Below, one piece after another: positions 1 to 54,040 of a stretch of 54,040 nt of DNA. Origin of the DNA: a virus (taxonomy: Duplodnaviria > Caudoviricetes). Numbering within the stretch: the stretch's first letter is position 1; each line of letters begins with the position of its first letter. The stretch lies in IMG/VR virus record IMGVR_UViG_3300023223_000319, positions 1 through 54,040 of that record, one strand, 5' to 3'. A program made the position numbers and the translations under genes. The notes under the pieces are model-generated. The model was not told where the DNA came from. It did not search any database and was given only the letters and a program-made list of their open reading frames with translations.

Positions 1-144
1 GAAATAGTCGAACGGTACAGAGCTATCGGCATTGATTTTGTTGCCGTACCTGTGATGGATTCATCGCACAAGTGTCAGCTTATCGCGCAAAGCAATGAGG
101 TGCTGGAATACTTGGCAAGAGAGATGGAGGATTAACCCCATTAA
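1..144 (+). repeat. 144-bp direct repeat, copy 1 (copy 2 at 53107-53250)
   Basis: gaaatagtcg...accccattaa is identical by eye at both places; the sequences diverge at the next base. Covers the 3' part of the DUF1382-like gene. Confidence 0.95.
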
Positions 145-171
145 AAGCTAAACACAGATAGAGGATTGATC

Positions 172-342
172 ATGAGAGATGCAGAAGGGCTCAAGGGAAT
201 AGATGGTGTAAAATATCTGACATCAGCTCCGAAAGGTGAAACTATTGTGGATATGCAAGTATTTAATGACGTTCTTTACATTGCAACAGATAAACACATT
301 TACAAGCTTGTCGATGATAAGCGGCTTGATATTCAACATTAA
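172..342 (+). CDS. Small hypothetical protein (56 aa, not in ORF track)
   Basis: GAGG RBS, ATG at 172, open to TAA at 340-342 (MRDAEGLKGIDG...). Confidence 0.6.
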   Translation: MRDAEGLKGIDGVKYLTSAPKGETIVDMQVFNDVLYIATDKHIYKLVDDKRLDIQH

Positions 343-344
343 CC

Positions 345-530
345 ATGGAGCAACGACACATAACCCTAAAGAGCGGCCACAAGCTGTATAAGCCGGCCCT
401 ACACGACCACTATACGGTATTCAGTCTCACCGGTATCTACATGGGATGGATAGCAGCGAAGGGCGATATAGGCGGCTTCTTGAAGCGAGGAGGGTTTAAC
501 CAGGAATTAACACGAAGTATGGTACATTGA
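345..530 (+). CDS. Hypothetical protein
   Basis: ORF packed directly after the previous gene. Confidence 0.5.
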   Translation: MEQRHITLKSGHKLYKPALHDHYTVFSLTGIYMGWIAAKGDIGGFLKRGGFNQELTRSMVH

Positions 531-546
531 TTCTGCGTCTAAACTC

Positions 547-612
547 GGCAGAGGCCGGTCTTATCAACCGGTGTGGCGCCTTCCTTTCGATAAGCCTTTG
601 ATAGGGGTTTTT
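547..612 (+). promoter_or_regulatory. Structured leader (hairpin whose loop matches downstream sites near the RBS)
   Basis: CCGGT-CTTATCA-ACCGG hairpin (555-571); the loop is complementary to GATAAG (589-594) and TGATAGG (599-605). Confidence 0.45.
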
Positions 613-1212
613 ATGAGAAAAAAACCAAAACTAGTTTATGGTGTCGGCACTAATGATGCTGATTATTATGTTCAGTCTATTGTAAATGGGATCTGTATTA
701 GGTGTCCGTTTTACAGAAAATGGAGCAGCATGCTAAAGCGATGCTACTCATCAAAATATCATCTAGAGCACCCTTCTTATATCGACTGTACCGTATGTGA
801 TAAATGGTTAACTTTCAGTAATTTTAAGAAATGGATGGAAACCCAGGGCTGGGAAGGCAAGGAGCTGGACAAAGATATATTGATCGAAGGCAACAAACTC
901 TATTCCCATGAAACCTGTCTTTTTGTGACCCAGGCAACAAATAATCTGCTCACCGACAGCAGAAGATCTAGGGGGGCGTTTCCTATAGGGGTCAGCAGGG
1001 GATACAAAGGCTATCAGACTGGGTGCAGAAGTGGTAGCAACAATAAGTATCTCGGTGAATATTCCACTCCAGAAGAGGCTCATGCCGTTTATGTCGGCTA
1101 CAAAGCAATGGTCATAACACTTCACGCAAGCAAGCTAACTGACAAGCGAGTGGCGGCCGCTCTAATCCGCAGGTCTAACAGCATGATGGCCGGAATTAAG
1201 GAAATACGATGA
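613..1212 (+). CDS. HNH homing endonuclease with AP2-like C-terminus
   Basis: VYGVGTND, WSSMLKRCYS, CDKWLTFSNFK, LDKDIL..GNK.YS.ETC.FV, YLGEYSTPEEAH; start taken at ATG 613. Confidence 0.85.
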   Translation: MRKKPKLVYGVGTNDADYYVQSIVNGICIRCPFYRKWSSMLKRCYSSKYHLEHPSYIDCTVCDKWLTFSNFKKWMETQGWEGKELDKDILIEGNKLYSHETCLFVTQATNNLLTDSRRSRGAFPIGVSRGYKGYQTGCRSGSNNKYLGEYSTPEEAHAVYVGYKAMVITLHASKLTDKRVAAALIRRSNSMMAGIKEIR

Positions 1213-1574
1213 CACAGTACGACAACACCAACAAAGGCGCCATATGGGGCAACAAGGATAAGCAGTCAGACCGGCATCCAGACTTCAAGGGTTCAATCAA
1301 TATTGAGGGCGTTGAATACTGGCTATCAGGCTGGAAGCGAGACCCCAATGGCAACCCTAACGCTCCGTCTGTAAAGTTCAGTGTGCAGAGAAAGGATGAG
1401 GTTCACGCTAATGGTTATCAGCAGGCTCAACAGGCCATGCGGTCACCACCCCCGCAACAGCAGCAACCCCCGCAGAATCAGGGTTTCCAGCAGGGGCCCA
1501 GCGCTCAACAAGCAGTTTCAGCACCACCCCAAAACGGTGGATTTGACGACTTTGATCAAGAAATCCCCTTCTAG
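1209..1574 (+). CDS. Single-stranded DNA-binding protein (phage type)
   Basis: YDNTNKG...HPDFKGSINIEG.EYWLSGW, Q/P-rich linker and acidic tail DDFDQEIPF. Confidence 0.8.
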   Translation: MTQYDNTNKGAIWGNKDKQSDRHPDFKGSINIEGVEYWLSGWKRDPNGNPNAPSVKFSVQRKDEVHANGYQQAQQAMRSPPPQQQQPPQNQGFQQGPSAQQAVSAPPQNGGFDDFDQEIPF

Positions 1575-1807
1575 TGGATGATTATGTAGATGTACCGGGC
1601 CCCATACTAGGCGGCCTTAAAGATCGCAGAAAGAGGGGCCCATACAGGCGAGCCTACAAGCCGACCATTATCAAGAGGAAATATATCCCAAGGCCAGTTA
1701 AGGCAAAGAGGCGTATCCAAGTGCGCCCTGACATTCAAATAACACCTGACTGGACTGATGAGCAGATGGCTCTAGAGCTGACACTCCGACGAAAGTACCG
1801 TAATTAG
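1574..1807 (+). CDS. Basic hypothetical protein
   Basis: Overlaps the SSB stop codon; R/K-rich. Confidence 0.45.
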   Translation: MDDYVDVPGPILGGLKDRRKRGPYRRAYKPTIIKRKYIPRPVKAKRRIQVRPDIQITPDWTDEQMALELTLRRKYRN

Positions 1808-1839
1808 CCATTATCAATGCGTGTGATATACTTCACGGC

Positions 1840-2052
1840 ATGTCAGATAGCATCCTTGACCTACCATTGAACACCGAGGGGTTTTACAGTCTAGAGGGCT
1901 GCAAATTCCACTGTATCGCTATGGCTGTCGATCCGTTTACTGGGAAGCGATATGTTGAGCATAAAGGCACCAAGTGTATAGTTCAATCAACAGATACATA
2001 CCGCCCTGAAGGCTTCATTCATTACACGCAATCAGGCAGAGATGCCGATTAA
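1840..2052 (+). CDS. Hypothetical protein
   Basis: ORF downstream of an extended -10-like TGATATACT. Confidence 0.5.
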   Translation: MSDSILDLPLNTEGFYSLEGCKFHCIAMAVDPFTGKRYVEHKGTKCIVQSTDTYRPEGFIHYTQSGRDAD

Positions 2053-2089
2053 TTCACCTTATAGACGATCAGGTAGAGAATAGATAATT

Positions 2090-2968
2090 ATGCCTATAAC
2101 GCCATCAGATTATGAGCATTTTTCACAGATAAACGCATCTAAAGGCGTGGCGAGTTTTTACGCGCTGGATCAAGCAGGGGCTAACGTCGATTTATTTGGC
2201 TTCGGGCCTGATCTGGAAATAGCAGACCCCTCGATGTGGACGGATAACCCTGAGTGGCTGACGGGTGATGGTGTTTCGGATTATGCCGGCTTTCACTCTG
2301 ATGGCTCGCCTACCCAAGAAGACCAGGCGGAGAAGATTTTTAAACTTAATAACGGGCTTCAGCTTATCGCGTTTCAGGTGGCTTACTCCTCTGCACCAGT
2401 CTCAGACGAGGAGTTTGTATTTTTAGGCGGGCAGGATCTGTCTGCACCTAGCAGTGCGAGAGGTGTTAAATATACTCTTGGAACTGATGGAAATGTCGAC
2501 CAAAACTCCATAGTTGACGGCGGGGGCGCTAGAAATATACCGGGATATAACGCTACTGTGCTAGGTAACGAAATGACCATTGTTTTCGTTAACGATGCCA
2601 GAAGCGGAATAACAGAAAATGGAACTGGGAAGGCTACGGCGTACTCAGGGCCTAATAGCAACGGGCTGGACCTAGTTAGCGCAAACGGAATATCTAAAGT
2701 ATTCGCTAATTATTATGGCCAGAACGATTTTGGAAATATTCTCGGCTTCCCTTCTGGCATGTCCTCTGGCGTAGGCGTTGGTATCGGAGCGAGGTGGAAT
2801 AACTTTGACTCTACGTGGGATGATAATACCCCCTTTCAGATAAGGCGGCTTCTGGTCATGAACTTTAAGAAGGTTGATCCGCGACTTTTAGGCGAGATAG
2901 CTTTCGACCTGCTATATAGCGGCGGACTTCCTGGCGCGTCTGTTTATCGAGGCATTCTCAATGCTTAG
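2090..2968 (+). CDS. Acidic beta-rich protein, possibly lectin/LamG-like virion accessory
   Basis: 292 aa, G/D/N-rich, translationally coupled to the next gene. Confidence 0.5.
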   Translation: MPITPSDYEHFSQINASKGVASFYALDQAGANVDLFGFGPDLEIADPSMWTDNPEWLTGDGVSDYAGFHSDGSPTQEDQAEKIFKLNNGLQLIAFQVAYSSAPVSDEEFVFLGGQDLSAPSSARGVKYTLGTDGNVDQNSIVDGGGARNIPGYNATVLGNEMTIVFVNDARSGITENGTGKATAYSGPNSNGLDLVSANGISKVFANYYGQNDFGNILGFPSGMSSGVGVGIGARWNNFDSTWDDNTPFQIRRLLVMNFKKVDPRLLGEIAFDLLYSGGLPGASVYRGILNA

Positions 2969-4787
2969 AGTACCAGGCATAGGGCGGCCGACCGCTAATA
3001 GTATTCGCGTTCTAGTTGCAACAACCCGTGATTCAGCGGTTGACCCTATCAGCGCGGTAGCCTCTGCGGGCAGTGTGGCCATAACGCAGCCAGCGCAGAC
3101 TCTCGTGACAATTTCGGCTCCGCTACAGGTCGGGTTTGTTGATGTTACCGGGCTGCCGGCCCACTCCCCCCTTACCGTAACCGTCTCCCAGAATGGGGAG
3201 GACGACCAAGTTTGCACGCTAAAAACGCTGCCTGACGATGAGGTGACAGATTTTAGCTTTATTATGACCACTTGCGACTTTTTGGTCAGCAAGACAGCGG
3301 GAAATCTGTGGCGAGAACTTAATGATTTAATCGACACCGAGAATATCCTGTTTAGAGTTAACCCTGACGACTACACCTATGTCGACGGCCTGACTATGAA
3401 CAAACCCCCCTACACATCAACGGGAGTGCCTGGCACCACAAAAGACCCTGACGACTACAACCTTGCTTACGGGGTGTGGGCTGGTGTGTTTGATACGTAC
3501 TACGAGGCTCACGATGTAGAGCGTCAAGACTTTTATAAACGAGTTCCGGTACTGTCTACTGGCGGCGACCATTATGTAAAAAACGATTATCGACGGTCTA
3601 CGGACGTTCCAGAAGATTCGGTGCTATATGCCGCCGCTAAAGACGGATGGGAGAACTGGGCAGCCCCGCTTAACCCGGATCCACTAGCTGTGGGTGAGCT
3701 GTGGTTCGGGTTTACCTGTGGGCCTTGCCGGTTCGTATTTAGCGAAATGGAAAACACGTGTATACCCCCCGTTGCCAGCGAGACGGACAAGCCTTGCTAC
3801 ACCCAGCCCCAGATTGACGACTGGTTTAACTACTGGGATACGGATCCTGTGCAGTTTAATTTTCTTTGCTCGGAGCGAATGACAGACCAGACGCAGCAGG
3901 GATGGAGACAGCTGCACCAGGACGAGGCGGACGGGTGGAAGGCGTCAATGGAAGCTAACAACAACCTAAACGGTGTTAACGGGAATCTGACCGCCTTGAC
4001 CGGCGACAGGCATTGCCAGATGGTCATACAGTACGACTCATTTGCAGAAATGGTGCCGTCACAGTGCGCGGGTCAAGATTCGGTGGGCGCAGAGCTTTAC
4101 GGTATAAACTGGGCCTGGGGTGGCGTGCTAAAGCATGCGATAGTGACCCGAGACGAGATAGGTGACAGGCCAGAAGAGGGGTTTATTTTATTCAGGGTAA
4201 AGGCGAGCGCCGCCACGCCTTTCCTAGAAATGATTCACTATCAGACCATGAATGGCACGCTACAACAGACTTACGGCCCCTCTAGGCTTAATGCTGGCGC
4301 AGAGGACAATCAGTGGGTGCTGCCAGACAATAGCGACAGGATAGGGCGCGAGGTACAGAATTCAGGTGCTATAGGCCAGAAGGACCGATTTGTAATGCCG
4401 GGCGAGACTATCGCTCAAGGATCGAGGGATGATTACCTGGGATTCTACATATTCCAAGGTGACAACAACAGTTATCTAACGACTCTGAATTGCCATGTAG
4501 GCGCTGTATCTGAGACGGTACAGGCCAGATTCAAACTAACACTATTCGAGTATGACTTTGGCGGCACTCAGCTACCAACAAAGGTTGTCGGAGAGACAGA
4601 ATTCCAGAGGCTACCGGTTAAAGTCGGGGCGGGCGCCAGACAACTCCACAAGCTGCCAATAGTCGGTGGCGAGTTGAGGCTAGGCCCGAGATACTACATT
4701 ATAGGCATAAGTGTGGAGGACGCCCCCGTCTCCGTCTCAGATGATACAATCGGCGTCGTAGGACGAGAGGGGGCGATTAGTGTCTGA
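2961..4787 (+). CDS. Divergent PhoD-like metallophosphoesterase with extra C-terminal domain
   Basis: Motif order TTCD / PDDYTYVD / GDHYVKND / TGDRH parallels the PhoD motifs SC / GDxxYxD / DDHExxNN / SGDxH. Confidence 0.6.
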   Translation: MLRVPGIGRPTANSIRVLVATTRDSAVDPISAVASAGSVAITQPAQTLVTISAPLQVGFVDVTGLPAHSPLTVTVSQNGEDDQVCTLKTLPDDEVTDFSFIMTTCDFLVSKTAGNLWRELNDLIDTENILFRVNPDDYTYVDGLTMNKPPYTSTGVPGTTKDPDDYNLAYGVWAGVFDTYYEAHDVERQDFYKRVPVLSTGGDHYVKNDYRRSTDVPEDSVLYAAAKDGWENWAAPLNPDPLAVGELWFGFTCGPCRFVFSEMENTCIPPVASETDKPCYTQPQIDDWFNYWDTDPVQFNFLCSERMTDQTQQGWRQLHQDEADGWKASMEANNNLNGVNGNLTALTGDRHCQMVIQYDSFAEMVPSQCAGQDSVGAELYGINWAWGGVLKHAIVTRDEIGDRPEEGFILFRVKASAATPFLEMIHYQTMNGTLQQTYGPSRLNAGAEDNQWVLPDNSDRIGREVQNSGAIGQKDRFVMPGETIAQGSRDDYLGFYIFQGDNNSYLTTLNCHVGAVSETVQARFKLTLFEYDFGGTQLPTKVVGETEFQRLPVKVGAGARQLHKLPIVGGELRLGPRYYIIGISVEDAPVSVSDDTIGVVGREGAISV

Positions 4788-5691
4788 TTTCGTAGACAGC
4801 AAGCCGGTGCAGTCCAGTATGGGGCTGTGGTCGGACGTAGAGAGGAAGGCTGAAATGCTCACTTTTGGATTTAAGAAGACCGCAAGCGATGCCAATAGCC
4901 CGAGAACACAGCTAAACGGGAACGCCAGAACGAGCGCTAGGCAGGTTGCGGCAGCCAGGACGCTCTCAACTCCAGACGACATTAGCATAAAACGGCTTAG
5001 CTGGTTTGGCAGAACTGGTCAATCCGGGCTCCCTACTTATAATTTCACGATTGCCATCTACACGTATGATCCGACGGGCTACGGCGGTAGCGGGCAGCCA
5101 CTGACAAAAGTTGGGGAGGCGGCGGGTGTTTTCGACAACGGCACGACACAGCCAAACGAAACCGAGTGGTTTATTAATGTAGATATTAGCCTGCCGGCGA
5201 ACAACCCAGGCGAGGAGTATATTCTTGCGTCTGTTTTTGACATAGACACTTTAGTCGGCGACTCAAGGGATGGCACGACCAGCTCGGTTAATAATTCAGA
5301 CATCTATCCTGACGGGCTGGTTGATGATTGGAGCATTCTCTTGCAGTCAGCATCATCATCAGACCCGGCTATATGGGCTGATTACGAGATTATAACCGCG
5401 CCCCCCACACTAACCGCTCCGTACAGTAATCTAATAAACATATTTGGCGATGCTGTTAGTGTAGACTTGAGTGGTCATATTACCGATGCGACATCTATTG
5501 ATTACTCGGTATTCCCTGCAACCCTGTCAGAGTCTTCGGATCTCGTTACAGGAACGGTAACATTGCCAACAGGCAGAACCCGAGTATCAGTAACAGCTAC
5601 AAACTCATTTGGGTCAATAGTTGAGACATTTGAATGGGATACATTAACTATCGGCGCGGCGTCTAACATTAACACTGATATAAATACATAG
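4780..5691 (+). CDS. Virion accessory protein with C-terminal putative Ig-like domain
   Basis: C-terminus PPTLTAP...VTGTVT..G...VSVTATNSFG resembles He_PIG Ig repeats. Confidence 0.5.
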   Translation: MSDFVDSKPVQSSMGLWSDVERKAEMLTFGFKKTASDANSPRTQLNGNARTSARQVAAARTLSTPDDISIKRLSWFGRTGQSGLPTYNFTIAIYTYDPTGYGGSGQPLTKVGEAAGVFDNGTTQPNETEWFINVDISLPANNPGEEYILASVFDIDTLVGDSRDGTTSSVNNSDIYPDGLVDDWSILLQSASSSDPAIWADYEIITAPPTLTAPYSNLINIFGDAVSVDLSGHITDATSIDYSVFPATLSESSDLVTGTVTLPTGRTRVSVTATNSFGSIVETFEWDTLTIGAASNINTDINT

Positions 5692-5699
5692 GCATCACT

Positions 5700-6020
5700 A
5701 TGACAACCATTATACCCCAACCTAAAGTCGCTACCTTGGACGCCGCCAATACCTCCGTAGACATGGTTAACACGGCCGGCAGCATTGAGATTGCAGGTGA
5801 TTTTACAGGCCCGGCTACAGTAACCCAGAGCCTTACAGGCGGGTCTACTACAATTGATACCTTTCTGGTGGATAGCACGCTCCACACACAGGCAAACCAG
5901 CTTACATTCGGCTTAACTGGCGGCAACGGGCCGATTACCATCCGGTGGTATCCTGATGCAATTAATACAGATGTAACAGATACCCGGGTACTTAAAAAAG
6001 ACAAATCACACGAGGGTTAA
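5700..6020 (+). CDS. Hypothetical Thr-rich beta protein
   Basis: Co-oriented ORF in the same cluster. Confidence 0.5.
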   Translation: MTTIIPQPKVATLDAANTSVDMVNTAGSIEIAGDFTGPATVTQSLTGGSTTIDTFLVDSTLHTQANQLTFGLTGGNGPITIRWYPDAINTDVTDTRVLKKDKSHEG

Positions 6021-6023
6021 GAT

Positions 6024-6113
6024 ATGGCACATAAAGCAAAGCCAAAGCGTGGTCAGCGAGCAAATACCAACAAGAACAGCAAAGATAAGCGTAAGAAGCG
6101 TACCAAAAAGTAA
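6024..6113 (+). CDS. 29-aa highly basic peptide
   Basis: GAGG RBS; MAHKAKPKRGQRANTNKNSKDKRKKRTKK; TAATG coupling to the HNH gene. Confidence 0.55.
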   Translation: MAHKAKPKRGQRANTNKNSKDKRKKRTKK

Positions 6114-6472
6114 TGGAGATATTGCTGCTCTGTATTGGGCTGCTGATAATTGCTGTATGCCAGGATTTAACCCTAGAGCCGACCAAAGAGCAGCAAGACC
6201 CTAATTTCTACCGCTCACCCGAATGGCGGGCGTTAAGGGTTAGAGTATTCGCAGCATGGGGTAGAGATTGCCTCATTTGTGGCAAGAACATTGAGCCGAT
6301 GACCATTGATCATGTGTACCCCAGGTCAAAGTTTCCAGAACTGGAGCTAGAGTTCACAAATTGCCAGCCCGCTTGCTCTCCTTGCAACCGCAAAAAGAGT
6401 AATACCGATTTCACTGACTACCGGGATTACCGGCAAATGAACGAAATTGTCAGTGATCATGCTAAGCGGTGA
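6113..6472 (+). CDS. HNH endonuclease near the terminase genes
   Basis: FYRSPEWRALR, CLICG, IDHVYPRS, NCQPACSPCNRKK. Confidence 0.85.
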   Translation: MEILLLCIGLLIIAVCQDLTLEPTKEQQDPNFYRSPEWRALRVRVFAAWGRDCLICGKNIEPMTIDHVYPRSKFPELELEFTNCQPACSPCNRKKSNTDFTDYRDYRQMNEIVSDHAKR

Positions 6473-6507
6473 CTATCGAACAATATTGATTTCACCGACT
6501 GGAGAGA

Positions 6508-6738
6508 ATGATGGATAATATATTGAATGGTAGCTGGGTAAACTCTAAAGAAAGTTTGTTCAAATCCCCGAACGATCCAAGCCTCCAATATAACGGCGAT
6601 AACTCATCCTTTAATATATCAGGGAGTGACTTGACTATTGATGGCATTGATATTGCCCCTGGAATACATAAGCTAAAGCCAGGTCAGGTTGTGCGATATA
6701 GCCAAGAGCATGACTTTGCTATAAGTGAGGCATGTTAG
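6508..6738 (+). CDS. Hypothetical protein
   Basis: GGAG RBS. Confidence 0.5.
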   Translation: MMDNILNGSWVNSKESLFKSPNDPSLQYNGDNSSFNISGSDLTIDGIDIAPGIHKLKPGQVVRYSQEHDFAISEAC

Positions 6739-6983
6739 AAGTGAGTAAAGTCATAAGAAGCGCGCACGATCTTCCAGAGCCTATTGACGGCGTTATTAAC
6801 ATAGAGCCGGGAACAATCTTTGATTTCAGCGGCGTACTTGAGGCTCATCATCCCATGAAATTCAAGGGCACCTTTGATTTCCGATTTCATAACAATATTG
6901 AATCGGCGCCATCAAATCCAAAAGATTATGCGGAGCTTGCCATCAATCAAAGCTGTGTGGCATCACTATTAAGCAATCATTAA
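6732..6983 (+). CDS. Hypothetical protein
   Basis: GAGG RBS, overlaps the previous stop. Confidence 0.5.
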   Translation: MLEVSKVIRSAHDLPEPIDGVINIEPGTIFDFSGVLEAHHPMKFKGTFDFRFHNNIESAPSNPKDYAELAINQSCVASLLSNH

Positions 6984-7032
6984 AGAGCTAGGTAAATGCT
7001 CTAAGGGTAGTAAGTCATAACCCATCACCTAT

Positions 7033-7053
7033 CCTGCTTTTTGCGGGTTTTTT
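7033..7053 (+). terminator. Probable intrinsic terminator
   Basis: CCTGC-TTTTT-GCGGG followed by a T-run. Confidence 0.5.
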
Positions 7054-7107
7054 CATATATGGTATGATTAAATCAATTAATGGTGAAAGACTGACAAAAG
7101 ACTGACT

Positions 7108-7587
7108 ATGTCAAAACATGAATATACCTCTGAAAACCAGCCAGACCCATCCCTAAAGGTAAGAGGTAAGGCAAAGAAGACTCTAATGCTTGATGCCATA
7201 AGGGCTCAGTGCGAGGGAGGCGAACAAGAGTTTCTCAAAAAAGTTGTCGAGCACGCACTGGGTTTCGATGGGGCGGCAGCAACAGAAGACACTCCGGAAA
7301 CAGCCCCAATCCCCCCTAACCCCCAATTACTAACCCTTGTCCTAAACCGCATAGAGCCACCACTAAAGGCCACTATGCCCCTCATAGAGTTTGACTTCGA
7401 CCACACTGCTAAACCCCATGAGCAGGCAGCACAGGTCATTGAGGCAGTATCTAACGGGATTATGTCTCCTGATATCGGATCAATGTTCATATCCTCTATA
7501 AAATCCATGCTTGAGATTGAAGAATATACTGAGCTAAAGGCCAGAATAGAAAGGCTGGAGGACGTTTTAAATGGGGAGTCTAGCTAG
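7108..7587 (+). CDS. terS: Terminase small subunit (putative)
   Basis: Overlaps the TerL start; C-terminal ELKARIERLE coiled coil. Confidence 0.65.
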   Translation: MSKHEYTSENQPDPSLKVRGKAKKTLMLDAIRAQCEGGEQEFLKKVVEHALGFDGAAATEDTPETAPIPPNPQLLTLVLNRIEPPLKATMPLIEFDFDHTAKPHEQAAQVIEAVSNGIMSPDIGSMFISSIKSMLEIEEYTELKARIERLEDVLNGESS

Positions 7588-9250
7588 AAAGCTGGACGAA
7601 CTAGAGCCCCAGATAATGGCTAGTGTTGGAATGCTGGAGAAGTCTGTCTATGGTGTTGTTGACCGGGTTGATCGCATTGATGGCGAGCTAATCCCGCATT
7701 TTATCCGACGATGGAAAGGCACTATAGGCGACATGGCCCCAACGGAAGAAGAGCCAACCATCTATATTATTGAAAAGCTCGAGCCTTTAATCCTAAAACA
7801 CAAGAAATACAAAGGCATGTGGGGAGGAAGAGGGGCCACAAAATCAATAATGGCCATGGACACGATGGCTGGCGAAGTTAATTCATGCGGATCAAAGGTA
7901 TATGCCCTAAGAGAGCACATGAAATCGCTTAAGGAGTCGATTTATGCAGGGATGGAGGGCCGGATAAGAGCTCTTGGATTCGCCGGGTTTAGATCGGTCA
8001 GAAGCCAGAGCGAGATAAGGCACAAAACAGGAGGCCAGATAACGTTCGGCGGCCTCGTTAATGTCGAAGATATGAAGAGCTTGTTTATGTACAAGTTCTT
8101 TCTGATGGAGGAGGCCAGAGACACCAGTCAGGACGCTATCGATATATTAGGCCCAACACTTCGCGGCGTGCCAGGCAGTGAACTTTGGTGGGTTTGGAAC
8201 ACCGGAGCATCAAGCGACGCCATGAGTCAGGAATTTATCGTTCCTTATCAGGCTGATTACGACCGGCAGGGCTATTATGAGGACGACTATCATTATTTAA
8301 TCAAGGTCGGCTATCAAGATAACCCATGGTTTATGCATGATGAGTCTTTGAGCGAGGAGTTGGCTAAAGACTTTGAGAAGGTTTCAGACGGCAGGATGAG
8401 TCAGGCAAGATTTAACCATATATGGAATGGCGGATTTAAAGATGATATCGAGGATTCTGTGATTAGCGAAGAGATGTTCGATGCATGCATAGATGCCCAC
8501 ATTAAACTGGGTTTCGAGCCAAAAGGCGCTATCGTCGCCGGGCATGACCCTTCAGACGTTGGAAATGATGCAAAGGGCTTCTGTGTTCGGCAGGGCGTTG
8601 TATTTACAAGCATGGAAGAACTTGATGGCGAGAACGCTAATAGGGCTTTTGATATAGCATGCAAAAAGGCTAAAGATATCAATGCCGACGTGTTTGGGTG
8701 GGATTGTGACGGGATGGGCGCCCTGCTTAGAGATCAGGCTTCGGCCAACTTTGCAGGAACCAAGATTGAGTCGTTTATGTACAAAGGCAGTGAGGGCGTT
8801 CATGACCCAGAAGACATATTTGAGGAAAGCGACAATTACAACATGAAAGGCGAGAAAAAGAACAAGGACGTGTTTAAGAATAAGAAGGCTCAAAATATAG
8901 TCTCATTTGCCGAAAGGTGCAGAAAGACACACGAGGCGGTATCAGCGTTGGCCAAGGGAAAGATGAAATACTATGACCCTGATGAATTAATTAGCTTTTC
9001 TAGTGAGGGCATTTCACTTAAAACAATGTCAAAATTCAGGGCCGAGTGCTGCAAGATACCGCTAAAGCCATCTGATATGATTTGTTTTTACTCTAAAGAA
9101 GAGTTAAGGCGAGGCATTATGATTAAAGGTAAGCGGATAATCATACCCTCCCCCAACCTATTCGACAGCGCTTCGCTTTCATTTGACAAGTCAAGTATAA
9201 TTATCAAGGTCAAGAAGGTTCAGCTAAACTTCGACTCAATAGGCCGATAA
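7571..9250 (+). CDS. terL: Terminase large subunit
   Basis: Walker A GGRGATKS, Walker B FLMEEA, PTLR, YQDNPW, nuclease GHDPSD.G.D, SPNLFD. Confidence 0.95.
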   Translation: MGSLARKLDELEPQIMASVGMLEKSVYGVVDRVDRIDGELIPHFIRRWKGTIGDMAPTEEEPTIYIIEKLEPLILKHKKYKGMWGGRGATKSIMAMDTMAGEVNSCGSKVYALREHMKSLKESIYAGMEGRIRALGFAGFRSVRSQSEIRHKTGGQITFGGLVNVEDMKSLFMYKFFLMEEARDTSQDAIDILGPTLRGVPGSELWWVWNTGASSDAMSQEFIVPYQADYDRQGYYEDDYHYLIKVGYQDNPWFMHDESLSEELAKDFEKVSDGRMSQARFNHIWNGGFKDDIEDSVISEEMFDACIDAHIKLGFEPKGAIVAGHDPSDVGNDAKGFCVRQGVVFTSMEELDGENANRAFDIACKKAKDINADVFGWDCDGMGALLRDQASANFAGTKIESFMYKGSEGVHDPEDIFEESDNYNMKGEKKNKDVFKNKKAQNIVSFAERCRKTHEAVSALAKGKMKYYDPDELISFSSEGISLKTMSKFRAECCKIPLKPSDMICFYSKEELRRGIMIKGKRIIIPSPNLFDSASLSFDKSSIIIKVKKVQLNFDSIGR

Positions 9251-9275
9251 CACGTTTAATGCTACAATCAGCACC

Positions 9276-9360
9276 GGCTAGGGCATGCAACCCGAAAAGC
9301 GGTAACACCGACCGCCTGCCAATCCTAATTCGGTGATTATCTTGGTGAGATAGTGGTGAT
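9276..9360 (+). promoter_or_regulatory. Structured leader upstream of the portal gene
   Basis: Extended -10-like TGCTACAAT (9260-9268); GCGGT-AACACCG-ACCGC hairpin whose loop complements three downstream YGGTG sites. Confidence 0.5.
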
Positions 9361-9374
9361 TATGATTATTTAAT

Positions 9375-11762
9375 ATGCCGATAGATAGAGATTATTCTGA
9401 TGTTAATGCAGTCCTTATCCTTATTGAAGAGGCCCAGGATAGTGAGCGCAACCGTCGAGACAAGGTAAAGGAGGCTAAATGCTTCCTGACTAAACGTGAT
9501 GGGATGTGGCACCAGGACTCATGGGATAAGATGGCCGGGCATTATAGGGGTACATTCGACATGTGTACACCTATCGTTGATGGCATAGCAGGCGAGATAG
9601 ATCAATCAGACTTCACGCTGAGAGTCAGCCCTAGCGGCGGCAGAGCCAGCGAAGATACCGCTAGAACCCTGGACGGCCTAATCCGCAACATTCGCAACAT
9701 CTCTAATGCTGAAGACACCTTCAATAAGGCCGGACGATCAAACGTTGTGGGTGGATTTGACGCATGGGAAGTAGTCCAAGACTGGATTGATGGCGATTCA
9801 TTCGACCAAGATCTATTCATCCGTAGAATACCTGACGCTGCAAAGTCCGTATGGTTTGACATGGCCTCTGTCATGCAGGCTCCTGAAGATGCTAATTGGG
9901 CGATTAAGCTTGTTGGCATGCCAATAGCTGACTACCAGGCAAAATGGCCTGATGGCAGTCTCGTCTCTATAGGCGATAACTCAAGAGTTCCCCGGGATAA
10001 AAATAACCCAAAAGAAATAGTAACCGTTGGGCAGCTGTATTTTAAAAAACCTATCGAAATTGACCTCGTAAGAATGAATAACGGAGACGTTTATCAGGAT
10101 GATGATAAATTCAAGGCAGCTCAAGACGAATTGGCCGAGCAGGGAATTACCATTGAGGTCGATGACGAGGGGGAAGAAAAGCGCAGAACTCGCAAAAGCT
10201 GGCGCGTTCATTCTCGCATGCTTGACGGGTCAATGTGGCTAGCCGAAGAAGAAGAGACGGTCTTTGACTTCATTCCAATCGTCCCGATCTACGGTAATTA
10301 CGACTTTATTGACGATGAGCGTGTTTATTTTGGCAAGATTGAGAACCTGCTAGACCCTCAGAGGGCATATAATTATGCCGTGAGCCGAGATATCGAAGAT
10401 GGAGCTCTATCTCCTGCCGCAACAACGTGGATGACTGATAAGCAGGCAGAGGGTAATGATTATTCAAAAATGAACTTCGATCGTGCGCCGATTCGGATTT
10501 ATAACAACGACACAGCCGCAAAATCACCCCCATTCAAGACGCAAGGACCACAGGCCAGTGCTGGGCTACAGACCACAATGGCCAATATGCAGCAGATGAT
10601 TACAGTATCATCTAATACGTTCAACGCTCAACAAGGTAACGCTAGCTCGACACAGAGTGGCGTGGCAGGACTGCAACAGATTGAGCAGGGTAACATTGGA
10701 TCAATCAAGTGGTTTAAAGATCTTGAAATTGCTATTTGTTATACCGGCAAAGTATTGATTAGTGGCGCTATATCAAGAGTTTATGACGGCACTCGACTAG
10801 CGAGAATATTGGGAGAGGACGGCACCTCTAAGATGGTCGATTTGAACAAGCAGGTCTTCGATGATGAAGCTCAGGCAAACGTCACATTGAATGACCTGTC
10901 TATCGGCGAATACGATGTAGTCTGCGAAGTAGGTCCAGCATTTAACAGTGCACAGAAAGAGGCTGCCCGGGCATTTGAGGCAATCGCATCAGTAAGCCCT
11001 GACGTAGCCGCACGAAACATGGATATCTGGCTGAAGAACAAGAAAGAGCCAGGAATGGACATGATGGCTGAGAGGGAGCGAGAAGCCCTGTTTAACGCAG
11101 GACAGATACCGCAAAGCCAATGGACTGATGAAGAACAGCAAAAGGTAGCAGAGGCGCAAGCACAAGCCGCACAACAACCTCCACAGGAAGATCCTATATT
11201 GATTGCTGCAAGGGGCGCAGAAGCCGAGGGGCAGGCCGCCATATTAACAGCCCAAAACAAACAGGCAGAAATACAAGGTAATCAGCAATTGTCTGTGATG
11301 GAGTTACAACTTAAAGACAAACAGCTCGACCTAGACACGCAGAAGTTCATCCGCGCAGGCCAGGACAAGTTTAATGTTGAAGCTGCCAAGATCGGTCAGG
11401 GCGCTACAAAGCTAGATCAATCGCAGCAGTCAATCGACCAGAAAGACCAGCAGATGCTAATCGACGCCCAACAGAATCAAGACAAAATCGATCTACAGGC
11501 CAGAGAGCAGGTTATGGCCGAACAGCAGCAACAGCTCGATAGCGCCTTAAAGATACAACAGGAGCAGCGAGAGGAGCTAACAGCTGCTATTAGCGATCTC
11601 AAGACATTACGAGAAGCCATGGGGGTCGCAACGATTGTAGGGCCTCACAGCACGGAAGCGTATGTTAGCCAGGCTGTAGCAGTCACTGAGATACAAGAGG
11701 AGTCCGGGATTGATACCGAGATAGGCGAGACAGTGGCAGGGACTGCGGGTGATGAGATCTAA
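9375..11762 (+). CDS. P22-like portal protein
   Basis: 795 aa after TerL; FIPIVPIYG, DPQRAYNY, GEYDVVCEVGPAF motifs; long Gln-rich C-terminal coiled coil. Confidence 0.9.
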   Translation: MPIDRDYSDVNAVLILIEEAQDSERNRRDKVKEAKCFLTKRDGMWHQDSWDKMAGHYRGTFDMCTPIVDGIAGEIDQSDFTLRVSPSGGRASEDTARTLDGLIRNIRNISNAEDTFNKAGRSNVVGGFDAWEVVQDWIDGDSFDQDLFIRRIPDAAKSVWFDMASVMQAPEDANWAIKLVGMPIADYQAKWPDGSLVSIGDNSRVPRDKNNPKEIVTVGQLYFKKPIEIDLVRMNNGDVYQDDDKFKAAQDELAEQGITIEVDDEGEEKRRTRKSWRVHSRMLDGSMWLAEEEETVFDFIPIVPIYGNYDFIDDERVYFGKIENLLDPQRAYNYAVSRDIEDGALSPAATTWMTDKQAEGNDYSKMNFDRAPIRIYNNDTAAKSPPFKTQGPQASAGLQTTMANMQQMITVSSNTFNAQQGNASSTQSGVAGLQQIEQGNIGSIKWFKDLEIAICYTGKVLISGAISRVYDGTRLARILGEDGTSKMVDLNKQVFDDEAQANVTLNDLSIGEYDVVCEVGPAFNSAQKEAARAFEAIASVSPDVAARNMDIWLKNKKEPGMDMMAEREREALFNAGQIPQSQWTDEEQQKVAEAQAQAAQQPPQEDPILIAARGAEAEGQAAILTAQNKQAEIQGNQQLSVMELQLKDKQLDLDTQKFIRAGQDKFNVEAAKIGQGATKLDQSQQSIDQKDQQMLIDAQQNQDKIDLQAREQVMAEQQQQLDSALKIQQEQREELTAAISDLKTLREAMGVATIVGPHSTEAYVSQAVAVTEIQEESGIDTEIGETVAGTAGDEI

Positions 11763-12049
11763 TCACAAGACTTTATGCCGTCTTCCGAGTGTCCATGAGT
11801 CCAATACATTTCATTCAGCGGATATTCCCCATCTTGGCTTTCATGCGTTAACGAGTAAAGCGGCGTACCATCACAATCTCTCGTATGCTTAGCAGTGAAA
11901 AGTCTTGCGCCATTCTCCAGCTCAACAAGCACGCCAAGCCCAAGGCTGTGAGGTGTGGCATTATTTACTTGCCGGTATGACCGGCCTTTCGGGTCATCAG
12001 GGTCTTTAAGGTCGGATATAGAGGAAAAAGTTTTCATTTGGAATACCAT
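11759..12049 (-). CDS. Phage hypothetical protein (TRDCDGTPLY motif)
   Basis: Last gene of a leftward run, convergent with the portal gene. Confidence 0.6.
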   Translation of the reverse strand: MVFQMKTFSSISDLKDPDDPKGRSYRQVNNATPHSLGLGVLVELENGARLFTAKHTRDCDGTPLYSLTHESQDGEYPLNEMYWTHGHSEDGIKSCD

Positions 12050-12246
12050 GGTCTTGGGTTACACGCTGAATGGAACTTAAATGCCTTTACTTTAAATTCC
12101 GCAGTAAGATTGGAGTCGCGCATAATGCCATCAAGACACATGCCGCGAGTTGTTCTGGCGGTTTTTGTTTGAGCCTCATTTTGCCACACCAGCTTTATCC
12201 GTTCTTTAATCCTATCCGGCTCTGTGAATGGGCGCTTACGTCTCAT
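12034..12246 (-). CDS. Hypothetical protein
   Basis: GGAGG RBS, ATGA overlap. Confidence 0.5.
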   Translation of the reverse strand: MRRKRPFTEPDRIKERIKLVWQNEAQTKTARTTRGMCLDGIMRDSNLTAEFKVKAFKFHSACNPRPWYSK

Positions 12247-12524
12247 TGTTTATCCTCCTTCATCACATCAAGCTCTTTAGTCCATATCATTACGCCGTTT
12301 CTATCAATTAAATCAGCCCTGGTCGGCTCCATAGCTGTAAAATCCAGCAAGTAGTCACTCTTCCCATCCTTATCAAGCTTAATCGACGGGTAGTTCGTGA
12401 TACCTGTTCTGGTAGAAAAGAAGTGCATTTCGCCGTAACTTAACGGATTACCGTTCTGGTCTAAATACCGAAGCTCTTTGGGGCGATCAACGTTCAAGAG
12501 CTTTCTAAGGATTGTTATGATCAT
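12243..12524 (-). CDS. Hypothetical protein
   Basis: GGAGG upstream; coupled to the next gene. Confidence 0.5.
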   Translation of the reverse strand: MIITILRKLLNVDRPKELRYLDQNGNPLSYGEMHFFSTRTGITNYPSIKLDKDGKSDYLLDFTAMEPTRADLIDRNGVMIWTKELDVMKEDKQ

Positions 12525-12538
12525 TCATGTCCCTCCTG

Positions 12539-12826
12539 TTAGTCGCGTTCTGCGCAATATCTAAGTTGATCATGATTGCTACTAATTCGCTCAAAGTCAG
12601 CGTCTCTTGCTTCTTCGCTGCTGTAAGACCATTCAGCATCACACCCATCAAAAACAATACTGGGCCTTCCGGTATTGTCTGGATACCACGCAAACTTTCC
12701 CTTTCTTATGTTTTTGCACAGAGCAAGGTTCGCGGGGTTATTTTGCACAGTTTTGCCACCCCTATAGATAAAGTTCTCTAATGAGCATTTGACAAAGTAA
12801 GGCGTAGTACCATCCGGCATACTCAC
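12539..12826 (-). CDS. Hypothetical protein
   Basis: Overlaps the stop of the RHH gene. Confidence 0.5.
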   Translation of the reverse strand: MSMPDGTTPYFVKCSLENFIYRGGKTVQNNPANLALCKNIRKGKFAWYPDNTGRPSIVFDGCDAEWSYSSEEARDADFERISSNHDQLRYCAERD

Positions 12827-12978
12827 TTAATCCCCAGGTCTTTCTTGATCAGCCTATTCAGATACTCGGACATACTTATGCCGTCAGCCTCGCATTTCTT
12901 GGTTATTTCCAGACTAATCGTACTGGTAACTTTTGCGGCAATCGCAATATTTCTTAATTCTCGTCTTGGCTTTGGCAT
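12823..12978 (-). CDS. Ribbon-helix-helix DNA-binding protein
   Basis: MPKPRRELRNIAIAAKV...CEADGISMSEYLNRLI fits the Arc/CopG pattern; divergent from the ter operon. Confidence 0.6.
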   Translation of the reverse strand: MPKPRRELRNIAIAAKVTSTISLEITKKCEADGISMSEYLNRLIKKDLGIK

Positions 12979-13075
12979 TATCGCTTGACCTTTAGTTATC
13001 TTTGGTTTACTTTTGTACCCAGTGTTAGAGAATAGCACTTTTAACTACAAATACTCAATCAAAAAGGTAAATATC

Positions 13076-13645
13076 ATGGATCTGCAAATTATTGAAAAAG
13101 GCGCAACATTTGAACTGGACGTAGTATCAAAGCAGGAAGGCCCCAAAACTTACTACTTCGGTGCTGGCTGGGATAATCCCAATGGCCCTGTTGATCTTGA
13201 TATTGTTTGTGCTCTTTTGAAAGACGGCAAACTGGCCGGTAATGGTGACTTTGTTTATTTCGGCAATCGTAATGCCGCTGGTGTTGCTTTGTCTGAAGAT
13301 AACCAGACCGGCGAAGGTGAAGGCGATGACGAAAGCATTGTTATTAATACAGACGAAATCGATCCTGCCGTTGATAGCATTGTTATTGGCCTGGCTGCTT
13401 ATGCTGGTGCCGATCTTCATTCGGCGCCAAACCCTCACTTCCGCGTTTGTGATGGCTCAGAAGAGTCTAGCGAGCAAATCGGCGATGTTGTGGTTACTGG
13501 TGGCGCTATTGCCGGCGACACTGTCCTGGTCGCGTTTACGTTGAATCGTGGTGCTAATGGATGGAGCCTGGAGAATAATGCAGCGTTCCATGCCAAAGGC
13601 CAAGGTACTGGTGCTATTCAAGGTTTCGGCGCTTTGTTCTCGTAA
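13076..13645 (+). CDS. terD: TerD-family protein
   Basis: GAGWD, VDLDIVC, DFVYFGN, DNQTGEGEGDDESI; AAGG RBS before ATG 13076. Confidence 0.92.
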   Translation: MDLQIIEKGATFELDVVSKQEGPKTYYFGAGWDNPNGPVDLDIVCALLKDGKLAGNGDFVYFGNRNAAGVALSEDNQTGEGEGDDESIVINTDEIDPAVDSIVIGLAAYAGADLHSAPNPHFRVCDGSEESSEQIGDVVVTGGAIAGDTVLVAFTLNRGANGWSLENNAAFHAKGQGTGAIQGFGALFS

Positions 13646-13667
13646 TAGCACATTAAATCATACGCTC

Positions 13668-13692
13668 GCGGCCTTCGGGCCGCCTTATTTTT
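13668..13692 (+). terminator. Hairpin/terminator between terD and terB
   Basis: GCGGCC-TTCG-GGCCGC followed by a T-rich tail. Confidence 0.6.
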
Positions 13693-13704
13693 AGAGGGTT
13701 TATC

Positions 13705-14142
13705 ATGTTAAATACTTTTACAAAATTTCTCGAAGGTATTGCAGAAGAGGGTGAAAAGCTATTTTCCAGAGTCAAGGATAAAGCATTATTTCGCAAGGTT
13801 GTTTCTGCCAGCTTTCTTATTGCTCGTGCCGATGGCGATTTTGATTCTGATGAAAAAACAGCGCTGGCGACGATCGTTTCTAAAAAGCTTTCTCACTTTA
13901 GCATCGGTGATATTTTAAAAGTCCTGAATGATTGTGAGGAAAAAGTTGCCTTTGATGAAACTATGGGCGTTATGGAAATAATGGACGATATCTGCACGGC
14001 ATCAGGTAGCGATGCTGAAATGATACTTCGAATCTCTTGCTTTATTGGCGCCTCAGACGGCGATTTTGACGCCGATGAGAAAAAGGTTGCCTCGGATATG
14101 GCTAAGCGCATGAGCCTTGATCCTTCGGGTTATGGGCTGTGA
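13705..14142 (+). CDS. terB: TerB-family protein
   Basis: Two repeats, ARADGDFDSDEK and ASDGDFDADEK; ends LDPSGYGL. Confidence 0.9.
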   Translation: MLNTFTKFLEGIAEEGEKLFSRVKDKALFRKVVSASFLIARADGDFDSDEKTALATIVSKKLSHFSIGDILKVLNDCEEKVAFDETMGVMEIMDDICTASGSDAEMILRISCFIGASDGDFDADEKKVASDMAKRMSLDPSGYGL

Positions 14143-15047
14143 TAGGCTATCCACTGGTTACGGTCTCCGTCTTTATCGGCATAGCGGTTATGTTATTTGC
14201 CGCTGACCTTTTTGCGCATAAGAAGAAGGAGGCGGTATCTTTTAAATCATCCGTCATGTGGTCATTGATATATATAGCAGGTGCCATGTGTTTTGCGGCA
14301 TTTCTTTACTTCTATCATGGTCAGCAGGCGGCAAGCCTGTTTTTAACGGGGTATACGCTAGAGAAAGTCCTGGCATTTGATAATCTTTTTGTCTTCTCTC
14401 TGATATTTGCTTATTTTAAAATACCTGCACCTGATAGGCATGCAGCACTTCACTGGGGGATTATCGGGGCTATAGTATTTAGACTGGTATTCGTTGTCAT
14501 TGGCGTTGAATCAATGAGCCTATTTGGCCCTGTAATGGAGTTTATATTTGCTTGCTTAATAGCATTCACTATTTACCTAATAGTAAAGTCTGGCGATGAT
14601 GAGGCTGATTATGACAATGTGTGGTATGTAAAATATATCAGAAGGCATTTCCCTTCAGTAACGCCCTTTATCATTGCTATATGCGCTATTGAGATAAGTG
14701 ACATCATGTTTGCTTTTGATAGCGTGCCTGCGGTGATCGCCGTCACTAAAGACCCTTTGTTGATCTATAGCTCAATGATATTCGCAATACTTGGCTTAAG
14801 GTCTTTGTATTTCGTTATAGACTCGCTGTCGTCGTGCTTGAGATATATGGATGCATCGATCATATGCGTGCTGTCTTTTATCTCCATTAAACTTGCTGCC
14901 CATTCGATAACTGGATTTCATATTGAAGCAAATCACAGTTTGATTGTCGTTATTTCAATATTATCAGTTGGTATAATTTTATCTTTATTTAAAGGATCTG
15001 ATCATGAAAAAGAACCCAATACTGAAGCATCTTCGAAAGCCTCTTAA
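14139..15047 (+). CDS. terC: TerC/Alx-family membrane protein
   Basis: GYTLEKVLAFDNLFVF, WGIIGAIVFR, IEISDIMFAFDSVPA, FAILGLRSLYF. Confidence 0.95.
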   Translation: MIGYPLVTVSVFIGIAVMLFAADLFAHKKKEAVSFKSSVMWSLIYIAGAMCFAAFLYFYHGQQAASLFLTGYTLEKVLAFDNLFVFSLIFAYFKIPAPDRHAALHWGIIGAIVFRLVFVVIGVESMSLFGPVMEFIFACLIAFTIYLIVKSGDDEADYDNVWYVKYIRRHFPSVTPFIIAICAIEISDIMFAFDSVPAVIAVTKDPLLIYSSMIFAILGLRSLYFVIDSLSSCLRYMDASIICVLSFISIKLAAHSITGFHIEANHSLIVVISILSVGIILSLFKGSDHEKEPNTEASSKAS

Positions 15048-15234
15048 GTGGGCTGCCCTGGCTATATTCTGCATCATCGCTCTATCTCGAGGCGTCAGCT
15101 ATATTGCTGGCGCTTACTCATGTAGCTCGGAATGGAAAGAGAGCGGCATGGATTACAAATACAAATTAAGTGCCGGCTGCATGATAAGCCCTAACGGCAA
15201 CTGGATTCCTGCGCGAAATTACAGGATTGATTGA
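15004..15234 (+). CDS. Small membrane-anchored protein
   Basis: One hydrophobic segment, two Cys, ends WIP.RNYR. Confidence 0.6.
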   Translation: MKKNPILKHLRKPLKWAALAIFCIIALSRGVSYIAGAYSCSSEWKESGMDYKYKLSAGCMISPNGNWIPARNYRID

Positions 15235-15336
15235 GGCTTTTGGGTCTGTTTTGGCGAAATATCTAGGGATGGATAAGTTCCTGCTTATTGATAGTCCGTC
15301 TGCCAATGCGTTTTTATAATAGAAAGGAATATAAGT

Positions 15337-15669
15337 ATGGAAAAACAATGTAGTCACGGCGTCGAATGGGACGTGCACTGCGCTGAGTGTGAGATGGTCA
15401 GCCTGGATGAGACGATATTTCATGCAGGCAAAGCCCTTGCTTTAGCTAAGGCAACGAAGATTGAGGTGCAGGCGTTAATCAACGCTCAGCGTGAGGCTCT
15501 TAGTGACGCTAGTTGGCCTGATCATTTAAAGCGAGATGCACCTTATGCTCAATGCGATCAATGCCGGCGTAAGTCATGGACTTCCAAACAATTCGGCAGT
15601 ATTTGCGGAATGGTTGATCTAGACAGGAATAGAACTTGCCCTGGCCGCTTAATAAAAACAGTTCAATAA
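15337..15669 (+). CDS. Cys-rich putative Zn-binding protein
   Basis: CSHG...CAEC and CDQC...C...C motifs; AGGA RBS. Confidence 0.55.
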   Translation: MEKQCSHGVEWDVHCAECEMVSLDETIFHAGKALALAKATKIEVQALINAQREALSDASWPDHLKRDAPYAQCDQCRRKSWTSKQFGSICGMVDLDRNRTCPGRLIKTVQ

Positions 15670-15692
15670 TGCACGACTACTGGAGTTAGAAG

Positions 15693-16922
15693 ATGAGCAA
15701 GTATAAATATATATTTGACGATACGGCATCCAGCCCAATCAAGCATTGGACTAAAGGCGTGGAGCTAGACGATAAAGCAAGAGACCAGCTATACAATATT
15801 GCCTCGATGCCATTCATCCACAAGCATGTTGCAGTGATGCCTGATGTTCACTGGGGCAACGGGGCTACCATAGGATCAGTTATAGCCACCAAGGGAGCCA
15901 TTATACCGGCTGCGGTAGGCGTTGATATTGGCTGCGGAATGATGGCGCTTAAAACGTCACTAAAGGCCACTGACCTGCCTGATAACCTTCACGCTATACG
16001 CAGCGCCATAGAGGCAGAAATCCCCCATGGGCGCACTGATAACGGCGGTAAGAATGACAAAGGCGGATGGGGTGATGTAATGCCATCGGATAACGCCGAT
16101 TCATGGCTAAGGCTTTCTGTTGGTTATGAAGCTATATTGGCAAAGCACCCTAAAGCGAAGTCATTCAATAACGCATCTCACCTAGGAACGCTCGGAACTG
16201 GCAACCACTTCATTGAATTATGCCTTGATGAAAATGACGATGTTTGGGTAATGCTGCATTCTGGTTCTCGTGGAGCCGGCAACCGTATTGGCATGTATTT
16301 CATTGAGAAAGCGAAAAAGGAGATGGAGCGATATTATATTGATAAGTATCTGCCGGATCGTGAGCTTGCCTATTTAGTTGAGCATTCGGAGATTTTCGAT
16401 GATTACGTTTCTGCGGTTGCGTGGGCCCAGGATTACGCGCTTGAAAACAGAAAGCTTATGATGGCTCAAGTTTTAGGTGCGATGAAGCGACACTTAAAGC
16501 CATTCACAATTGAAGATGAGGCGATTAACTGCCATCACAACTACATAGATAGAGAGAATCATTTCGGCTCTAATGTGTGGGTGACTCGCAAAGGTGCTGT
16601 TCGCGCCAGAGAGAAAGATTTAGGGATTATTCCAGGCTCCATGGGCACCGGGTCATTCATTGTTCGCGGACTAGGCAACAAAGACTCATTCTGTAGCTGC
16701 TCTCATGGAGCTGGCCGCGTAATGTCTAGAGGTGAGGCAAAGAGAAAGATAACGCTAGAGCAGCACGAAAAAGCCATGACAGGAATCGAGGCGAGACTTG
16801 ATGCCGGCGTCATTGATGAAAGTCCTGCGGCCTATAAAGACATTGGCGCGGTAATGGATGCTCAGAGTGACTTAGTTGAAATTGTTTATCGTCTTCGTCA
16901 AGTGATAAATGTTAAAGGCTAG
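15693..16922 (+). CDS. rtcB: RNA-splicing/repair ligase RtcB
   Basis: MPDVH.G.G, GVDIGCGM, GTLGTGNHFIE, HSGSRG, HNY, PGSMG, SHGAGR, DESPAAYKDI, VKG end. Confidence 0.97.
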   Translation: MSKYKYIFDDTASSPIKHWTKGVELDDKARDQLYNIASMPFIHKHVAVMPDVHWGNGATIGSVIATKGAIIPAAVGVDIGCGMMALKTSLKATDLPDNLHAIRSAIEAEIPHGRTDNGGKNDKGGWGDVMPSDNADSWLRLSVGYEAILAKHPKAKSFNNASHLGTLGTGNHFIELCLDENDDVWVMLHSGSRGAGNRIGMYFIEKAKKEMERYYIDKYLPDRELAYLVEHSEIFDDYVSAVAWAQDYALENRKLMMAQVLGAMKRHLKPFTIEDEAINCHHNYIDRENHFGSNVWVTRKGAVRAREKDLGIIPGSMGTGSFIVRGLGNKDSFCSCSHGAGRVMSRGEAKRKITLEQHEKAMTGIEARLDAGVIDESPAAYKDIGAVMDAQSDLVEIVYRLRQVINVKG

Positions 16923-16968
16923 GCCACTAGCGCGCATTACAGAATGTTAACTTGATGATATCTGGCTG

Positions 16969-17086
16969 TGCTATAATATCAGCTTGGCTTTGGTCGGCCT
17001 AATTCGTAAGTTAACAAAGCTCAGGCTTTTATCCTTTATCGCACTTACGCGAAACGACCAAAGGGATAGAAGTCTGAGCTTTTTTA
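16969..17086 (+). promoter_or_regulatory. Promoter plus attenuator-like leader of the NAD operon
   Basis: TGCTATAAT extended -10; long stem 17016-17037/17060-17082 followed by a T-run; the 5' TTTGGTCG and TTCGTAAGT complement the hairpin loop. Confidence 0.7.
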
Positions 17087-17098
17087 TTGGAGAACAAT

Positions 17099-17926
17099 AT
17101 GATTTCAATAAGGATTTGTGGAGATAATTATTACCCATCCGTTATGGTTTTCTCTGGCGGTGAGGTCAATGTAACACTCCCCACTATATTGCCTTACTCT
17201 ATTGACTCATACACATTGAAGGCAAAAATAAAGAGTTCCGAAGATTTAATGACTCTCTTTATGGTGAAGAATGCTCTCAATGTTAAATATGGATCAAATG
17301 TTACATCTCAGCTAATAATCCCATATCTGCCTTATGCCAGACAGGACAGGGTATGTAATCCTGGTGAGGCGCTATCAATCAAGGTTATGGCTGACCTTAT
17401 TAATAGCATGGCCTTCTCAAGGGTGATTACCTACGACAACCATAGTGACGTATCCACGGCGCTTATCGACAACTGCAACAACAAACTGCCAAGTCAGCTA
17501 ATTGCTCAATGTGGTGAAATTAATAACCTTCTTACAAAGACAAGGGTATCTCTGTGCTGTCCTGATGCCGGAGCAGCCAAGAAGGTCTATGGAGTGTCTA
17601 AGGCCTATGGAGGGGTGCCGGTTGTTATGGCTGAAAAGATTCGTGATGTAAAGACAGGTGAAATTACCCATACCGAGGTTTATGCCGATGATCTTGGCGG
17701 ACAAAGCATTCTTGTAATTGATGATATCTGCGATGGAGGAATGACATTTATTAAGTTGGCTGAAAAACTTATAGCAAAAAATGCAGGCCCACTATTTTTA
17801 TATGTTACTCATGGAATTTTTAGCAAGGGACTAGATGCTCTTTCCATGTATCAAAAGATATATACCACTGATAGTTTTTCAGCAGTAGAAGACGGAAACG
17901 ATAAACTTTACATAATCAAGCCATAG
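17099..17926 (+). CDS. Ribose-phosphate pyrophosphokinase-like protein (likely NARP1 Adps)
   Basis: FSGGE, PYLPYARQDR, PDAGA, VIDDICDGGMTF, VTHGIFSKG; immediately upstream of the NAMPT homologue. Confidence 0.9.
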   Translation: MISIRICGDNYYPSVMVFSGGEVNVTLPTILPYSIDSYTLKAKIKSSEDLMTLFMVKNALNVKYGSNVTSQLIIPYLPYARQDRVCNPGEALSIKVMADLINSMAFSRVITYDNHSDVSTALIDNCNNKLPSQLIAQCGEINNLLTKTRVSLCCPDAGAAKKVYGVSKAYGGVPVVMAEKIRDVKTGEITHTEVYADDLGGQSILVIDDICDGGMTFIKLAEKLIAKNAGPLFLYVTHGIFSKGLDALSMYQKIYTTDSFSAVEDGNDKLYIIKP

Positions 17927-17935
17927 GATAACACC

Positions 17936-19498
17936 ATGAAAATCAACCCTTTAACTCAAATTGACTTCTACAAAGCCGATCACAGGCGTCAATATCCAGA
18001 CGGAACTACGCTGGTGTACTCTAATTTCACCCCTCGCAGCGATAAGCTTGCGCCTATCCTAGAAGAATTTTGGGATGGCAAGATTACATTCTACGGGCTT
18101 CAGGGTTTTTGTAAGTGGTTCCTGATTGATCTATGGAATGCTGAATTCTTCAATAAGCCAAAAGATATTGTGGTGAAGAAATATAAGCGCAGAATGGATA
18201 CTTCTTTAGGCGTTGACGCTATCGATATTGCCCACATTGAAGCTCTGCATGACCTGGGATATCTACCTGTCAAGATCAAGGCACTCCCCGAAGGCTCTCA
18301 AGTTGGCATGAAAGTCCCGGTATTTACCATTGAAAACACGCTACCTGAATTCTTCTGGCTGACTAACTACCTTGAGTCGGTAATGAGCACGGAGATATGG
18401 AAGCCGTGCACTACTGCAACCATTGCATTTCAGTATAAAAAGCTGCTTACGAGCTATGCAGTGGCAACAGGGGCTCCTTTAGACTTCGTACCTATCCAGT
18501 GTCACGACTTCAGCTTACGCGGCCTCAGCGGACTGCATGACGCCCACTCTAGCGCATCCGGCCACTTGCTTAGCTTTGTTGGTACGGACTCAATTCCAGC
18601 CATCGACTATTTAGAAGAGTATTACAATGCAGACTGCGAGAAAGAGCTTGTGGGTTGTAGCGTACCGGCGACAGAGCATTCAGTGATGTGTATGGGCGGC
18701 CAGGATGATGAGATAGGAACTTTCCGGCGCCTTATTACTGAAACCTATCCTGCTGGAGTGGTCTCTATAGTGTCTGATACTTGGGATTTCTGGAAGGTTG
18801 TCACTGAGTACACCGTGGCCCTGAAAGATGAAATCATGAGTCGGAAGCCCAATGTCATCGGATTAAATAAGGTGGTCTTGCGTCCAGATAGCGGCGATCC
18901 TATACGGATTATTTGCGGTTATACCGAAGATGAGATAATCAGAGATCCTCATGGCTGCATCCAAGTCAAGGCGAGCTCTGGCGCTAAAAACCTTACTGAG
19001 CATGAAGTAAGGGGCGCAGTACAGTGCTTATGGGATATATTCGGAGGTACTGAAACTTCACTGGGTTATAATTTACTCGATGAGCATATTGGCCTGATTT
19101 ACGGCGATTCAATTACCTTGCGGCGGGCCAAAGAAATCCTCCAGCGGTTGAAAGATAAGGGCTTTGCGTCCACTAACGTGGTATTTGGTGTGGGTTCCTA
19201 TACATATCAATACAATACCCGGGACACATTCGGCTTTGCCATGAAGGCAACTTATGGCGAAGTTAATGGAGAGGGGCGAGAGATATTCAAAGACCCGGCC
19301 ACTGATGACGGCATTAAGAAGTCTGCTAAAGGCCTTCTAGCTGTTGTTGATGGTTCTGACGGGTATCAGCTGGTAGGCCAATTAACCCGGGAGACTCAAG
19401 AGCTTCTCTGCGTGATGGATGTTGTGTTTGCCGATGGAGGGATGATCAGGGATCAATCTTTGTCTGGAATCCGTGAGTTAATCGATAACTCTTTGTAA
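17936..19498 (+). CDS. Nicotinamide phosphoribosyltransferase-like protein (likely NARP1 Namat)
   Basis: DFYKADH, HDFSLRG, SVPATEHSVM, SIVSDTWD, RPDSGDP, IYGDSIT, RDTFGFAMKAT, KKSAKG. Confidence 0.95.
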   Translation: MKINPLTQIDFYKADHRRQYPDGTTLVYSNFTPRSDKLAPILEEFWDGKITFYGLQGFCKWFLIDLWNAEFFNKPKDIVVKKYKRRMDTSLGVDAIDIAHIEALHDLGYLPVKIKALPEGSQVGMKVPVFTIENTLPEFFWLTNYLESVMSTEIWKPCTTATIAFQYKKLLTSYAVATGAPLDFVPIQCHDFSLRGLSGLHDAHSSASGHLLSFVGTDSIPAIDYLEEYYNADCEKELVGCSVPATEHSVMCMGGQDDEIGTFRRLITETYPAGVVSIVSDTWDFWKVVTEYTVALKDEIMSRKPNVIGLNKVVLRPDSGDPIRIICGYTEDEIIRDPHGCIQVKASSGAKNLTEHEVRGAVQCLWDIFGGTETSLGYNLLDEHIGLIYGDSITLRRAKEILQRLKDKGFASTNVVFGVGSYTYQYNTRDTFGFAMKATYGEVNGEGREIFKDPATDDGIKKSAKGLLAVVDGSDGYQLVGQLTRETQELLCVMDVVFADGGMIRDQSLSGIRELIDNSL

Positions 19499-19507
19499 TT
19501 AATAACT

Positions 19508-19542
19508 GCTCCTAGCAGGGTCGAGTCCTGCTAGGAGTACCA
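19508..19542 (+). ncRNA. 35-nt tRNA minihelix-like element
   Basis: GCTCCTA GCAGG GTCGAGT CCTGC TAGGAGT A CCA: 7-bp acceptor stem plus 5-bp T-stem, 7-nt loop, discriminator and CCA. Confidence 0.6.
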
Positions 19543-19556
19543 ATTTAAGGGTTAAT

Positions 19557-20030
19557 ATGAGCATCAAGGAAATAACCATGAAGACTAATGGAGTGAGAGG
19601 TTTCTGCGGAATCGGGCTAGATAATCCAAAGAGCAATATTAATGTTGGCGCGGCTTTAAGAGCTGCCGGAGTCTATGGCGCTTCATTTGTCGCTGCAAGT
19701 GGTGGGCGATGGACAAGCGACAAAACTGACACCATGAAAAGTTACAGGCACTTACCTTTACTACGTCCTGAGAATCTAAGGGACTTACTGCCGTATGACT
19801 GTGTTCCCGTTGCTGTTGATTTAATCGAGGGGGCAATTGCACTGCCGGAATACAAACATCCAGAAAGAGCCTTTTATATATTTGGCGCAGAGGATGCGAC
19901 GTTGGGCGAAAGAATCACTGGGTGGTGTCGAGATACTATCTACATACCAACTAACGGGTGTATGAATTTAGCGGCCACTGTAAATGTCGTGCTTTATGAC
20001 AGGCTGGCTAAAAGCTTAATTAAGGATTGA
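19557..20030 (+). CDS. SpoU/TrmH-family (SPOUT) RNA 2'-O-methyltransferase
   Basis: NPKSNINVGAALRAA, YIFGAEDATL, IPTNGCMNLAATVNVVLYD. Confidence 0.92.
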   Translation: MSIKEITMKTNGVRGFCGIGLDNPKSNINVGAALRAAGVYGASFVAASGGRWTSDKTDTMKSYRHLPLLRPENLRDLLPYDCVPVAVDLIEGAIALPEYKHPERAFYIFGAEDATLGERITGWCRDTIYIPTNGCMNLAATVNVVLYDRLAKSLIKD

Positions 20031-20031
20031 T

Positions 20032-20292
20032 ATGTCTATTGACGAAAACAGCTACAACCAAGGATCTCGCATGGCATGGCGACGAATGCTTCAGCAATGT
20101 TGCCGTGAGCTAGGATATGATGATATTGAAACAGATAAGGCCAGATGGATATTAGAGCGAGAGGCGGCTATTAGTGCGCTGCGTAGCGTCTGCTCAGGTC
20201 ATGGCGATAATGACTGGGAAGATAATTTGTACATGGGAGATATTATAGAGAAGCATTTGCTCAATAACCTTGAGTCTGCTTCTGGCGGCTAG
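20032..20292 (+). CDS. Hypothetical protein
   Basis: Packed after the methyltransferase; GDNDW...DIIEKHL. Confidence 0.6.
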   Translation: MSIDENSYNQGSRMAWRRMLQQCCRELGYDDIETDKARWILEREAAISALRSVCSGHGDNDWEDNLYMGDIIEKHLLNNLESASGG

Positions 20293-20294
20293 AT

Positions 20295-21248
20295 TTACCC
20301 TCTGTATACAGAGATAAGCCAGTCATCCCAAAAGCCTGTATCAACCTTATCTGGATAAGGCGACTTATCAGCCAAGCCCTCAACCTCGGCTATGAGGCTT
20401 TCTAGCAACGGCTGCACGAATGATAGAAAATCATAATCTCCAATCTTAATGCCTCGGATTACGTCCCTATCCTTCAGTGGATATTCAATGCAGCCATTCA
20501 AGTATATCTCCTTAAGCTGATAAGCAGCCCTGATAGCGTGAGAGACAGCCTTCCAGTCAATACCCTCATTATCCTTTGCTTGCCGCGCACGCTCACCGTA
20601 TGAGCTCCATTTTACATCCATGGAGGCGATAAACTGATGTAGCGGCATGGAATTCTGATACTTGGAGCCTAGAACCTCATAAAACTCCTGCTCTTCGCCT
20701 GATTTCAGCTTGTCGTTAATGAATCTGCAATGATCATTAACAGGCAATTTATCCCAGATAGATAATAGCTTTCTTGGCTCCGAGAGAATATGCTGCCTTG
20801 ATACATTCCATACCTCTTCAAGCGCGCCCATTCTACTGCCTTTTAGGCCATACTTGGCGGCCTGCTTCTTGGCATACCCAAGGAAGGCTTTCATATTTTT
20901 AGTGTAGAATCGGTCTTTGTTAGCCACGATAAAAGCCCATTCAGGCGAGCCACAAAGAACCATTTCCCTATTAGTGTGGGCATGCAGCATATCCAGAGCT
21001 ATAGTTTCACCCTGGCAAGCCAGCTTGATAAACTCAGGCAATGAATACCAATCGCTATCAATATCATCGGATGAGTTCTTGGTTTCGTTATTGCCGGATG
21101 ATTCGCTGACCTGCCTAGGAGACTTACCTAATAACAGCTCATCCAGCTCAGGCATGAAGACGCCTTTGTAGTCCGTGTCTGACTGAGGCGTATCAAGCCC
21201 ATACAGATGCGAGCCGTGAATGCACTGGAATAGCTTTTTGTATTTCAT
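20295..21248 (-). CDS. Pol-beta-superfamily nucleotidyltransferase (RlaP / T4 NrdC.11-like)
   Basis: GSHLYGLDTPQSDTDYKGVF, GYAKKQAAKYG.KGSR, DWKAVSHAIR. Confidence 0.88.
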   Translation of the reverse strand: MKYKKLFQCIHGSHLYGLDTPQSDTDYKGVFMPELDELLLGKSPRQVSESSGNNETKNSSDDIDSDWYSLPEFIKLACQGETIALDMLHAHTNREMVLCGSPEWAFIVANKDRFYTKNMKAFLGYAKKQAAKYGLKGSRMGALEEVWNVSRQHILSEPRKLLSIWDKLPVNDHCRFINDKLKSGEEQEFYEVLGSKYQNSMPLHQFIASMDVKWSSYGERARQAKDNEGIDWKAVSHAIRAAYQLKEIYLNGCIEYPLKDRDVIRGIKIGDYDFLSFVQPLLESLIAEVEGLADKSPYPDKVDTGFWDDWLISVYRG

Positions 21249-21793
21249 TTTGGCCCCAAGTAATAATCAATGATAATTCTGCTCAGCGTATTCCATAGCT
21301 CTTTGTCTCCGTCCTTGAGAAGGCCGAGTAATAACTGCATTTCTTTCATGTATACTTTCGCAAAGCCTGGATCATGCTGAGTTATGGACTCCGAGTTATG
21401 AATCAAGTCGGCAAGTTTTACTGTCTTGGCGCGATCAGAAATCCCTGATAGGTGTTCTCGGTCCATAGCCTTGCGAATAGCACGATTCCCATCTTCAGGC
21501 TTTGATACATCAGACGGCTCTACAACCATATTAGCGACCGTACACCCAAAGCCTGCTCTCATAATGTCTTGATGTGTTATCGTAGTATCCTCAATAACGT
21601 CGTGCAGTATCGCGGAAGTCACCATATCTACGTCATAGTAATCACAAGTCATAACAATCTTGGCAACGGCTATAGGGTGGTTGATATAGGGCTCTCCGGT
21701 GTATTTCCTTACTTGGTCGCCATGGGCTTCATTGCCGAATTTCACAGCAAAATCGATTAAATCCTGGCTTCTTTCGTAGATTATTCCGTGCAT
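21245..21793 (-). CDS. Stand-alone HD hydrolase (SpoT-hydrolase/Mesh1-like)
   Basis: AH.DQVRKYTGEPYINHP, AILHDVIEDT, VKLADLIHN. Confidence 0.9.
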   Translation of the reverse strand: MHGIIYERSQDLIDFAVKFGNEAHGDQVRKYTGEPYINHPIAVAKIVMTCDYYDVDMVTSAILHDVIEDTTITHQDIMRAGFGCTVANMVVEPSDVSKPEDGNRAIRKAMDREHLSGISDRAKTVKLADLIHNSESITQHDPGFAKVYMKEMQLLLGLLKDGDKELWNTLSRIIIDYYLGPK

Positions 21794-21804
21794 ACATTCC
21801 TCAC

Positions 21805-22011
21805 TTAATGCGCCTTATCCCCAGCCCTAACCATATCAAGCAAAGGCTTAAGCACTCCAAAATCATTGATATCTGCTTCGATATCTTCCTGATGAGCCAT
21901 GGCAAACATTAACCCAGCCTGCATTGATTCTATGGCGTCTGAGTACAGGACAAAGGCGCCTTCATCGTCTTCTTGAATATCAAATACGGTCTTTGTTTTA
22001 TAGCGTTTCAT
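21805..22011 (-). CDS. Hypothetical protein
   Basis: AGGA RBS; in the leftward run. Confidence 0.55.
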   Translation of the reverse strand: MKRYKTKTVFDIQEDDEGAFVLYSDAIESMQAGLMFAMAHQEDIEADINDFGVLKPLLDMVRAGDKAH

Positions 22012-22050
22012 ATCATTTCCTATATTGTAAAATGGTATTTGTGCAGGCGT

Positions 22051-22491
22051 TTAATTCTCTTCTTTCCGTTTCTTAATCAGTGCCCAGTGTTTAAGATCGC
22101 CCGTCTCTAAAGGGTTTAGCCCCTCCCATGCCTTTGATGGGTGCGGGTCGTGAATTACCAGTCCGGAGCTATTAATTAAAACTGCGTGTGTCACTCCGTC
22201 TTCAGGAGGGTAGTTTTTACTGGACACCGTAGCCTCTATACACCCATTAACCGTTGGTGATCTAGCAAGTCTTTCTCTGGTTTCTTCGATAGTTTTTTTA
22301 GGATGCCCCGTTCCAAGCATTTCATAGCCAATTGCGTAAACAAAGCCACAAAGAACTGGCCACCACGTATGTTCATCAAACAGCCTGAAATGAGGGACTT
22401 GTGACACATCTAGGTCAAACAGGCTGGCTATTGCTGTTTGGTGGCAGTTGCCACGGGTTCTATCTGTGATCGTTTGCGTGTGCCTAATCAT
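22051..22491 (-). CDS. Putative papain-fold (C39-like) protein
   Basis: Q...GNCHQTAIASL (Cys), THAV (His), HDP (Asp). Confidence 0.55.
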   Translation of the reverse strand: MIRHTQTITDRTRGNCHQTAIASLFDLDVSQVPHFRLFDEHTWWPVLCGFVYAIGYEMLGTGHPKKTIEETRERLARSPTVNGCIEATVSSKNYPPEDGVTHAVLINSSGLVIHDPHPSKAWEGLNPLETGDLKHWALIKKRKEEN

Positions 22492-22694
22492 TCCTCACTC
22501 TCTTTATCCGGCAGCCCAGCAATCATTTTGTTCAATTTGTCGTGAGATTTGGCATTAGCCGTCATTCGCTCATATGTTGCGCGACATATCCCCCAGTACT
22601 CTATGAAATCCTTAACAAGCCAGCCTTTGCCATGAAGTATCAAAGTAAATCTATTCAAGTAGGTATCTCCCCATAGTTTGCTGGAACATAGCAT
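22488..22694 (-). CDS. Small hypothetical protein, possible HTH
   Basis: First gene of the leftward unit; KGWLVKDFIEYWGICRATYER. Confidence 0.45.
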   Translation of the reverse strand: MLCSSKLWGDTYLNRFTLILHGKGWLVKDFIEYWGICRATYERMTANAKSHDKLNKMIAGLPDKESEE

Positions 22695-22808
22695 AAAACT
22701 GTTGGTATTTCAAATATTTAGGGGGGGCTCTATAATTGATGCAGGCCGACAGCAAGCCTATTGCTGGCACGGTGAGAGATCACCTATACCTATTTTAAGG
22801 GCGTTAAC

Positions 22809-23648
22809 ATGAGTGATGAAGGGCTACAAACCGGTGAATTGTCGCAAGAAAATCAAGCGGCTAGTGCCGAAAACCAACCTGCTGAGCAACTAAGTCAACA
22901 GGCTGGAGCGGAGTTAGCAACCGATACTGAAGGGCAGCAGGAAAAAACAGCCCAAGTTGATGAGGCAGCAGCGAAAGCAGCAGCGGCCACTCAGAAGGTT
23001 ATCAACGAAAAGCATTTTCAGACCAAGCAGGCAGAGCGAGAGCGCGACGACGCCCTGGCACAGATTGCAACGTTTGAACAGGAAAAACGAGACGCTGAAG
23101 CCGCGAGAGCCGGCGATATCCCTCCCATTCCTGAAGAGTTCGATGATAATTTTAAAGAGAAAATGGTGGAGCGAGATGCGGCTATAGCACGACAAGCCAC
23201 GTTTCAAGCTAGCCAGGCCAATTACAACCAGCAGCTGGAGAATCAGCAAGCATTAGCGCAACAGCAGGCTCAGGCGGAACGGCAGCAGAAAGTTGTTAGC
23301 TATAACGCCAAGGCAGTAGAGTTTGGTATTAATGAGGCAGAATTGCGAGCGGCAGAAAATGCAGTAATGAGTTACGGACTTTCCGATGACACATCCGCCC
23401 ACATTATGGCGGATTCAGACGGCCCGTTAATTGTTAAGCACTTGGCTGCAAACCCGGCAGACACGATGACGCTAGTGAATATGTCGCCGTTTCAACAGGG
23501 TGCATTTTTGGATCACATTAAGGCCAAAGCTAGTGCGCTTAAACCAAAACAAACGCAAACCCCCAATCCTCCGGAGATTTTGACCGGTGGTGGCGCTCAA
23601 GTTGATGTTGATAAATATCCAAATAGCGCAGGGGCAACTTTTTCATAA
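22809..23648 (+). CDS. Scaffolding protein
   Basis: Acidic Q/A/E coiled coil directly before the coat gene; GPLIVKHLAANP and PNPPE tail. Confidence 0.8.
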   Translation: MSDEGLQTGELSQENQAASAENQPAEQLSQQAGAELATDTEGQQEKTAQVDEAAAKAAAATQKVINEKHFQTKQAERERDDALAQIATFEQEKRDAEAARAGDIPPIPEEFDDNFKEKMVERDAAIARQATFQASQANYNQQLENQQALAQQQAQAERQQKVVSYNAKAVEFGINEAELRAAENAVMSYGLSDDTSAHIMADSDGPLIVKHLAANPADTMTLVNMSPFQQGAFLDHIKAKASALKPKQTQTPNPPEILTGGGAQVDVDKYPNSAGATFS

Positions 23649-23665
23649 TTTAAGGAGCCACACTC

Positions 23666-24949
23666 ATGGCTAATAACTTTAATAACTTTACGCTAGAGAT
23701 AGCGAAAGCATTCCTTGATGGCTTCGAAGCCGCAAGGGTTTTATCAAAAAACGTTAACACCCAAATGCTAGACGGCAAGTTTAATCCAGATACTGGCACG
23801 GTAACCGACTTTAAGCGTCCGACAGACTACCTGACGGTCCGGTCACCTACTGGCGATGTTTCTGGTGACACCGCATCAAATATCATTACAGGCCGCGCAC
23901 ACGGTACAGTTCAGGACTATTTCACATCTTTTGTAGAGTTCGATGAAGCTGATGAAGCTTTGAAGATGGGCAATTTGAAAGAATTACTTGCGCCTATGGC
24001 TTTGCGTGTTGTGACTGATCTCGAATTGGATTTTGGTAAGTTTATGTTAGAAAATGGTGGCTTGCTTTCCGGAGCCCCTGGTACGGCAATTACTACATGG
24101 TCAGATGTTGCAAATGCTAGCGCTGTATTGAAATCAACTGGCGTACCAAAGGATGCCCCGTGGGTTGCTGCGGTCAACTCATTCACGCAGATCACATTAG
24201 CCAATGATCAGCGCTCTTTGGGCTCTGGCGGAACATCAGGCGAGTTAATTACTCAAGCTCACAAAAACGCAATCATCAGCGATAACTTTGCTGGATTAAA
24301 GGTTATGACCGCCGATACGCTGGGAAGTTATACCACTGGCGCGGAAGCTGACCGAGTCGGTGTAATCGCAGGCGCCAACCCAGATGTTACCTATGTTGGT
24401 GCTAAAGACACGATGACTCAAAACATTCAGGTCAGTGGGTTTGGTGCCGGCGCAACAGTGATCAAAGCCGGCGAAACCTTGCAGATTTCAGGCCGTAATC
24501 GTCTTAATCTTGCTACTCGTGAGCTTATTCTGGACGCTTCTGGTGCTGCAATCCTGTTTACCGGGACTGTAACAACTGACGTAACTCTTACTGCTGGCGC
24601 TGGTATTATCAATATCACAGGGCCTGCATTGTTTGAAACTACTGCCGGTGACGGCGCTTATAATACGGTGGATTCTGCGCCTATTATTGGCGATGTTGTT
24701 ACTCTGCTTGGTGCTGCTTCTACGACTATTCAGCCTAATTTGTTCTGGCATCGAGATGCATTTTCAATCGGCTCTGTTCCGATTAAGCGTCTTAGCGCTC
24801 AGGATACTTTTGCCGAAACCAAAGACGGTATTCAGATGCGAGTTACACAAGGCTCTGACTTCCTTGCGAACACTAACAAGGTTCGTATTGATATCCGGCC
24901 TGCCTTTGCAGCGTTAAATCCTTTCTGGGCTGGGCAGCTTTTCGGCTGA
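23666..24949 (+). CDS. Major capsid protein (P22 coat family)
   Basis: 427 aa, MANNF start, PNLFWHRDAF, VRIDI..AFAALNP.WAG; strong AGGAG RBS. Confidence 0.9.
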   Translation: MANNFNNFTLEIAKAFLDGFEAARVLSKNVNTQMLDGKFNPDTGTVTDFKRPTDYLTVRSPTGDVSGDTASNIITGRAHGTVQDYFTSFVEFDEADEALKMGNLKELLAPMALRVVTDLELDFGKFMLENGGLLSGAPGTAITTWSDVANASAVLKSTGVPKDAPWVAAVNSFTQITLANDQRSLGSGGTSGELITQAHKNAIISDNFAGLKVMTADTLGSYTTGAEADRVGVIAGANPDVTYVGAKDTMTQNIQVSGFGAGATVIKAGETLQISGRNRLNLATRELILDASGAAILFTGTVTTDVTLTAGAGIINITGPALFETTAGDGAYNTVDSAPIIGDVVTLLGAASTTIQPNLFWHRDAFSIGSVPIKRLSAQDTFAETKDGIQMRVTQGSDFLANTNKVRIDIRPAFAALNPFWAGQLFG

Positions 24950-24984
24950 TAAGTAGTTGATTTAAAATATTTTCTAAGTCATGC

Positions 24985-25011
24985 AAGGGCCAGAGTCTTG
25001 GCCCTCTTCTT
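24985..25011 (+). terminator. Hairpin after the capsid gene
   Basis: AGGGCCA...TGGCCCT followed by CTTCTT. Confidence 0.5.
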
Positions 25012-25029
25012 CAAGCAAGAGAGATCATT

Positions 25030-25260
25030 ATGGATTTATTAACTGAATGGGTGAAGCCAAACGGCGTTCGTGTCTTTTTGAACGACGAAGAGCTAACGAT
25101 AGAGGAAGCAGTTAAAAACAAATGGAGTCGATTCAGCGATACCGCAGAAGGCATTGCAGAAGCCGAAGAGATTCTTGTAGCTAGAGAGCTAAGGGCAGAA
25201 GCCACGGTAGAGGCCGCAAAGGCAGCTGAGAAAGAAAACAAAACAAAGAAGTCCGCATAA
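25030..25260 (+). CDS. Small protein downstream of the coat gene
   Basis: Typical position in P22-like head clusters. Confidence 0.65.
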   Translation: MDLLTEWVKPNGVRVFLNDEELTIEEAVKNKWSRFSDTAEGIAEAEEILVARELRAEATVEAAKAAEKENKTKKSA

Positions 25261-25277
25261 TTTTGTGAGAGGTTCCC

Positions 25278-25763
25278 ATGGCCGAAACTGCGGCGAGTGT
25301 AGTAACTGACATACTTCAAGAGCTTGTTGTTCAAGGTGCCGAGCAAGAGTTAGTCGCTGACGAAACCCAGACAGCTATACGTTACCTGAATCGCTACATG
25401 TTCATGATTGACGCTCAGGGAATCTCACTGGGGTATACGGAGGTCTCAAATTTGGGCGACCCAATCACGGCCCCAAGCGGCGCAATCATGGGCATGATCA
25501 AGAATGTGGCTATCATGATGGCTCCGCAGTATGACGTAACTGTATCGCAAGCGCTGGCATCGGCAGCAAGTGAGGGCCTAGCCGCAATGCGCAAGTTAGC
25601 GCGAAACATCCAGCCTACTCAATTACCTTGTACGCTGCCTATCGGCTCAGGCAATGAGGGCGACTTCTTTGATATCGATCATTTCTTCCCTTGTACTGAT
25701 GACGAAATCCTAACAGAAACTAACAGAAACATACTGTTAGAGGACAATACTAATGGGAGTTAA
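25278..25763 (+). CDS. Head-tail adaptor (P22 gp4-like)
   Basis: GISLGY, LPIGSGN motif, size and position. Confidence 0.85.
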   Translation: MAETAASVVTDILQELVVQGAEQELVADETQTAIRYLNRYMFMIDAQGISLGYTEVSNLGDPITAPSGAIMGMIKNVAIMMAPQYDVTVSQALASAASEGLAAMRKLARNIQPTQLPCTLPIGSGNEGDFFDIDHFFPCTDDEILTETNRNILLEDNTNGS

Positions 25764-27324
25764 GAAGAGTGATTTCACGGCATTAACGGCCATTGCTGAT
25801 GCAGCTACATTAGACTTCGTTATTGATGGACAAAACTTCAAGATTGCCAAGTCTGACTTTCTCGCCGCTCTAGGCGTTACAGGCACGATTAATCAGGCAG
25901 GCGACCCAGCCGGAACACCGGTATTAGATGGTAGCGGCACTGACTTCCTTATTCGCAATTTAGAAGATGGAGCCGGCGTTAGAGCGTCCGTTAGCCCTCA
26001 GAACGGTATCACCTTAGATCACAACTTCACGCAGGCTACAACAGGCGTGGCGGTGCTGGGCGATCCCTTGGCTACCAGCCCTATAATCAGAAGTATCGCG
26101 GCAGCCACAGGCGCAACAGTTGAGCTTGTTGGCGACGCCATAGTAATAGGGCTGGGTGCGGGCCAGGCAATTCCTGCTGATATCGTGTTCGTTCAGAGTG
26201 AGACCGATTTCCCAGTGCCTGTTGGAGGAATATCGACTCTTGAAGAGAAGACTTATCTTTTAGCTAAATCTGGGGATATACCTGTTTCTTTTCGCCTTAA
26301 ATATGCTTTTGGTCGAACGGTAATTACCGGCTTAGGCCAGCTTGTCTCCACGCTACAATTAACCGCTACAAGCTCATTGGCCAATATCATTAATGATGCC
26401 GGTATTTCAATGAACATTACGGATGCATTTATTGAAAGCCCTAATGCTCCAATGTTCGGAGGTGTCGGCGGAGCAAATGCAATATTCACTCTCAGCAATT
26501 GTGTTGTAGATAATTGTGCTGATTTAGGACAGATAGATGGCTTTGTTCGAACAGCCATAAATAATGGGACATTAATAGGATTTAATGTAACAGGTGGCTT
26601 GAAGATTCTAGGAACCAGCCCGACCGTTCTCATTCAAGATGTCCAGTCTGCTGCTAATAATGCAACGCCCACATTTATTATGGATGATGCTGGACTGAGT
26701 ATTAACGATCTGAACATTGCCAATGTCACGGCGTCTTTACTGACCGGATCAAACCAATTTGCGGAAATAGACCCCACTAAGATTACCGGTGGATTAGTGG
26801 CAGACTCCAGCTTCTCAACTGCTTCTGGAGCCCTTGGAGCTGCGATAGATAATGCAACGCCCAATATTATTGTTGACCGGGTAAGAGGCATTCAAGACAC
26901 TCGCAAGCTAGGCTCCGCATCTAGAGCGCCAGGGCTTGTCACTATTGTCACGCAGTCTGTTCCGGTTGAAATAGGCGGATCATGGTTGGGTGCAAATCTT
27001 AGCCAGTTTTCTGCATTAAATCCCGGGATAGAATATGACGGCGCATCCGGCGGTGATATTTTTAAAATATCCGCCACTGTGTCAGGGAGCAAGGCAGGCG
27101 CTACTGGAAGTGATATTTATACGTGCGCCATATACATCAATGACGTATTGGTCGCAGACTCTTTATCTATATCTGAAATAAGCGATAAGGGGGGCTCGTT
27201 TTTCATGGACACCTTTACGACTTTGGATAACCTTGACCATATAACACTTTATCTTTCAAACGAAGACTCTACAGAGAATTTCAATTTAACCGAAGCTAAA
27301 ATATCAGTTAATAGGGTGAACTAA
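25753..27324 (+). CDS. Virion fibre/spike-like protein
   Basis: 523 aa, beta-helix-like composition, between the gp4- and gp10-like genes. Confidence 0.55.
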   Translation: MGVKKSDFTALTAIADAATLDFVIDGQNFKIAKSDFLAALGVTGTINQAGDPAGTPVLDGSGTDFLIRNLEDGAGVRASVSPQNGITLDHNFTQATTGVAVLGDPLATSPIIRSIAAATGATVELVGDAIVIGLGAGQAIPADIVFVQSETDFPVPVGGISTLEEKTYLLAKSGDIPVSFRLKYAFGRTVITGLGQLVSTLQLTATSSLANIINDAGISMNITDAFIESPNAPMFGGVGGANAIFTLSNCVVDNCADLGQIDGFVRTAINNGTLIGFNVTGGLKILGTSPTVLIQDVQSAANNATPTFIMDDAGLSINDLNIANVTASLLTGSNQFAEIDPTKITGGLVADSSFSTASGALGAAIDNATPNIIVDRVRGIQDTRKLGSASRAPGLVTIVTQSVPVEIGGSWLGANLSQFSALNPGIEYDGASGGDIFKISATVSGSKAGATGSDIYTCAIYINDVLVADSLSISEISDKGGSFFMDTFTTLDNLDHITLYLSNEDSTENFNLTEAKISVNRVN

Positions 27325-27482
27325 TGGCAGGGCTTACTGCGGAACAAAAACTAGAGGCTAAAGCAATTAGAAAGATTGCGCTGGCACCTCAACAATTGAT
27401 TGATCACAAAGCAAAAATTGATGAGATCAATGTGGAGAGGGCTATTATGGGCCTGCGTCTTATAGGCGCTCAAAGTGCCTGA
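27324..27482 (+). CDS. Small hypothetical protein (52 aa, not in ORF track)
   Basis: TAATG coupling; MAGLTAEQKLEAKAIRKIAL... Confidence 0.55.
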   Translation: MAGLTAEQKLEAKAIRKIALAPQQLIDHKAKIDEINVERAIMGLRLIGAQSA

Positions 27483-28920
27483 TAACACACCACTGCCAAT
27501 TGCTAACGGATTCTACCTGAGTGATTCTCAGCCGGTGTCCGCGCAACAGTGTATCAATTGGTATCCGAATATAGTTCAAGCTCCTGCATTGGCGCAAGAG
27601 ACGCTATTTGGTACTGCGGGCATTACTCAAGCTACGACAACGGGTGTAATTGCTCAGCAGAATCGCGGCTCTGAGAAGATGGCCGGAATTCCTTACTTCG
27701 TAAATGGGGATACTTTATACCGCCTGAATAGTGATGAGACCACTAATGCATTAGGGACAATCACTGGTACTGGCCGGGTATCTATGGCTACTAATGGCAC
27801 ACAATTATTTATAATGGTTCCTGGCGGTCTTGGCTCGGTATGGGTTGAGGATACGTCCACATTCACGCCTGACGTCAATGTTGTTGATGCTGATTTTACA
27901 GCCAATGGAAATCCTCAACACGTTGTATTTGTTGACGGTTATTTTCTATTCACCACGGACAGCAAGAAATTTATTATATCTGCCTTGAATAATGGCCTTT
28001 CTTATAATGCGCTCGATTTTGGTACTGCCGAGGCCGACCCTGACAATATCGTGGCTCCTGTTGTTCACAAGAATCAGGTATTTATTTTTGGATCGGAGAT
28101 TACAGAGGTATTCGAAAATCAGCCAGTAGGCTCTGGGTTTCCGTTTCAGCGTATATCTGGGTTTATATTGGAGAAGGGGTTATTTGCTCCGTTCTCAGTA
28201 GTTAAGGGTGACAGCACATTTAGATTTGTTGGCGGCGGTAAAGATGAATCGCCGGGTATTTATGAATTCCAGGGCAACAACTTTGCAAAGATATCGAACA
28301 CGGCCATAGATTCCATTTTACAAGATTTAACCCAGGCCGAAGTATCGGATATATTTGCCATGCATTATGGCCAAAACGGCCAATTCTTTACATCGTTTAC
28401 ATTACCTTTAGAGGTGTTTGAATATAACTCTATCTCAGGGCGGTGGCACCAAAGGCGCTCATTGATTAAGGGGGCTTTGGATGCGTGGCGCGCCGCCTCT
28501 ATTGTGACGGGATACGGCAAGGTTTATGTAGGTGACAGGCTTGATGGAAGGATAGGTATTTTAGATGAGGACGTATTTACAGAGTACGGAGATACTATAT
28601 TTCGGCTGGTCGATACGATGCCTTTCTCTAATAACGGTAATTCATTTAGGGTATCGAGTCTTGAGTTGACAGTCGAATCTGGAGTTGGAGATTTTACTAC
28701 CATTGATCCGAAAATGAGAATGTCGAGATCATTGGATAGCAAGAAGTTTACTGACGAAACGACTAGATCCATTGGCAAGATAGGTGAATTCAGCAATCGA
28801 TTGATATGGCGCAGACAGGGAAGGGCTAAGCGTTTTGAGATGTTCAGATTTATTATGACTGACCCTGTGAAGCCGGTAATAATTAAATTGCAAGCCAGAT
28901 TTGCGGGCGGCACACGATGA
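27475..28920 (+). CDS. Tail hub / packaged DNA stabilization protein (P22 gp10-like)
   Basis: CINWYP, TAEADPD, GKIGEF.NRLIWRR.G, TDPVK. Confidence 0.88.
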   Translation: MPDNTPLPIANGFYLSDSQPVSAQQCINWYPNIVQAPALAQETLFGTAGITQATTTGVIAQQNRGSEKMAGIPYFVNGDTLYRLNSDETTNALGTITGTGRVSMATNGTQLFIMVPGGLGSVWVEDTSTFTPDVNVVDADFTANGNPQHVVFVDGYFLFTTDSKKFIISALNNGLSYNALDFGTAEADPDNIVAPVVHKNQVFIFGSEITEVFENQPVGSGFPFQRISGFILEKGLFAPFSVVKGDSTFRFVGGGKDESPGIYEFQGNNFAKISNTAIDSILQDLTQAEVSDIFAMHYGQNGQFFTSFTLPLEVFEYNSISGRWHQRRSLIKGALDAWRAASIVTGYGKVYVGDRLDGRIGILDEDVFTEYGDTIFRLVDTMPFSNNGNSFRVSSLELTVESGVGDFTTIDPKMRMSRSLDSKKFTDETTRSIGKIGEFSNRLIWRRQGRAKRFEMFRFIMTDPVKPVIIKLQARFAGGTR

Positions 28921-29171
28921 ATATTCAGCCCCCAAGCCCTAGTGAGCCCGTTTTAGAAGATAACTTGACGATGGCGCAGAGGTTTAGGGCTTGGACGCAG
29001 TTAGTATCCAGGCTGGGCATTCTGGAGGGCTCTGGCAGTCCTGATGGCGTAATAAAGGCGCTGCCAACCAAGCAGTATATGGATACCGCAGGAGGGGCCG
29101 GTACTATCTTGTATATTAAGCAAGTTGCAGACATCGGCGGCGATAAAACTTTAGGGTGGGTATTAGTATAA
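28917..29171 (+). CDS. Small tail protein
   Basis: GSGSPDG...LYIK...GW motif, after gp10. Confidence 0.65.
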   Translation: MNIQPPSPSEPVLEDNLTMAQRFRAWTQLVSRLGILEGSGSPDGVIKALPTKQYMDTAGGAGTILYIKQVADIGGDKTLGWVLV

Positions 29172-29800
29172 TGGGATTTTTTTCTAAAGTTAAAGAAACG
29201 CTGCTTGGTGATGAGGGCGAAGGCCAAGCAGCAGTTCAGACAGCACAAAACAGGGCGTCTAGAGAGTTCTTTGCGCAGCAGGCAAGACAAGCAAGAGGTG
29301 ATATTTTACCTCTGTTTGAGGCTGGTGACGTAGCTAGGCAGGCAACTTCTCAGGCCGCTTTAGATGTTTTGGGCGGCGCATTGCCCTCTCAGTTAAGTGC
29401 ATTCCAACAGGGTAATGTTGGCGCTCAACAGGCGCTACTAGGTGGAGAATTTACACCTCAAGCAATTAACTTTGACACAAGATTTATTCCTTCCCAGCTA
29501 CCTCAATTTGCTTCAGCTGAAGAAATTCAACAGCAGAACTTAGCGCAAGCTCTGGGCGGTATTGATACGGATGTTGATTTGTTTCTAGCAGCATCACAGG
29601 GCGTGATTCCTGGATTCTCAGATAGAGACCAAAGATTCTTTGGCAGGCATGCTAGAGAGCTCGCCAGGAAAGGCGGAGGAACTGCTTTTATTGACGATCC
29701 GGGTAATAGAGACTTTTTAGGGCGAAGCGGCGGACTAAATCCAACAAGAGAGCTCAGAGTCGCAAATTTACTGGATAAATTCCAAGCCGGAAGGGGTTGA
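29171..29800 (+). CDS. DNA ejection protein (gp7-like)
   Basis: MGFFS start, A/Q-rich, position in the gene order. Confidence 0.55.
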   Translation: MGFFSKVKETLLGDEGEGQAAVQTAQNRASREFFAQQARQARGDILPLFEAGDVARQATSQAALDVLGGALPSQLSAFQQGNVGAQQALLGGEFTPQAINFDTRFIPSQLPQFASAEEIQQQNLAQALGGIDTDVDLFLAASQGVIPGFSDRDQRFFGRHARELARKGGGTAFIDDPGNRDFLGRSGGLNPTRELRVANLLDKFQAGRG

Positions 29801-29802
29801 AA

Positions 29803-30729
29803 ATGGCACCACAAGTAGGGTTAATAGGTTCTGAGCAGGCTTTAAGGGCTGGACTCGGTGGCGGAATAGATGCTCTAAATGCAGCCAATCAAGGTATTGA
29901 TATACAGGCTGCGCTGGCAGGTCTTCGTGGCGCTCCGGCACAGCAACAGGCATTCCAAGGATTTCAGGCGTCGCCAGGGCAGCAGTTTTTACAGCAAGAG
30001 GGTGAACAGGCCATATTACGCAACGCTTCTGCTTTGGGTGGTCTTGGCGGGGGTAATGTCCAGCGAGCCTTACAGGAGAGAGGCGTGGGTCTTGCAGCTC
30101 AAGACTTTGGCAATCAGTTTCAGCGCGGACAGCAGGTGATTGGCTCTCAACAGGCTTTAGCACCTACTGCGGCCAATCTTGCATTTGGAACAGGTCAGGC
30201 GTTGTCCAGTGGTCGATTACAAACAGGCTCAGCGCTGTCTAACTTGCTATCTCAGCAGGGGGCAGGCGCCTCTGATATTATTGGTGGAGGGGCAACGAAT
30301 ATAGCCAATCTATTACAGGGGTTTGGTGGCCAGCAAGCTGGATCAAATCAGCAGTTAGCACAATTGCTATCTAATCTAGCTATTCAGCAGGGTTCAGCCG
30401 CAGCTAACCAGCCTTCCGTCGCTCAGTTCCTTTCAAGCGGAGGACTGCTTGAGCCCCTTGCCCAGCTTGCATCAGGTGTAGGCGGGGCAGTGGCAGGTGC
30501 TAGTGCTTCCGACCGCAGACTAAAAAAGAACATCGTTAAAATAGGCTCTCATCCTAATGGTTTAAATATCTATAAATGGGACTGGAAGGATATAGCTAAA
30601 GTCGTTGATGGAATTAAAATGACTGTAGGATTTATGGCTGATGAGGTAGAGAAGATAATGCCAGAGGCTGTAATATTGGATAAGTCAGGATACCTGAAAG
30701 TTAATTATGGGATGGTGCTAAATGGCTAA
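29803..30729 (+). CDS. DNA ejection protein with C-terminal peptidase S74-like chaperone domain
   Basis: SPGQQFLQQEG...GGLGGGN ejection-type motif; SDRRLKKNI...GFMADEVE...PEAV...GYLKVNY. Confidence 0.75.
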   Translation: MAPQVGLIGSEQALRAGLGGGIDALNAANQGIDIQAALAGLRGAPAQQQAFQGFQASPGQQFLQQEGEQAILRNASALGGLGGGNVQRALQERGVGLAAQDFGNQFQRGQQVIGSQQALAPTAANLAFGTGQALSSGRLQTGSALSNLLSQQGAGASDIIGGGATNIANLLQGFGGQQAGSNQQLAQLLSNLAIQQGSAAANQPSVAQFLSSGGLLEPLAQLASGVGGAVAGASASDRRLKKNIVKIGSHPNGLNIYKWDWKDIAKVVDGIKMTVGFMADEVEKIMPEAVILDKSGYLKVNYGMVLNG

Positions 30730-31909
30730 CGGTACACTAGAAAGCATAGGATTGGCGCTACAAGGCTTTGGTGCCGGCGTTGGTGGTCAGTTGCCACAAT
30801 TCCAGGCGGGGCTTGCTCAGCGACAGCAGGCATCCACAAAGGCGGCACAGCTACAGGACCAGCAAATCAAACAAGCCAGGGCCTCCGATATAATCCAGGC
30901 TCGCGGGGCTTTGCAGCGCGGTGATGTGCAGGGAGCTTCTGACATATTTGGTAGCCGGGTTCAGTCGCTTGATGAATCGGGTATTGATTCAGCCAACTCA
31001 CTGGCTGCATTTAATGCAATTAGCGGCGCAAATACACCAGAACTTGTCGCTAATGTCATCTCTGAGTTTGATGATGACCTGCTTGATCTGGTTGCTGGCG
31101 GAACAATTGATGCAAGTCTTTTAAAGTCGCTAGGTATTGGGGGCGCCCGCGCTGGGCTGGCATCGGCAAAGACTGAAATATTGTCAGATGGCAGCGTAGT
31201 ACAGGCACTTCCCAGCGGGGAGGTTCAGGTTAGAAATCCACAAGGTCAAATTGTTACCGGGCAGGCTCGTCTTGATACTATCAGAAATGCCAGAGAGCAG
31301 GGGATAGCCATAAAACAGGAGGTGTCAGACATTGCGGTAACTGAGGCTCGAGGCAAGGCAGAGGCGACACAGAGAGCTAAGCGCGTATCTGATATAACAA
31401 CAGAGCTTTCGACTAGATCTCGGGAGGCAAAGCGAGCCGATATTAATCTAGCCCAAGCAGCCACATTAGTAGAGCGGGCCCAGCAAGGCGCAACAGGAGC
31501 TTCTAAGCTTAGGCTGGCCAAGCTATTTCCCGGTATTGATGTGAGTAATGAGGCCGCTTTATCGCAGTCTCTAACCAACTTGGCACTTGATCAGCTACAG
31601 AAGTTTAAGGGCCCGACAACCGACTTTGAGTTTGGCAAAACTGAGGAGATAGCCGGTACTTTGGGTGACTCCAAGACGGCAAACAGAGCTAAGGTCGCGT
31701 CATTGCAGCGCGCCAACTGGTTTACTCAGCGTGAATCACAGCAATTCAGGGAGCATATCAAGGCTGGCAAAAACCCTGATACCTTCGGTTTTGATTTTGG
31801 TGAGCAAATAAAGACGAAGAAAGGCAACTTCTCACTTCAAGACTTACAAGATACTGCGGTTAGCAATAACATCTCTATCAAAGAAACCATCAAAAGGCTC
31901 AATAAGTAA
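30722..31909 (+). CDS. DNA ejection protein (gp20-like)
   Basis: Helical A/Q-rich, position in the gene order. Confidence 0.6.
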   Translation: MANGTLESIGLALQGFGAGVGGQLPQFQAGLAQRQQASTKAAQLQDQQIKQARASDIIQARGALQRGDVQGASDIFGSRVQSLDESGIDSANSLAAFNAISGANTPELVANVISEFDDDLLDLVAGGTIDASLLKSLGIGGARAGLASAKTEILSDGSVVQALPSGEVQVRNPQGQIVTGQARLDTIRNAREQGIAIKQEVSDIAVTEARGKAEATQRAKRVSDITTELSTRSREAKRADINLAQAATLVERAQQGATGASKLRLAKLFPGIDVSNEAALSQSLTNLALDQLQKFKGPTTDFEFGKTEEIAGTLGDSKTANRAKVASLQRANWFTQRESQQFREHIKAGKNPDTFGFDFGEQIKTKKGNFSLQDLQDTAVSNNISIKETIKRLNK

Positions 31910-34026
31910 TGGCTATCATTGATTTGGGAAGCGGCGAAATAGATAGGGCAGAAGAGCCTCAAGCTGCTGGTCGTGTTATTGATCTTGATACGGGTGAGTT
32001 TGTTCAGCCTGTAGAGGCCGCCGCACCTGTGCTTGAGCAGCCGGCAGCCCCGCAAGAAACAGGGATTGCAGATATATTTACAGGCTCTGAGCGTATAGCG
32101 GCAACACCTGAGCTTGGCACACTTCCAGAGTTCGGCATTACAGAGGAGGGTGATGTGCCTCGTATTGCATTAGGTCTTTTATCAACTTTCGACCCGAAGG
32201 CACAGCAAGATATCATTCAGCAGGCTATACCTGAGGCTGTATTTGAAACCACGCCAGACGGCTCTACGATTATCGAGGTTCCTACCGAAGATGGAGGGAC
32301 ACGGCGATCAGTCCTTAATCGACCAGGATTTTCACCTCAAGATCTAACCACGGCAACCGCCCAGGTGTTGTCCTTTATTCCAGCGGCAAGACTTGTAGGG
32401 CTAGGTAAAACTCTACTCCAAAAAGTAGGGATTGGCGCAACCGCAGCTGGAGCCACAGAACAAACATTGCAAGAGACTGGCGTTGCATTAGGTAGGGAGG
32501 AAAGAGACCCAGTTAGCACGGCTATAGCCACAGTTACAGGCGGCGCGTCAGAGGTTGTCGTCCCCGCCGTCCAGGCATTCAGGGGCGCTAGACAGGCAGC
32601 TAGAGTGGGCGCAGCAGCGGATGAGATAGAGCAAGTAGCAGGGAGTGTAAGGGCTGCACAGGAGGCTGCTGAGCAAACAGGAATCCCATTATTTCAGGCA
32701 CAGCAAACCGGCGTACCTGCGCAGCTGGAAAAACAGGCCTTTGTGGCTCAATTGCCCGCCGGCACACGATCAGCAGTAGAGGGACTGAAAGTACAGAATA
32801 TAGCGGCCGGCGAGGCGGTAGAGGACTTTTTAGGGCAGATAGCGCCAGATCAAGCGGTCGTTACGGGCGCCGAGAGATTAAGGACGGCGGCACAGGGGGC
32901 AGTTGCTAAGCTAAAGAATATCAGGGCAGAAAAGGCATCACCAATATACAGAGAGGCTTTTAATGAGGCGAAGGAGGCTGGCACCTTAGTTGATATCAAG
33001 CCGGTAATTGATCAAATCAATACAGTATCCGCAAAATTCAGTGATAGTGGTACGGTTTTGCCAATATTGACTAAAGCCAAGAAAATAATCGGCGGAGCTA
33101 ACGTTGATAAGCCTATAAAAACTGTCGCCGAAGGTGTATCAAGAGATAAAAGGAACAATTTAAAGCGCATCCATAATGCAAAAATGGAGGTTGACGAGCT
33201 TATTGAGCAAATGAAAGGTAAGGGCAACTTAGGCCCCACCGCAGAAAGAGAGCTTATAGGTATACAAGAGGCTTTACTAAGGCAGATGGATGCTATCTCC
33301 GACAGATACGCAGAGGCTAGACAGGTTTTTGCTGATGCTTCTCCAGAAGTTGTAAAAATACAGAATTCTATTATCGGTAAAGTAGCTAATTTAGATGACA
33401 CTCAGTTAAAACAGGTATCCACTAAGCTGTTTGATGCGGCAGAAACCAACCCCAGTGTTATTGCTGGCGCGAAAAAGTCTATACAAGATGTTGATCCAGG
33501 CGCATGGGATGAGATTATTCGGGTTGAGCTAGAACGTCGATTGGGCTCAATTAAGTCTACCGCTGAAGCGGGAACTGTAGAAAATATACCCGGGCAGCTA
33601 TTTAGAGCACTATTCCCTAATGACAAAAGCACTAAGGTGTTAATGAATTCACTTGATGCTGAGGGTAAAAAGAATCTTAAATTCCTGCAAACAGCGTTAA
33701 GCAAAGCCCGACTAGGCAGGCCTGGCGGATCACAGACAGCGGCCAGGGAAGAGATTAAGCGAGAGCTTAGGGGTGGAGTATTCCAGTCTTTGAGGCAGTT
33801 TTTTAAAGCTCCTATTAGTACTTTAGTATCAACTGGCGAGGACGCGGCATTTAATCGTCGCACGGCGGCATTGTCTAAGGCTTTATTTGATCCAACATGG
33901 AAGGCAGAGATGAAGGCGCTTAGAAAGTTTAGCCCTAATTCTCCCGCAGCCGCCAGAGCGATGACACAGCTTTTAAATGATATCGAAGCTACAGAGCCTA
34001 ATAATGCTCAAGAAGAGAACAAATGA
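31909..34026 (+). CDS. Large DNA ejection protein (gp16-like)
   Basis: 705 aa; LNRPGFSPQD motif; last of the ejection genes. Confidence 0.65.
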   Translation: MAIIDLGSGEIDRAEEPQAAGRVIDLDTGEFVQPVEAAAPVLEQPAAPQETGIADIFTGSERIAATPELGTLPEFGITEEGDVPRIALGLLSTFDPKAQQDIIQQAIPEAVFETTPDGSTIIEVPTEDGGTRRSVLNRPGFSPQDLTTATAQVLSFIPAARLVGLGKTLLQKVGIGATAAGATEQTLQETGVALGREERDPVSTAIATVTGGASEVVVPAVQAFRGARQAARVGAAADEIEQVAGSVRAAQEAAEQTGIPLFQAQQTGVPAQLEKQAFVAQLPAGTRSAVEGLKVQNIAAGEAVEDFLGQIAPDQAVVTGAERLRTAAQGAVAKLKNIRAEKASPIYREAFNEAKEAGTLVDIKPVIDQINTVSAKFSDSGTVLPILTKAKKIIGGANVDKPIKTVAEGVSRDKRNNLKRIHNAKMEVDELIEQMKGKGNLGPTAERELIGIQEALLRQMDAISDRYAEARQVFADASPEVVKIQNSIIGKVANLDDTQLKQVSTKLFDAAETNPSVIAGAKKSIQDVDPGAWDEIIRVELERRLGSIKSTAEAGTVENIPGQLFRALFPNDKSTKVLMNSLDAEGKKNLKFLQTALSKARLGRPGGSQTAAREEIKRELRGGVFQSLRQFFKAPISTLVSTGEDAAFNRRTAALSKALFDPTWKAEMKALRKFSPNSPAAARAMTQLLNDIEATEPNNAQEENK

Positions 34027-34153
34027 TACCAATGGCGGCAGCAGCACCAAGAACGCCGAGGGCGGCATAGGGCGATATACAGAACAAAATAACGAGCAGC
34101 AATAATTCCATAGTTAATATTATTACACACAAGCAGAGACAAGAGGAGCCATA

Positions 34154-35359
34154 ATGTCACGCTTCGTAAATCCAGTGCCGCAATTTGGCGATTTAGCCCT
34201 AAATCCTCTTTCGAAAGGAAAGTTGTTTTTCTTTGAGAGTGGAACAAACGATGACAAAAAGACATTTGCTGATGTCAATGAGACTATTGAAAATACACAG
34301 CCGGTTCTTTTATTGGGAGATGGTCGAGTTCCTAATATTTTCTATAGCGGCTCTGCAAAGGTAACGCTGACAGATTCTGATGAAGCTCAAATCTGGTCCA
34401 AAGACCCCGTGACTACAGGTGGTGATTCTGGCGAATTCGCTGATCCCTGGGATGCAATAACAATCTACAATATAAATGGTGTTGTTGATCTTAATAGCGA
34501 TTTCTATGTATCCATTATCAACAATAATCAAAACAACAACCCGGCAACAACACCAGCAGCATGGACCCAATTTGACCTATTAAAAAGATGGAATACAAAC
34601 GAAACCTATGGGGTTGGCGATCCTGTAACGGCAACAGATAGCCTAGTATATATATCACTGATAAGCCCAAATACTGGTAACGACCCAATAACAAGCCCCG
34701 CTGAGTGGAATACAGTAACAGGCAAAATAAATGTTGTTACTTTTACTGTGGGGGGAACATATAACCCGCCTGATGGGGTTAAATCCTTAAAATTCACTCC
34801 TATAGGCGCGGGCGGCGGCGGGGGCGGCATCGATGGCCAGGGCGCTAGTACGGCTGCGGCAAGTGCTGGCGGTGGTGGTGGTGGTACGACTATTATAACA
34901 ACCTCTATAATTGACGCGAGTTACAGTGTAGTAATAGGCGCTGGTGGCGCTGGTGGCGCGTCAGGGAACAACTCCGGGGCAGAAGGGGGAAATACTACTG
35001 TTATTGGCGCCACTATATCGTTAACAGGCAACGGTGGCGCCGGCGGTGTTGGCGATATAGGCGTAGCCGGGGTGGGTACGTCGTTAGGCGCTGATGGAAG
35101 ACCTGGATCAGGTGGAGATCTCAACTTTCGTGGGAGTGACAGCTCCTCAGCTACAGTTATCTCTGGCGATGTAGCATCAAGCTCTCTTAGTGGCGCGTCC
35201 TCACTTGGCGGCTCTGTGAGGGCTACTAATGATGCAGATGGACGTATTTCTTCTACTCCTGGTGTCGGTGGCGGCGGTGTGTTCAGCAGCGGCGTAACAT
35301 CTAACCGGGGTGGTGGTGATGGGGCTGACGGCATAGTTATTATAGAGGAGTTCTTTTAA
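34154..35359 (+). CDS. Tail fibre/spike: head-binding-like N-terminus and Gly-rich C-terminal domain
   Basis: RFVNPVPQF...PLSKGKLFF...NTQPVLL.GDGR; GAGGGGG repeats ending GADGIVIIEE. Confidence 0.75.
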   Translation: MSRFVNPVPQFGDLALNPLSKGKLFFFESGTNDDKKTFADVNETIENTQPVLLLGDGRVPNIFYSGSAKVTLTDSDEAQIWSKDPVTTGGDSGEFADPWDAITIYNINGVVDLNSDFYVSIINNNQNNNPATTPAAWTQFDLLKRWNTNETYGVGDPVTATDSLVYISLISPNTGNDPITSPAEWNTVTGKINVVTFTVGGTYNPPDGVKSLKFTPIGAGGGGGGIDGQGASTAAASAGGGGGGTTIITTSIIDASYSVVIGAGGAGGASGNNSGAEGGNTTVIGATISLTGNGGAGGVGDIGVAGVGTSLGADGRPGSGGDLNFRGSDSSSATVISGDVASSSLSGASSLGGSVRATNDADGRISSTPGVGGGGVFSSGVTSNRGGGDGADGIVIIEEFF

Positions 35360-35775
35360 TGATCGGTCTTTATGTTGAAAGCGGTATTGTTATCAATTCC
35401 GCCAAATGGGATGTATTACCAAAAGGCTGGATAGAGGCTCCTGAGGGCGCAGGGATTGGCTGGAGCTATGCAGATGGTAACTTCACAAAGCCAGAACAAC
35501 CTGTATTGGTCGCTACTCAAACGGATTATATTGAGGCGGCTCAGCTGTTTATGGATCAAGAGGCCAGCAAGCTTGGCTATGATTCGATATTCACAGCGGT
35601 AGGCTATGCGTCATCATCTCACCCTACATTCGGCCCAGAAGGGATCGCCTTTAGGGACTGGAGGGATAACGTTTGGGATAAGTGTTTTGAGCTACTCTCT
35701 GTATGGGAAGGTGGTGGCGAGCAGCCGTCGATAAGCGATGTAATCGACTCGCTTCCTTTATTTATGGGTGTATAG
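35359..35775 (+). CDS. Tail fibre-associated protein
   Basis: GIGWSY.DG.F and GYDSIFTAV.YA...WRDNVW motifs. Confidence 0.6.
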   Translation: MIGLYVESGIVINSAKWDVLPKGWIEAPEGAGIGWSYADGNFTKPEQPVLVATQTDYIEAAQLFMDQEASKLGYDSIFTAVGYASSSHPTFGPEGIAFRDWRDNVWDKCFELLSVWEGGGEQPSISDVIDSLPLFMGV

Positions 35776-35783
35776 GTGATGAG

Positions 35784-36251
35784 ATGTTTAAATTTCTGTT
35801 AGATTTGTTCGGAGTCAAGGCTGCCAAGTCGCTATGGTCAGCCCTGCACCATAAAAGCGCTTTTCCTGTCTGGTGGATGATGGCGACAACGTGCGGAATG
35901 TTTCTTGTGTTCTCCCTGTTTTTCGTTGATATACCGACAAGAGACAAGTCAATTTTTGAAGAGTATTTACACGCCGAGCTAGAGGGATGGCGACTAGACG
36001 CAAACTCAACCAGATTACACCGACTAGTACCCGAGATGATTGGCTTGGCCGTAGACTGCAAAAAGCTTGAAAGCCAAATAGTTGATATGGAGATATTGAC
36101 GCTAAAGATTAAAACCATGACTGGAGCCAGTGCGGAAGATATTGCCAGGTCGGAGAGATTGCTTGCTGACCTTAAAAAAAAATTAGTAGCTGCAAATATA
36201 GCGAAGTACCAGAATTTGCAATTGTATGAGAAGACTTACGCTGTACGGTAA
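35784..36251 (+). CDS. Membrane-anchored coiled-coil protein
   Basis: One hydrophobic segment followed by a coiled coil; last rightward late gene. Confidence 0.5.
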   Translation: MFKFLLDLFGVKAAKSLWSALHHKSAFPVWWMMATTCGMFLVFSLFFVDIPTRDKSIFEEYLHAELEGWRLDANSTRLHRLVPEMIGLAVDCKKLESQIVDMEILTLKIKTMTGASAEDIARSERLLADLKKKLVAANIAKYQNLQLYEKTYAVR

Positions 36252-36317
36252 GGAAAGATCTGGCCGGCATATAATAGCAACCGGCTTCTAATAACAATAA
36301 TCATTATCCTCGATACT

Positions 36318-36338
36318 GGCCCCTTGTGGGCCCTTTTT
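36318..36338 (+). terminator. Terminator at the junction of convergent units
   Basis: GGCCC-CTTGT-GGGCC then CTTTTT. Confidence 0.6.
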
Positions 36339-36536
36339 AATACAGCCTCCCAAACTGACGCTTAACCTTCTCTTTCTCGTGCCATTTGTGAGCCTTCATA
36401 TAACACCCATACTGGCGTACCCACACATACCCTATGGATTGCTTAGAGTATATGGAGTTGTTGCATACCCAGCAGGTTATGCCTGTGTCCGTGGGATGGC
36501 CACCGCCAGGGTTGTTAATCATTGCACCATCCCTAT

Positions 36537-37499
36537 TTATGCAATTGCTAGAATGTGGTCACGCGGCACTGAAAATCCAGCAGCGTTTCGATGACCGCCA
36601 CCGCCATACTCTAATGCAATTTCAGAAACGTCCATACCTTCATCTGTCGATCGAAGCGAGAAGATTCGCCTGTCGACCGTATCCCAGTAACAGGCAGAAA
36701 AAGGATTTCCTCCAGCCATCTTGTGACCAGCATCTGATGACATTGTGTAAGGAAGTGAGGCTACGGGAACGTCGTGACCGCTAATTACCATAGTTCTCTG
36801 GCACACCTTTAATAACTCGTCAATGTCTTTAAAGTGCTTTCTTTCAATAGCAGCGCCGTCTTGGCAAAGATCACTTAAATCCGCCTCGATTAAAATATCC
36901 CAAACCCCAAAATCATAAGGATTTGAGAATACTGCGGCTTGGATTTCGCGAGTACCATCAAGCTTAAACTGCCACAAGTCTCGATCTTGTATGTGCTTGA
37001 ATAACCGGGGTACAGGGTCGCTATTGAAGAATTCCCATGCGATAACTGCGCCGGATCGCTCCATATCAAAGTAGCTATATGTGCCGTATGGGCAGTTCTC
37101 GCAATCATCTTGATAAAGTGCAAGCACAAACCGATTGAAGTTAATATCCCCGCCAGTCCACGATGACATATCCCAGAACCCATTACCGAAATCATATTGA
37201 GAGAATGACTCCATGGCCGACTTATGATGATCCAAAACAAGTATTGATAGGGCGTCTTTCCGCATGTCTTGGATGGCCTCTGGCTTATAACTAAAGTCCA
37301 CCATGATTACGTGCTTTCCCTTTACGCAAGGAGGGTCTTGTTGATATACGCCCGGATGAAATTCAATGCCATCTTCGCCAAGTGCATTTCTAACAGCGTA
37401 CGCCGCGCCAAATCCATCGGCACAATTTCCGTGATAGATAACAATGATTGGCGAGCTTTTGTAATATTCAATTGTTCCGTTTATCTTTTTCATTACCAT
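36537..37499 (-). CDS. DHH/DHHA1 phosphoesterase (NrnB-like)
   Basis: YHGNCADG, DFSY, LDHHKS, DRDLW, GGGHRNAAGF. Confidence 0.9.
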   Translation of the reverse strand: MVMKKINGTIEYYKSSPIIVIYHGNCADGFGAAYAVRNALGEDGIEFHPGVYQQDPPCVKGKHVIMVDFSYKPEAIQDMRKDALSILVLDHHKSAMESFSQYDFGNGFWDMSSWTGGDINFNRFVLALYQDDCENCPYGTYSYFDMERSGAVIAWEFFNSDPVPRLFKHIQDRDLWQFKLDGTREIQAAVFSNPYDFGVWDILIEADLSDLCQDGAAIERKHFKDIDELLKVCQRTMVISGHDVPVASLPYTMSSDAGHKMAGGNPFSACYWDTVDRRIFSLRSTDEGMDVSEIALEYGGGGHRNAAGFSVPRDHILAIA

Positions 37500-37533
37500 C
37501 TCGCCTTTTCGTTACGTGTATCAATATGGGTTG

Positions 37534-37962
37534 TTAATCAATTTCAGTGCCTGACCGCATCATTGAGATAAGCGGCTCACTGCGGGACTTGCCGACATCT
37601 TCCCGATACCATTTAGAGTCAATCATTTCATCGGCAGCCCGGTCAAAGTCCTGCTCACATATGCCCTGAATCATGCCCTTGAAGCCTAGCATGCCACTGA
37701 TGCCAATATTAAACGCCATATTCATGATTACTCGCTGACGTACATCATTAATGGTATGGAACCAAGCAAGCCGCTCCAGTGACCCTAGGCGCTCCATAAT
37801 GCCGTGCATGAGTAAATCACTAGCTACCTTTTCCGGCATTGTCTCTGACTCGAGGTTAAACCCATAGCCGATCGTCATCTTTCCAGCTGAGCAATTGTAG
37901 GGGCGCCCTCGAAAGCCTTCATCCCGCTTTAGCTCTGCTGCCATTTTCGTCATGTTGATCAT
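37534..37962 (-). CDS. Lysozyme-fold endolysin (GH24/T4-like)
   Basis: DEGFR..PY.CSAGKMTIGYG, MAFNIG, AADEMIDSKWY. Confidence 0.9.
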   Translation of the reverse strand: MINMTKMAAELKRDEGFRGRPYNCSAGKMTIGYGFNLESETMPEKVASDLLMHGIMERLGSLERLAWFHTINDVRQRVIMNMAFNIGISGMLGFKGMIQGICEQDFDRAADEMIDSKWYREDVGKSRSEPLISMMRSGTEID

Positions 37963-38378
37963 TTTGCCTTCTTAGCCCGTAGGGCGTGAACACCAAAAAA
38001 GAAACCGGCCACACCGGCCACCAAAATTGCAAGGCCAGGCGTTGCCGCGATACTCAGCCACATTGCCGACCATTCTTTATTGACCGGATAGGTCATACCG
38101 GACATGAACAACACCAGAAGATAGAACTTGATAACCAGTACCGCGATATCACGCCGAGCCTTTGACCGCTCAGTGTTTTCGTCCAGCGTATCAACGACGA
38201 ACTTACGGATCGCCTTTGACTCAGTGGCGTCCATCTCGGCGCGCTCTTCTTCGGTAAAGTTCTTATTCCCGATATACCCGCCAATCTGAGATAGCAGGCC
38301 ATTATCCTTGTCGAACACGTCGTTAGCCATTTTAGGCGACCCGACCAAGAAGTTAATTCCAGCTTTAAATAAATTCAC
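37959..38378 (-). CDS. Putative holin
   Basis: Two C-terminal TM segments, GFFFG and basic tail; coupled to the lysozyme gene. Confidence 0.65.
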   Translation of the reverse strand: MNLFKAGINFLVGSPKMANDVFDKDNGLLSQIGGYIGNKNFTEEERAEMDATESKAIRKFVVDTLDENTERSKARRDIAVLVIKFYLLVLFMSGMTYPVNKEWSAMWLSIAATPGLAILVAGVAGFFFGVHALRAKKAK

Positions 38379-38578
38379 TGCTTGCCCTCCAGTTTAGTTA
38401 AATATCTATCGCGCTCGATTAACTCTAATGTCTGCTCCCGCAATGAAGTAGGTGAGCCATTTAAAAATCTCTCCTCCCACTCATCCACAGCATCGTTCAT
38501 TTCACTACTGTTGTGCATGTCGTCTACCGGTTCTTTTTCTGACACCTCACTGTCCTTACCGCTCTTATAGCGGGGTTA

Positions 38579-39004
38579 TTACCAGTTCTGTCTTGGCGGG
38601 ACTACTGATTCATTACCGTCATATTCATCTATTTCAAATTCAGCGCCATCCGGTATCTCTTGTATTCTTAGGTCGGCACACATTCCATTGGCCTTATTGC
38701 CAAGCTCTTCGATGACGCTGACTAAATCATGATCGCTCCTTTGCTCGTCATAAAAATCTGGATAGTAAAATTTACCTTTTGGTAATTCTGTTATTTCTGA
38801 GCCAAAGTCATCCGTTAGCGGGCAGAATCGGCATCCATTGGCTTCAGGGACGCCATCAGCTTTAATGTATTTTTCTTTTCCTTCATGCTTATAGCCAACT
38901 TGCTCATACCACGTTAAATCAATGCCCTTCTTTTTTGCGAAAGCGGTTAGTGCTAGGTTGCTTAGGCCGAAGCCACCAAAACATGCGTTATATGCTACTT
39001 TCAT
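38579..39004 (-). CDS. Conserved phage hypothetical protein
   Basis: NACFGGFGLS...R.D..LV.VIEELG...EIP...IDEYDG.E pattern. Confidence 0.7.
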   Translation of the reverse strand: MKVAYNACFGGFGLSNLALTAFAKKKGIDLTWYEQVGYKHEGKEKYIKADGVPEANGCRFCPLTDDFGSEITELPKGKFYYPDFYDEQRSDHDLVSVIEELGNKANGMCADLRIQEIPDGAEFEIDEYDGNESVVPPRQNW

Positions 39005-39013
39005 TTCTATTCC

Positions 39014-39343
39014 TTAATAATCAAAAACACAACTGGCTACATAAAGCGGAATACTGCAAATAGTAAACCACTTGCAGAACCAGTGTGAGTATTTAGAGTT
39101 GTCGTAGTATACAGGGGTATATATATCATTAGGAATTAACGATTTGTAATAAGATATCGGCGCGTACTGCCCAGGCTTTGCCGGCGTTCCATAAAAAGCC
39201 TTTATATCGGCACAGTCAGACATGGCTTTTAACGATGTCGACGCTGACAGTTTAAAGTTTTCACCCAGTGATATAACATCTTGTTTTGTCCAGACTCTGT
39301 TGGTCTGAAGGCATACCTGGGCCTGCAAGTCTTTTGCGCTCAT
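39014..39343 (-). CDS. Hypothetical protein
   Basis: ATGA-coupled to YopX. Confidence 0.5.
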   Translation of the reverse strand: MSAKDLQAQVCLQTNRVWTKQDVISLGENFKLSASTSLKAMSDCADIKAFYGTPAKPGQYAPISYYKSLIPNDIYTPVYYDNSKYSHWFCKWFTICSIPLYVASCVFDY

Positions 39344-39666
39344 TTGGACTCCTCATGAATGTTTCCGATCACTTCGCACTCATCAGCGTCCATTTCGCCG
39401 CCGCCATCATACTCAAAAGGATGATATCCACAGTTATCTGTGAAATGCACCGTAGCACGGCGCCACTTATCCTTTACAATGTCCCCCTCATAAATCTCTA
39501 CGCCGTTCTTATCCTTTAATCCGGTAAACTCCAGCAACTCAAACCATTCGGGTTGCTCTTCATTTATCTCGGACAGGCCTTTAACACCCCTACCCCATGT
39601 CAAGTGGTCAACGGGAACCATTTTTTTATGGACCTTATCCCAAGCTCTGTATTTTCTCTCTCTCAT
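39340..39666 (-). CDS. YopX-family protein
   Basis: KYRAWDK, FTGLKDKNGVEIYEGDIV, EVIGNIHE. Confidence 0.9.
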   Translation of the reverse strand: MRERKYRAWDKVHKKMVPVDHLTWGRGVKGLSEINEEQPEWFELLEFTGLKDKNGVEIYEGDIVKDKWRRATVHFTDNCGYHPFEYDGGGEMDADECEVIGNIHEESK

Positions 39667-39669
39667 AAT

Positions 39670-39924
39670 CTACCCCAGAACTAGCACTGTGAACTTACGA
39701 GGGATGGCTTGGCGCTGCTTCTCCATTTTTTCAATGATGAGGTCAATGGTTTTAGGGATATCCGCTATAGCGCCGCTGCGGTTTGTTATCATTGCTGTTA
39801 CACCGCGACGGGTGCGAGTATGGAAGCCGTTAATCTTTACGCCGCGGCTAATGATTGAGGCTATTTCGGCAGGACAAACTTGATCAGCTACTTGTGACAG
39901 TTGTAAGATATTTACCTTGTGCAT
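39670..39924 (-). CDS. Hypothetical protein
   Basis: GGAG RBS; in the leftward operon. Confidence 0.5.
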   Translation of the reverse strand: MHKVNILQLSQVADQVCPAEIASIISRGVKINGFHTRTRRGVTAMITNRSGAIADIPKTIDLIIEKMEKQRQAIPRKFTVLVLG

Positions 39925-39981
39925 AGCAGTTTACTCCGGCTATTCGATATGCGGTTAAGGGGCGCTATGCCCCGCTGGTTA

Positions 39982-40167
39982 TTAACTCGTCCTGGGGAAT
40001 GTATCCATCCAGTAGCCAAGTATTACTCGTGCGTCTTTTTCAGTAACACCGAATGCTTGCTGGATATAAGCGCCACCACCAAACATATTCGTTGCTCCTG
40101 ACTCACGAAGCTCATCAAGAAAATCAAGGTGGTCATCATCTACAATTTCCGGTCTATCGCTCATCAT
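39982..40167 (-). CDS. Small conserved phage protein (LRESGATNMF motif)
   Basis: FLDELRESGATNMFG...A..IL..WM. Confidence 0.7.
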   Translation of the reverse strand: MMSDRPEIVDDDHLDFLDELRESGATNMFGGGAYIQQAFGVTEKDARVILGYWMDTFPRTS

Positions 40168-40224
40168 CTTTCCTTATCTGTTTTAAGTGTTGTTAATAGT
40201 AGCGATTATCAGGCTAATGTCACA

Positions 40225-40821
40225 TTACGATTCTTTAACAATCTCGCGGTTTAACTTTCTATACCGCGCTATCTCAATCTCGATATCTTCATGCGTTGGA
40301 AATACCTCTTTTAGTGATGGGTGCGGGCCATTGAGCCAGTCGAGATGATCCTGGCCGTACTCTTTGATAATGAATAGCGTGTACTCATATCGCATTCCTG
40401 ACCCAAACTGATTGCAATACACAGAACATTGCTTGTGAATGTTGGTTAGCTCAAATCTAAGCTCCTTACGCGCCCCTACACTGAGAAAGTGGCCGGCGTC
40501 ATACTTGATGCTAGGGTTAGTCGTTCCGCACGTACAGCAAGGTTTATCGGCTTGTGTGAGGCGAACGTATTTGTTCACCTCTATCTGCAAATCCCCATAC
40601 CATGCGGCACGGCTTTTAATCTTCTTTTTCAGGCGCTTGGTTTCACGGTTAAACTCCTTATTAGCCTTTTTGACGGCTTTAGTCCTATCCTTATCCTGCT
40701 TGTTAGCAGCGAACAATAGCGCACAATTAAACTCATGGAACCAGCCAGCCGGTAGCTTTACGCCATCGGCAGCTGGGAAGTAGTCCTTGCAGTGCTTACA
40801 TTGCTTCTTGCTATTGGCCAT
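40225..40821 (-). CDS. ninG: NinG/Rap recombination endonuclease
   Basis: CKHC, NKYVR, PCCTCG, DAGHFLSVGA..ELRF...NIHKQC..CN. Confidence 0.9.
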   Translation of the reverse strand: MANSKKQCKHCKDYFPAADGVKLPAGWFHEFNCALLFAANKQDKDRTKAVKKANKEFNRETKRLKKKIKSRAAWYGDLQIEVNKYVRLTQADKPCCTCGTTNPSIKYDAGHFLSVGARKELRFELTNIHKQCSVYCNQFGSGMRYEYTLFIIKEYGQDHLDWLNGPHPSLKEVFPTHEDIEIEIARYRKLNREIVKES

Positions 40822-41380
40822 TCATTACATCCTTAATAATCCTGAGTAGACCAGACCTCACTCTTTCGTCTTTTTCGATAACCACCCACTCTAAAATAGC
40901 TGAAGCTTTATGGCTATTATATGCATCGCTTGCTTCATCTGGCGTACCGAATGACCCCAAATGGATATGCTTGCCATGACTCGTTGCCTGAGAAAGATAC
41001 CTTCCAGTTGATCTCCTAAAATTGACACCTGTAGGTAGATTATTTTTAGATATCTTCCTGTGCGTTAAAACCTTGTTCAGCTCTCCGTCGATAAATACAC
41101 ATGTTTCAGGAGAGTATATTTTCTTATTGCACGACAGAATGTCCTTATCTAGATGCATTCCCCTCCATTCTTGAAGCTCTACCCACTCTTTAAAGTTACT
41201 GAACGTCAGCCAATCATCACATACTGTACAGTCAAGATATGTAGGATACTTACTCCTTGTTCTTTTCGAGTAGCATCTCTGAATCATGTTCTTCCAGATG
41301 ACATATATTTTGCAACCCAGAGTCCCTCCCTTGATATCGTTAGTACCAACACCATAAACGCCATTGCATTTACCTGCCAT
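40811..41380 (-). CDS. HNH homing endonuclease (paralogue of 613-1212)
   Basis: VYGVGTND, WKNMIQRCYS, WLTFSNFK, LDKDIL, HLGSFGTPDEA. Confidence 0.85.
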   Translation of the reverse strand: MAGKCNGVYGVGTNDIKGGTLGCKIYVIWKNMIQRCYSKRTRSKYPTYLDCTVCDDWLTFSNFKEWVELQEWRGMHLDKDILSCNKKIYSPETCVFIDGELNKVLTHRKISKNNLPTGVNFRRSTGRYLSQATSHGKHIHLGSFGTPDEASDAYNSHKASAILEWVVIEKDERVRSGLLRIIKDVMNGQ

Positions 41381-41951
41381 TTTTTAAGTCCTCTTCATAT
41401 GCCTGCATAAAACGATCAGGAAACGGCACGCCAACACCTAGCTTTTGAGTTGTCGCAACATTCAGCGCTTCGTAGACCACGCTAACCTGATCGGTATCAA
41501 GATCGGTTGTTGACTCCGTGCCAAAGGTATGCTTTTGAACGCCTCGCCACAATCGCTCTTTAACGGCCAATGGCGACCACGGAAAAGCAGCCTCCTTAAA
41601 CAGCTTTGTAAGAACCGCAATCATATCCCAGCCGGCATCGTTCAGCGCTTCTGACAGCATGGTGAAATAAAGGTGCATTGCGCTATTCTGGAGACCTGAC
41701 CGCTTTGATTTGCCAGACTGAATTTTGGTAACAATGATGTTTTGGTCATTGATAAGCCGGTTATCTTCGTCACTCATGGCAGCATAGAGGCGGATATTAC
41801 CCCGAGACTCAACATATACCATTGTCAGCTTCGTTGATTTCTTTGGTCGCACACTAACCGTTACCTCATTGATGCCGGTTAGCGCGTCCTCATCTGCTGG
41901 AGTCTTTGGGCCAAACATGCATTGGCCCATTATTCTGCCAAGCGTGACCAT
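41370..41951 (-). CDS. NinB-like protein with N-terminal extension
   Basis: KRS.LQN.AMH...LNDAG...STTDL...VPFP; nin context. Confidence 0.6.
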   Translation of the reverse strand: MVTLGRIMGQCMFGPKTPADEDALTGINEVTVSVRPKKSTKLTMVYVESRGNIRLYAAMSDEDNRLINDQNIIVTKIQSGKSKRSGLQNSAMHLYFTMLSEALNDAGWDMIAVLTKLFKEAAFPWSPLAVKERLWRGVQKHTFGTESTTDLDTDQVSVVYEALNVATTQKLGVGVPFPDRFMQAYEEDLKNGR

Positions 41952-42133
41952 CAGTCTTCGCTCAACTTAACGCCGGCCTTGATGCGCTCGTAAATCTCAA
42001 GGCGGTGGACGGGAATGGATTTGTCAGCATCAATCCCCAGTCGAACCTGATTTCCATTAATGGCAAGAACAGTGATTTTGATATCATCGCCCAGCATGAT
42101 TGACTCTTGATTTCGTCTGGTTAAGATTAAAAT
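41951..42133 (-). CDS. csrA: Carbon storage regulator CsrA/RsmA homologue (ATT start; not in ORF track)
   Basis: (M)[51 protein letters not shown]; AAGGAG RBS 7 nt before the ATT; TGATG coupling to the next gene. Confidence 0.92.
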
Positions 42134-42144
42134 GGGCCTTCTCC

Positions 42145-42357
42145 TTATTTATTTGCGATGTAAATACCGTCATCGGTAAGCTTATAAACATAGTCATCAC
42201 CAGACCATCCTGGAGCGTCAAATCTAATTGCCAGTCCACCACGAACAAGATCATCGAATAAAATAGAGTCAGTACAGCCTTTGTCTGTACCGAAAAAATT
42301 ACGATCACCTTTTATGGTATGACGCATTAAATCTTTGTGTTTATCGGTTATAAGCAT
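42145..42357 (-). CDS. Hypothetical protein
   Basis: AAGG RBS; RNFF...L...GL...Y.LT..G pattern. Confidence 0.6.
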
Positions 42358-42426
42358 GTTATTTCCTTATGTAATAAAAGGGCCGCTACAGCATATATCA
42401 GCGGCAAGAGTTCCCGAGACCTGGGA

Positions 42427-43377
42427 TTAGTAGTTAATCGTTACGTTTGCAATATCCGCGTTACTGATAGCAAGAACAACCTTCTTTGCCATTGCCTCAT
42501 CAAGCCCGACAGCCATTAGAGACTCTTTCGCAGCCTTACGGATAGCTCCGACATGACGCTTATTAGCTTCTCTAGCCTGAATAGCCTCCTCCTCTTGGCG
42601 TAGCAGAAGCTCTTGTCGTGCCATCTCTGCAAACGTAGCCTGTTCTGCGGCGGCATCAGCGTCGATCTTGGCTTGTTTTTCTGCGGCAATACGGTTCTGC
42701 TCGGACAGTGCTGCGGCCTCTTGCGCTGCAATCATGTCACGCTCAGCCCGCTCGGCGGCTTTTTTATTCATCGCTTCCCGCTGATCTAGCTCTGCCTGAT
42801 CGCGCTCTAGCCGCTCTTTCTGCTCGACCAGTAAACGTTCTGCTCGCTCTGTGGCCTCGCGGTTCATGCGCTCTTGTTCCTGGCGCTTGCGCTCCTCTGC
42901 GGCCTCGGCTTCAAGGATGATCTTCGCTGCAATGTCATCATCGCGCTTTTCGTTGAGGAGGAGGCCGATTTCATGGTCAGCCAGCAATAGCGCTGCGTCT
43001 TTCTCTGCTTCAATAGCAGCCACTCTCTCTGCTTCAATAAGAGCCTGTTCAGCCTCCCAGTCAGTCAACGGCTTGCGGGCCTCATCCCGAAGATCATCAC
43101 ACGCATCGCGTAACTTCTTGCGGTTTGCGTCGACAATCTTAGCCTGGCTTTTCCACTCTGATACCATCTCTTTGCCGATAGCGTCAACAGTGGTTTTTAC
43201 CTTCGATACCTTAGCGGCCAGTGACGCTGTTTTCTTGCGCCCGCCAACCGTATCCAGGTTATGCTCATAGCCTCGCACGATATCGGTAAGCTCTGTGATT
43301 GCAGTATCAACGCCGTCGCCGGTAATGAATGCCTGCTCAATGGTAGAGTCGCGAAGTAGTAATAAATCCTTGCTCAT
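42427..43377 (-). CDS. Long coiled-coil phage protein
   Basis: GRK..ASLA.KV.K.K...D..RK..RD..D.LRDE.R.PLT.WE; follows the SSAP gene. Confidence 0.7.
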   Translation of the reverse strand: MSKDLLLLRDSTIEQAFITGDGVDTAITELTDIVRGYEHNLDTVGGRKKTASLAAKVSKVKTTVDAIGKEMVSEWKSQAKIVDANRKKLRDACDDLRDEARKPLTDWEAEQALIEAERVAAIEAEKDAALLLADHEIGLLLNEKRDDDIAAKIILEAEAAEERKRQEQERMNREATERAERLLVEQKERLERDQAELDQREAMNKKAAERAERDMIAAQEAAALSEQNRIAAEKQAKIDADAAAEQATFAEMARQELLLRQEEEAIQAREANKRHVGAIRKAAKESLMAVGLDEAMAKKVVLAISNADIANVTINY

Positions 43378-44084
43378 GGTTGATCCTTATTTGCTTCTAG
43401 TTGAATTTTACGTTTATCTTTGATTTTATTTAGCTGAACAATTAAGGCGCTATCATCATACAGTTTGGCCTTACCTGCCGCCCCCTTAAATACCTGCTTA
43501 AGCTCATTCATTGATGAGGCTGTACTCAATAGACCTTTTACTCCATCTGCCCAGTCTTCGTACTCCTTTTGCTGCGCGGCTCTTTCTTCGATTTGATTCT
43601 CCGCGCCCTCAAGCTTAAACTCATTGCCAACAGCCTTAACATAATCGGGATTATCAAATTCACCCATGAAGATGTCAGCATTAAAGCCAAGCTCTGAAAG
43701 CCCCTTTGTTTTGGCGTTGGTGACGACCTTTTTCCTGGCCTCGTCATCTATCTTCATGTAGCCATTTGCGCCCTGTGTTTGATAACAAGACTTCTCGCTG
43801 GCATGAATTGGTATCTCGCCCCTAACGCCATCGAAATTGAAAAACATAGTTGCGTCGTAAGATAGGATCTTTGTAGTTCCGTATTCACTTTCCTCGAACA
43901 CCTCACTGCCAATAACAACACCCCAGCCAATGCCCTGAACCCCAAACGCCTCAGTAGCGTTTTTAAACTGATAGATAGGAGATATGGCTGTAAATTTGAA
44001 TGCGCCTTTTTGCCCCTCCTTTGTGAACTTGGGATTAGTTTTGCTGACGCTATCCCATAGATCAAGATTACTCACAATTGCCAC
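43374..44084 (-). CDS. ssDNA-annealing recombinase (Rad52/Sak-like)
   Basis: LWDSV.KT.PKFTK, ATEAFG..GIGWG, KK..T.A.TK.LS.LGF.ADIFMG.FD. Confidence 0.7.
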   Translation of the reverse strand: MAIVSNLDLWDSVSKTNPKFTKEGQKGAFKFTAISPIYQFKNATEAFGVQGIGWGVVIGSEVFEESEYGTTKILSYDATMFFNFDGVRGEIPIHASEKSCYQTQGANGYMKIDDEARKKVVTNAKTKGLSELGFNADIFMGEFDNPDYVKAVGNEFKLEGAENQIEERAAQQKEYEDWADGVKGLLSTASSMNELKQVFKGAAGKAKLYDDSALIVQLNKIKDKRKIQLEANKDQP

Positions 44085-44301
44085 CCCGCTTAATATCGGT
44101 ATATTGAATCGGCGCGTTGCTAAATAAGGCGTTCCAGTTCGCTACAGCTTCTTCCTGAGTATGACCGCTACCAGCAGACACTGAGCCATTACCTTTATCT
44201 GCCATTACAGAAAATAGGTCGTGATCGTACCCAGGCATATGGTCGATAATATAGGGTGCGCTACAGCCGGGCGGCTTGATAATATGCGATGCGATTAACA
44301 T
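44068..44301 (-). CDS. Hypothetical protein with Lar-like C-terminus
   Basis: TQEEAVANWN. Confidence 0.45.
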   Translation of the reverse strand: MLIASHIIKPPGCSAPYIIDHMPGYDHDLFSVMADKGNGSVSAGSGHTQEEAVANWNALFSNAPIQYTDIKRGGNCE

Positions 44302-44327
44302 GATAATTTCCTTTAAGTGAGCGGTAA

Positions 44328-44528
44328 TTATAACTCGTTGTTGGTGGTGGCATCGTTACGGTTTTTTAATGTGCCAGCCTCGTATCGAAACCCAGCTTCA
44401 AGAATAACAACAGCAATAGCCCAGGGAACCACAAACCGAAAAACACCAATCTCAGAGACGCCAATATCCCAGCCAATATCAAGAACAAACAGAGCTATAA
44501 AGCTAGCTATAATTTTAATGATCATCAC
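44328..44528 (-). CDS. Small two-TM membrane protein
   Basis: Two hydrophobic segments. Confidence 0.55.
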   Translation of the reverse strand: MMIIKIIASFIALFVLDIGWDIGVSEIGVFRFVVPWAIAVVILEAGFRYEAGTLKNRNDATTNNEL

Positions 44529-44782
44529 TCATCCCCCTCCAATGCATCCGTTGCCTGCTCACCATTGAACAGTCTTTCTTTGTCGATCATGGCCTGGAGT
44601 ATATCGACCATCACCTTATTAAGCTTTTCTACTCCAGAGTACTGATGATGCATTAGCTCAAATATAGCCTCGGTAGCGTTGCCATCCTTATCAAGGGACA
44701 GCTCAATTAGCGCTTCACGGCGGATAGCAGGGTCAGCCATCATTTCGCGCATTCGATCTGAATAATTTGTTAAGTCAGTCAT
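44525..44782 (-). CDS. Hypothetical protein
   Basis: Coupled leftward ORF. Confidence 0.55.
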   Translation of the reverse strand: MTDLTNYSDRMREMMADPAIRREALIELSLDKDGNATEAIFELMHHQYSGVEKLNKVMVDILQAMIDKERLFNGEQATDALEGDE

Positions 44783-45122
44783 TATCCTGCTCCTTCATTT
44801 TCAGAAATACGATACAGGCGGCGCGTAACTTGTCCTTGTCGTGCTCGTTACGCATATGCCTAGCCCATTCAGTAACGCCGTACTCATCGGGCGCTAACAG
44901 CTTCCACCAAATGGATTCAATAATTGGCCACGCGTCATTCGGGTTATTGCAGTAGTCGTGATGCTCTTTGTGATGGTGTGCAGGGTTTATAGACCAAACT
45001 GAATTAGGATTCCTATCAGTAAATCCAGCGCTGTATGTAGCAATAGGAACGCGGTAATGATCGAGCGCTATAGTAACGGCTACGTTAATCTGAAAGTCAC
45101 TCCACTCATCGTAATTACGCAT
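44775..45122 (-). CDS. NinX/DUF2591-like protein
   Basis: SDFQINVAV...DYCNNPNDAWPII...LRAACIVFL; start taken at the GAGG-preceded ATG. Confidence 0.7.
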   Translation of the reverse strand: MRNYDEWSDFQINVAVTIALDHYRVPIATYSAGFTDRNPNSVWSINPAHHHKEHHDYCNNPNDAWPIIESIWWKLLAPDEYGVTEWARHMRNEHDKDKLRAACIVFLKMKEQDND

Positions 45123-45399
45123 AATGACCTCTATTCTGAGCCTCATACTCCAGCATATCAGCCAGCGTATTCTCTTTAGCCTGATTACTTTGATACAGCT
45201 CTATGGCCGCCGCTGATCGTCTATCAACACCTTCTCGATGGAGCTTCGCCGATAGTCTGGCCTCATCCACGTCTTCAATATTATCAACGGTATCAAATAT
45301 GGTAATAATATGGGTGTCAGAAACAGTGATGCGATCATTGCGTACTCCATTATCTAGGAATTCATTAAGTTGATTATCTCTGTAGGCGTCTTCGTTCAT
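45115..45399 (-). CDS. First gene of the leftward early operon
   Basis: AAGGAG RBS. Confidence 0.6.
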   Translation of the reverse strand: MNEDAYRDNQLNEFLDNGVRNDRITVSDTHIITIFDTVDNIEDVDEARLSAKLHREGVDRRSAAAIELYQSNQAKENTLADMLEYEAQNRGHYA

Positions 45400-45500
45400 A
45401 TTGTTAACTCCTTTTGAGTTGATGGCTAAATCATATATTAATAATTAGACATTAACAATAGGGAATGTTATATTTATTTCAAATCAACTGGAGTACGAAA
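45400..45500. promoter_or_regulatory. AT-rich divergent promoter region
   Basis: Strand switch; TAGACA...TGTTATATT promoter-like elements. Confidence 0.55.
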
Positions 45501-45698
45501 ATGAAGCGCGTTAATTTTAAAAAGCTACTGGAACAACTCAAGGCTGCCGGCATCCCTCACTATAAGATTGCCAAGCAACTAAAGGTGACGGCCCCTGCCA
45601 TCAGCCGGATTTACTCTGGCATCACAGCAGACCCTTCACACTCAACCGGTGAGGGTATTATCGCTATGCACAACAAACACGTTAAGGGGATTAAGTAA
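45501..45698 (+). CDS. Cro-like HTH regulator
   Basis: GIPHYKIAKQLKVTAPAISRIYSG...DPSHSTG; located at the divergence point. Confidence 0.8.
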   Translation: MKRVNFKKLLEQLKAAGIPHYKIAKQLKVTAPAISRIYSGITADPSHSTGEGIIAMHNKHVKGIK

Positions 45699-45976
45699 TG
45701 GAGCAATATTTTGAAGTGGGCGAAGACGTTATTCTTGAGAGTAAGTTAAATCCGCATTTAAACGGAGAGTGTGTCGTTACAGAGGTATCTACAAAGCCGT
45801 CAACATGCGCGTCCACAGGGGAAAGATTTGAATGTAGACCGCACTATAAGTTAACAGTTGATAATCCTTTAGCGAGCTGGTGGAGTCAATCAGCCCTCCG
45901 CAAAAAGCACGAAGGCGGCGACAGCTTTGAATCACTAATGGCCAGCTTAAACAAGGAAAAAACCAATGAGCATTAA
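45698..45976 (+). CDS. Hypothetical protein
   Basis: TAATG-coupled. Confidence 0.6.
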   Translation: MEQYFEVGEDVILESKLNPHLNGECVVTEVSTKPSTCASTGERFECRPHYKLTVDNPLASWWSQSALRKKHEGGDSFESLMASLNKEKTNEH

Positions 45977-46304
45977 AGCAATGATAGATGAGATTGATTC
46001 CAAAAAGGCGGAGCTGTTAGGCGGCGAAATGGCAATGATGTCAGTAGCCCCTTATAACAGAGGGCTTCAGCACGCGATCGACATCATCAACAAGCACCTG
46101 GAGGGCATGGTAATTGTGCCGGAGAATCATTTAGACGCCGCGCTTGATATCGAGCCAAACGTGGGTGGCTGCACTCCAGATCAATCAAGCATTAGGGAAC
46201 TAGTCTTTAGACATTACAGGGATATGTTTGATAGAGATGAAGCCCATGATAGAACAACGGAATATATCGCCAGTCTTCTAACAACAGCCAAGGAATCGAA
46301 ATGA
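45966..46304 (+). CDS. Hypothetical protein
   Basis: Overlapping co-oriented ORF. Confidence 0.55.
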   Translation: MSIKAMIDEIDSKKAELLGGEMAMMSVAPYNRGLQHAIDIINKHLEGMVIVPENHLDAALDIEPNVGGCTPDQSSIRELVFRHYRDMFDRDEAHDRTTEYIASLLTTAKESK

Positions 46305-46549
46305 ATAACGCAGATATGCCAGCAATGCCTAGCGAGTTTAAATACCACAACCCACAGGCCAAGCGTGATTACCATGAGATGAATTCCGGGCTAACCAAGC
46401 GCGAACACTTCGCAGCAATGGCTATGCAGGGGATGCTCAATAATGCAGGCCGGAATGGCTATGAATTTACCAATCAAGAAATTATTGCCGATGACGCTGT
46501 AAATATGGCAAACGCCCTACTGAAAGCACTGGAGAGCAGCAATGAATAA
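46301..46549 (+). CDS. Conserved phage protein (GLTKREHFAAMAMQG motif)
   Basis: Motif common in small phage proteins. Confidence 0.75.
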   Translation: MNNADMPAMPSEFKYHNPQAKRDYHEMNSGLTKREHFAAMAMQGMLNNAGRNGYEFTNQEIIADDAVNMANALLKALESSNE

Positions 46550-46694
46550 CCAAAAAGGACTAACAACTACCGAGGCTGCCGGCTATCTATTAGCGGCTAT
46601 ACTGGCTTTTGCCCTGGCTGTATCGTATTGCAATGAGGTCGAAGCGGCGTTTATTGAGTGTATTGTTATGCCGGTATGTGAGGTGGTGAAATGA
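46542..46694 (+). CDS. 50-aa membrane peptide with prepilin-like N-terminus (not in ORF track)
   Basis: GGAG RBS; MNNQKG-LTTTE-AAGYLLAAILAFALAVSY; ATGA overlap with the HNH gene. Confidence 0.6.
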   Translation: MNNQKGLTTTEAAGYLLAAILAFALAVSYCNEVEAAFIECIVMPVCEVVK

Positions 46695-47137
46695 GCGACG
46701 GCGATAGATTCTGGAGCAAGGTTGATAAATCTGGTGATAATGGGTGCTGGAACTGGACGGCATCGAAGGCATGGAATGGATATGGGTGCTTTTCTATCAA
46801 GTCGCGCCCAATAAAGGCTCATAGGTATTCATGGGAGATTCACAATAGCGAGCTGTATGATGGTGAGTGCGTGTGCCATAAATGCGACAATCCGGCTTGT
46901 GTAAACCCCGATCATTTATTTGTTGGAAGTCAGATTGACAATATTGCGGACAGGGATTCTAAAAGAAGAATGTCTCACAAACTAAGCGAGTCTGAGGTCG
47001 TATTGATAAGGGGTAGTGATAAGCCTAATGTATTTCTGGCTGCTAGGTACTCGGTTGATCCTTCGACAATATCTCTGATTAAGGGAGGCAAGATATGGAA
47101 TGGATTAGCGTTAAAGATAGAATGCCGAAAAAAATAG
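46691..47137 (+). CDS. HNH homing endonuclease
   Basis: RFWSKVDK..GCWNW, AHRYSW, VCHKCDNPACVNPDHLFVG...N..D. Confidence 0.9.
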   Translation: MSDGDRFWSKVDKSGDNGCWNWTASKAWNGYGCFSIKSRPIKAHRYSWEIHNSELYDGECVCHKCDNPACVNPDHLFVGSQIDNIADRDSKRRMSHKLSESEVVLIRGSDKPNVFLAARYSVDPSTISLIKGGKIWNGLALKIECRKK

Positions 47138-47283
47138 GAAAGGTTATTTGGTATCATCCAGCGACTACGGGTAGGACTAATCACTGCGAATATTTAAGAA
47201 TTGATATCGGTGATCTTCCAAATCGACCCGCATCGCACTGGATGCCTCTACCTCCTGCGACACTACCAGAGCCACCACAATGA
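47095..47283 (+). CDS. DUF551-family protein
   Basis: MEWISVKDRMP...SHWMPLP. Confidence 0.8.
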   Translation: MEWISVKDRMPKKIGKVIWYHPATTGRTNHCEYLRIDIGDLPNRPASHWMPLPPATLPEPPQ

Positions 47284-47353
47284 TAAACACACTACTATGG
47301 GTATATATCTGCTTAATGGGCGCGTGGATTTTGATGGGGCTAAGGTAGGGGCT

Positions 47354-48562
47354 TTATCGCCCCTTCTTGCTATCCTTTACGGCCTCCGCTATACCCTGCT
47401 CTATCAAGTGAGAAACCTTTTTAGATATCTTGCCTTTCTTGTATTTCTCCATGCCGATCACGGCTTGTTTTTGTGCATTATTCTGGGACGCCTTTTTATT
47501 TAGCGCGCCCTTGAATATCTGGTTATATACAAAATCCTCAGGGCTCATTTTTTAGCCTCCATCCATTTTCCATTGCAAACGTCTTTCGATATATCACCCA
47601 GGCCCTCTACCTCCTCCCATTTCAGGCTCGGGTCTGATGTTGCGCCGCTCATTTTCAACCGAACAAACCCTGTTCCGGCGCCGGCATAAACATTACCGTT
47701 TCGCTTATATGCAGAAACCTGCTTATAAATTCCACGCTTATATACGATAATGGTTGCGTCGTCGATAACCTCAAATCCAATGCTCATTTCTTTTTCCTTG
47801 TTAGCCATTTATAAAAAGTTCCTGCCGTCTCTACCGCATGATTCTCCATCCCCTGGCGCAACAAGTCATTATCATACTTCAGGGCCTTAACCTCCTTCAG
47901 AAGCGCCGTATGCCTATCAATCAGCACCCCTATCATCTTCTCGACCGTTTGCTCCTGGTAGGTTAGCTTTGCCCATACCTCGCTAAGGAGTTCGGCTGTG
48001 TACCCTCTGGTGCCGGTTACTACAAGGGCATTCTCTACCCGCTGCTTTAGATCATTCATGTGCTGCCCTTATTTATACTGGTCTAATCCGCCTTGAGCAG
48101 CGTTAGCGCAAGTTCGTAAGCATGCCTTCAGGTCGATAATCGTAAGTTCAAGCTCAACAATTCTTCGCCCTGCATAATGCTCGGCTTCTGTCTTAGATGT
48201 ATTGGGATGCTTTAACATCATATCTAGACACTCATCATCAGTTGGTGTTCCTGTATTTTCTGTCATAACTACGCCTTATTGGTCTATACTTGTTAACGGA
48301 ACGAACCCGACTGTACGTTCTGGAGGTGACTCCAATCTGGAACTGGCCGGCCTAATCAAAGCCGGCCTTTTTCGTTTCTTGATCCCTCATTCATAATAAA
48401 TGGAATAACCGCCTGATAAGCCGTCTCTTTTTCAGCTATATATTCATAATCATGCGGCAGCGACTCCCTAATAAAATCAATAAGATCGTCTGAGAATTTA
48501 ATCCGCTCAATAGCATAAGAATCAGCAGTAATTAGTCTTTTCAAGATCTGGCCAATAGTCAT
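47354..48562 (-). CDS. Run of five small leftward hypothetical genes (47354-47548, 47545-47808, 47784-48059, 48069-48266, 48356-48562)
   Basis: Tightly packed, co-oriented, several with RBS or overlaps; no recognised families. Confidence 0.5.
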
Positions 48563-49453
48563 ACATCACTCCTAATAAGTTAAACACCATAATACTCGTT
48601 ATCGCCCCCGGTGACTGTTAACGTTTGTTAATGATGGGACATACACAAACCTCGTTGTGTATGATGAATTGAGATATAACATACATAAAAATACCCCTCA
48701 GAGTTGCATCATAAGGGGCTGGGGTGGTGCTACACACTGTGTAGGAACGGTGTTAAATAGTGAATGGCTCTTGAAGCTGCGATAATGACAAGCAGCGCTG
48801 GTGATCAAGCCTTTTATTTCTCTCTGCTAGATTAGCAAAACTTCGCTGTATGCGAGCTAAGTCAATACTAGTTAGCGCCTGAGCCTCACGGACTGCTGCA
48901 TCAATATCTGCTTGTGTCATACCCATAATTACACTCCAGGTTTAATCGGTGAACTTGTACGCCAGTATATCGGCCTTCCTTTGGGCGCGCGACCTCACTC
49001 TGCATGCCTTGCACCGGGTGTGGGCTCCACCTAAGTGATCCGGAACCAATTTCCTAACCCGAATGAACCACCGCCCTATATGGATCTCAAATGCCACCAT
49101 GGACGTCGGGAAGATTCGATGCTTCATAGCCATCCCCTAAAATAGTTTTGTGTCTTTAACAACACGGCCATTGAGAAGTGCCAATATGCCGCCAGCAATC
49201 TGCTCCCTTGATGCCATTGGATGAACTGGCATTGTGCGAATTGCATAAACACCATTAGCTTTTAGCTCTATTACCTTTTCCTCTAGCTTTTCGATGTTAG
49301 TCATACCGTCTTCACCCTAGCGTCGCCATCAGGACAGGTTTTAGTACAGGCCGCAACAAAGTCATCAGATAGTTGTTTGACGGCGGCAACCAGCTCGTTA
49401 AGCGTTTTAATCTTTTCTGCATCAGTCATATCGACATAGGTCATAGCTATCTC

Positions 49454-49780
49454 CTAAATAGGCGGCATGTCAGCCGGCCCGTCTTCTTTCACGATAAGGT
49501 ATGTCTTTTTGAATATGTCGGGCTTGCAGGGGTAAAACATCCTGTTCTTATCGAAAGGCTCTTTTATGATCATGTCGCCGATATTTGCAAGCATGTCACC
49601 TTCGCTTGTTTTTATAACCAAGCCGCCTTCACCCTTGCTATGATCAATATAGAAGTCTCTGCCAGTTGCGCCAATATATTCATTGCTGCCACCACCAAGA
49701 AACTCAAACATCCCCCGATGATTCTTCCCGTCCCATTCCATGAAATCAATTCTTACCGGTCGCTTAACGGCACTTGGCAT
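49454..49780 (-). CDS. Conserved phage protein (KxPV...TxEG...YPCKPDIFxxTY family)
   Basis: Motifs KRPVRI, IKTSEGDM.A..GDMIIK, FYPCKPDIFKKTY; GAGGAG RBS. Confidence 0.75.
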   Translation of the reverse strand: MPSAVKRPVRIDFMEWDGKNHRGMFEFLGGGSNEYIGATGRDFYIDHSKGEGGLVIKTSEGDMLANIGDMIIKEPFDKNRMFYPCKPDIFKKTYLIVKEDGPADMPPI

Positions 49781-49828
49781 AGCTATCTCCTCAATAGATT
49801 ATTTATTGTACCACGGGGTAATCGACAC

Positions 49829-50002
49829 CTAAATCGGCGCACTTTTTTTAGTCATGCATCCAGATATGACAATCATAAACAGGTCAGGCTTGTCTGTATG
49901 CCAGTCTCTCAGCGTAGAAATCGGAATAGTAGAAAGTTCTGACACCTCCTGTAGCGATTTAAATCCGCTTGCTTTAGCGAGTTGTGATGGTGTGGTGCTC
50001 AA
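49829..50002 (-). CDS. Small HTH-like protein (TTG start; not in ORF track)
   Basis: AAGGAG RBS; TPSQLAKASGFKSLQEVSELSTIPISTLRDWHTDKPDLF. Confidence 0.65.
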   Translation of the reverse strand: MSTTPSQLAKASGFKSLQEVSELSTIPISTLRDWHTDKPDLFMIVISGCMTKKSAPI

Positions 50003-50222
50003 AATACTCTCCTTTTGTCTATGTTGTTGTTTCGCTTGTGATTTCAGTGGTGACCAAGTTAAATGATTTTATATTGCGATGGCTTAACTACTCCGCCGCC
50101 TAGTGATAAATCCTTGCCGTTTATTTTCTCGGATCGTGCGCGCCATGTTTCGCCGGCCTGCATGGTAAAGCGAGGCAGGTAGATAGCCTCGGTAAATTCG
50201 ATCATCACCATAGAGGGGCGCA

Positions 50223-50417
50223 TTACACCGCCTCCGAGTAGCGACCTTCTTCATAAAATACTACGGTGAAAACTTTTTTTCCTTTAGCTTTGCGAGCTTT
50301 GATCCACTGGCGAGTAGCACCTTTATGTTCGTATTCTTTCATGCTGATCACTACTGCTTTATTGGTCTTCAGTGCTTGCTCTAAGGTTGCGAAAGTTTTC
50401 ATCTTGTCTTGCTCCAT
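50223..50417 (-). CDS. Hypothetical protein
   Basis: First gene of this leftward unit; start uncertain. Confidence 0.5.
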   Translation of the reverse strand: MEQDKMKTFATLEQALKTNKAVVISMKEYEHKGATRQWIKARKAKGKKVFTVVFYEEGRYSEAV

Positions 50418-50512
50418 GTCTTTAGTTGATGAGTTAATAATACACGGTATTCGCACATAAACAAGCATTATATTCGATATTCGTGCATTTATTTATTAGT
50501 TGTCGATCGGAC

Positions 50513-50684
50513 TTGTGCTATTACCATACTGCTATATAATGGGTGGTGTAGTTAGGCGTGTGGAAGCGCTTGGATTGGTAGAGAGATAGGGTCAATAAGT
50601 ACAGGTTTTAGAGAGCGCGGGAAATACTTCCACGTATCTCTTTACCAACCCCATCTCTAGGGTCTGTATTTATTGGCCTTTTTT
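50513..50684 (+). promoter_or_regulatory. Sigma70-like promoter plus attenuator-like leader of the tRNA/ncRNA unit
   Basis: TTGTGC-16 nt-TATAAT; stem GGTCAATAAGTACAGG/TCTGTATTTATTGGCC plus a T-run; GTGGAAG/CTTCCAC and TTGGTAGAGAGATA/TATCTCTTTACCAA alternative pairings. Confidence 0.7.
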
Positions 50685-50689
50685 GTTTT

Positions 50690-50767
50690 CTGTGTGTAGC
50701 TCAGCTTGGTTAGAGTGCTCGGTTTGGAACTGAGGGGTCGTAGGTTCGAATCCTACCACACAGACCA
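50690..50767 (+). tRNA. tRNA-Pro (TGG)
   Basis: Cloverleaf: CTGTGTG/CACACAG, CTCGG-TTTGGAA-CTGAG, GTAGG-TTCGAAT-CCTAC, ACCA. Confidence 0.95.
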
Positions 50768-50772
50768 CTTTT

Positions 50773-50849
50773 GCTCCCTTAGCCCAATTGGCAGAGGCGC
50801 TGGATTTAGATTCCAGAGGTTCTAGGTTCGACTCCTAGAGGGAGTACCA
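50773..50849 (+). tRNA. tRNA-Leu (TAG), short variable loop
   Basis: GCTCCCT/AGGGAGT, CTGGA-TTTAGAT-TCCAG, CTAGG-TTCGACT-CCTAG, ACCA. Confidence 0.92.
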
Positions 50850-50859
50850 TTTCAAGACC

Positions 50860-51530
50860 ATAGTCTGTATTGATAAGAGTAAAGGGAATGTTGTTCCGGA
50901 ATTAGCTACCGGATTCCTGTTGGTGGTGATTGAGTCTCTATTACCTTGGGCAAACTAGCGTAGCCTGGGCAGATGACAGCTAGACACCTTAGCCAGCACT
51001 CTTACCAATACAGATTATACCTCCATAATGAGCCTGTATATGTGGTGAGCATGCGGAACCTAGAGTTAATAAACTGACTCGAGTTAATAGACTGACTTCA
51101 ATGGAACCAATGGCTCCCTTCATATACAGGTTCACCGCCTACTGCCAGGTTCATGGCATCCAGCAAATTGTCACCGGTCGATCCGGGTAATCAAAGCAAT
51201 TAGCAATACTAGATTCGATCAGCACTAGCGGCAGCCAGGAAACGGGCCAAGCAAAGCCATCTTCCCTCTACGATAAGATGCGCGGATTAAGAGGGGTGCA
51301 GGTACAGATATCCTATATAGCTCAGGATCGTGCCTTAAACAGCGATTACGTGAATATGAATACCTGAGTAGCTTTAAGCGTAAATCTCCTATGTAAGCCT
51401 TGTTCAACGGCTCTAAACTTGGCTAGTTCATCCGGCAAGATGTAAAAAGGTTCGCTGATAAGTGATTGATGATAGCCAGTTATAATGAAGTGTACGGAAG
51501 TAGTTAGGTTGATGAGTAGTTCACCAACCC
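50860..51530 (+). ncRNA. Candidate large structured non-coding RNA region
   Basis: No credible ORF; long stems 50860-50880/50998-51018 and 51029-51042/51121-51134; twin internal hairpins. Confidence 0.5.
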
Positions 51531-51558
51531 CTCTTAATTGACGATATGGGAAAATATT

Positions 51559-51792
51559 ATGAATGATCCAGAATGTAAATTGCTTAGACTAGCCGATGCA
51601 TGCAGTGACGCATTGTTTGGCGGTGAATGTGGCTGGGAGAGCATGGACTTTGACCATTTTGTTACTGAGTGCGCCAAAGCTATACAGGAAAGAAATCGGC
51701 TAGTAAAAGCACTTGAATACTCACTGGCAGCCTTATCACACGGCTCTGTATCGGTAGTAAGCAAGCAGGTCGCTGAGATGCTAAAAGATTAA
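51559..51792 (+). CDS. Hypothetical protein
   Basis: Starts within a repeated linker (GGGAAAATATTATG). Confidence 0.55.
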   Translation: MNDPECKLLRLADACSDALFGGECGWESMDFDHFVTECAKAIQERNRLVKALEYSLAALSHGSVSVVSKQVAEMLKD

Positions 51793-51814
51793 TTGACAGC
51801 TATGGGAAAATACA

Positions 51815-52063
51815 ATGAATGAAGATTCAGGAGTTCAACGAAAGCGATCTAAGTCGGCTGTCGTATGGCCCAACAGCTTAAAGCCATGCCCATTGTGCGG
51901 CGACAAAGACGAATTTATTTCAACATTTCATAACGGATTAGATTTATGGAGCGTTTCGTGCTGTAGGTGCGGACTACATTTAGAGATACCGGGAGGCGGG
52001 TTTTTTACTGAAAGCGAGGCTGTTATCGCCTGGAATACTCGCACCCCATCCACCAGCATATAA
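51815..52063 (+). CDS. Lar-family restriction-alleviation-like Zn finger
   Basis: LKPCPLCG...C..CG...ESEAVIAWNTR. Confidence 0.75.
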   Translation: MNEDSGVQRKRSKSAVVWPNSLKPCPLCGDKDEFISTFHNGLDLWSVSCCRCGLHLEIPGGGFFTESEAVIAWNTRTPSTSI

Positions 52064-52078
52064 GAGAGGGTTAATATA

Positions 52079-52405
52079 ATGAAGATTATCAAGCGCATTG
52101 AACTTGCGGCATCGGCAGCTGGCAGATGGTCAGATCAGTACGGCCCTAATTTTGATACATTCGGCGCCCTTGATAAAAAAGCCATCCATGAGAATCTTTT
52201 GGCGCTTGGTGAAAATCCATCTGTTGTCGATGTAAACAAGACCATTGGGAATACCTCTTGGACTAGAGCGACTTGCGGCGAATGCCAGGTTGAGGGCTTT
52301 GACGAAGTTATTATGGTTGGCGAGGAGCCTGATTATGAGAGCAGCACAGCCTGCCTATGTAAATCATGCCTACAGAGCGCTCTAAGGATTTTTAACCACA
52401 CATAA
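52079..52405 (+). CDS. Hypothetical Zn-finger protein
   Basis: CGEC...GEEPDYESSTA.LC.SCL. Confidence 0.65.
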   Translation: MKIIKRIELAASAAGRWSDQYGPNFDTFGALDKKAIHENLLALGENPSVVDVNKTIGNTSWTRATCGECQVEGFDEVIMVGEEPDYESSTACLCKSCLQSALRIFNHT

Positions 52406-52422
52406 CACTACGGGAGAACATA

Positions 52423-52611
52423 ATGGCTAACGAAAGGCTACATATTATATGCGGGAATTGCGGTTGTAATGATAATTTTGAATGGCAGCATCAGCAGGGA
52501 TTAGTCGCTAACGGAGAAAAGATAAGCGACGAGGATACCTGGGTTTGGTGTCGCAACTGCTCAACCCTTCACTCTCTGAATGATAACGCCGACAACGTGG
52601 ACAAATCGTAA
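52423..52611 (+). CDS. Small Zn-ribbon protein
   Basis: LHIICGNCG...CRNCSTLH. Confidence 0.65.
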   Translation: MANERLHIICGNCGCNDNFEWQHQQGLVANGEKISDEDTWVWCRNCSTLHSLNDNADNVDKS

Positions 52612-52669
52612 CCCAACCACCTACCGCAAACAGCTACAATAACGGCTAAACACAACAAGGAATAGAGCG

Positions 52670-53035
52670 ATGGCAATGAACAAGAAAGAAAAGGCGCACA
52701 TTGAAGATTTAAAGGAAATGATCGAGATGGGCGATATTCTTTTGGCGCTCAGGCTTACCGAGAATGTTCCGTGTGATGTGCCAATCCCTGTCGGATCTTA
52801 TTCGGATATAGTTAATGGGTATTCGTTCAACAGTCACAGCATGTCTGTATCGGAATCATGCAGCAGCAGTATTAGTCATGGGTGGAAGCATGGAGAAACA
52901 AGAAGTCAGAATCCTAGAGAACAATACAGCACAAAGCTGCTTGCATTCAAAGCTATGCGCCATGATATGGAGTTATTATACGCAAAAAATCTGCGGAAAA
53001 TTGATCTTATTATTGATGCACAGTCAGCCGCATAA
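52670..53035 (+). CDS. Hypothetical protein
   Basis: AAGGA RBS. Confidence 0.65.
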   Translation: MAMNKKEKAHIEDLKEMIEMGDILLALRLTENVPCDVPIPVGSYSDIVNGYSFNSHSMSVSESCSSSISHGWKHGETRSQNPREQYSTKLLAFKAMRHDMELLYAKNLRKIDLIIDAQSAA

Positions 53036-53067
53036 CCCCCTACATAGCTAACATAAAGGATACTGAG

Positions 53068-53241
53068 ATGGATAAGTGCAGCCCAGTAGAAATGCGTAAA
53101 AATCTGGAAATAGTCGAACGGTACAGAGCTATCGGCATTGATTTTGTTGCCGTACCTGTGATGGATTCATCGCACAAGTGTCAGCTTATCGCGCAAAGCA
53201 ATGAGGTGCTGGAATACTTGGCAAGAGAGATGGAGGATTAA
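53068..53241 (+). CDS. DUF1382-like small phage protein (not in ORF track)
   Basis: MDKCSPVEMRKNLEIV...GIDFVAVPV resembles the lambdoid DUF1382 pattern. Confidence 0.7.
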   Translation: MDKCSPVEMRKNLEIVERYRAIGIDFVAVPVMDSSHKCQLIAQSNEVLEYLAREMED

Positions 53242-53250
53242 CCCCATTAA
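53107..53250 (+). repeat. 144-bp direct repeat, copy 2
   Basis: Matches bases 1-144. Confidence 0.95.
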
Positions 53251-53287
53251 TAACACCCACCACAATTAGCCCACTAAGGATAGAGAT

Positions 53288-53599
53288 ATGACACCAGAAA
53301 GCGAAGGCTGGACAGAAGGCCATCAAGAAAATAGCGAGCCTGATTTTTATGGAAAATGGTTCGATGTTGATAGAGAGCTGCCAGAAGTTGATTTTAATCA
53401 AGCCTGGAGAACCGCTAAAGCCTTTCCTGTTTATACAGAATCGGTAGGCGTTACCTATGCATATTTTACCAGAAAGGGATGGGTTGAGTCTCATATATAT
53501 GGCGAAGATCATGGGGACATGGCATATACGGGTGGCGTTCATGAAACAATGTCAGACATCACTCACTGGATGAATATTCCTAGCGACCCAGAACTTTAA
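53288..53599 (+). CDS. DUF551-like protein
   Basis: WFDVDRELPE...ITHWMNIP..P. Confidence 0.65.
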   Translation: MTPESEGWTEGHQENSEPDFYGKWFDVDRELPEVDFNQAWRTAKAFPVYTESVGVTYAYFTRKGWVESHIYGEDHGDMAYTGGVHETMSDITHWMNIPSDPEL

Positions 53600-53627
53600 C
53601 CTACCCCATAACAGTAAGGACAGATAT

Positions 53628-54014
53628 ATGGAAATAATCCTAAAGGATGAATCCTATTTCGAAGTAGACCAAGCTGATATTATCTACTGGGCTGGAATCT
53701 ATACCCGCATAGACCCATATCACGAATTAATGAAGATGGGCGCATGGTGCCTAGCTAACCCTGCTAAGCGTAAAACTAAGGCCGGTATCAAGCGTTTTAT
53801 GAACTCCTGGCTATCTAGGGCTGATGAGAAGGGTTGTTCCATAGCGATACCCTTACAGGAGTCACTAGTCGATGTCACATGGGTGACTGATCCGGTGCTA
53901 AGGCTGGAGACTCAAGAATACTTTGTCGAGAAGTACGGATTTTATGTGCTAAACGGCCAGCGGGTTGAGGGAATGGCTACGCATGAGCAGAAGCTAATAC
54001 AGAGCAGCCTGTGA
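53628..54014 (+). CDS. Stand-alone domain resembling the C-terminus of phage replication initiators
   Basis: ELMKM.AWCLANP.KRKT..GIKRFMNSWLSR. Confidence 0.6.
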   Translation: MEIILKDESYFEVDQADIIYWAGIYTRIDPYHELMKMGAWCLANPAKRKTKAGIKRFMNSWLSRADEKGCSIAIPLQESLVDVTWVTDPVLRLETQEYFVEKYGFYVLNGQRVEGMATHEQKLIQSSL

Positions 54015-54040
54015 TACTTATACATTATTTGATAACAATT

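Follow-up and report, generated by a model that had tools for sequence, protein, structure and literature searches.

Gene content of the portal-scaffold interval

The DNA analysed here (the window) is 54,040 nt long and is the entire IMG/VR virus record, with a CheckV completeness of 100%. The island at 11759-22694 takes up 10,936 of these bases (20.2%) and, as the first-pass annotation had pointed out, separates the portal and scaffold genes, which are usually neighbours: the gap between them is about 110 nt in the relative L005 (the same virus as L091) and 114 nt in Vibrio phage 234P9. The description of the virus as a small podovirus did not hold because 54 kb is not small for a group in which H6/1 has 36.7 kb and Vibrio phage 234P9 has 37.9 kb. 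The window portal shares 53-62% identity with its counterparts in the relatives L004, L005, L091, and G001.

Table 1. Features of the island and of the genes that flank it
Feature	Position	Strand	Basis or remark
Portal, left anchor of hotspot	9375-11762	+	PHROGs phrog_156, E 5.3e-91
Three small ORFs (96, 70, 93 aa)	11759-12524	-	function not assigned
95-aa conserved small phage protein	12539-12826	-	homologue family
Candidate RHH regulator heading left arm	12823-13038	-	divergent from terD
terD	13076-13645 (alternative start 13013)	+	Pfam TerD, E 2.5e-19
terB	13705-14142	+	Pfam TerB, E 2.4e-12
terC/Alx	14139-15047	+	Pfam TerC, E 1.5e-37
76-aa candidate membrane ORF	15004-15234	+	hydrophobic stretch
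Cys-rich orphan ORF, 110 aa	15337-15669	+	
RtcB 3'-phosphate RNA ligase	15693-16922	+	Pfam RtcB, E 9.7e-129, positions 1-426 of 426
Adps (PRS-like)	17087-17926	+	NARP1 (predicted)
Namat (NAMPT-like)	17936-19498	+	NARP1 (predicted); Pfam NAPRTase and NAMPT_N
SPOUT (SpoU/TrmH-class) methyltransferase	19557-20030 (probable start 19578)	+	Pfam SpoU_methylase, E 2.1e-12
86-aa ORF directly 3' of SPOUT gene	ends 20292	+	
RlaP nucleotidyltransferase	20295-21248	-	Pfam RlaP, E 9.1e-12
SpoT-type HD hydrolase	21245-21793	-	Pfam HD_4, E 4e-16
68-aa ORF	21805-22011	-	
C39/papain-fold protein	22051-22491	-	structure model
68-aa ORF adjoining scaffold gene	22488-22694	-	41%-identical counterpart at equivalent position in L004
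Divergent intergenic region upstream of scaffold gene	22695-22808		
Scaffold, right anchor of hotspot	22809-23648	+	PHROGs phrog_8865, E 6.8e-22
Major head protein	23666-24949		PHROGs; P22-type adaptor and head-closure proteins likewise named

A Pfam domain scan that took in 21 island ORFs bore out the gene content read from the sequence, with the Ter, RtcB, NAMPT-like, SpoU, RlaP, and HD genes all above curated cut-offs. The island appears to be laid out as a rightward block flanked by two leftward arms, the right one (20295-22694) being transcribed from the scaffold side, with a small candidate DNA-binding gene heading each arm. In the left arm this is the RHH candidate, probably 51 aa long from an ATG at 12978, which leaves a divergent spacer of 97 bp (12979-13075) to terD. 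That it is an RHH regulator stands in part: a NikA-like match was obtained (E 0.005) at 17.4 bits, below the cut-off of 27, and the assignment is otherwise a reading of the sequence. In G001, Cro/C1 HTH genes head both leftward arms, one of them at the position of the RHH candidate. Upstream of the scaffold gene there is a promoter-like TTCAAA-16-TATAAT at 22709-22736 on the plus strand and a minus-strand site at 22713-22685; the promoter scan as a whole gave 22 sites where 22.8 were expected and thus did not exceed chance. No flanking repeats or recombinase marking a mobile unit were found at the island. Since the domain search found no integrase, resolvase, or HTH_3 repressor domain, the island genes are most likely active in lytic growth.

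The island also encodes about nine small ORFs, and most of its small ORFs are orphans in family and homologue searches. The three leftmost had no Pfam or PHROG match and no tblastn match among fetched loci of phages totalling 3.8 Mb, and this stretch is itself variable because the relative in run X1 matches only 11703-11756 and 12032-12255 there. The Cys-rich ORF had no family match and one partial homologue only among 5.8 billion proteins, and the ORF that follows the SPOUT gene had no match in Pfam, PHROG, or homologue searches. The 95-aa protein is a genuine conserved phage family of no assigned function, with 118 cluster representatives at E≤1e-3 and 40 at ≤1e-10; phrog_11417 matches 5 of 41 members. 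Its AF2 model (pLDDT 85.1) matches a Bacillus phage Mater protein with a TM of 0.79, the top PDB match of the model is PH-like and not significant (Z 5.1), and a Hen1_N match in Pfam was sub-threshold.

Predicted activities of the cargo genes

For all the island genes we infer activity, timing, and benefit from homology. The PRS-like and NAMPT-like genes had been proposed to form NARP1, and they did so by every sequence test applied (scores, signature, catalytic residues, and pairing). With the SpbetaL1 Namat structures 9W5X/9W5W, the window's Namat gives 578 bits (E 1.7e-172) as compared to 217 bits with NAMPT of human or mouse, and it has the signature GSYTYQYNTRD at residue 420. Adps is above the Pfam cut-off for Pribosyltran_N and below it for Pribosyltran and Pribosyl_synth, aligns with ICP1 Adps at 45% identity along 211 aa (E 2e-55), and has Lys184 and D212-D213-I214-C215-D216; of the residues that contact adenine in the ICP1 enzyme, two are replaced (Phe92 by Cys and Phe223 by Lys). 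There is no Nmnat-type domain. It is very probable that Adps and Namat constitute NARP1 and would resynthesise NAD+ from ADP-ribose and nicotinamide once NADase defences have been triggered.

The identity of RtcB was upheld by an alignment to T. thermophilus RtcB in which the catalytic DxHWG, DIxCG, GNHF, HSGSRG, HN, and HGAGR motifs are kept, and the protein has 244 relatives in IMG/VR. RtcB would reseal RNAs, chiefly tRNAs, with 2',3'-cyclic-phosphate and 5'-OH ends, and it is fairly likely that here these would be RNAs that anticodon nucleases or comparable RNases of defence systems have cut. The SPOUT protein scores 47.8 bits against SpoU_methylase (cut-off 29.7), and its profile matches TrmJ (2.1e-5) and a putative TrmL (2.6e-3) in the PDB. 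It has 6153 metagenomic homologues, the best 119 of which, the window's own protein excluded, are 72-94% identical; among isolated phages only 4 of 50,697 records match. The enzyme may 2'-O-methylate an RNA, possibly in a tRNA anticodon loop, and a tRNA target is put forward tentatively.

In the right arm, the hd and rlaP genes share 4 nt, and locus L229 repeats this junction with 68% and 82% identity. The 182-aa HD protein carries HD (64-65) and ED (68-69) motifs, matches TIGR00691 with residues 1-123 alone, and has the small alarmone hydrolase-like Lmo0812 as its top PDB match (1.3e-14); it is a stand-alone hydrolase of the SpoT/Rel type. It would strip the 3'-pyrophosphate from (p)ppGpp, (p)ppApp, or pyrophosphorylated tRNA. 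The RlaP assignment was sustained, and according to the available part of the RlaP preprint this family extends damaged 3' ends of RNA by 1-2 nucleotides in vitro; the island protein would restore 1-2 lost nucleotides. The chance that the translationally coupled pair acts on RNA 3' ends or alarmones is, in our view, nearly even. The same part of the preprint notes that RlaP products (3'-OH) misfit RtcB, which requires a 3'-phosphate, and the RtcB, RlaP, and HD genes are not in one operon. Pnkp, RtcA, archease, and ATP-grasp ligase were not found by Pfam among the 21 scanned ORFs. The papain fold, which is invisible to Pfam, was confirmed by structure: the AF2 model (pLDDT 94.5) matches the C39 peptidase domain of PCAT1 (VIA-align Z 10.5, rmsd 2.8 A, 121 residues), and across 19 homologues His102, His114, and Asp115 do not vary and Cys16 hardly does.

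The most likely start of terD is 13076, which has a Shine-Dalgarno-like AAAAGG upstream, and a GC-rich hairpin plus T-run lies at 13664-13683. TerC scores 267.6 bits against TIGR03718 (Alx subfamily; cut-off 246.4). G001 has terD, terB, terC, and the small membrane ORF in identical order (76, 52, 60, and 42% identity), and an independent contig of run X1 holds the same four genes, mostly 85-90% alike; terDBC with the small membrane ORF would have been in the slot for a long time. Few isolated phages have TerD (21 of 50,697 records). The Ter module may alter membrane or divalent-cation handling in the infected cell. That it reverses membrane or ion stress was a guess; superinfection exclusion, as proposed in the part of PMC7824862 available for jumbo-phage Ter systems, was the sole published reading of phage Ter that our literature search found, and the search found no functional test in phages. 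Excluding competing phages and bacteriocins is one possible role and withstanding membrane-directed abortive infection is another, and we hold each of them with the same reserve.

Variability of the slot and the origin of the island

The presence or absence of cargo at the portal-scaffold junction was checked in relatives, and the five inserts differ, from about 110 nt to 8.2 kb. Besides the two shortest given above, the insert is 849 nt with 4 small ORFs in H6/1, about 1.3 kb with 6 small ORFs in L004, and 8.2 kb in G001; in the window it is 11.0 kb. G001 is complete (50.7 kb, terminal repeats) and has in common with the window only terD, terB, terC, the small membrane ORF, and a SPOUT gene (65% identity); RtcB, Adps, Namat, RlaP, and HD are absent from its whole genome.

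It is highly improbable that the island is an assembly chimera of foreign DNA and a podovirus contig, because an independent assembly of a close relative joins the portal to terDBC and the composition fits the genome. A 24,998-nt contig of run X1 covers 8476-11165 and 12823-15232 colinearly, with portal, variable ORFs, RHH gene, and terDBC, and a 15,640-nt contig connects about 21807-21980 to 23088-25750 with the scaffold and head genes; these contigs are mostly under 90% alike to the window and have several skips in their match to it. Both sides of the island return to the same morphogenetic operon, and G001 carries ter and SPOUT in the same slot. In tetranucleotide use no sub-block differs from the rest of the genome (0.10-1.0 of null chunks are at least as distant), although the whole island is slightly further away than same-sized chunks, 0.02 of which reach it. 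Also in favour of a chimera, any of the stretch was found in one public run only (share 0.06). The internal joins at 15234-15693, 16922-17087, 19498-19557, and 20292-20295 were seen in this assembly alone.

The first-pass annotation had read the island as one compact kit, that is, a co-inherited and co-regulated counter-defence unit that moved as a whole and jointly reverses several abortive-infection outputs. All the genes do share one slot, each end of which has a candidate regulator, and RNA-repair genes are near NARP1 in unrelated phages too (RP12, L028, L228, and L236), the Ralstonia jumbo phage RP12 having rtcB-PRS-NAMPT-x-RNA ligase in the order of the window. Against this, none of 214 loci, each fetched around a single gene of the island, has the full set, and sub-pairs alone recur across them. 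Among the best 80 of 484 Namat relatives' loci, prs is within 10 kb in 77, hd occurs in 5, rtcB in 1, and ter, rlaP, and spoU in none; among the 80 loci retained for the 244 RtcB relatives, nampt occurs in 7, hd in 3, and prs and terD in 1 each. G001 alone of 44 SPOUT loci shares the window context, and of 10 RlaP loci one has hd adjacent and two have NARP1 genes within 6 kb. Of the set, G001 holds ter and SPOUT only, the X1 relative differs from the window between portal and RHH gene and around 21980-22781, and the island has three transcription directions and neither flanking repeats nor a recombinase. Modules that vary independently among relatives make a single kit quite unlikely, so that of the first reading the NARP1, RtcB, RlaP, and HD identities stand and the one kit does not. 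The association with larger phages survives in part: among the matches listed, the top isolated-phage genomes for PRS-like, RlaP, and TerC are 73-357 kb, but G001 (50.7 kb) and G002 (70.4 kb), both complete, and the 73-kb BUCT194 carry parts of the set.

We regard it as probable that a lineage of P22-like marine podoviruses has a hypervariable hotspot for accessory genes between portal and scaffold, that 11759-22694 is its cargo in the window, and that this cargo is a mosaic of separately gained and lost modules and not one inherited unit. By homology, the products of this cargo would restore NAD+, mend RNA or shield it, and change membrane or ion handling. That much of the cargo, terDBC above all, targets competitors or general host take-over and not host immunity is rather unlikely; the candidate roles would be superinfection exclusion, bacteriocin resistance, Mn2+/Ca2+ handling, and a boost to NAD+ and tRNA supply. 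The published proposal for jumbo-phage Ter, the membership of TerC in the Alx metal-homeostasis subfamily, the lack of a PADLOC defence model match, and the persistence of ter in the slot (G001, X1) and in BUCT194, which would suit a function of general use, all speak for it. On the other hand, in the available part of the Osterman preprint, deletion of NARP1 sensitised phages specifically to NAD+-depleting defences.

Comparison with known systems

Most of the island gene sets are already known from other phages; it is the setting that is unusual and that lends itself to comparison. As in the NARP1 systems of Bas63, SpbetaL1, Fado, and ICP1, the window has a two-gene operon with the PRS-like gene first, its Namat shares the GSX-Phi-X-Phi-X-Phi-TRD signature, and its Adps shares the catalytic Lys and DDICDG PP loop; unlike them, it is embedded in the head-gene operon of a P22-like podovirus. 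The Vibrio schitovirus BUCT194 has the order TerD-TerB-TerC-TerB, with TerD-TerB-TerC as in the window and a TerC that is 40% identical. Compared to the Ter modules of BUCT194 and the Brevundimonas and Caulobacter jumbo phages, the window set is a minimal one of three genes plus a small membrane ORF and, unlike theirs, occupies a hotspot among structural genes, with at least three related podoviruses conserving it; of the fuller systems described in the available part of PMC7824862, it has neither the biosynthetic components nor TelA/TerF. The same source describes jumbo-phage RNA-repair sets (RtcB or Rnl ligases with RlaP/NrdC.11), and the window likewise has RtcB and an RlaP-family gene, the latter 45-47% identical to NrdC.11-type genes of T4-like phages, which are found in 1533 phage records. 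The differences are that the genome is about 54 kb, that rtcB lies 3.4 kb from rlaP and on the other strand, and that rlaP is coupled with an HD gene of the SpoT type, a combination met again only in L229. Small alarmone hydrolases that neutralise toxSAS toxins are stand-alone SpoT/Rel domains like that of the window, as far as the available text of PMC7229694, 10.1101/2021.04.30.441581, and PMC11782079 goes; unlike them, the window gene is coupled to RlaP and has no adjoining toxSAS gene. Finally, the variable anti-defence regions outlined in the accessible part of Silas et al. (10.1101/2023.04.06.535777) have conserved anchors and fast-changing, counter-defence-rich cargo, as in the window, where the anchors are the portal and scaffold of the late operon and a single lineage carries anything from 0 to 11 kb of cargo.

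Genome setting and gene content of the portal-scaffold slot

The record is a whole IMG/VR virus classed as linear, which CheckV rates as 100% complete. Judged by PHROGs, it has P22-type morphogenetic genes. Ad3-type adaptor and Hc3-type head-closure proteins are encoded, and no tail-tube or sheath families were found among the window proteins scanned. The closest isolated phage by portal is Pseudoalteromonas phage H6/1 (37.5% identity, 36.7 kb), along with Vibrio phages of about 38 kb, and the portals of Salmonella and E. coli P22-like phages are more distant at about 26%. H6/1 and Vibrio phage 234P9 have their head-gene set in common with the window; the window is 54.0 kb and G001, a complete relative, is 50.7 kb as against 36.7-37.9 kb for these two. 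Megablast of positions 9000-25000 against 50,697 phage records gave no match. Integrase, resolvase and HTH_3 repressor domains were not found in the window with Pfam, and a scan of the genomes of 185,579 prokaryote species (one genome per species) gave no relative of the portal and thus no prophage copies and no host. Taken together, nothing suggests lysogeny. The lambdoid-type recombination and Nin genes in the right part of the genome include NinG/NinB-type genes, and these occur although no lysogeny genes were detected in this phage. Also outside the slot, a gene matching phrog_4771 (E 9.1e-102), with Pfam matches slightly below cut-off, encodes a DHH/DHHA1 phosphoesterase; in the part consulted of a jumbo-phage survey (PMC7824862), DHH phosphodiesterases are listed among the enzymes that might degrade the cyclic nucleotides of immune signalling.

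Features of the window, with the slot divided by direction of transcription
Feature	Position	Direction	Content
Large terminase gene	7571-9250
Portal gene	9375-11762
Left block of slot	11759-13038	leftward	five ORFs
Middle block of slot	13076-20292	rightward	terD (13076-13645), terB (13705-14142), terC (14139-15047), 76-aa ORF, 110-aa ORF, rtcB (15693-16922), PRS-like (17087-17926), NAMPT-like (17936-19498), SPOUT (19557-20030), 86-aa ORF
Right block of slot	20295-22694	leftward, listed from scaffold side	68-aa ORF, 146-aa protein, 68-aa ORF, HD (21245-21793), RlaP (20295-21248)
Scaffold gene	22809-23648
Major head protein gene	23666-24949
DHH/DHHA1 phosphoesterase gene	36537-37499	(-)
Recombination and Nin genes	40225-44084	(-)	NinG, HNH endonuclease, NinB/Orf-like gene, exonuclease
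tRNA genes	50690-50849	(+)	tRNA-Pro(tgg), tRNA-Leu(tag)

The ORF map and Pfam confirmed that the genes named in the first-pass annotation are present in the slot, which takes up 20.2% of the record and is made up of three blocks by transcription direction; 4 nt are shared by the reading frames of hd and rlaP. The gene proposed as the RHH regulator of the slot does have a divergent placement, with 97 bp between it and the likely start of terD, but its family call is only weak. No att-like or transposon-like ends were found around the slot and the flanking repeats are just short chance-like matches. Neither flanking repeats nor a recombinase were found that would mark the slot as a mobile element.

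The 146-aa protein of the right block, which had been called papain-fold, is predicted from its model to fold like papain or a C39 peptidase, and Cys and His residues are conserved in it. The model aligned with PCAT1 (VIA-align) at Z 10.5 and rmsd 2.8 A over 121 residues, and in the family C16 is nearly invariant and H102, H114, and D115 are invariant. The protein had no match in the Pfam C39 families, and Foldseek of the model against the PDB gave nothing at E<=0.001, its top rows being nonetheless papain-like; the Atlas rows for this protein are leads only. The ORF at 12539-12826 (95 aa) belongs to a genuine phage protein family of about 80 aa, with 118 cluster representatives and a PHROG without an assigned function, and its model matched the homologue from Bacillus phage Mater with a TM of 0.79. 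Hen1_N was considered for this ORF (18.7 bits against a cut-off of 27) and rejected because the model is a beta-sandwich plus a helix and reaches no more than Z 5.1 with its best PDB match; an informative fold match was not found in the PDB. The 76-aa putative membrane ORF that follows terC is also in G001 and in one other fetched phage locus (L109). Seven other small predicted ORFs (96, 70, 93, 51-71, 110, 86, and 68 aa) had no detected relatives in the sets searched, and homologue searches with the 110-aa ORF, which is rich in Cys, and the 86-aa ORF gave nothing usable. PADLOC models run against 10 proteins of the slot gave zero matches.

The junction in related phages and the soundness of the assembly

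The portal-scaffold gap differs in every relative that shows both anchors. It is shortest in locus L005, which represents one virus with L091 (about 110 nt), and in Vibrio phage 234P9 (114 nt). In H6/1 it measures 849 nt and contains four small ORFs, and in locus L004 it measures about 1.3 kb and contains six; all of these ORFs are leftward. In G001 it is 8.2 kb. The counterpart of the window ORF at 22488-22694 is the scaffold-nearest ORF of L004 (41% identity). Four portal fragments (L006, L007, L008, and L092) are left out of this series because they end before the junction or have nothing recognisable there. G001 is a complete phage of 50,740 b with terminal repeats whose portal and head protein are 53% and 86% identical to those of the window. 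Its slot has three blocks arranged as in the window, with a Cro/C1 HTH gene at the head of each leftward arm, and its rightward block has terD (76% identity), terB (52%), terC (60%), the membrane ORF (42%), and the SPOUT gene (65%), and additionally two small ORFs before the SPOUT gene and three ORFs more. RtcB, Adps (the PRS-like protein), Namat (the NAMPT-like protein), RlaP, and HD are absent from the whole G001 genome. Thus, what the window has extra is the 110-aa ORF and rtcB-adps-namat between the ter and SPOUT genes, plus a different right arm. On this comparison the junction is a variable hotspot. Immediately after the G001 portal gene (L193, 2433-2912, minus strand) there is an HNH_3+AP2 homing-endonuclease-like gene, which might drive exchange at the junction.

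It had been claimed that the slot is one compact kit that reverses several abortive-infection outputs. Loci were fetched around the closest relatives of four slot genes, 6-10 kb on each side, and searched with all the slot proteins. Of the loci of 244 RtcB relatives, 80 were kept, and in these NAMPT-like genes were met in 7, HD in 3, and PRS-like, TerD, and C39-like genes in 1 each. Around Namat (80 kept of 484), a PRS-like gene was found in 77, and in 44 of these it lay immediately upstream, no more than 400 nt away. HD was found in 5 and RtcB in 1; none of the 80 had Ter, RlaP, or SPOUT genes. Of the 44 SPOUT loci, G001 alone shares the context of the window, and 2 have RtcB. Two of the ten RlaP loci have NARP1 genes within 6 kb, and in one (L229) the HD gene immediately precedes rlaP and overlaps it as in the window, the HD and RlaP of this locus being 68% and 82% identical to those of the window. 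In G002, another complete phage (70,425 b), genes for TerD, RtcB, Adps, Namat, HD, and the C39-like protein are dispersed over 5-66 kb. These surveys indicate that such genes gather loosely in many phages and that the set in the window is a one-off combination; since the set is not repeated as a unit around RtcB, Namat, SPOUT, or RlaP relatives, the claim of one compact kit is not supported. In the Ralstonia jumbo phage RP12 (L009, 7733-14205), rtcB, a PRS-like gene, a NAMPT-like gene, a gene for a 376-aa protein of unknown function, and an RNA ligase gene lie in a row, and the rtcB-PRS-NAMPT order is that of the window.

A chimeric join in the assembly was also considered. Words of 10800-14000 were found in one public sequencing run only (X1, share 0.06), which is stored as contigs that come from a close relative. 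A 24,998-nt contig of this run (mostly 85-90% alike) is colinear with the window, on one strand, over 8476-11165 and 12823-15232, and it carries the terminase and portal genes and then the RHH candidate, terD, terB, terC, and the 76-aa ORF. Between 11165 and 12823 it matches just 11703-11756 and 12032-12255, and the spacing differs, being 2,443 nt against 1,658 nt in the window. A second contig, of 15,640 nt, spans 23088-25750 and extends back to about 21807-21980, with about 800 nt (21980-22781) skipped or replaced. These contigs give independent support for the portal-to-ter and right-arm-to-scaffold joins, and also show that the arms vary even among close relatives. The internal joins are known from the window's own assembly only. 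X1 has almost no cover of 17015-21221 at 85% likeness (mean depth 0-0.17), a figure given no weight here. By tetranucleotides, 0.10 to 1.0 of same-size null chunks were equally or more distant than the sub-blocks of the slot, none of which therefore stands apart from the genome around it, and the slot as a whole is marginally further (0.02 of null chunks). Its GC3 is within the range of the genome. The contigs and the composition together make an assembly chimera unlikely, with less assurance at the internal joins.

The probable NARP1 pair and the RNA-end genes

The PRS-like and NAMPT-like genes had been taken for a NARP1 pair, and motif, identity, adjacency, and the lack of an Nmnat all argue for this. 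The Namat protein matched PDB entries 9W5X/9W5W, which according to the depositors' paper are structures of SpbetaL1 Namat, with 578 bits (E 1.7e-172), 9KE8, whose origin is unstated, with 442 bits, and human or mouse NAMPT with 217 bits; it is therefore nearer to a characterised Namat than to Nampt. It is also 48% identical to the partner protein of phage ICP1. The available portion of PMC12774641 describes a Namat-specific signature, GSX-Phi1-X-Phi2-X-Phi3-TRD, that sits in the selectivity-clamp helix and whose aromatic X residues stack on the adenine of ADPR-PP, and residues 420-430 of the window protein, GSYTYQYNTRD, fit this signature exactly. The adps and namat genes are on the same strand with a 9-nt spacer, in line with the pairing in 77 of the 80 related loci kept (of 484).

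Vibrio phage ICP1 encodes a PRS-like protein to which Adps is 45% identical (211 residues, E 2e-55); the structure of that enzyme was solved, and it was assayed as Adps, in a 2026 paper. The window protein keeps the catalytic residue ICP1 Lys185 (as K184) and Asp212, Asp213, Ile214, Cys215, and Asp216 of the PP loop, as well as Arg87 (R85), His121 (H119), Asp161 (the D of CPDAG), and Phe221; it departs from ICP1 in having Cys for Phe92 and Lys for Phe223, and Phe18 is unaligned. The match to E. coli PRPP synthetase is only 68 bits; Adps has 279 aa against 316 aa in that enzyme, and the sequence alignment stops at query 247 / chain 256, a comparison that bears on the C-terminal alpha11-alpha12 module of canonical PRPS, which Adps is expected to lack. 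There is no match to PF01467, the Nmnat-type domain, anywhere in the window and hence the system is not NARP2. Judged by its sequence, the pair is probably an additional member of the known NARP1 system, which, as far as the accessible text of the Osterman preprint goes, is in 4.3% of sequenced phages and protects against Thoeris, DSR1, DSR2, SIR2-HerA, and SEFIR. NARP1 and RNA-repair genes are thus met in a mid-sized P22-like podovirus and not in a large myovirus or jumbo phage.

Counter-defence roles for the RNA and alarmone genes are plausible. RtcB is full length (Pfam positions 1-426 of 426, E 9.7e-129) and keeps the metal-binding and His-GMP motifs when aligned to T. thermophilus RtcB; its scores do not reach the cut-offs of the E. 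coli-type and PrfH-linked equivalog models in NCBIfam. RlaP (PF10127, 45.6 bits against a cut-off of 23, residues 6-137 only) is of the T4 NrdC.11 type, with 45-47% identity to NrdC.11-type phage genes, which occur in 1533 phage records. Its gene is not in an operon with the RNA ligase gene, rtcB being 3.4 kb away on the opposite strand, and is coupled to the HD gene. In the excerpts used of the RlaP preprint, these enzymes put 1 or 2 nucleotides onto RNA 3'-OH ends with a preference for damaged RNA, they are proposed to replace the nucleotide lost to RloC-type nucleases, and their products mismatch the requirement of RtcB for a 3'-phosphate. The two tRNA genes at 50690-50849, which lie side by side, bear on this RNA-repair theme because tRNAs of a phage may stand in for host tRNAs that have been cleaved.

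The HD protein (HD_4, 59.6 bits against a cut-off of 27.2) stands alone without a synthetase domain; it matches TIGR00691 at positions 1-123 only, with HD at 64-65 and ED at 68-69, and its PDB neighbours are Lmo0812, SpoT/Rel, and MESH1. Small alarmone hydrolases are described, in literature available in part, as countering those toxSAS toxins which produce (pp)pApp or attach pyrophosphate to the CCA ends of tRNA. In locus L057 (10001-11676) rtcB and the HD gene overlap at the rtcB 3' end, and in L229 (5456-6603) the HD gene overlaps the start of rlaP, as it does in the window, so that the link of HD_4 with RNA-end enzymes is recurrent but rare, and from these overlaps we infer that HD is functionally grouped with them. 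HD and RlaP might then form a 3'-end healing unit in which HD would take off a 3'-pyrophosphate or phosphate and RlaP would re-add nucleotides, thereby undoing the damage that toxSAS-type or exonucleolytic effectors do to tRNA 3' ends.

The SPOUT protein matched SpoU_methylase with 47.8 bits (cut-off 29.7), no NCBIfam model, and, as a single sequence, nothing in the PDB; its profile matched TrmJ (2.1e-5) and a putative TrmL (2.6e-3), each along part of its length, and its relatives carry the JGI label TrmL. In the metagenome protein set it has 6153 homologues, the best 119 of which, its own protein excluded, are 72-94% identical; in isolated phages 4 of 50,697 records match. Transesterifying RNases require the 2'-OH, and it is from this requirement that a tRNA-protection hypothesis follows. 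SPOUT, a minimal methyltransferase, would 2'-O-methylate the anticodon loops of host or phage tRNA so that transesterifying anticodon nucleases could not cut them, a "vaccination" that would complement resealing by RtcB. The literature consulted, including the available part of a 2026 review, had no statement of phage tRNA 2'-O-methylation blocking cleavage. That SPOUT and HD/RlaP represent novel forms of pre-emptive phage protection, by tRNA methylation and 3'-end rebuilding, seems to us improbable.

The Ter set and the slot as a whole

TerD, TerB, and TerC exceed their Pfam cut-offs, and TerC also exceeds that of TIGR03718, the Alx metal-homeostasis subfamily. Among the 21 ORFs of the slot scanned there is one TerD-domain gene only and no TerA/Z/E/F paralogues, TelA, PRTase, or HAD signal synthesis; these paralogues and TelA, with PRTase and HAD signal synthesis, are contained in fuller Ter systems according to the sources available in part. 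A 6-bp all-GC hairpin followed by a T-run (13664-13683, plus strand) lies directly 3' of terD and upstream of terB, a position from which it could act as an attenuator of terB and terC; in the X1 relative, 12 nt are deleted at 13644. Isolated-phage records with TerC number 175 and those with TerD 21, and the lytic Vibrio schitovirus BUCT194 has the ter gene order of the window.

Ter operons on plasmids inhibit phages and make cells resistant to colicins, and TerD is a calcium-binding protein. The set may serve to exclude competitors, which we put forward tentatively, and competition with superinfecting phages is the phage Ter role proposed in the jumbo-phage survey (PMC7824862, as available in part). 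It may on the other hand give resistance to membrane-acting abortive systems, an explanation that is likewise possible but somewhat doubtful. The set is kept in G001, in the X1 relative, and in the window, which shows its usefulness to the lineage and nothing more. Selection in this lineage retains two poorly understood items, namely, a minimal TerD-TerB-TerC set and a SPOUT family with thousands of environmental relatives.

With inserts of 0, 0.85, 1.3, 8.2, and 11 kb between the same two genes, related phages offer a natural series for matching modules to defences. Because the parts are mostly known already, the gain lies in their context and in testable leads and not in a new principle. The slot is a variable accessory-gene site with counter-defence candidates, which is a known kind of site, and the window is a well-resolved additional example of it.

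Follow-up and report, generated by a model that had tools for sequence, protein, structure and literature searches.

RNA-repair, RNA-methylation and predicted NAD+-reconstitution genes in a probably mosaic accessory island of a marine P22-like phage

According to our analysis, the window, that is, the whole stretch of DNA analysed (54,040 nucleotides), represents an entire 54-kb virus record with a CheckV completeness of 100%, and the phage is a complete, P22-like, marine one. Its 11-kb accessory island includes, at 15693-21793 (6101 bases), genes of the RtcB, SpoU, RlaP and HD_4 families, all of whose matches exceed the Pfam curated cut-offs. The original prediction had described the same four enzyme families within 6 kb, and this observation was confirmed in part: the families stand, but the description was incomplete, as it overlooked a Prs-like/Nampt-like gene pair (17087-19498) that takes up 2412 bases (40%) of the interval, an 86-aa ORF (20032-20292) and the split into two convergent transcription units. 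The features of the locus are as follows.

9375-11762: portal gene (PF16510, E 3.6e-114), left border of the island
11763..22808, no strand: accessory (cargo) island within the P22-like morphogenesis module, flanked by its portal and scaffold genes
13013..15047, + strand: TerD-TerB-TerC module, in the island and outside the four-family finding
13073-13645, + strand: TerD (PF02342, 1.8e-19)
13705-14142, + strand: TerB (PF05099, 2.4e-12)
14139-15047, + strand: TerC (PF03741, 1.5e-37)
15337..15669, + strand: 110-aa Cys-rich ORF of no family, 24 bp upstream of RtcB
15693..16922, + strand: RtcB (PF01139, E 9.7e-129, full-length, positions 1-426 of 426)
17087..17926, + strand: Adps-like truncated PRPP-synthetase homologue (phrog_619, 1.1e-79; probable start ATG 17099)
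17936..19498, + strand: predicted Namat (nicotinamide ADP-ribose transferase), second NARP1 enzyme, directly downstream of the Adps-like gene
19557..20030, + strand: SPOUT (SpoU/TrmH-class) methyltransferase (PF00588, 2.1e-12, 47.8 bits against a cut-off of 29.7); gene-caller start 19578, giving 150 aa
20032..20292, + strand: 86-aa ORF downstream of SpoU, no family match
20295..21248, - strand: RlaP (PF10127, 9.1e-12, 45.6 bits against a cut-off of 23; PHROG 388, 1.6e-88)
21245..21793, - strand: HD_4 phosphohydrolase (PF13328, 4e-16, 59.6 bits against a cut-off of 27.2)
21805..22694, - strand: three small ORFs (21805-22011; 22051-22491, matching phrog_5845 at 4.4e-17; 22488-22694)
22809-23648: scaffold gene, right border of the island

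RtcB and SpoU belong to the rightward unit (+ strand), and HD and RlaP come last in a leftward unit (- strand) of five genes headed by the three small ORFs. Promoter-like sites in both directions were found at 22685-22736, the overall number of such sites being the same as in shuffled sequence. In the closest isolate, Pseudoalteromonas virus H6/1 (capsid protein 56% identical), portal and scaffold lie about 850 bp apart with four small genes between them, against 11 kb here. In a sister phage, L015, whose capsid protein is 85% identical, the island at the equivalent site is shorter and the gene order is portal-TerD-TerB-TerC-SpoU-scaffold, with TerD, TerB and TerC identical to those of our phage at 77%, 51% and 60%; L015 is devoid of RtcB, NARP1, RlaP and HD genes.

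RtcB enzymes seal 2',3'-cyclic-phosphate/5'-OH breaks, the kind made in tRNA by anticodon nucleases. The RtcB of this phage also matches phrog_1075 (4.7e-146), is 60-66% identical to RtcB proteins of isolate phages and is predicted to be a 3'-phosphate/5'-OH RNA ligase, the sole RNA ligase found in the genome. A search of the genome for PF09414 ligases gave no match; a search for PF09511 gave none either and is uninformative, because its control genomes were equally silent. As the only RNA ligase of the phage, RtcB would seal tRNA breaks of the above kind. The Cys-rich ORF upstream of it had no match in Pfam, PHROG, NCBIfam or PADLOC and no relative among viral contigs, and is missing from 80 RtcB loci.

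The Prs-like/Nampt-like pair matches, as judged from sequence, the two enzymes of NARP1 (Adps first, Namat second), a system described in Bacillus phage SpbetaL1 and others, in which a short Prs-like gene likewise adjoins a Nampt-like gene (bioRxiv 10.1101/2024.02.11.579819; PMC12774641; PMC13586617), and NAD+ reconstitution is the predicted function. The match of the Adps-like protein (275-279 aa) to TIGR01251 (116.5 bits) stops at profile position 271 of 309, and Adps is known to have lost the C-terminal region of PRPS (PMC13586617). The best solved relative of the putative Namat is that of SpbetaL1 (PDB 9W5X/9W5W, assigned to Namat in PMC12774641), with an E value of 1.7e-172, versus about 5e-63 for animal Nampt. 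In the alignment, catalytic R306 is retained, pairing with R316, and the clamp-helix residues F392 and Y396 pair with the aromatics Y422 and Y426. Unlike in SpbetaL1, loop residue R40 is replaced by K37, in a loop described as variable (PMC12774641), and the host is of a marine gammaproteobacterium-type lineage rather than Bacillus. The pair would convert ADP-ribose and nicotinamide into NAD+ after NAD+-depleting defences have fired.

RlaP, which is of the T4 NrdC.11 type, is a predicted Pol-beta nucleotidyltransferase; it is 40-47% identical to NrdC.11-type proteins of 1533 phage records, and G12, S13, D24, D26 and D86 are invariant among 10 homologues. The HD_4 protein, with an N-terminal match to TIGR00691 (1e-22) and invariant H24, H39, H64, D65, E68, D69, D129 and N133 (5 homologues), is predicted to be a RelA/SpoT-hydrolase-like enzyme of the "small alarmone hydrolase" type. 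The end of the HD gene and the start of RlaP share 4 bases, and the overlapping pair recurs in contig L032 (68% and 82% identity), apparently at another genome position; HD adjoins RlaP in only one of 10 RlaP loci, and the T4-type NrdC.11 neighbourhood contains no HD.

As in the Pseudomonas RtcB-RlaP-RtcA operons, for which the activity of bacterial RlaP has been published, RtcB and a PF10127 nucleotidyltransferase share a genome here (bioRxiv 10.64898/2025.12.29.696909). Unlike in those operons, RtcA is absent, RlaP lies 3.4 kb from RtcB on the opposite strand and is coupled to the HD_4 gene, and RtcB and RlaP rarely share a sampled phage contig (2/43 and 0/10). According to the same study, RlaP does not accept 3'-phosphorylated RNA, and its product is a 3'-OH end that RtcB cannot ligate, a problem raised by the authors themselves (bioRxiv 10.64898/2025.12.29.696909). 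Small alarmone hydrolases strip 3'-pyrophosphate from tRNA CCA ends (10.1101/2021.04.30.441581). We suggest that the translationally coupled HD_4-RlaP pair would most likely heal and refill RNA 3' ends: the SpoT-like HD would take off a 3'-phosphate or 3'-pyrophosphate, a step that we infer, leaving the 3'-OH strictly needed by RlaP, which would then append one or two nucleotides.

The neighbourhoods of HD homologues are informative in this respect. The 35 HD loci closest to ours (43-66% identity) include 18 with a kinase, phosphoesterase or Rnl1 gene within 6 kb, although many of these 18 may come from related phages and therefore are not independent events; AAA_33 kinases were counted in 14 loci, Metallophos phosphoesterases in 13 and T4 Rnl1-type ligases in 7, in at least five gene arrangements, and 17 of the 35 loci have no repair gene near HD. 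Homologues thus placed lie inside cassettes resembling Rsr(Ro/TROVE)-RtcB operons and T4-type Pnkp + Rnl1 heal-and-seal cassettes, for example a TROVE-RtcB-HD operon with overlapping genes (L089) and DSP-kinase-Metallophos-HD-Rnl1 arrays. Unlike in those cassettes, HD is paired here with RlaP, and TROVE, kinase, Metallophos and Rnl1 are absent from the window. Around RtcB, HD was found within 8 kb in 3/80 loci.

The SPOUT protein is a predicted minimal stand-alone RNA 2'-O-methyltransferase, with the minimal SPOUT domain and three motifs of the SpoU/TrmH tRNA/rRNA enzymes (TrmH, TrmL, TrmJ, RlmB, AviRb). Its AF2 model (pLDDT 91.4) is similar to AviRb, TrmH, RlmB, TrmJ and TrmL (Foldseek TM 0.73-0.83); the search retrieved 6153 homologues, and across 53 of them the three motifs are conserved, with H94 and R142 as family-specific invariant residues. 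By sequence it comes closest to Gm18-type TARBP1 and TrmH, and none of the curated NCBIfam models matched, the TrmL equivalog included. Neither the profiles nor the fold matches suggest that the enzyme acts on the anticodon loop, and they assign it no target nucleotide. Vibrio, Photobacterium, Aliivibrio and Stutzerimonas carry homologues of 55-62% identity on their chromosomes, in gene contexts conserved per genus that include translation genes; the neighbours of close homologues are of housekeeping type (EF-P-like gene, pseudouridine synthase, EF-G paralogue), and RtcB, RlaP, HD or NARP1 homologues lie within 8 kb in 0/80 bacterial loci. In Vibrio atlanticus the homologue is the sixth PF00588 paralogue, distinct from the TrmL-like one. 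The phage protein would be an autonomous SAM-dependent RNA 2'-O-methyltransferase, most likely methylating one tRNA nucleotide; it is related to an uncharacterised paralogue carried on the chromosomes of Vibrionaceae and Pseudomonas-group bacteria.

In viral genomes the surroundings of SpoU vary. Within six genes on each side of it in 27 loci, no neighbour cluster occurs in more than two loci, and the ORF downstream of it is not a conserved partner: the 86-aa ORF showed no similarity to those in the 26 other loci, nor did these resemble one another. Among 148 neighbours, RNA ligases (3 RtcB and 2 PF09414 ORFs) are the joint commonest family with DnaB helicase (3 ORFs). A ligase lies within 3.5 kb of SpoU in 4/27 loci against about 1.3 expected under uniform placement (rough P 0.018), a statistic that overstates significance because phages cluster auxiliary genes. 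These loci include a Thg1-RtcB-SpoU array with overlapping genes (L029). PF09414 ligases adjoin SpoU in L009, L012 and L326, TROVE in L314 and RlaP in L283. In a larger sample, an RNA-repair gene is found within 5 kb of SpoU in just 6/80 loci and in none of the other 74. Apart from the ligase-linked cases, the phage SpoU is a stand-alone mobile gene.

The original prediction saw in RtcB, SpoU, RlaP and HD a possible "repair-and-immunise" RNA system and proposed a co-occurrence analysis of the four families across phages. An association beyond chance holds only for pairs: among 27 SpoU-bearing and 43 RtcB-bearing whole records and the flanks of 10 RlaP and 35 HD loci, every other record or locus had at most two of these families together. 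In the SpoU-bearing records, RtcB was detected in 5 (22 being without it), HD_4 in 3 and RlaP in none, RtcB and HD_4 never together; the RtcB-bearing records contained HD_4 in 7 cases, RlaP in 2 and SpoU in none, RlaP and HD_4 never together. RtcB was absent from all 10 whole records with RlaP and SpoU from their flanks, and RtcB, RlaP and SpoU were each absent from the 35 HD loci. Most metagenomic records are fragments, and an absent family is therefore weak evidence of absence.

Since the record is CheckV-complete, the site spans only about 850 bp in H6/1, RtcB, NARP1, RlaP and HD are lacking in L015 and the four families do not travel jointly, the island is probably a mosaic of counter-defence or auxiliary modules that move separately, and not one dedicated four-gene pathway; all functions in it are predictions from sequence and gene neighbourhood. 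RtcB and HD-RlaP plausibly serve tRNA repair, and the proposed link of RtcB, RlaP and HD to RNA repair was upheld by gene-neighbourhood or published links for each; the earlier interpretation as a whole is partly supported. A narrower reading, which we regard as rather unlikely, confines repair to RtcB, perhaps with RlaP. The HD protein, which has the full SpoT/Mesh1-type hydrolase signature, could then do no more than break down (p)ppGpp or (pp)pApp, weakening the stringent response or an immunity based on alarmones, as "HD-alarmone" enzymes in a jumbo-phage survey were read (PMC7824862), and the SPOUT enzyme would be a host-derived auxiliary tRNA/rRNA methyltransferase tuning translation in infection. 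The TIGR00691 match, the frequency of HD_4 in large marine phage records regardless of the marker, the chromosomal SPOUT homologues beside translation genes and the solitary state of most phage SpoU copies are consistent with this; however, the repair genes beside HD in 18 of the 35 loci, its overlap with RtcB in L089 and with RlaP here and in L032, and the prominence of RNA ligases among SpoU neighbours argue against it.

The 2'-O-methyl group blocks transesterification chemically, and Pnkp-Hen1 provides a precedent for its use. It is quite improbable, in our view, that the four enzymes form one integrated "repair-and-immunise" pathway, a Hen1 analogue on another fold, in which HD and RlaP would rework the ends, RtcB would seal them and the SPOUT enzyme would 2'-O-methylate the nucleotide at the cleavage site, either in advance of damage or once the RNA is repaired, thereby keeping transesterifying ribotoxins from cutting again. 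Their location within 6.1 kb and the pairwise links of every family elsewhere (the SpoU pairings above, TROVE-RtcB-HD, HD-RlaP and the Pseudomonas operons) favour such a pathway, as does RtcB in 5/27 SpoU records versus 694/50,697 isolate phage records (rough binomial P 3e-5, the collections and detection methods being different). Against it stand the lack of any other set of more than two families, the retention of SpoU in L015 without the other three, the 0/43 RtcB records with SpoU, the 74/80 SpoU loci free of repair genes, the placement of the genes in two convergent units with the NARP1 pair between them, the housekeeping neighbourhoods of the bacterial homologues and the SPOUT profile and fold matches. 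The resemblance to Pnkp-Hen1, an RNA ligase and an RNA 2'-O-methyltransferase within one genome, is in concept only: the methyltransferase fold is SPOUT and not that of Hen1, no Pnkp-type kinase domain (AAA_33) was found across the genome, the linkage of ligase and methyltransferase is not conserved, and methylation of broken ends is only hypothetical here. Within the mosaic that we favour, the occurrence of the SPOUT gene next to RNA ligases in some loci agrees with a role in tRNA conflict, and this weak recurrent adjacency keeps the idea of a putative Hen1 analogue alive. Both annotated isolate phages with a SpoU homologue carry an RNA-repair enzyme (Pnkp in WXIN, a PF09414 ligase in NiceHouse) and a Prs-like/Nampt-like pair within about 6 kb of it.

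With its 54,040 bp the window covers an entire IMG/VR record, to which CheckV assigns 100% completeness. The portal is P22-like (PF16510, E 3.6e-114), and the capsid protein shares 56% identity with its counterpart in Pseudoalteromonas virus H6/1 and about 34-35% with the capsid proteins of Sf6/HK620-type phages. The gap between the portal and scaffold genes measures about 850 bp and holds four small genes in H6/1, whereas in the window it extends over 11 kb (11763-22808), and the region from RtcB to HD is contained in this cargo island. Five minus-strand genes form a unit, which begins with three small ORFs, ends with HD and RlaP, and is convergent with the plus-strand genes.

Features of the portal-scaffold island
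First part of the island, before TerD: small ORFs
13073-15047, plus strand: TerD, TerB and TerC
Between TerC and the Cys-rich ORF: ORF of 76 aa
15337-15669: Cys-rich ORF of 110 aa
15693-16922, plus strand: RtcB, full-length, 430.7 bits
17087-17926, plus strand: Prs-like gene (phrog_619, 1.1e-79)
17936-19498, plus strand: Nampt-like gene (match to Namat, 9W5X)
19557-20030, plus strand: SPOUT methyltransferase gene, SpoU (PF00588, 47.8 bits)
20032-20292, plus strand: ORF of 86 aa
20295-21248, minus strand: RlaP (PF10127, phrog_388), last gene of the five-gene unit
21245-21793, minus strand: HD_4 (PF13328), its stop overlapping the RlaP start by 4 bases
21805-22011, minus strand: small ORF
22051-22491, minus strand: small ORF (phrog_5845)
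22488-22694, minus strand: small ORF, start of the unit

The original prediction noted four RNA- or nucleotide-acting enzymes lying within 6 kb and read them as a possible system that repairs tRNA and protects it from renewed cleavage. All four families are present where they had been seen, each above its Pfam curated cut-off; the description left unmentioned the two genes, Prs-like and Nampt-like, that fill 2412 of the 6101 bases. RtcB matches PF01139 over positions 1-426 of 426 with 430.7 bits (cut-off 27; the genome search gave 430.2), and its translation contains VDIGCGM, GTGNHF, HSGSRG, NCHHNY and SHGAGR, which we take to be the metal-binding Cys/His residues and the guanylylated His of HGAGR. 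The match of RlaP to PF10127 (45.6 bits against 23) covers only profile positions 21-143 of 249, that to phrog_388 is full length (1.6e-88), and the protein has the Pol-beta hG[GS]...DxD motif with the third acidic residue, G12, S13, D24, D26 and D86 being invariant. The HD protein (182 aa) scores 59.6 bits against 27.2 with PF13328, has invariant H64, D65, E68 and D69, and matches TIGR00691 at positions 1-123 only, that is, with the HD/ED metal-binding motifs and no synthetase domain. The predicted-complex score for RlaP with HD was 0.04, which we count neither for nor against a complex. The window genome gave no match to the ligase family PF09414, and PF09511 gave zero matches in this and in the control genomes alike, so that its result is uninformative.

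Counted from the gene-caller start, the SpoU protein has 150 aa and amounts to a minimal catalytic domain; it carries the three SpoU motifs and scores 47.8 bits against 29.7 with PF00588. The motif residues N22, G24, R28, G103, E105 and N130 are kept in at least 90% of 53 sequences, and H94 and R142 are invariant among the 53 homologues. The AF2 model (pLDDT 91.4) was matched by Foldseek to AviRb, TrmH, RlmB, TrmJ and TrmL about equally well (TM 0.73-0.83, 16-24% identity), with a probability of 1.00 for TrmH, RlmB and AviRb. The protein thus is an enzyme of the SpoU/TrmH class with the SPOUT alpha/beta fold. A phmmer search of PDB sequences returned a single non-significant match (E 0.73), so a profile was needed instead; with the family profile the best matches were the TARBP1 methyltransferase domain (3e-12) and Gm18-type TrmH (5e-10), with TrmJ and TrmL lower. 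Neither the profile search nor Foldseek singled out a subfamily or a target, and no NCBIfam family was matched at E up to 0.01. The name TrmL, which some metagenomic homologues bear, was given automatically by JGI, and the names of cluster members and protein-atlas entries are likewise only generic or automatic. We rejected an identity with TrmL, as there was no equivalog match and the Vibrio atlanticus homologue is a locus distinct from the TrmL-like paralogue. In contrast to the Pnkp-Hen1 system, the methyltransferase of the window has a SPOUT fold, and no AAA_33 domain (the Pnkp-type kinase domain) was matched in the genome. A Hen1-type domain was also rejected for SpoU on the basis of the Foldseek result; the only Hen1-like signal belongs to an unrelated 95-aa ORF (12539-12826, minus strand), which matches Hen1_N below threshold (E 0.0015, 18.7 bits where 27 are required), probably by chance.

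The two genes between RtcB and SpoU were assigned to NAD+ reconstitution pathway 1 (NARP1). Among solved structures, the Nampt-like protein is closest to 9W5X/9W5W (E 1.7e-172, compared with about 5e-63 for animal Nampt); both are reported to be Namat from the Bacillus phage SpbetaL1, which acts as second enzyme in the pathway (PMC12774641). In the alignment with Namat the catalytic R306 corresponds to R316 of the window protein, the clamp-helix aromatics F392 and Y396 to Y422 and Y426, and the variable-loop R40 to K37. The Prs-like protein has 275-279 aa and its match to TIGR01251 stops at profile position 271 of 309, in line with the description of Adps as lacking the C-terminal module of PRPS (PMC13586617). 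Judged from sequence, the pair is NARP1 with Adps and Namat, the Adps call being made from length, phrog_619 and adjacency. NARP1 has been reported from 4.3% of about 20,000 phage genomes (10.1101/2024.02.11.579819).

If the four enzymes formed a conserved system, their genes should recur together, and each of the four was used in turn as the anchor. Many of the metagenomic contigs compared are fragmentary, and they do not represent phylogenetically independent cases; the base rates in isolate phages come from another collection (tblastn, 50,697 records: RtcB 694, RlaP 1533, HD 326 and SpoU only 4). With SpoU as the anchor (27 viral-contig loci, relatives at 37-81% identity), no cluster of neighbours within six genes on each side was found in more than two loci (blastp, 1e-5). 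Among all island proteins searched by tblastn in flanks of up to 10 kb, RtcB was found at 3 of the 27 loci, and Prs, Nampt, RlaP and HD at none; over the whole records the counts were 5 for RtcB, 0 for RlaP and 3 for HD_4, the HD_4 records all being without RtcB, and RtcB was present in only one of the ten records that are at least 90% complete. Around RtcB (nearest 80 viral loci, 60-79% identity, flanks of up to 8 kb) we found SpoU and RlaP at no locus, HD at 3, Nampt-like genes at 5 and a Prs-like gene at 1. The whole-record count for RtcB covers the 43 of 80 records that are at least 30 kb long, the 37 shorter contigs being excluded, and gave SpoU_methylase in 0, RlaP in 2 and HD_4 in 7, RlaP and HD_4 never together. 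At ten viral RlaP loci, HD was adjacent in one (L032, a viral contig) and Prs with Nampt lay within 3-6 kb in two; RtcB and SpoU were found at none of the ten, nor was RtcB present in any of the ten whole records, nine of which are fragments. Finally, RtcB, RlaP, SpoU, Prs and Nampt were each absent from the flanks (up to 6 kb) of all 35 viral HD loci.

Overall, outside the window never more than two of the four families were found in one record or locus (27 and 43 whole records for SpoU and RtcB, flanks of 10 RlaP and 35 HD loci). A conserved system of RtcB, SpoU, RlaP and HD does not recur in these records and loci, and this part of the original prediction is not supported by them. It was to be given up if, among other things, the families did not co-occur beyond chance, and since no record or locus examined outside the window holds more than two, this is what we find for the set of four.

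L015 is a sister phage, whose capsid and portal are 85% and 52% identical to those of the window. At the same site this phage has, in order, portal, TerD, TerB, TerC, the 76-aa ORF, SpoU and scaffold; its whole record lacks RtcB, RlaP and HD_4, and the fetched locus lacks the NARP1 genes. The comparison suggests separate gains or losses of RtcB with NARP1 and of HD-RlaP on either side of SpoU. We consider it rather probable that the island is a mosaic of independent mobile modules, namely TerDBC, RtcB, NARP1, a stand-alone SPOUT methyltransferase and HD-RlaP. RtcB and HD-RlaP would plausibly serve tRNA repair and NARP1 would offset NAD+ depletion, while the SPOUT enzyme is probably a tRNA 2'-O-methyltransferase derived from, or shared with, gammaproteobacterial hosts. 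Phage RNA repair (RtcB, RlaP) and NARP1 are known counter-defences, and their location in a single island is ordinary mosaicism. An integrated pathway of all four enzymes, which would have the window as its only example among the loci compared, appears quite improbable.

The overlapping HD-RlaP pair is also present in L032, with 68% and 82% identity, and apparently at a different position relative to the portal gene. A repair-type gene is located no more than 6 kb, and mostly no more than 2 kb, from 18 of the nearest 35 viral homologues of HD (43-66% identity), as established by scanning one representative per neighbour cluster against Pfam. These genes encode AAA_33 polynucleotide-kinase-like proteins (14 loci), calcineurin-like phosphoesterases (13) and T4 Rnl1-type ligases (7); a DSP-type phosphatase was found at 13 HD loci, and at least five gene arrangements occur around HD. 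In L089 (6677-9751), a provirus according to IMG/VR, TROVE/Ro60, RtcB and HD_4 are encoded by successive overlapping genes, and in another viral contig (L108) HD lies 1.1 kb downstream of RtcB. About half of the sampled viral loci have this SpoT/Mesh1-type HD subfamily inside RNA heal-and-seal cassettes, and in the window it is coupled to RlaP. In the main texts of the papers searched, we found no report of alarmone-hydrolase-type HD proteins in RNA-ligase/kinase cassettes.

HD could heal RNA ends or be a plain alarmone degrader. The protein carries the complete SpoT/Mesh1 hydrolase signature, and a survey of jumbo phages reads such HD enzymes as alarmone degraders, yet the same survey states that "HD-like" domains are occasionally RNA 3'-phosphatases (PMC7824862). 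The 17 of 35 loci that have no repair gene near HD, and the absence of HD beside T4-type nrdC.11, also speak against a role in end healing, while the 18 loci with repair-type genes and the TROVE-RtcB-HD overlap speak for it. Sequence fits both substrates, and gene context favors an RNA 3' end over (p)ppGpp or (pp)pApp. A role in repair fits the published work on SAH and RlaP: SAH-type enzymes strip the 3'-pyrophosphate that toxSAS put on tRNA CCA ends, and the authors compare this with the 3'-phosphatase of T4 Pnk (10.1101/2021.04.30.441581); RlaP adds 1-2 NMP to an RNA 3'-OH and refuses 3'-phosphorylated RNA, as described for Pseudomonas RlaP only (10.64898/2025.12.29.696909). HD would thus heal an RNA end and leave the 3'-OH for RlaP, a step that we infer ourselves. 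If HD is an RNA 3'-(pyro)phosphatase, it would furnish the 3'-OH that RlaP strictly needs and would join the repair of nuclease damage to the reversal of toxSAS tRNA pyrophosphorylation. Against this healing step counts the fact that RtcB needs a 3'-phosphate and cannot seal the 3'-OH product of RlaP, a problem raised by the RlaP authors (10.64898/2025.12.29.696909); the mismatch would persist even if HD had such an activity. A further reading, in which neither HD nor SpoU has to do with RNA damage, we consider unlikely.

Arrays in which HD_4 lies among DSP-phosphatase, AAA_33-kinase, Metallophos and Rnl1 genes were seen in the loci L216-L242 (e.g., L231:3580-7925 and L223:3942-6260). A divergent HD was sought in PEi20 ORF-102, which lies upstream of T4-type nrdC.11, and was rejected (hhalign probability 0.2).

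For SpoU, the link to repair genes in phages is recurrent but weak, and most copies stand alone. As neighbors up to 3.5 kb away at the 27 loci we counted the 148 ORFs that reach 125 aa; shorter ones, including 39 of 110-124 aa, were excluded. RtcB (3 ORFs, from 2 loci) and DnaB_C (3) were the commonest families, followed by PF09414 (2, tied with several others), and Thg1 occurred once. At 4 of the 27 loci (L026, L029, L009 and L012) SpoU has an RNA ligase gene no more than 3.5 kb away; uniform placement would give about 1.3 (rough P 0.018, from a model that ignores the modular layout of phage genomes). A tight array, Thg1-RtcB-SpoU, is present in the viral contig L029 (8091-10435), with overlapping Thg1/RtcB and RtcB/SpoU junctions; its RtcB is in two frames (8815-9261 and 9390-9992), as might result from a frameshift, from misassembly or from a split gene. 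Within about 6 kb, the Mycobacterium phage WXIN (L002, 7959-14569) has SpoU, Pnkp and a Prs-like/Nampt pair, and the Rhodococcus phage NiceHouse (L042, 5848-11062) has SpoU, a PF09414 ligase and such a pair, so that the window trio of SpoU, RNA repair and Prs-like/Nampt genes is matched in both annotated isolate phages with a SpoU homologue. In a larger sample, drawn partly from the same contigs as the 27 loci, 6 of 80 SpoU loci have a repair-family gene within 5 kb (RtcB 1, PF09414 3, TROVE 1, RlaP 1); among them, SpoU is 0.5 kb from a TROVE/Ro60 gene in L314 (5001-7233) and 3.5 kb from an RlaP gene in L283 (5001-9153).

The SPOUT enzyme may immunise tRNA against ribotoxins, as originally proposed; this is chemically sensible, and the sole pointer to it is loose adjacency. 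In its boldest form, this large and mostly phage-borne SPOUT family would be a pre-emptive tRNA-immunising 2'-O-methyltransferase, and HD the missing 3'-end phosphatase feeding RlaP. The methyl group would sit on the nucleotide hit by transesterifying nucleases, or on the 2'-OH targeted by RNA-modifying toxins, in a Hen1-like manner with another fold, and this would explain why SpoU is found repeatedly beside RtcB, Rnl2-type ligases, Pnkp, Thg1, TROVE and RlaP in unrelated phages. We regard this combination as quite improbable. A phage SPOUT enzyme acting against anticodon nucleases was not reported in the main texts searched.

The family itself is widespread. Homologues of SpoU comprise at least 6153 metagenomic proteins at E up to 1e-3, the best 120 of which have 72-94% identity and lie in many cases on contigs of 30-80 kb; there are 1398 cluster representatives at 50% identity, 186 viral-contig matches and at least 591 matches in species-representative bacterial genomes. 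The viral-contig and bacterial locus searches were made with a 12-sequence alignment. In Vibrio, Photobacterium, Aliivibrio and Stutzerimonas the homologues (55-62% identity) are chromosomal and their context is conserved per genus: the order is PolB, an unknown gene, EF-P-like, DUF440, SpoU and S4-type pseudouridine synthase in Vibrio, and SEC-C protein, SpoU and an EF-G paralogue in Photobacterium. None of 80 bacterial SpoU loci has homologues of RtcB, RlaP, HD, Prs or Nampt within 8 kb. Vibrio atlanticus (L180, chromosome 1, about 2,292,800-2,293,200) has the homologue as one of six PF00588 paralogues; it scores 66.5 bits and is separate from the TrmL-like paralogue of 161 aa. This extra SpoU-class paralogue of Vibrionaceae and Stutzerimonas (L133:7494-9702, L150:7516-11106 and L180) has apparently been unstudied so far.

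Several minor features of the window were also noted. Neither small ORF next to the repair genes proved to be a partner: the Cys-rich ORF, considered as an RtcB cofactor, has no relatives in viral contigs and is absent at the 80 RtcB loci, and the 14 ORFs 3' of SpoU share no similarity, which discards the 86-aa ORF as a conserved SpoU partner. PADLOC gave no match in the window, and for the 6.1-kb region megablast returned none among 50,697 phage records. In scans for promoters and terminators, shuffled sequence gave similar numbers of sites, except for one strong GC hairpin followed by a T-run directly after TerD (13668-13683). The Rfam search of the window found two tRNAs only, the adjacent genes for Pro(TGG) and Leu(TAG) at 50690-50849, and no Y-RNA-like partner for RtcB. 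The TerD-TerB-TerC module (13013-15047) of this podovirus-type phage of 54 kb recurs in the sister phage, with 77%, 51% and 60% identity, and a role in superinfection exclusion has been proposed for phage Ter genes (PMC7824862). The phrog_5845 ORF of the HD-RlaP unit (22051-22491, minus strand) is also found in L094, a complete 70-kb phage record that has homologues of TerD, HD_4 and RtcB within 15 kb.

What the first reader, a model, noticed from the sequence alone, without database searches (positions are those of the whole stretch)
19508..19542. 35-nt tRNA minihelix with ACCA end directly upstream of a tRNA methyltransferase
Seen: GCTCCTA-GCAGG-GTCGAGT-CCTGC-TAGGAGT-A-CCA is an acceptor stem fused to a T-arm, with the D and anticodon arms cleanly absent. 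It has the length and geometry of a classic minihelix, apart from G in place of T54. It shares the G1-U72 pair, GCTCC/GGAGT and A73 with this phage's tRNA-Leu (50773), with compensatory changes at pairs 6-7. It lacks a U-tract, so it is not an ordinary terminator. Inference: it may be an RNase P/Z processing signal for the operon, an anticodon-less decoy or substrate for tRNA-targeting toxins or for the neighbouring RtcB, RlaP and SPOUT enzymes, or a deleted-tRNA relic.
Basis: partly seen in the sequence, partly recalled or inferred. Interest (0 to 1): 0.78.

Follow-up and report, generated by a model that had tools for sequence, protein, structure and literature searches.

The report
tRNA-derived minihelix inside a phage operon
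A phage gene row contains a 35-base hairpin that looks like a tRNA reduced to its acceptor stem, T arm and CCA tail; it is probably a leftover tRNA gene that still attracts tRNA-processing enzymes, but there is only one copy and its function is untested.

Summary
Window 19508-19542 folds into a 12-pair helix (11 Watson-Crick pairs plus G1.U72) with a 7-nt loop, followed by ACCA. This is the geometry of a tRNA acceptor/T-arm minihelix. It is the only perfect hairpin of 11 pairs or more in the 54-kb contig.

Its nearest matches among 50,697 phage genomes are the 3' halves of real tRNA genes. The best is tRNA-Ile(GAT) of Vibrio phage VCPH, not the phage's own tRNA-Leu, which ranks 7th of 114.

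The element lies on the sense strand between NAMPT and a SPOUT methylase. No promoter-like site and no U tract adjoin it. Two other hairpins in the same island do have U tracts.

My best reading is a tRNA gene that lost nucleotides 8-48. It is co-transcribed and probably cut by host RNase P, so it would act as an intercistronic processing or stability signal like the plant-mitochondrial t-elements. That step is inferred.

The only syntenic relative lacks the element, and no second copy was found anywhere. Conservation, expression and cleavage remain untested. A neutral relic, a chance hairpin and a CCA-end decoy stay open. The neighbour is a SPOUT 2'-O-methylase of unknown substrate, not a proven tRNA methylase.

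The parts
19508..19514 (+). 5' acceptor strand (positions 1-7), directly abutting the T stem with no residues 8-48
   Evidence: pairs with 19532-19538
19515..19531 (+). T arm: 5-bp stem and a 7-nt loop GTCGAGT (G at position 54). The 17-mer is identical to the T arm of a tRNA-Leu(CAG) in L003
19532..19538 (+). 3' acceptor strand (positions 66-72), ending in the T that makes G1.U72
19539..19542 (+). discriminator A73 and the encoded CCA end
   Evidence: both full tRNAs of the phage also encode A-CCA
19499..19507 (+). 9-nt spacer after the NAMPT stop codon (TAA, 19496-19498). It ends in T at position -1, just before the predicted RNase P site
   Evidence: the cleavage site is inferred
19543..19556 (+). 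14-nt trailer with a Shine-Dalgarno-like AAGGG (19547-19551) before ATG 19557. An alternative SpoU start is ATG 19578, with AAGGA at 19566-19570
   Evidence: the database gene call for this protein is 150 aa, i.e. start 19578
17936..19498 (+). upstream gene: nicotinamide phosphoribosyltransferase (NAMPT)
   Evidence: Pfam PF04095 at 1.2e-39 and NAMPT_N; homologues align to residue 520
19557..20030 (+). downstream gene: SPOUT/SpoU-family 2'-O-methylase of unknown substrate
   Evidence: PF00588 at 2.1e-12
17087..17926 (+). ribose-phosphate pyrophosphokinase (Prs), which forms a conserved module with NAMPT
   Evidence: Prs lies next to NAMPT in 77 of 80 related loci

Best explanation
The element is a tRNA-derived acceptor/T-arm minihelix. 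It has the make-up of a phage-type tRNA gene from which nucleotides 8-48 (the D arm, anticodon arm and variable region) are missing. This leaves a seamless 12-bp helix, a T-like loop, A73 and an encoded CCA.

It sits on the sense strand inside the gene row Prs-NAMPT-[element]-SpoU-orf86. It starts 9 nt after the NAMPT stop and ends 14 nt (or 35 nt) before the SpoU start. No promoter-like site and no U tract adjoin it, so it is transcribed as part of the mRNA.

Most likely the host's tRNA-maturation enzymes treat it as a pre-tRNA. RNase P would cut between U19507 and G19508. That cut would separate the NAMPT message from the SpoU-orf86 message, which would then begin with a fully paired 5' end. 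Cleavage and trimming after CCA could release a 35-nt RNA. On this reading it works as a tRNA-like intercistronic processing and stability signal.

Shown: the anatomy, the sequence kinship to tRNA 3' halves, the position in the operon and the lack of a U tract. Inferred: the deletion origin, co-transcription, RNase P cleavage and any effect on expression.
For: 1. Geometry and stability.

2. tRNA kinship. In a blastn of the 39-nt element against 50,697 phage genomes, 43 of the 60 listed rows lie on annotated tRNA genes. Of 4 unlabelled rows I checked, 3 are tRNAs by ARAGORN or by the record's own features. The best hit is VCPH tRNA-Ile(GAT): 27 of 30 nt, E 0.01. Its 5' acceptor strand also fits, giving 28 of 32 scored positions. 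The exact 17-nt T arm occurs in a real tRNA-Leu(CAG) in L003.

3. It is not a full tRNA. ARAGORN finds nothing here, even with intron, tmRNA, mitochondrial or relaxed settings, and Rfam finds nothing significant.

4. It is not built like the two terminator-like hairpins found elsewhere in this island. TerD is followed by a GC stem plus a T run at 13668-13683. RtcB is followed by a 22-bp stem plus T6 at 17016-17085. This hairpin is followed by ACCAATTTAAGG.

5. No promoter-like site on the + strand lies between 18331 and 19556, so SpoU expression seems to depend on read-through of the hairpin.

6. Precedent for a tRNA at this spot. In 3 of 80 Prs-NAMPT loci a full tRNA gene starts within 40 nt after NAMPT on the same strand (L081, L105, L114). 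In T5-like phage HMD-P3 a tRNA-Thr 3' end is followed by a trailer and start codon that match the window's in 18 of 20 nt.

7. From the sequence, with the rules recalled from RNase P literature: U at -1, G at +1, a 12-bp coaxial helix and 3' ACCA are the determinants of bacterial RNase P substrates. Non-tRNA substrates, including polycistronic mRNAs and phage regulatory RNAs, are listed in the review PMC4919922 (passages seen). t-elements that direct RNase P/Z cuts at mRNA ends are described in PMC1920247 (passages seen).
Against: There is a single copy, with no conservation or covariation evidence.

The one syntenic relative (L040/L313: coat 86% aa, TerD-TerB-TerC and SpoU present) lacks RtcB-Prs-NAMPT. 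It has no structured element upstream of SpoU (fold z = -0.9).

No other gap-free minihelix was seen. The degenerate pattern gave 0 hits in viral contigs. There were none in 2.15 Mb of fetched loci, and no INPHARED hit covered the 5' strand.

G54 departs from the T-loop consensus.

A perfect helix is equally expected from a recent deletion with no selection.

There are no RNA data (one search listed no run).

Minihelices are weaker RNase P substrates than full tRNAs (recalled, not tested).

Any stable hairpin here could stabilise mRNA without RNase P.
Confidence: 0.4

Rival explanations
1. Neutral relic. This would be a tRNA gene that sat next to the Prs-NAMPT module, was recently truncated by an internal deletion or a recombination junction, and is merely tolerated. 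The helix is perfect only because the event is young.
For: The element is absent from the only syntenic relative and lies at the right-hand edge of the RtcB-Prs-NAMPT block that this relative lacks. Other degenerate tRNA-like leftovers occur in phage tRNA regions (L068 5048-5110, L309, L062). G54 suggests relaxed T-loop constraint. No second copy was found anywhere.
Against: The deletion would have to remove exactly residues 8-48 without leaving a bulge. All 12 pairs, A73 and CCA are intact. The element sits in a tight 58-nt intergenic gap where useless sequence is usually lost.
Confidence: 0.27
2. Generic intergenic hairpin whose tRNA likeness is coincidental. It would act as an mRNA 3'-end protector, a weak attenuator for the + strand, or a weak terminator for antisense transcripts arriving from the convergent RlaP/HD genes.
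For: It is a strong GC-rich stem 9 nt after a stop codon, where moron terminators sit. orf86 and RlaP converge with a 2-nt gap and no terminator between them. The - strand also folds well (-23.5 kcal/mol, z = -4.6) and is followed by a T-rich AGTTATTAATTA. The scan listed a small - strand terminator-like site at 19518-19506. Across a scan of very many windows, some chance minihelix look-alikes are expected.
Against: Chance does not explain 27 of 30 identity to a real tRNA-Ile 3' half, nor the 43 of 60 best database rows on tRNA genes. There is no U tract on the + strand, whereas two other hairpins in this island (after TerD and after RtcB) have one.
Confidence: 0.13
3. Trans-acting minihelix RNA. 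Released by RNase P and 3' trimming, the CCA-ended 35-mer would serve as a decoy, sponge or sensor for host immunity that attacks tRNA acceptor ends. Alternatively it would be a substrate or cofactor of the neighbouring RNA enzymes (RtcB, RlaP nucleotidyltransferase, SpoT-like HD hydrolase, SPOUT methylase).
For: The island holds RtcB (PF01139, 9.7e-129), an RlaP-family nucleotidyltransferase and a SpoT/RelA-type HD hydrolase. Defences that act on the CCA end exist and accept minimal substrates. [quoted passage not shown] A second SpoU homologue (L062, 64% identity) is preceded by an unclassified acceptor/T-arm/ACCA element.
Against: There is no evidence that the RNA accumulates. It has no promoter of its own, so it would be made in no more than one copy per operon transcript, which is poor for a sponge. 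The link to SpoU homologues is weak: apart from L062 and the window, 2 of 44 viral loci have tRNAs within 300 nt. No recurrence was found in other phages.
Confidence: 0.1
4. DNA-level element: an inverted-repeat protein-binding site, or the tRNA-derived core of an attachment or recombination site.
For: It is a perfect 11-bp inverted repeat with a 7-bp spacer. It lies at a mosaic boundary relative to L040. Phage attP sites often contain tRNA 3' ends (recalled).
Against: An attP core would not carry the 5' acceptor strand fused to the T stem. No integrase turned up among the 41 ORFs that the family scans covered. A 23-nt pattern of the T arm plus 3' strand has 0 matches in 185,579 species genomes, and the longer 28-nt version running through ACCA has 0 matches in 5 candidate host-like genomes at up to 3 mismatches.
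Confidence: 0.04

Closest known systems
Synthetic tRNA acceptor-T-arm minihelices used as minimal substrates for RNase P, CCA-adding enzyme and some aminoacyl-tRNA synthetases (recalled from the literature; the review PMC9976931 appeared only in a search listing)
   Same: Identical architecture: a 7+5 bp coaxial helix, a 7-nt T loop and N73-CCA, 35 nt in all.
   Different: Those are laboratory constructs. This one is genome-encoded, embedded in an mRNA, and has G54. Its processing and charging are untested.
Plant-mitochondrial t-elements (Forner et al. 2007, PMC1920247; passages seen)
   Same: They are tRNA-like structures inside polycistronic or pre-mRNAs. They carry the T-arm motif GGTTCRANYCC, which this element matches at 10 of 11 positions by my reading. 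They are proposed or shown to direct RNase P/Z cuts that create mRNA ends, and some are released as stable small RNAs.
   Different: t-elements are organellar, mostly non-canonical cloverleaves. Some transcripts carried non-encoded 3' C or CC additions (passage). This element is in a phage, is a pure minihelix and encodes its CCA.
Bacterial and phage non-tRNA RNase P substrates: operon mRNAs, 4.5S and tmRNA precursors, and the phage P1/P7 C4 antisense RNA precursor (listed in review PMC4919922, passages and reference list seen; the primary C4 paper PMC41593 was not held)
   Same: They are structured RNAs that mimic the acceptor/T-arm part of a pre-tRNA. Some are phage-encoded and some lie between cistrons.
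   Different: None is described there as a clean tRNA deletion derivative. Cleavage of this element is only inferred.
Full tRNA genes placed directly before ORFs in T5-like phages (e.g. tRNA-Thr of Escherichia phage HMD-P3, L307)
   Same: The same 3' end, trailer, Shine-Dalgarno-like motif and start-codon layout. The 20 nt from CCA to ATG match the window's at 18 of 20 positions.
   Different: Those are complete, decodable tRNAs. The blastn match itself is not significant (E 0.6).
Intrinsic terminators
   Same: A GC-rich stem-loop just after a stop codon.
   Different: There is no U tract on the + strand, and a gene with no promoter-like site of its own follows after 14 nt.

Membership tests
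canonical tRNA gene | cloverleaf with D arm and anticodon arm | tested here: not met
   ARAGORN finds only tRNA-Pro 50690 and tRNA-Leu 50773. It finds nothing at 19400-19650 with intron, tmRNA, mitochondrial or relaxed settings. Rfam tRNA gives no match at gathering score or at E<=10.
canonical tRNA gene | 7-bp acceptor stem, 5-bp T stem, 7-nt T loop, discriminator | tested here: met
   scores 28 of 32 positions against VCPH tRNA-Ile(GAT)
acceptor-T-arm minihelix | 12-bp uninterrupted helix, 7-nt loop and single-stranded NCCA | tested here: met
   the gap between the 5' acceptor strand and the T stem is 0, the only such case among 66 T-arm/NCCA motifs examined
acceptor-T-arm minihelix | T-loop consensus T54-T55-C56-R57-A58 | tested here: not met
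   T55, C56, G57 and A58 are present, but position 54 is G. G54 occurred in 2 of 100 phage tRNAs; one of these was a mis-registered call and the other had been fetched for sharing this T arm.
acceptor-T-arm minihelix | exists as a discrete CCA-ended RNA | not testable with these tools
   no sequencing run was listed
bacterial RNase P substrate | acceptor-like helix with 3' RCCA, G at +1, preferably U at -1 (rules recalled) | tested here: met
   T19507, G19508, A19539, CCA 19540-19542
bacterial RNase P substrate | cleaved by RNase P | not testable with these tools
   needs an enzyme assay or transcript-end mapping
t-element (plant mitochondria) | tRNA-like fold with the GGTTCRANYCC motif, whose ends coincide with mRNA termini | tested here: inconclusive
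   the motif matches at 10 of 11 positions (against the motif quoted in PMC1920247); the termini are unknown; the organellar context does not apply
intrinsic terminator | U tract immediately after the stem | tested here: not met
   the tail is ACCAATTTAAGG; not listed on the + strand by the scan
attP / tRNA 3'-end integration core | identity with a host tRNA 3' end and a neighbouring integrase | tested here: inconclusive
   0 matches of a 23-nt T-arm/3'-strand pattern in genome contigs and 0 matches of the longer 28-nt pattern in 5 candidate genomes. No integrase among the 41 ORFs scanned. The host is unknown and not every ORF was scanned.
TrmL / tRNA 2'-O-methylase (the neighbouring gene) | matches the curated TrmL family model | tested here: not met
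   no NCBIfam hit at E<=0.01. By profile against the PDB, TrmL scores E about 0.9 and TrmJ 0.002. Only the general SpoU Pfam domain matches.

The most novel reading that the evidence does not exclude
A phage encodes a natural, anticodon-less tRNA minihelix that is excised from an anti-defence and RNA-repair operon. As a CCA-ended RNA it would decoy or report host immunity aimed at tRNA acceptor ends (CCA-tail nucleases such as Cas12a3, CCA-pyrophosphorylating toxSAS, 3'-end nucleotidyltransferase toxins). It would work together with the neighbouring RtcB, RlaP nucleotidyltransferase, SpoT-like hydrolase and SPOUT methylase.
Probability: 0.08. Interest if true: 0.85.

Novelty: new variant of a known kind. 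Interest (0 to 1): 0.45.

Why it matters
If the element is cut by RNase P, it would be a bacterial-virus counterpart of tRNA punctuation and plant-mitochondrial t-elements. It would show that a tRNA gene stripped to the minimal RNase P/CCA recognition module can be kept as an operon-processing signal. It would also be a natural instance of the minihelix that has mostly been studied as a laboratory construct. It lies in an island of RNA-repair and NAD-salvage genes, so it is also a cheap, testable candidate for interplay with defences that target tRNA 3' ends. If it is only a relic, it documents how phage tRNA genes decay at module boundaries.

Tried and rejected
Relatives. SpoU-based locus searches gave 44 loci in viral contigs, 80 in metagenome contigs and 80 in genome contigs. 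The NAMPT-based search gave 80 loci and the coat-based search 18 loci. None holds the element. Only L040/L313 is syntenic.

Exact and degenerate DNA patterns. The 17-mer T arm gave 22 viral loci. Of these, 21 hold no tRNA gene by ARAGORN and 1 is a real tRNA-Leu. The outer-stem pattern gave 0 hits. The T-arm plus 3'-strand pattern gave 0 hits in genome contigs and 0 in 5 genomes.

RNA families. Rfam at gathering score and at E<=10 gave nothing meaningful. The best hit was a - strand 'Plastid-ycf2' match at E 0.32, rejected as chance.

Sequencing runs. None was listed, and no RNA holder was listed.

Literature. A search for minihelix + bacteriophage + tRNA + RNase P gave 3 papers, none describing a phage-encoded minihelix (listing only). 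A search for truncated tRNA / acceptor stem / T-arm / hairpin / phage gave 37 papers, 15 listed, none describing one (listing only). The claim that this is undescribed rests on these two searches. Supplements were not consulted.

Rejected idea. The element is not specifically a derivative of this phage's own tRNA-Leu.

Full report
OBSERVATION

A 7-nt strand (19508-19514) runs straight into a 5-nt strand (19515-19519). A 7-nt loop GTCGAGT follows (19520-19526), and then the two complementary strands (19527-19531 and 19532-19538). This gives 12 consecutive pairs: 11 Watson-Crick pairs plus G19508.T19538. Then come A19539 and CCA (19540-19542).

As RNA the + strand folds at -24.3 kcal/mol, with z = -3.8, and 0 of 200 shuffles fold as well. 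In the inverted-repeat scan of the whole 54,040-nt record it is the only pair of arms of 11 nt or more that is 100% complementary. The 'genome' held for this window is the same 54-kb virus record.

IS IT MORE THAN CHANCE?

I scanned all DNA fetched by that point: 227 sequences, 1,459,239 bases, both strands. I found 799 hairpins with at least 11 of 12 pairs and a 7-nt loop. Five had an NTCRANN loop, and two of those lie in loci fetched precisely because they contain the same 17-mer. Fourteen were followed by NCCA. Only the window's hairpin had both features.

A later scan covered 331 sequences and 2,151,982 bases. It found 108 hairpins with 12 of 12 pairs. One had the T-like loop (this one) and five had NCCA.

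This implies roughly 0.0002-0.003 such objects per window by chance. That is rare, but over a scan of very many windows some accidents are expected, so geometry alone does not settle the matter.

KINSHIP TO REAL tRNAs

Sequence kinship to real tRNAs settles it better. I ran blastn with the 39-nt element against 50,697 phage genomes. By my count, 43 of the 60 listed rows lie on annotated tRNA genes (Ile, Met, Lys, Glu, Asn, Arg, Pro). I opened 4 of the 17 unlabelled rows. Three are tRNAs by ARAGORN or by the record's own tRNA feature (L310, L311, L312). One (L309) is a tRNA-like remnant that ARAGORN does not call at default settings.

All matches start inside the T stem and run through the CCA. 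None covers the first five bases of the element, so no second minihelix of this sequence exists in that collection at this sensitivity.

The best hit is tRNA-Ile(GAT) of Vibrio phage VCPH, with 27 of 30 nt and E 0.01. Its 5' acceptor strand also fits. Scored over acceptor stem, T stem, loop and discriminator, it matches 28 of 32 positions.

The exact 17-nt T arm, G54 included, is the T arm of an ARAGORN-called tRNA-Leu(CAG) in viral contig L003. The other 21 of the 22 exact matches hold no tRNA gene by ARAGORN.

THE CLAIMED LINK TO THE PHAGE'S OWN tRNA-LEU

The shared outer five acceptor pairs, G1.U72 and A73 are real. But that tRNA scores 22 of 32 and ranks 7th of 114 distinct phage tRNAs (mean 16, sd 3.7). 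It ties with or falls below unrelated tRNA-Arg(CCT) genes. This ranking includes four loci fetched for their similarity, which inflates the top ranks.

G1.U72 is not rare in these phage tRNAs: 12 of 102 have it. So the element derives from some phage-type tRNA, not demonstrably from the resident tRNA-Leu.

G at position 54 is unusual. Among 100 well-folded tRNAs, position 54 is T in 88, A in 9, G in 2 and C in 1. One of the two G cases is a mis-registered call, and the other is the L003 tRNA fetched for this very T arm.

WHAT IT IS NOT

It is not a tRNA gene. ARAGORN finds only tRNA-Pro(TGG) at 50690 and tRNA-Leu(TAG) at 50773. It finds nothing at this locus with intron, tmRNA, mitochondrial or relaxed settings. 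Rfam gives nothing at gathering score and only chance-level hits at E<=10.

It is not a canonical terminator. The tail is ACCAATTTAAGG, and the scan lists nothing on the + strand here. Two other hairpins in the same island do carry T runs. One is a GC stem plus T run at 13668-13683 after TerD. The other is a 22-bp stem at 17016-17037/17061-17082 that runs into a T6 tract after RtcB.

An attP-type tRNA 3' end is unlikely, for three reasons. The 5' acceptor strand is fused to the T stem. A 23-nt pattern of the T arm plus 3' strand has 0 matches in the genome collection, and the longer 28-nt version running through ACCA has 0 matches, at up to 3 mismatches, in five genomes that carry SpoU homologues. 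No integrase appeared among the 41 ORFs covered by the family scans.

CONTEXT

The contig is a P22-like/lambdoid phage. It has a P22-type coat protein (PF11651, 4e-50), a portal, a large terminase, and NinB, NinG and exonuclease genes.

Between the portal (9375-11762) and the scaffold/coat genes (22809-24949) lies an accessory island. On the + strand it carries, in order:
- TerD, TerB and TerC
- two small ORFs
- RtcB (15693-16922; PF01139, 9.7e-129)
- Prs (17087-17926)
- NAMPT (17936-19498)
- the element
- a SpoU-family methylase (19557-20030)
- orf86

Converging on the - strand are an RlaP-family nucleotidyltransferase (20295-21248) and a SpoT/RelA-type HD hydrolase (21245-21793).

The element starts 9 nt after the NAMPT stop codon. 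It ends 14 nt before ATG 19557, which has AAGGG at 19547-19551. The database gene call (150 aa, P0001) instead uses ATG 19578, which lies 35 nt away.

No promoter-like site on the + strand lies between 18331 and 19556. The methylase is therefore most simply expressed by transcription through the hairpin.

The methylase is not a demonstrated tRNA enzyme. It matches only the general SpoU Pfam domain and has no NCBIfam hit. By profile against solved structures, TrmJ scores E 0.002, a YjfH/RlmB-type entry 0.0065 and TrmL about 0.9. 'TrmL' is merely the name JGI gives to homologues.

COMPARATIVE EVIDENCE

This evidence is thin and mostly negative.

Of 204 loci with a SpoU homologue, only two share any other island gene. 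L061 has a distant RtcB. L040/L313 is a true relative: coat 86% aa, TerD 76%, TerB 52%, TerC 60% and SpoU 65%. It lacks RtcB-Prs-NAMPT. Upstream of its SpoU gene it has two small ORFs and no significant structure (z = -0.9). The element therefore sits at the right-hand edge of a block that this relative lacks.

The Prs-NAMPT pair is a conserved module, found in 77 of 80 NAMPT loci. In 3 of the 80 (L081, L105, L114) a complete tRNA gene begins within 40 nt after NAMPT on the same strand. A tRNA at exactly this position is thus a recurring arrangement.

In T5-like phage HMD-P3, a tRNA-Thr 3' end is followed by a trailer, a Shine-Dalgarno-like motif and a start codon. These match the window's in 18 of 20 nt. 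The blastn hit itself has E 0.6, so this is suggestive only.

Closer SpoU proteins exist in the protein collection: P0002 at 94%, and P0003 at 92% on a 30.8-kb contig.

MECHANISM

I commit to this reading: a tRNA gene reduced to its acceptor/T-arm domain, co-transcribed with the operon, and recognised by host tRNA-maturation enzymes.

From the sequence, the element has U at -1, G at +1, a 12-bp coaxial helix, a T-like loop and 3' ACCA. As I recall from the RNase P literature (not tested here), these are the determinants of bacterial RNase P substrates.

Two sources give precedent. The review PMC4919922 lists polycistronic mRNAs and phage regulatory RNAs among bacterial RNase P substrates (passages and references seen). 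Forner et al. 2007 (PMC1920247) show tRNA-like t-elements whose ends coincide with mitochondrial mRNA termini and that can be released as small RNAs (passages seen).

A cut at 19507/19508 would detach the NAMPT message and leave the SpoU-orf86 message with a base-paired 5' end. An AU-rich trailer right after CCA would allow 3' cleavage and trimming, which could release a 35-mer.

All of this is inference. No RNA data could be found.

RIVALS

Neutral relic. A neutral, recent deletion relic explains the lack of conservation, the G54 and the position at a module boundary just as well. Other decayed tRNA-like leftovers turned up in phage tRNA regions (L068, L309, L062). Against it stand the exactness of the 8-48 loss, the intact 12 pairs plus ACCA, and the tight 58-nt spacer.

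Generic hairpin. This could include a weak terminator for antisense transcripts from the convergent RlaP/HD genes, which abut orf86 with no terminator between them. It fails to explain the tRNA sequence kinship.

Trans-acting decoy or enzyme substrate. This is the most interesting reading. CCA-end-directed defences exist and accept minimal acceptor-stem substrates. These are Cas12a3 (PMC12851939) and toxSAS enzymes whose action small alarmone hydrolases reverse (bioRxiv 10.1101/2021.04.30.441581). A SpoT-like hydrolase, RtcB and a nucleotidyltransferase are neighbours. But nothing shows that the RNA accumulates. It has no promoter of its own, and the pattern does not recur.

NOVELTY AND VERDICT

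tRNA-like processing signals and hairpin RNase P substrates are known kinds. A clean, genome-encoded acceptor/T-arm/CCA minihelix inside a phage operon did not turn up in two literature searches (listings only), nor anywhere else in the sequence collections searched. I therefore rate it a new variant of a known kind.

It rests on a single locus with no functional or evolutionary support yet. Interest is moderate (0.45). The experiments that would decide it are cheap.

Noticed in passing
window 16969-17088: The RtcB-Prs gap holds an extended -10-like TGCTATAAT (16969-16977). A very stable 22-bp hairpin follows (17016-17037/17061-17082) and runs into a T6 tract, directly before the Prs ribosome-binding site. 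It looks like a moron-type promoter plus terminator, or a leader attenuator. The segment folds at -61.8 kcal/mol with z = -4.8. The Prs start is probably an ATG just downstream of the listed TTG at 17087.
   Followed up: partly
window 13013-21793: An accessory island lies between the portal and scaffold/coat genes of a P22-like phage. It carries TerD, TerB, TerC, RtcB, Prs-NAMPT (NAD salvage), a SPOUT methylase, an RlaP nucleotidyltransferase and a SpoT-like HD hydrolase. This is a likely anti-defence and RNA-repair gene set.
   Followed up: partly
window 50773-50849: The tRNA with the Leu anticodon TAG is only 77 nt long and has a 5-nt variable region, a class I shape. As I recall, bacterial tRNA-Leu normally has a long variable arm. 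ARAGORN names it by anticodon only. It carries G1.U72 and an encoded CCA.
   Followed up: no
L062 3691-3832: About 190 nt upstream of a SpoU homologue (64% identity) lies a ~140-nt element. It has a paired acceptor-like stem, a T arm with loop TTCGAGT and a 3' ACCA. A long structured insert replaces the D and anticodon arms. ARAGORN (tRNA, intron and tmRNA modes) and Rfam do not recognise it. The fold gives z = -3.0.
   Followed up: partly
L068 5048-5110: Right after a tRNA-Arg(TCT) in a Prs-NAMPT phage contig lies a tRNA-like element. It has a fully paired acceptor stem, a T arm and CCA, but only 28 nt between the 5' acceptor strand and the T stem. That leaves room for one arm only. ARAGORN does not call it.
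   Followed up: no
L309 300-335 (Shigella phage SHSML-45, T5-like): An unannotated T arm (loop TTCGAGT) with a CCA-containing tail lies in an intergenic region. ARAGORN does not call it a tRNA at default settings and gives only doubtful calls at a relaxed threshold. It is a likely tRNA remnant.
   Followed up: partly
L003 1-14583: This viral contig has 29 tRNA genes. Several have unusual T loops beginning with A54 (ATCGTAC, ATCGTTA and similar), and one tRNA-Leu(CAG) has G54.
   Followed up: no
window 20290-20297: orf86 (+) and the RlaP nucleotidyltransferase gene (-) converge, with stop codons 2 nt apart and no terminator between them. Each transcript must run antisense into the other gene.
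   Followed up: no
window 571-1212 and 40811-41380: Two paralogous HNH endonuclease genes of the same PHROG family (phrog_953; E 3e-82 and 2e-71) lie in one phage contig.
   Followed up: no
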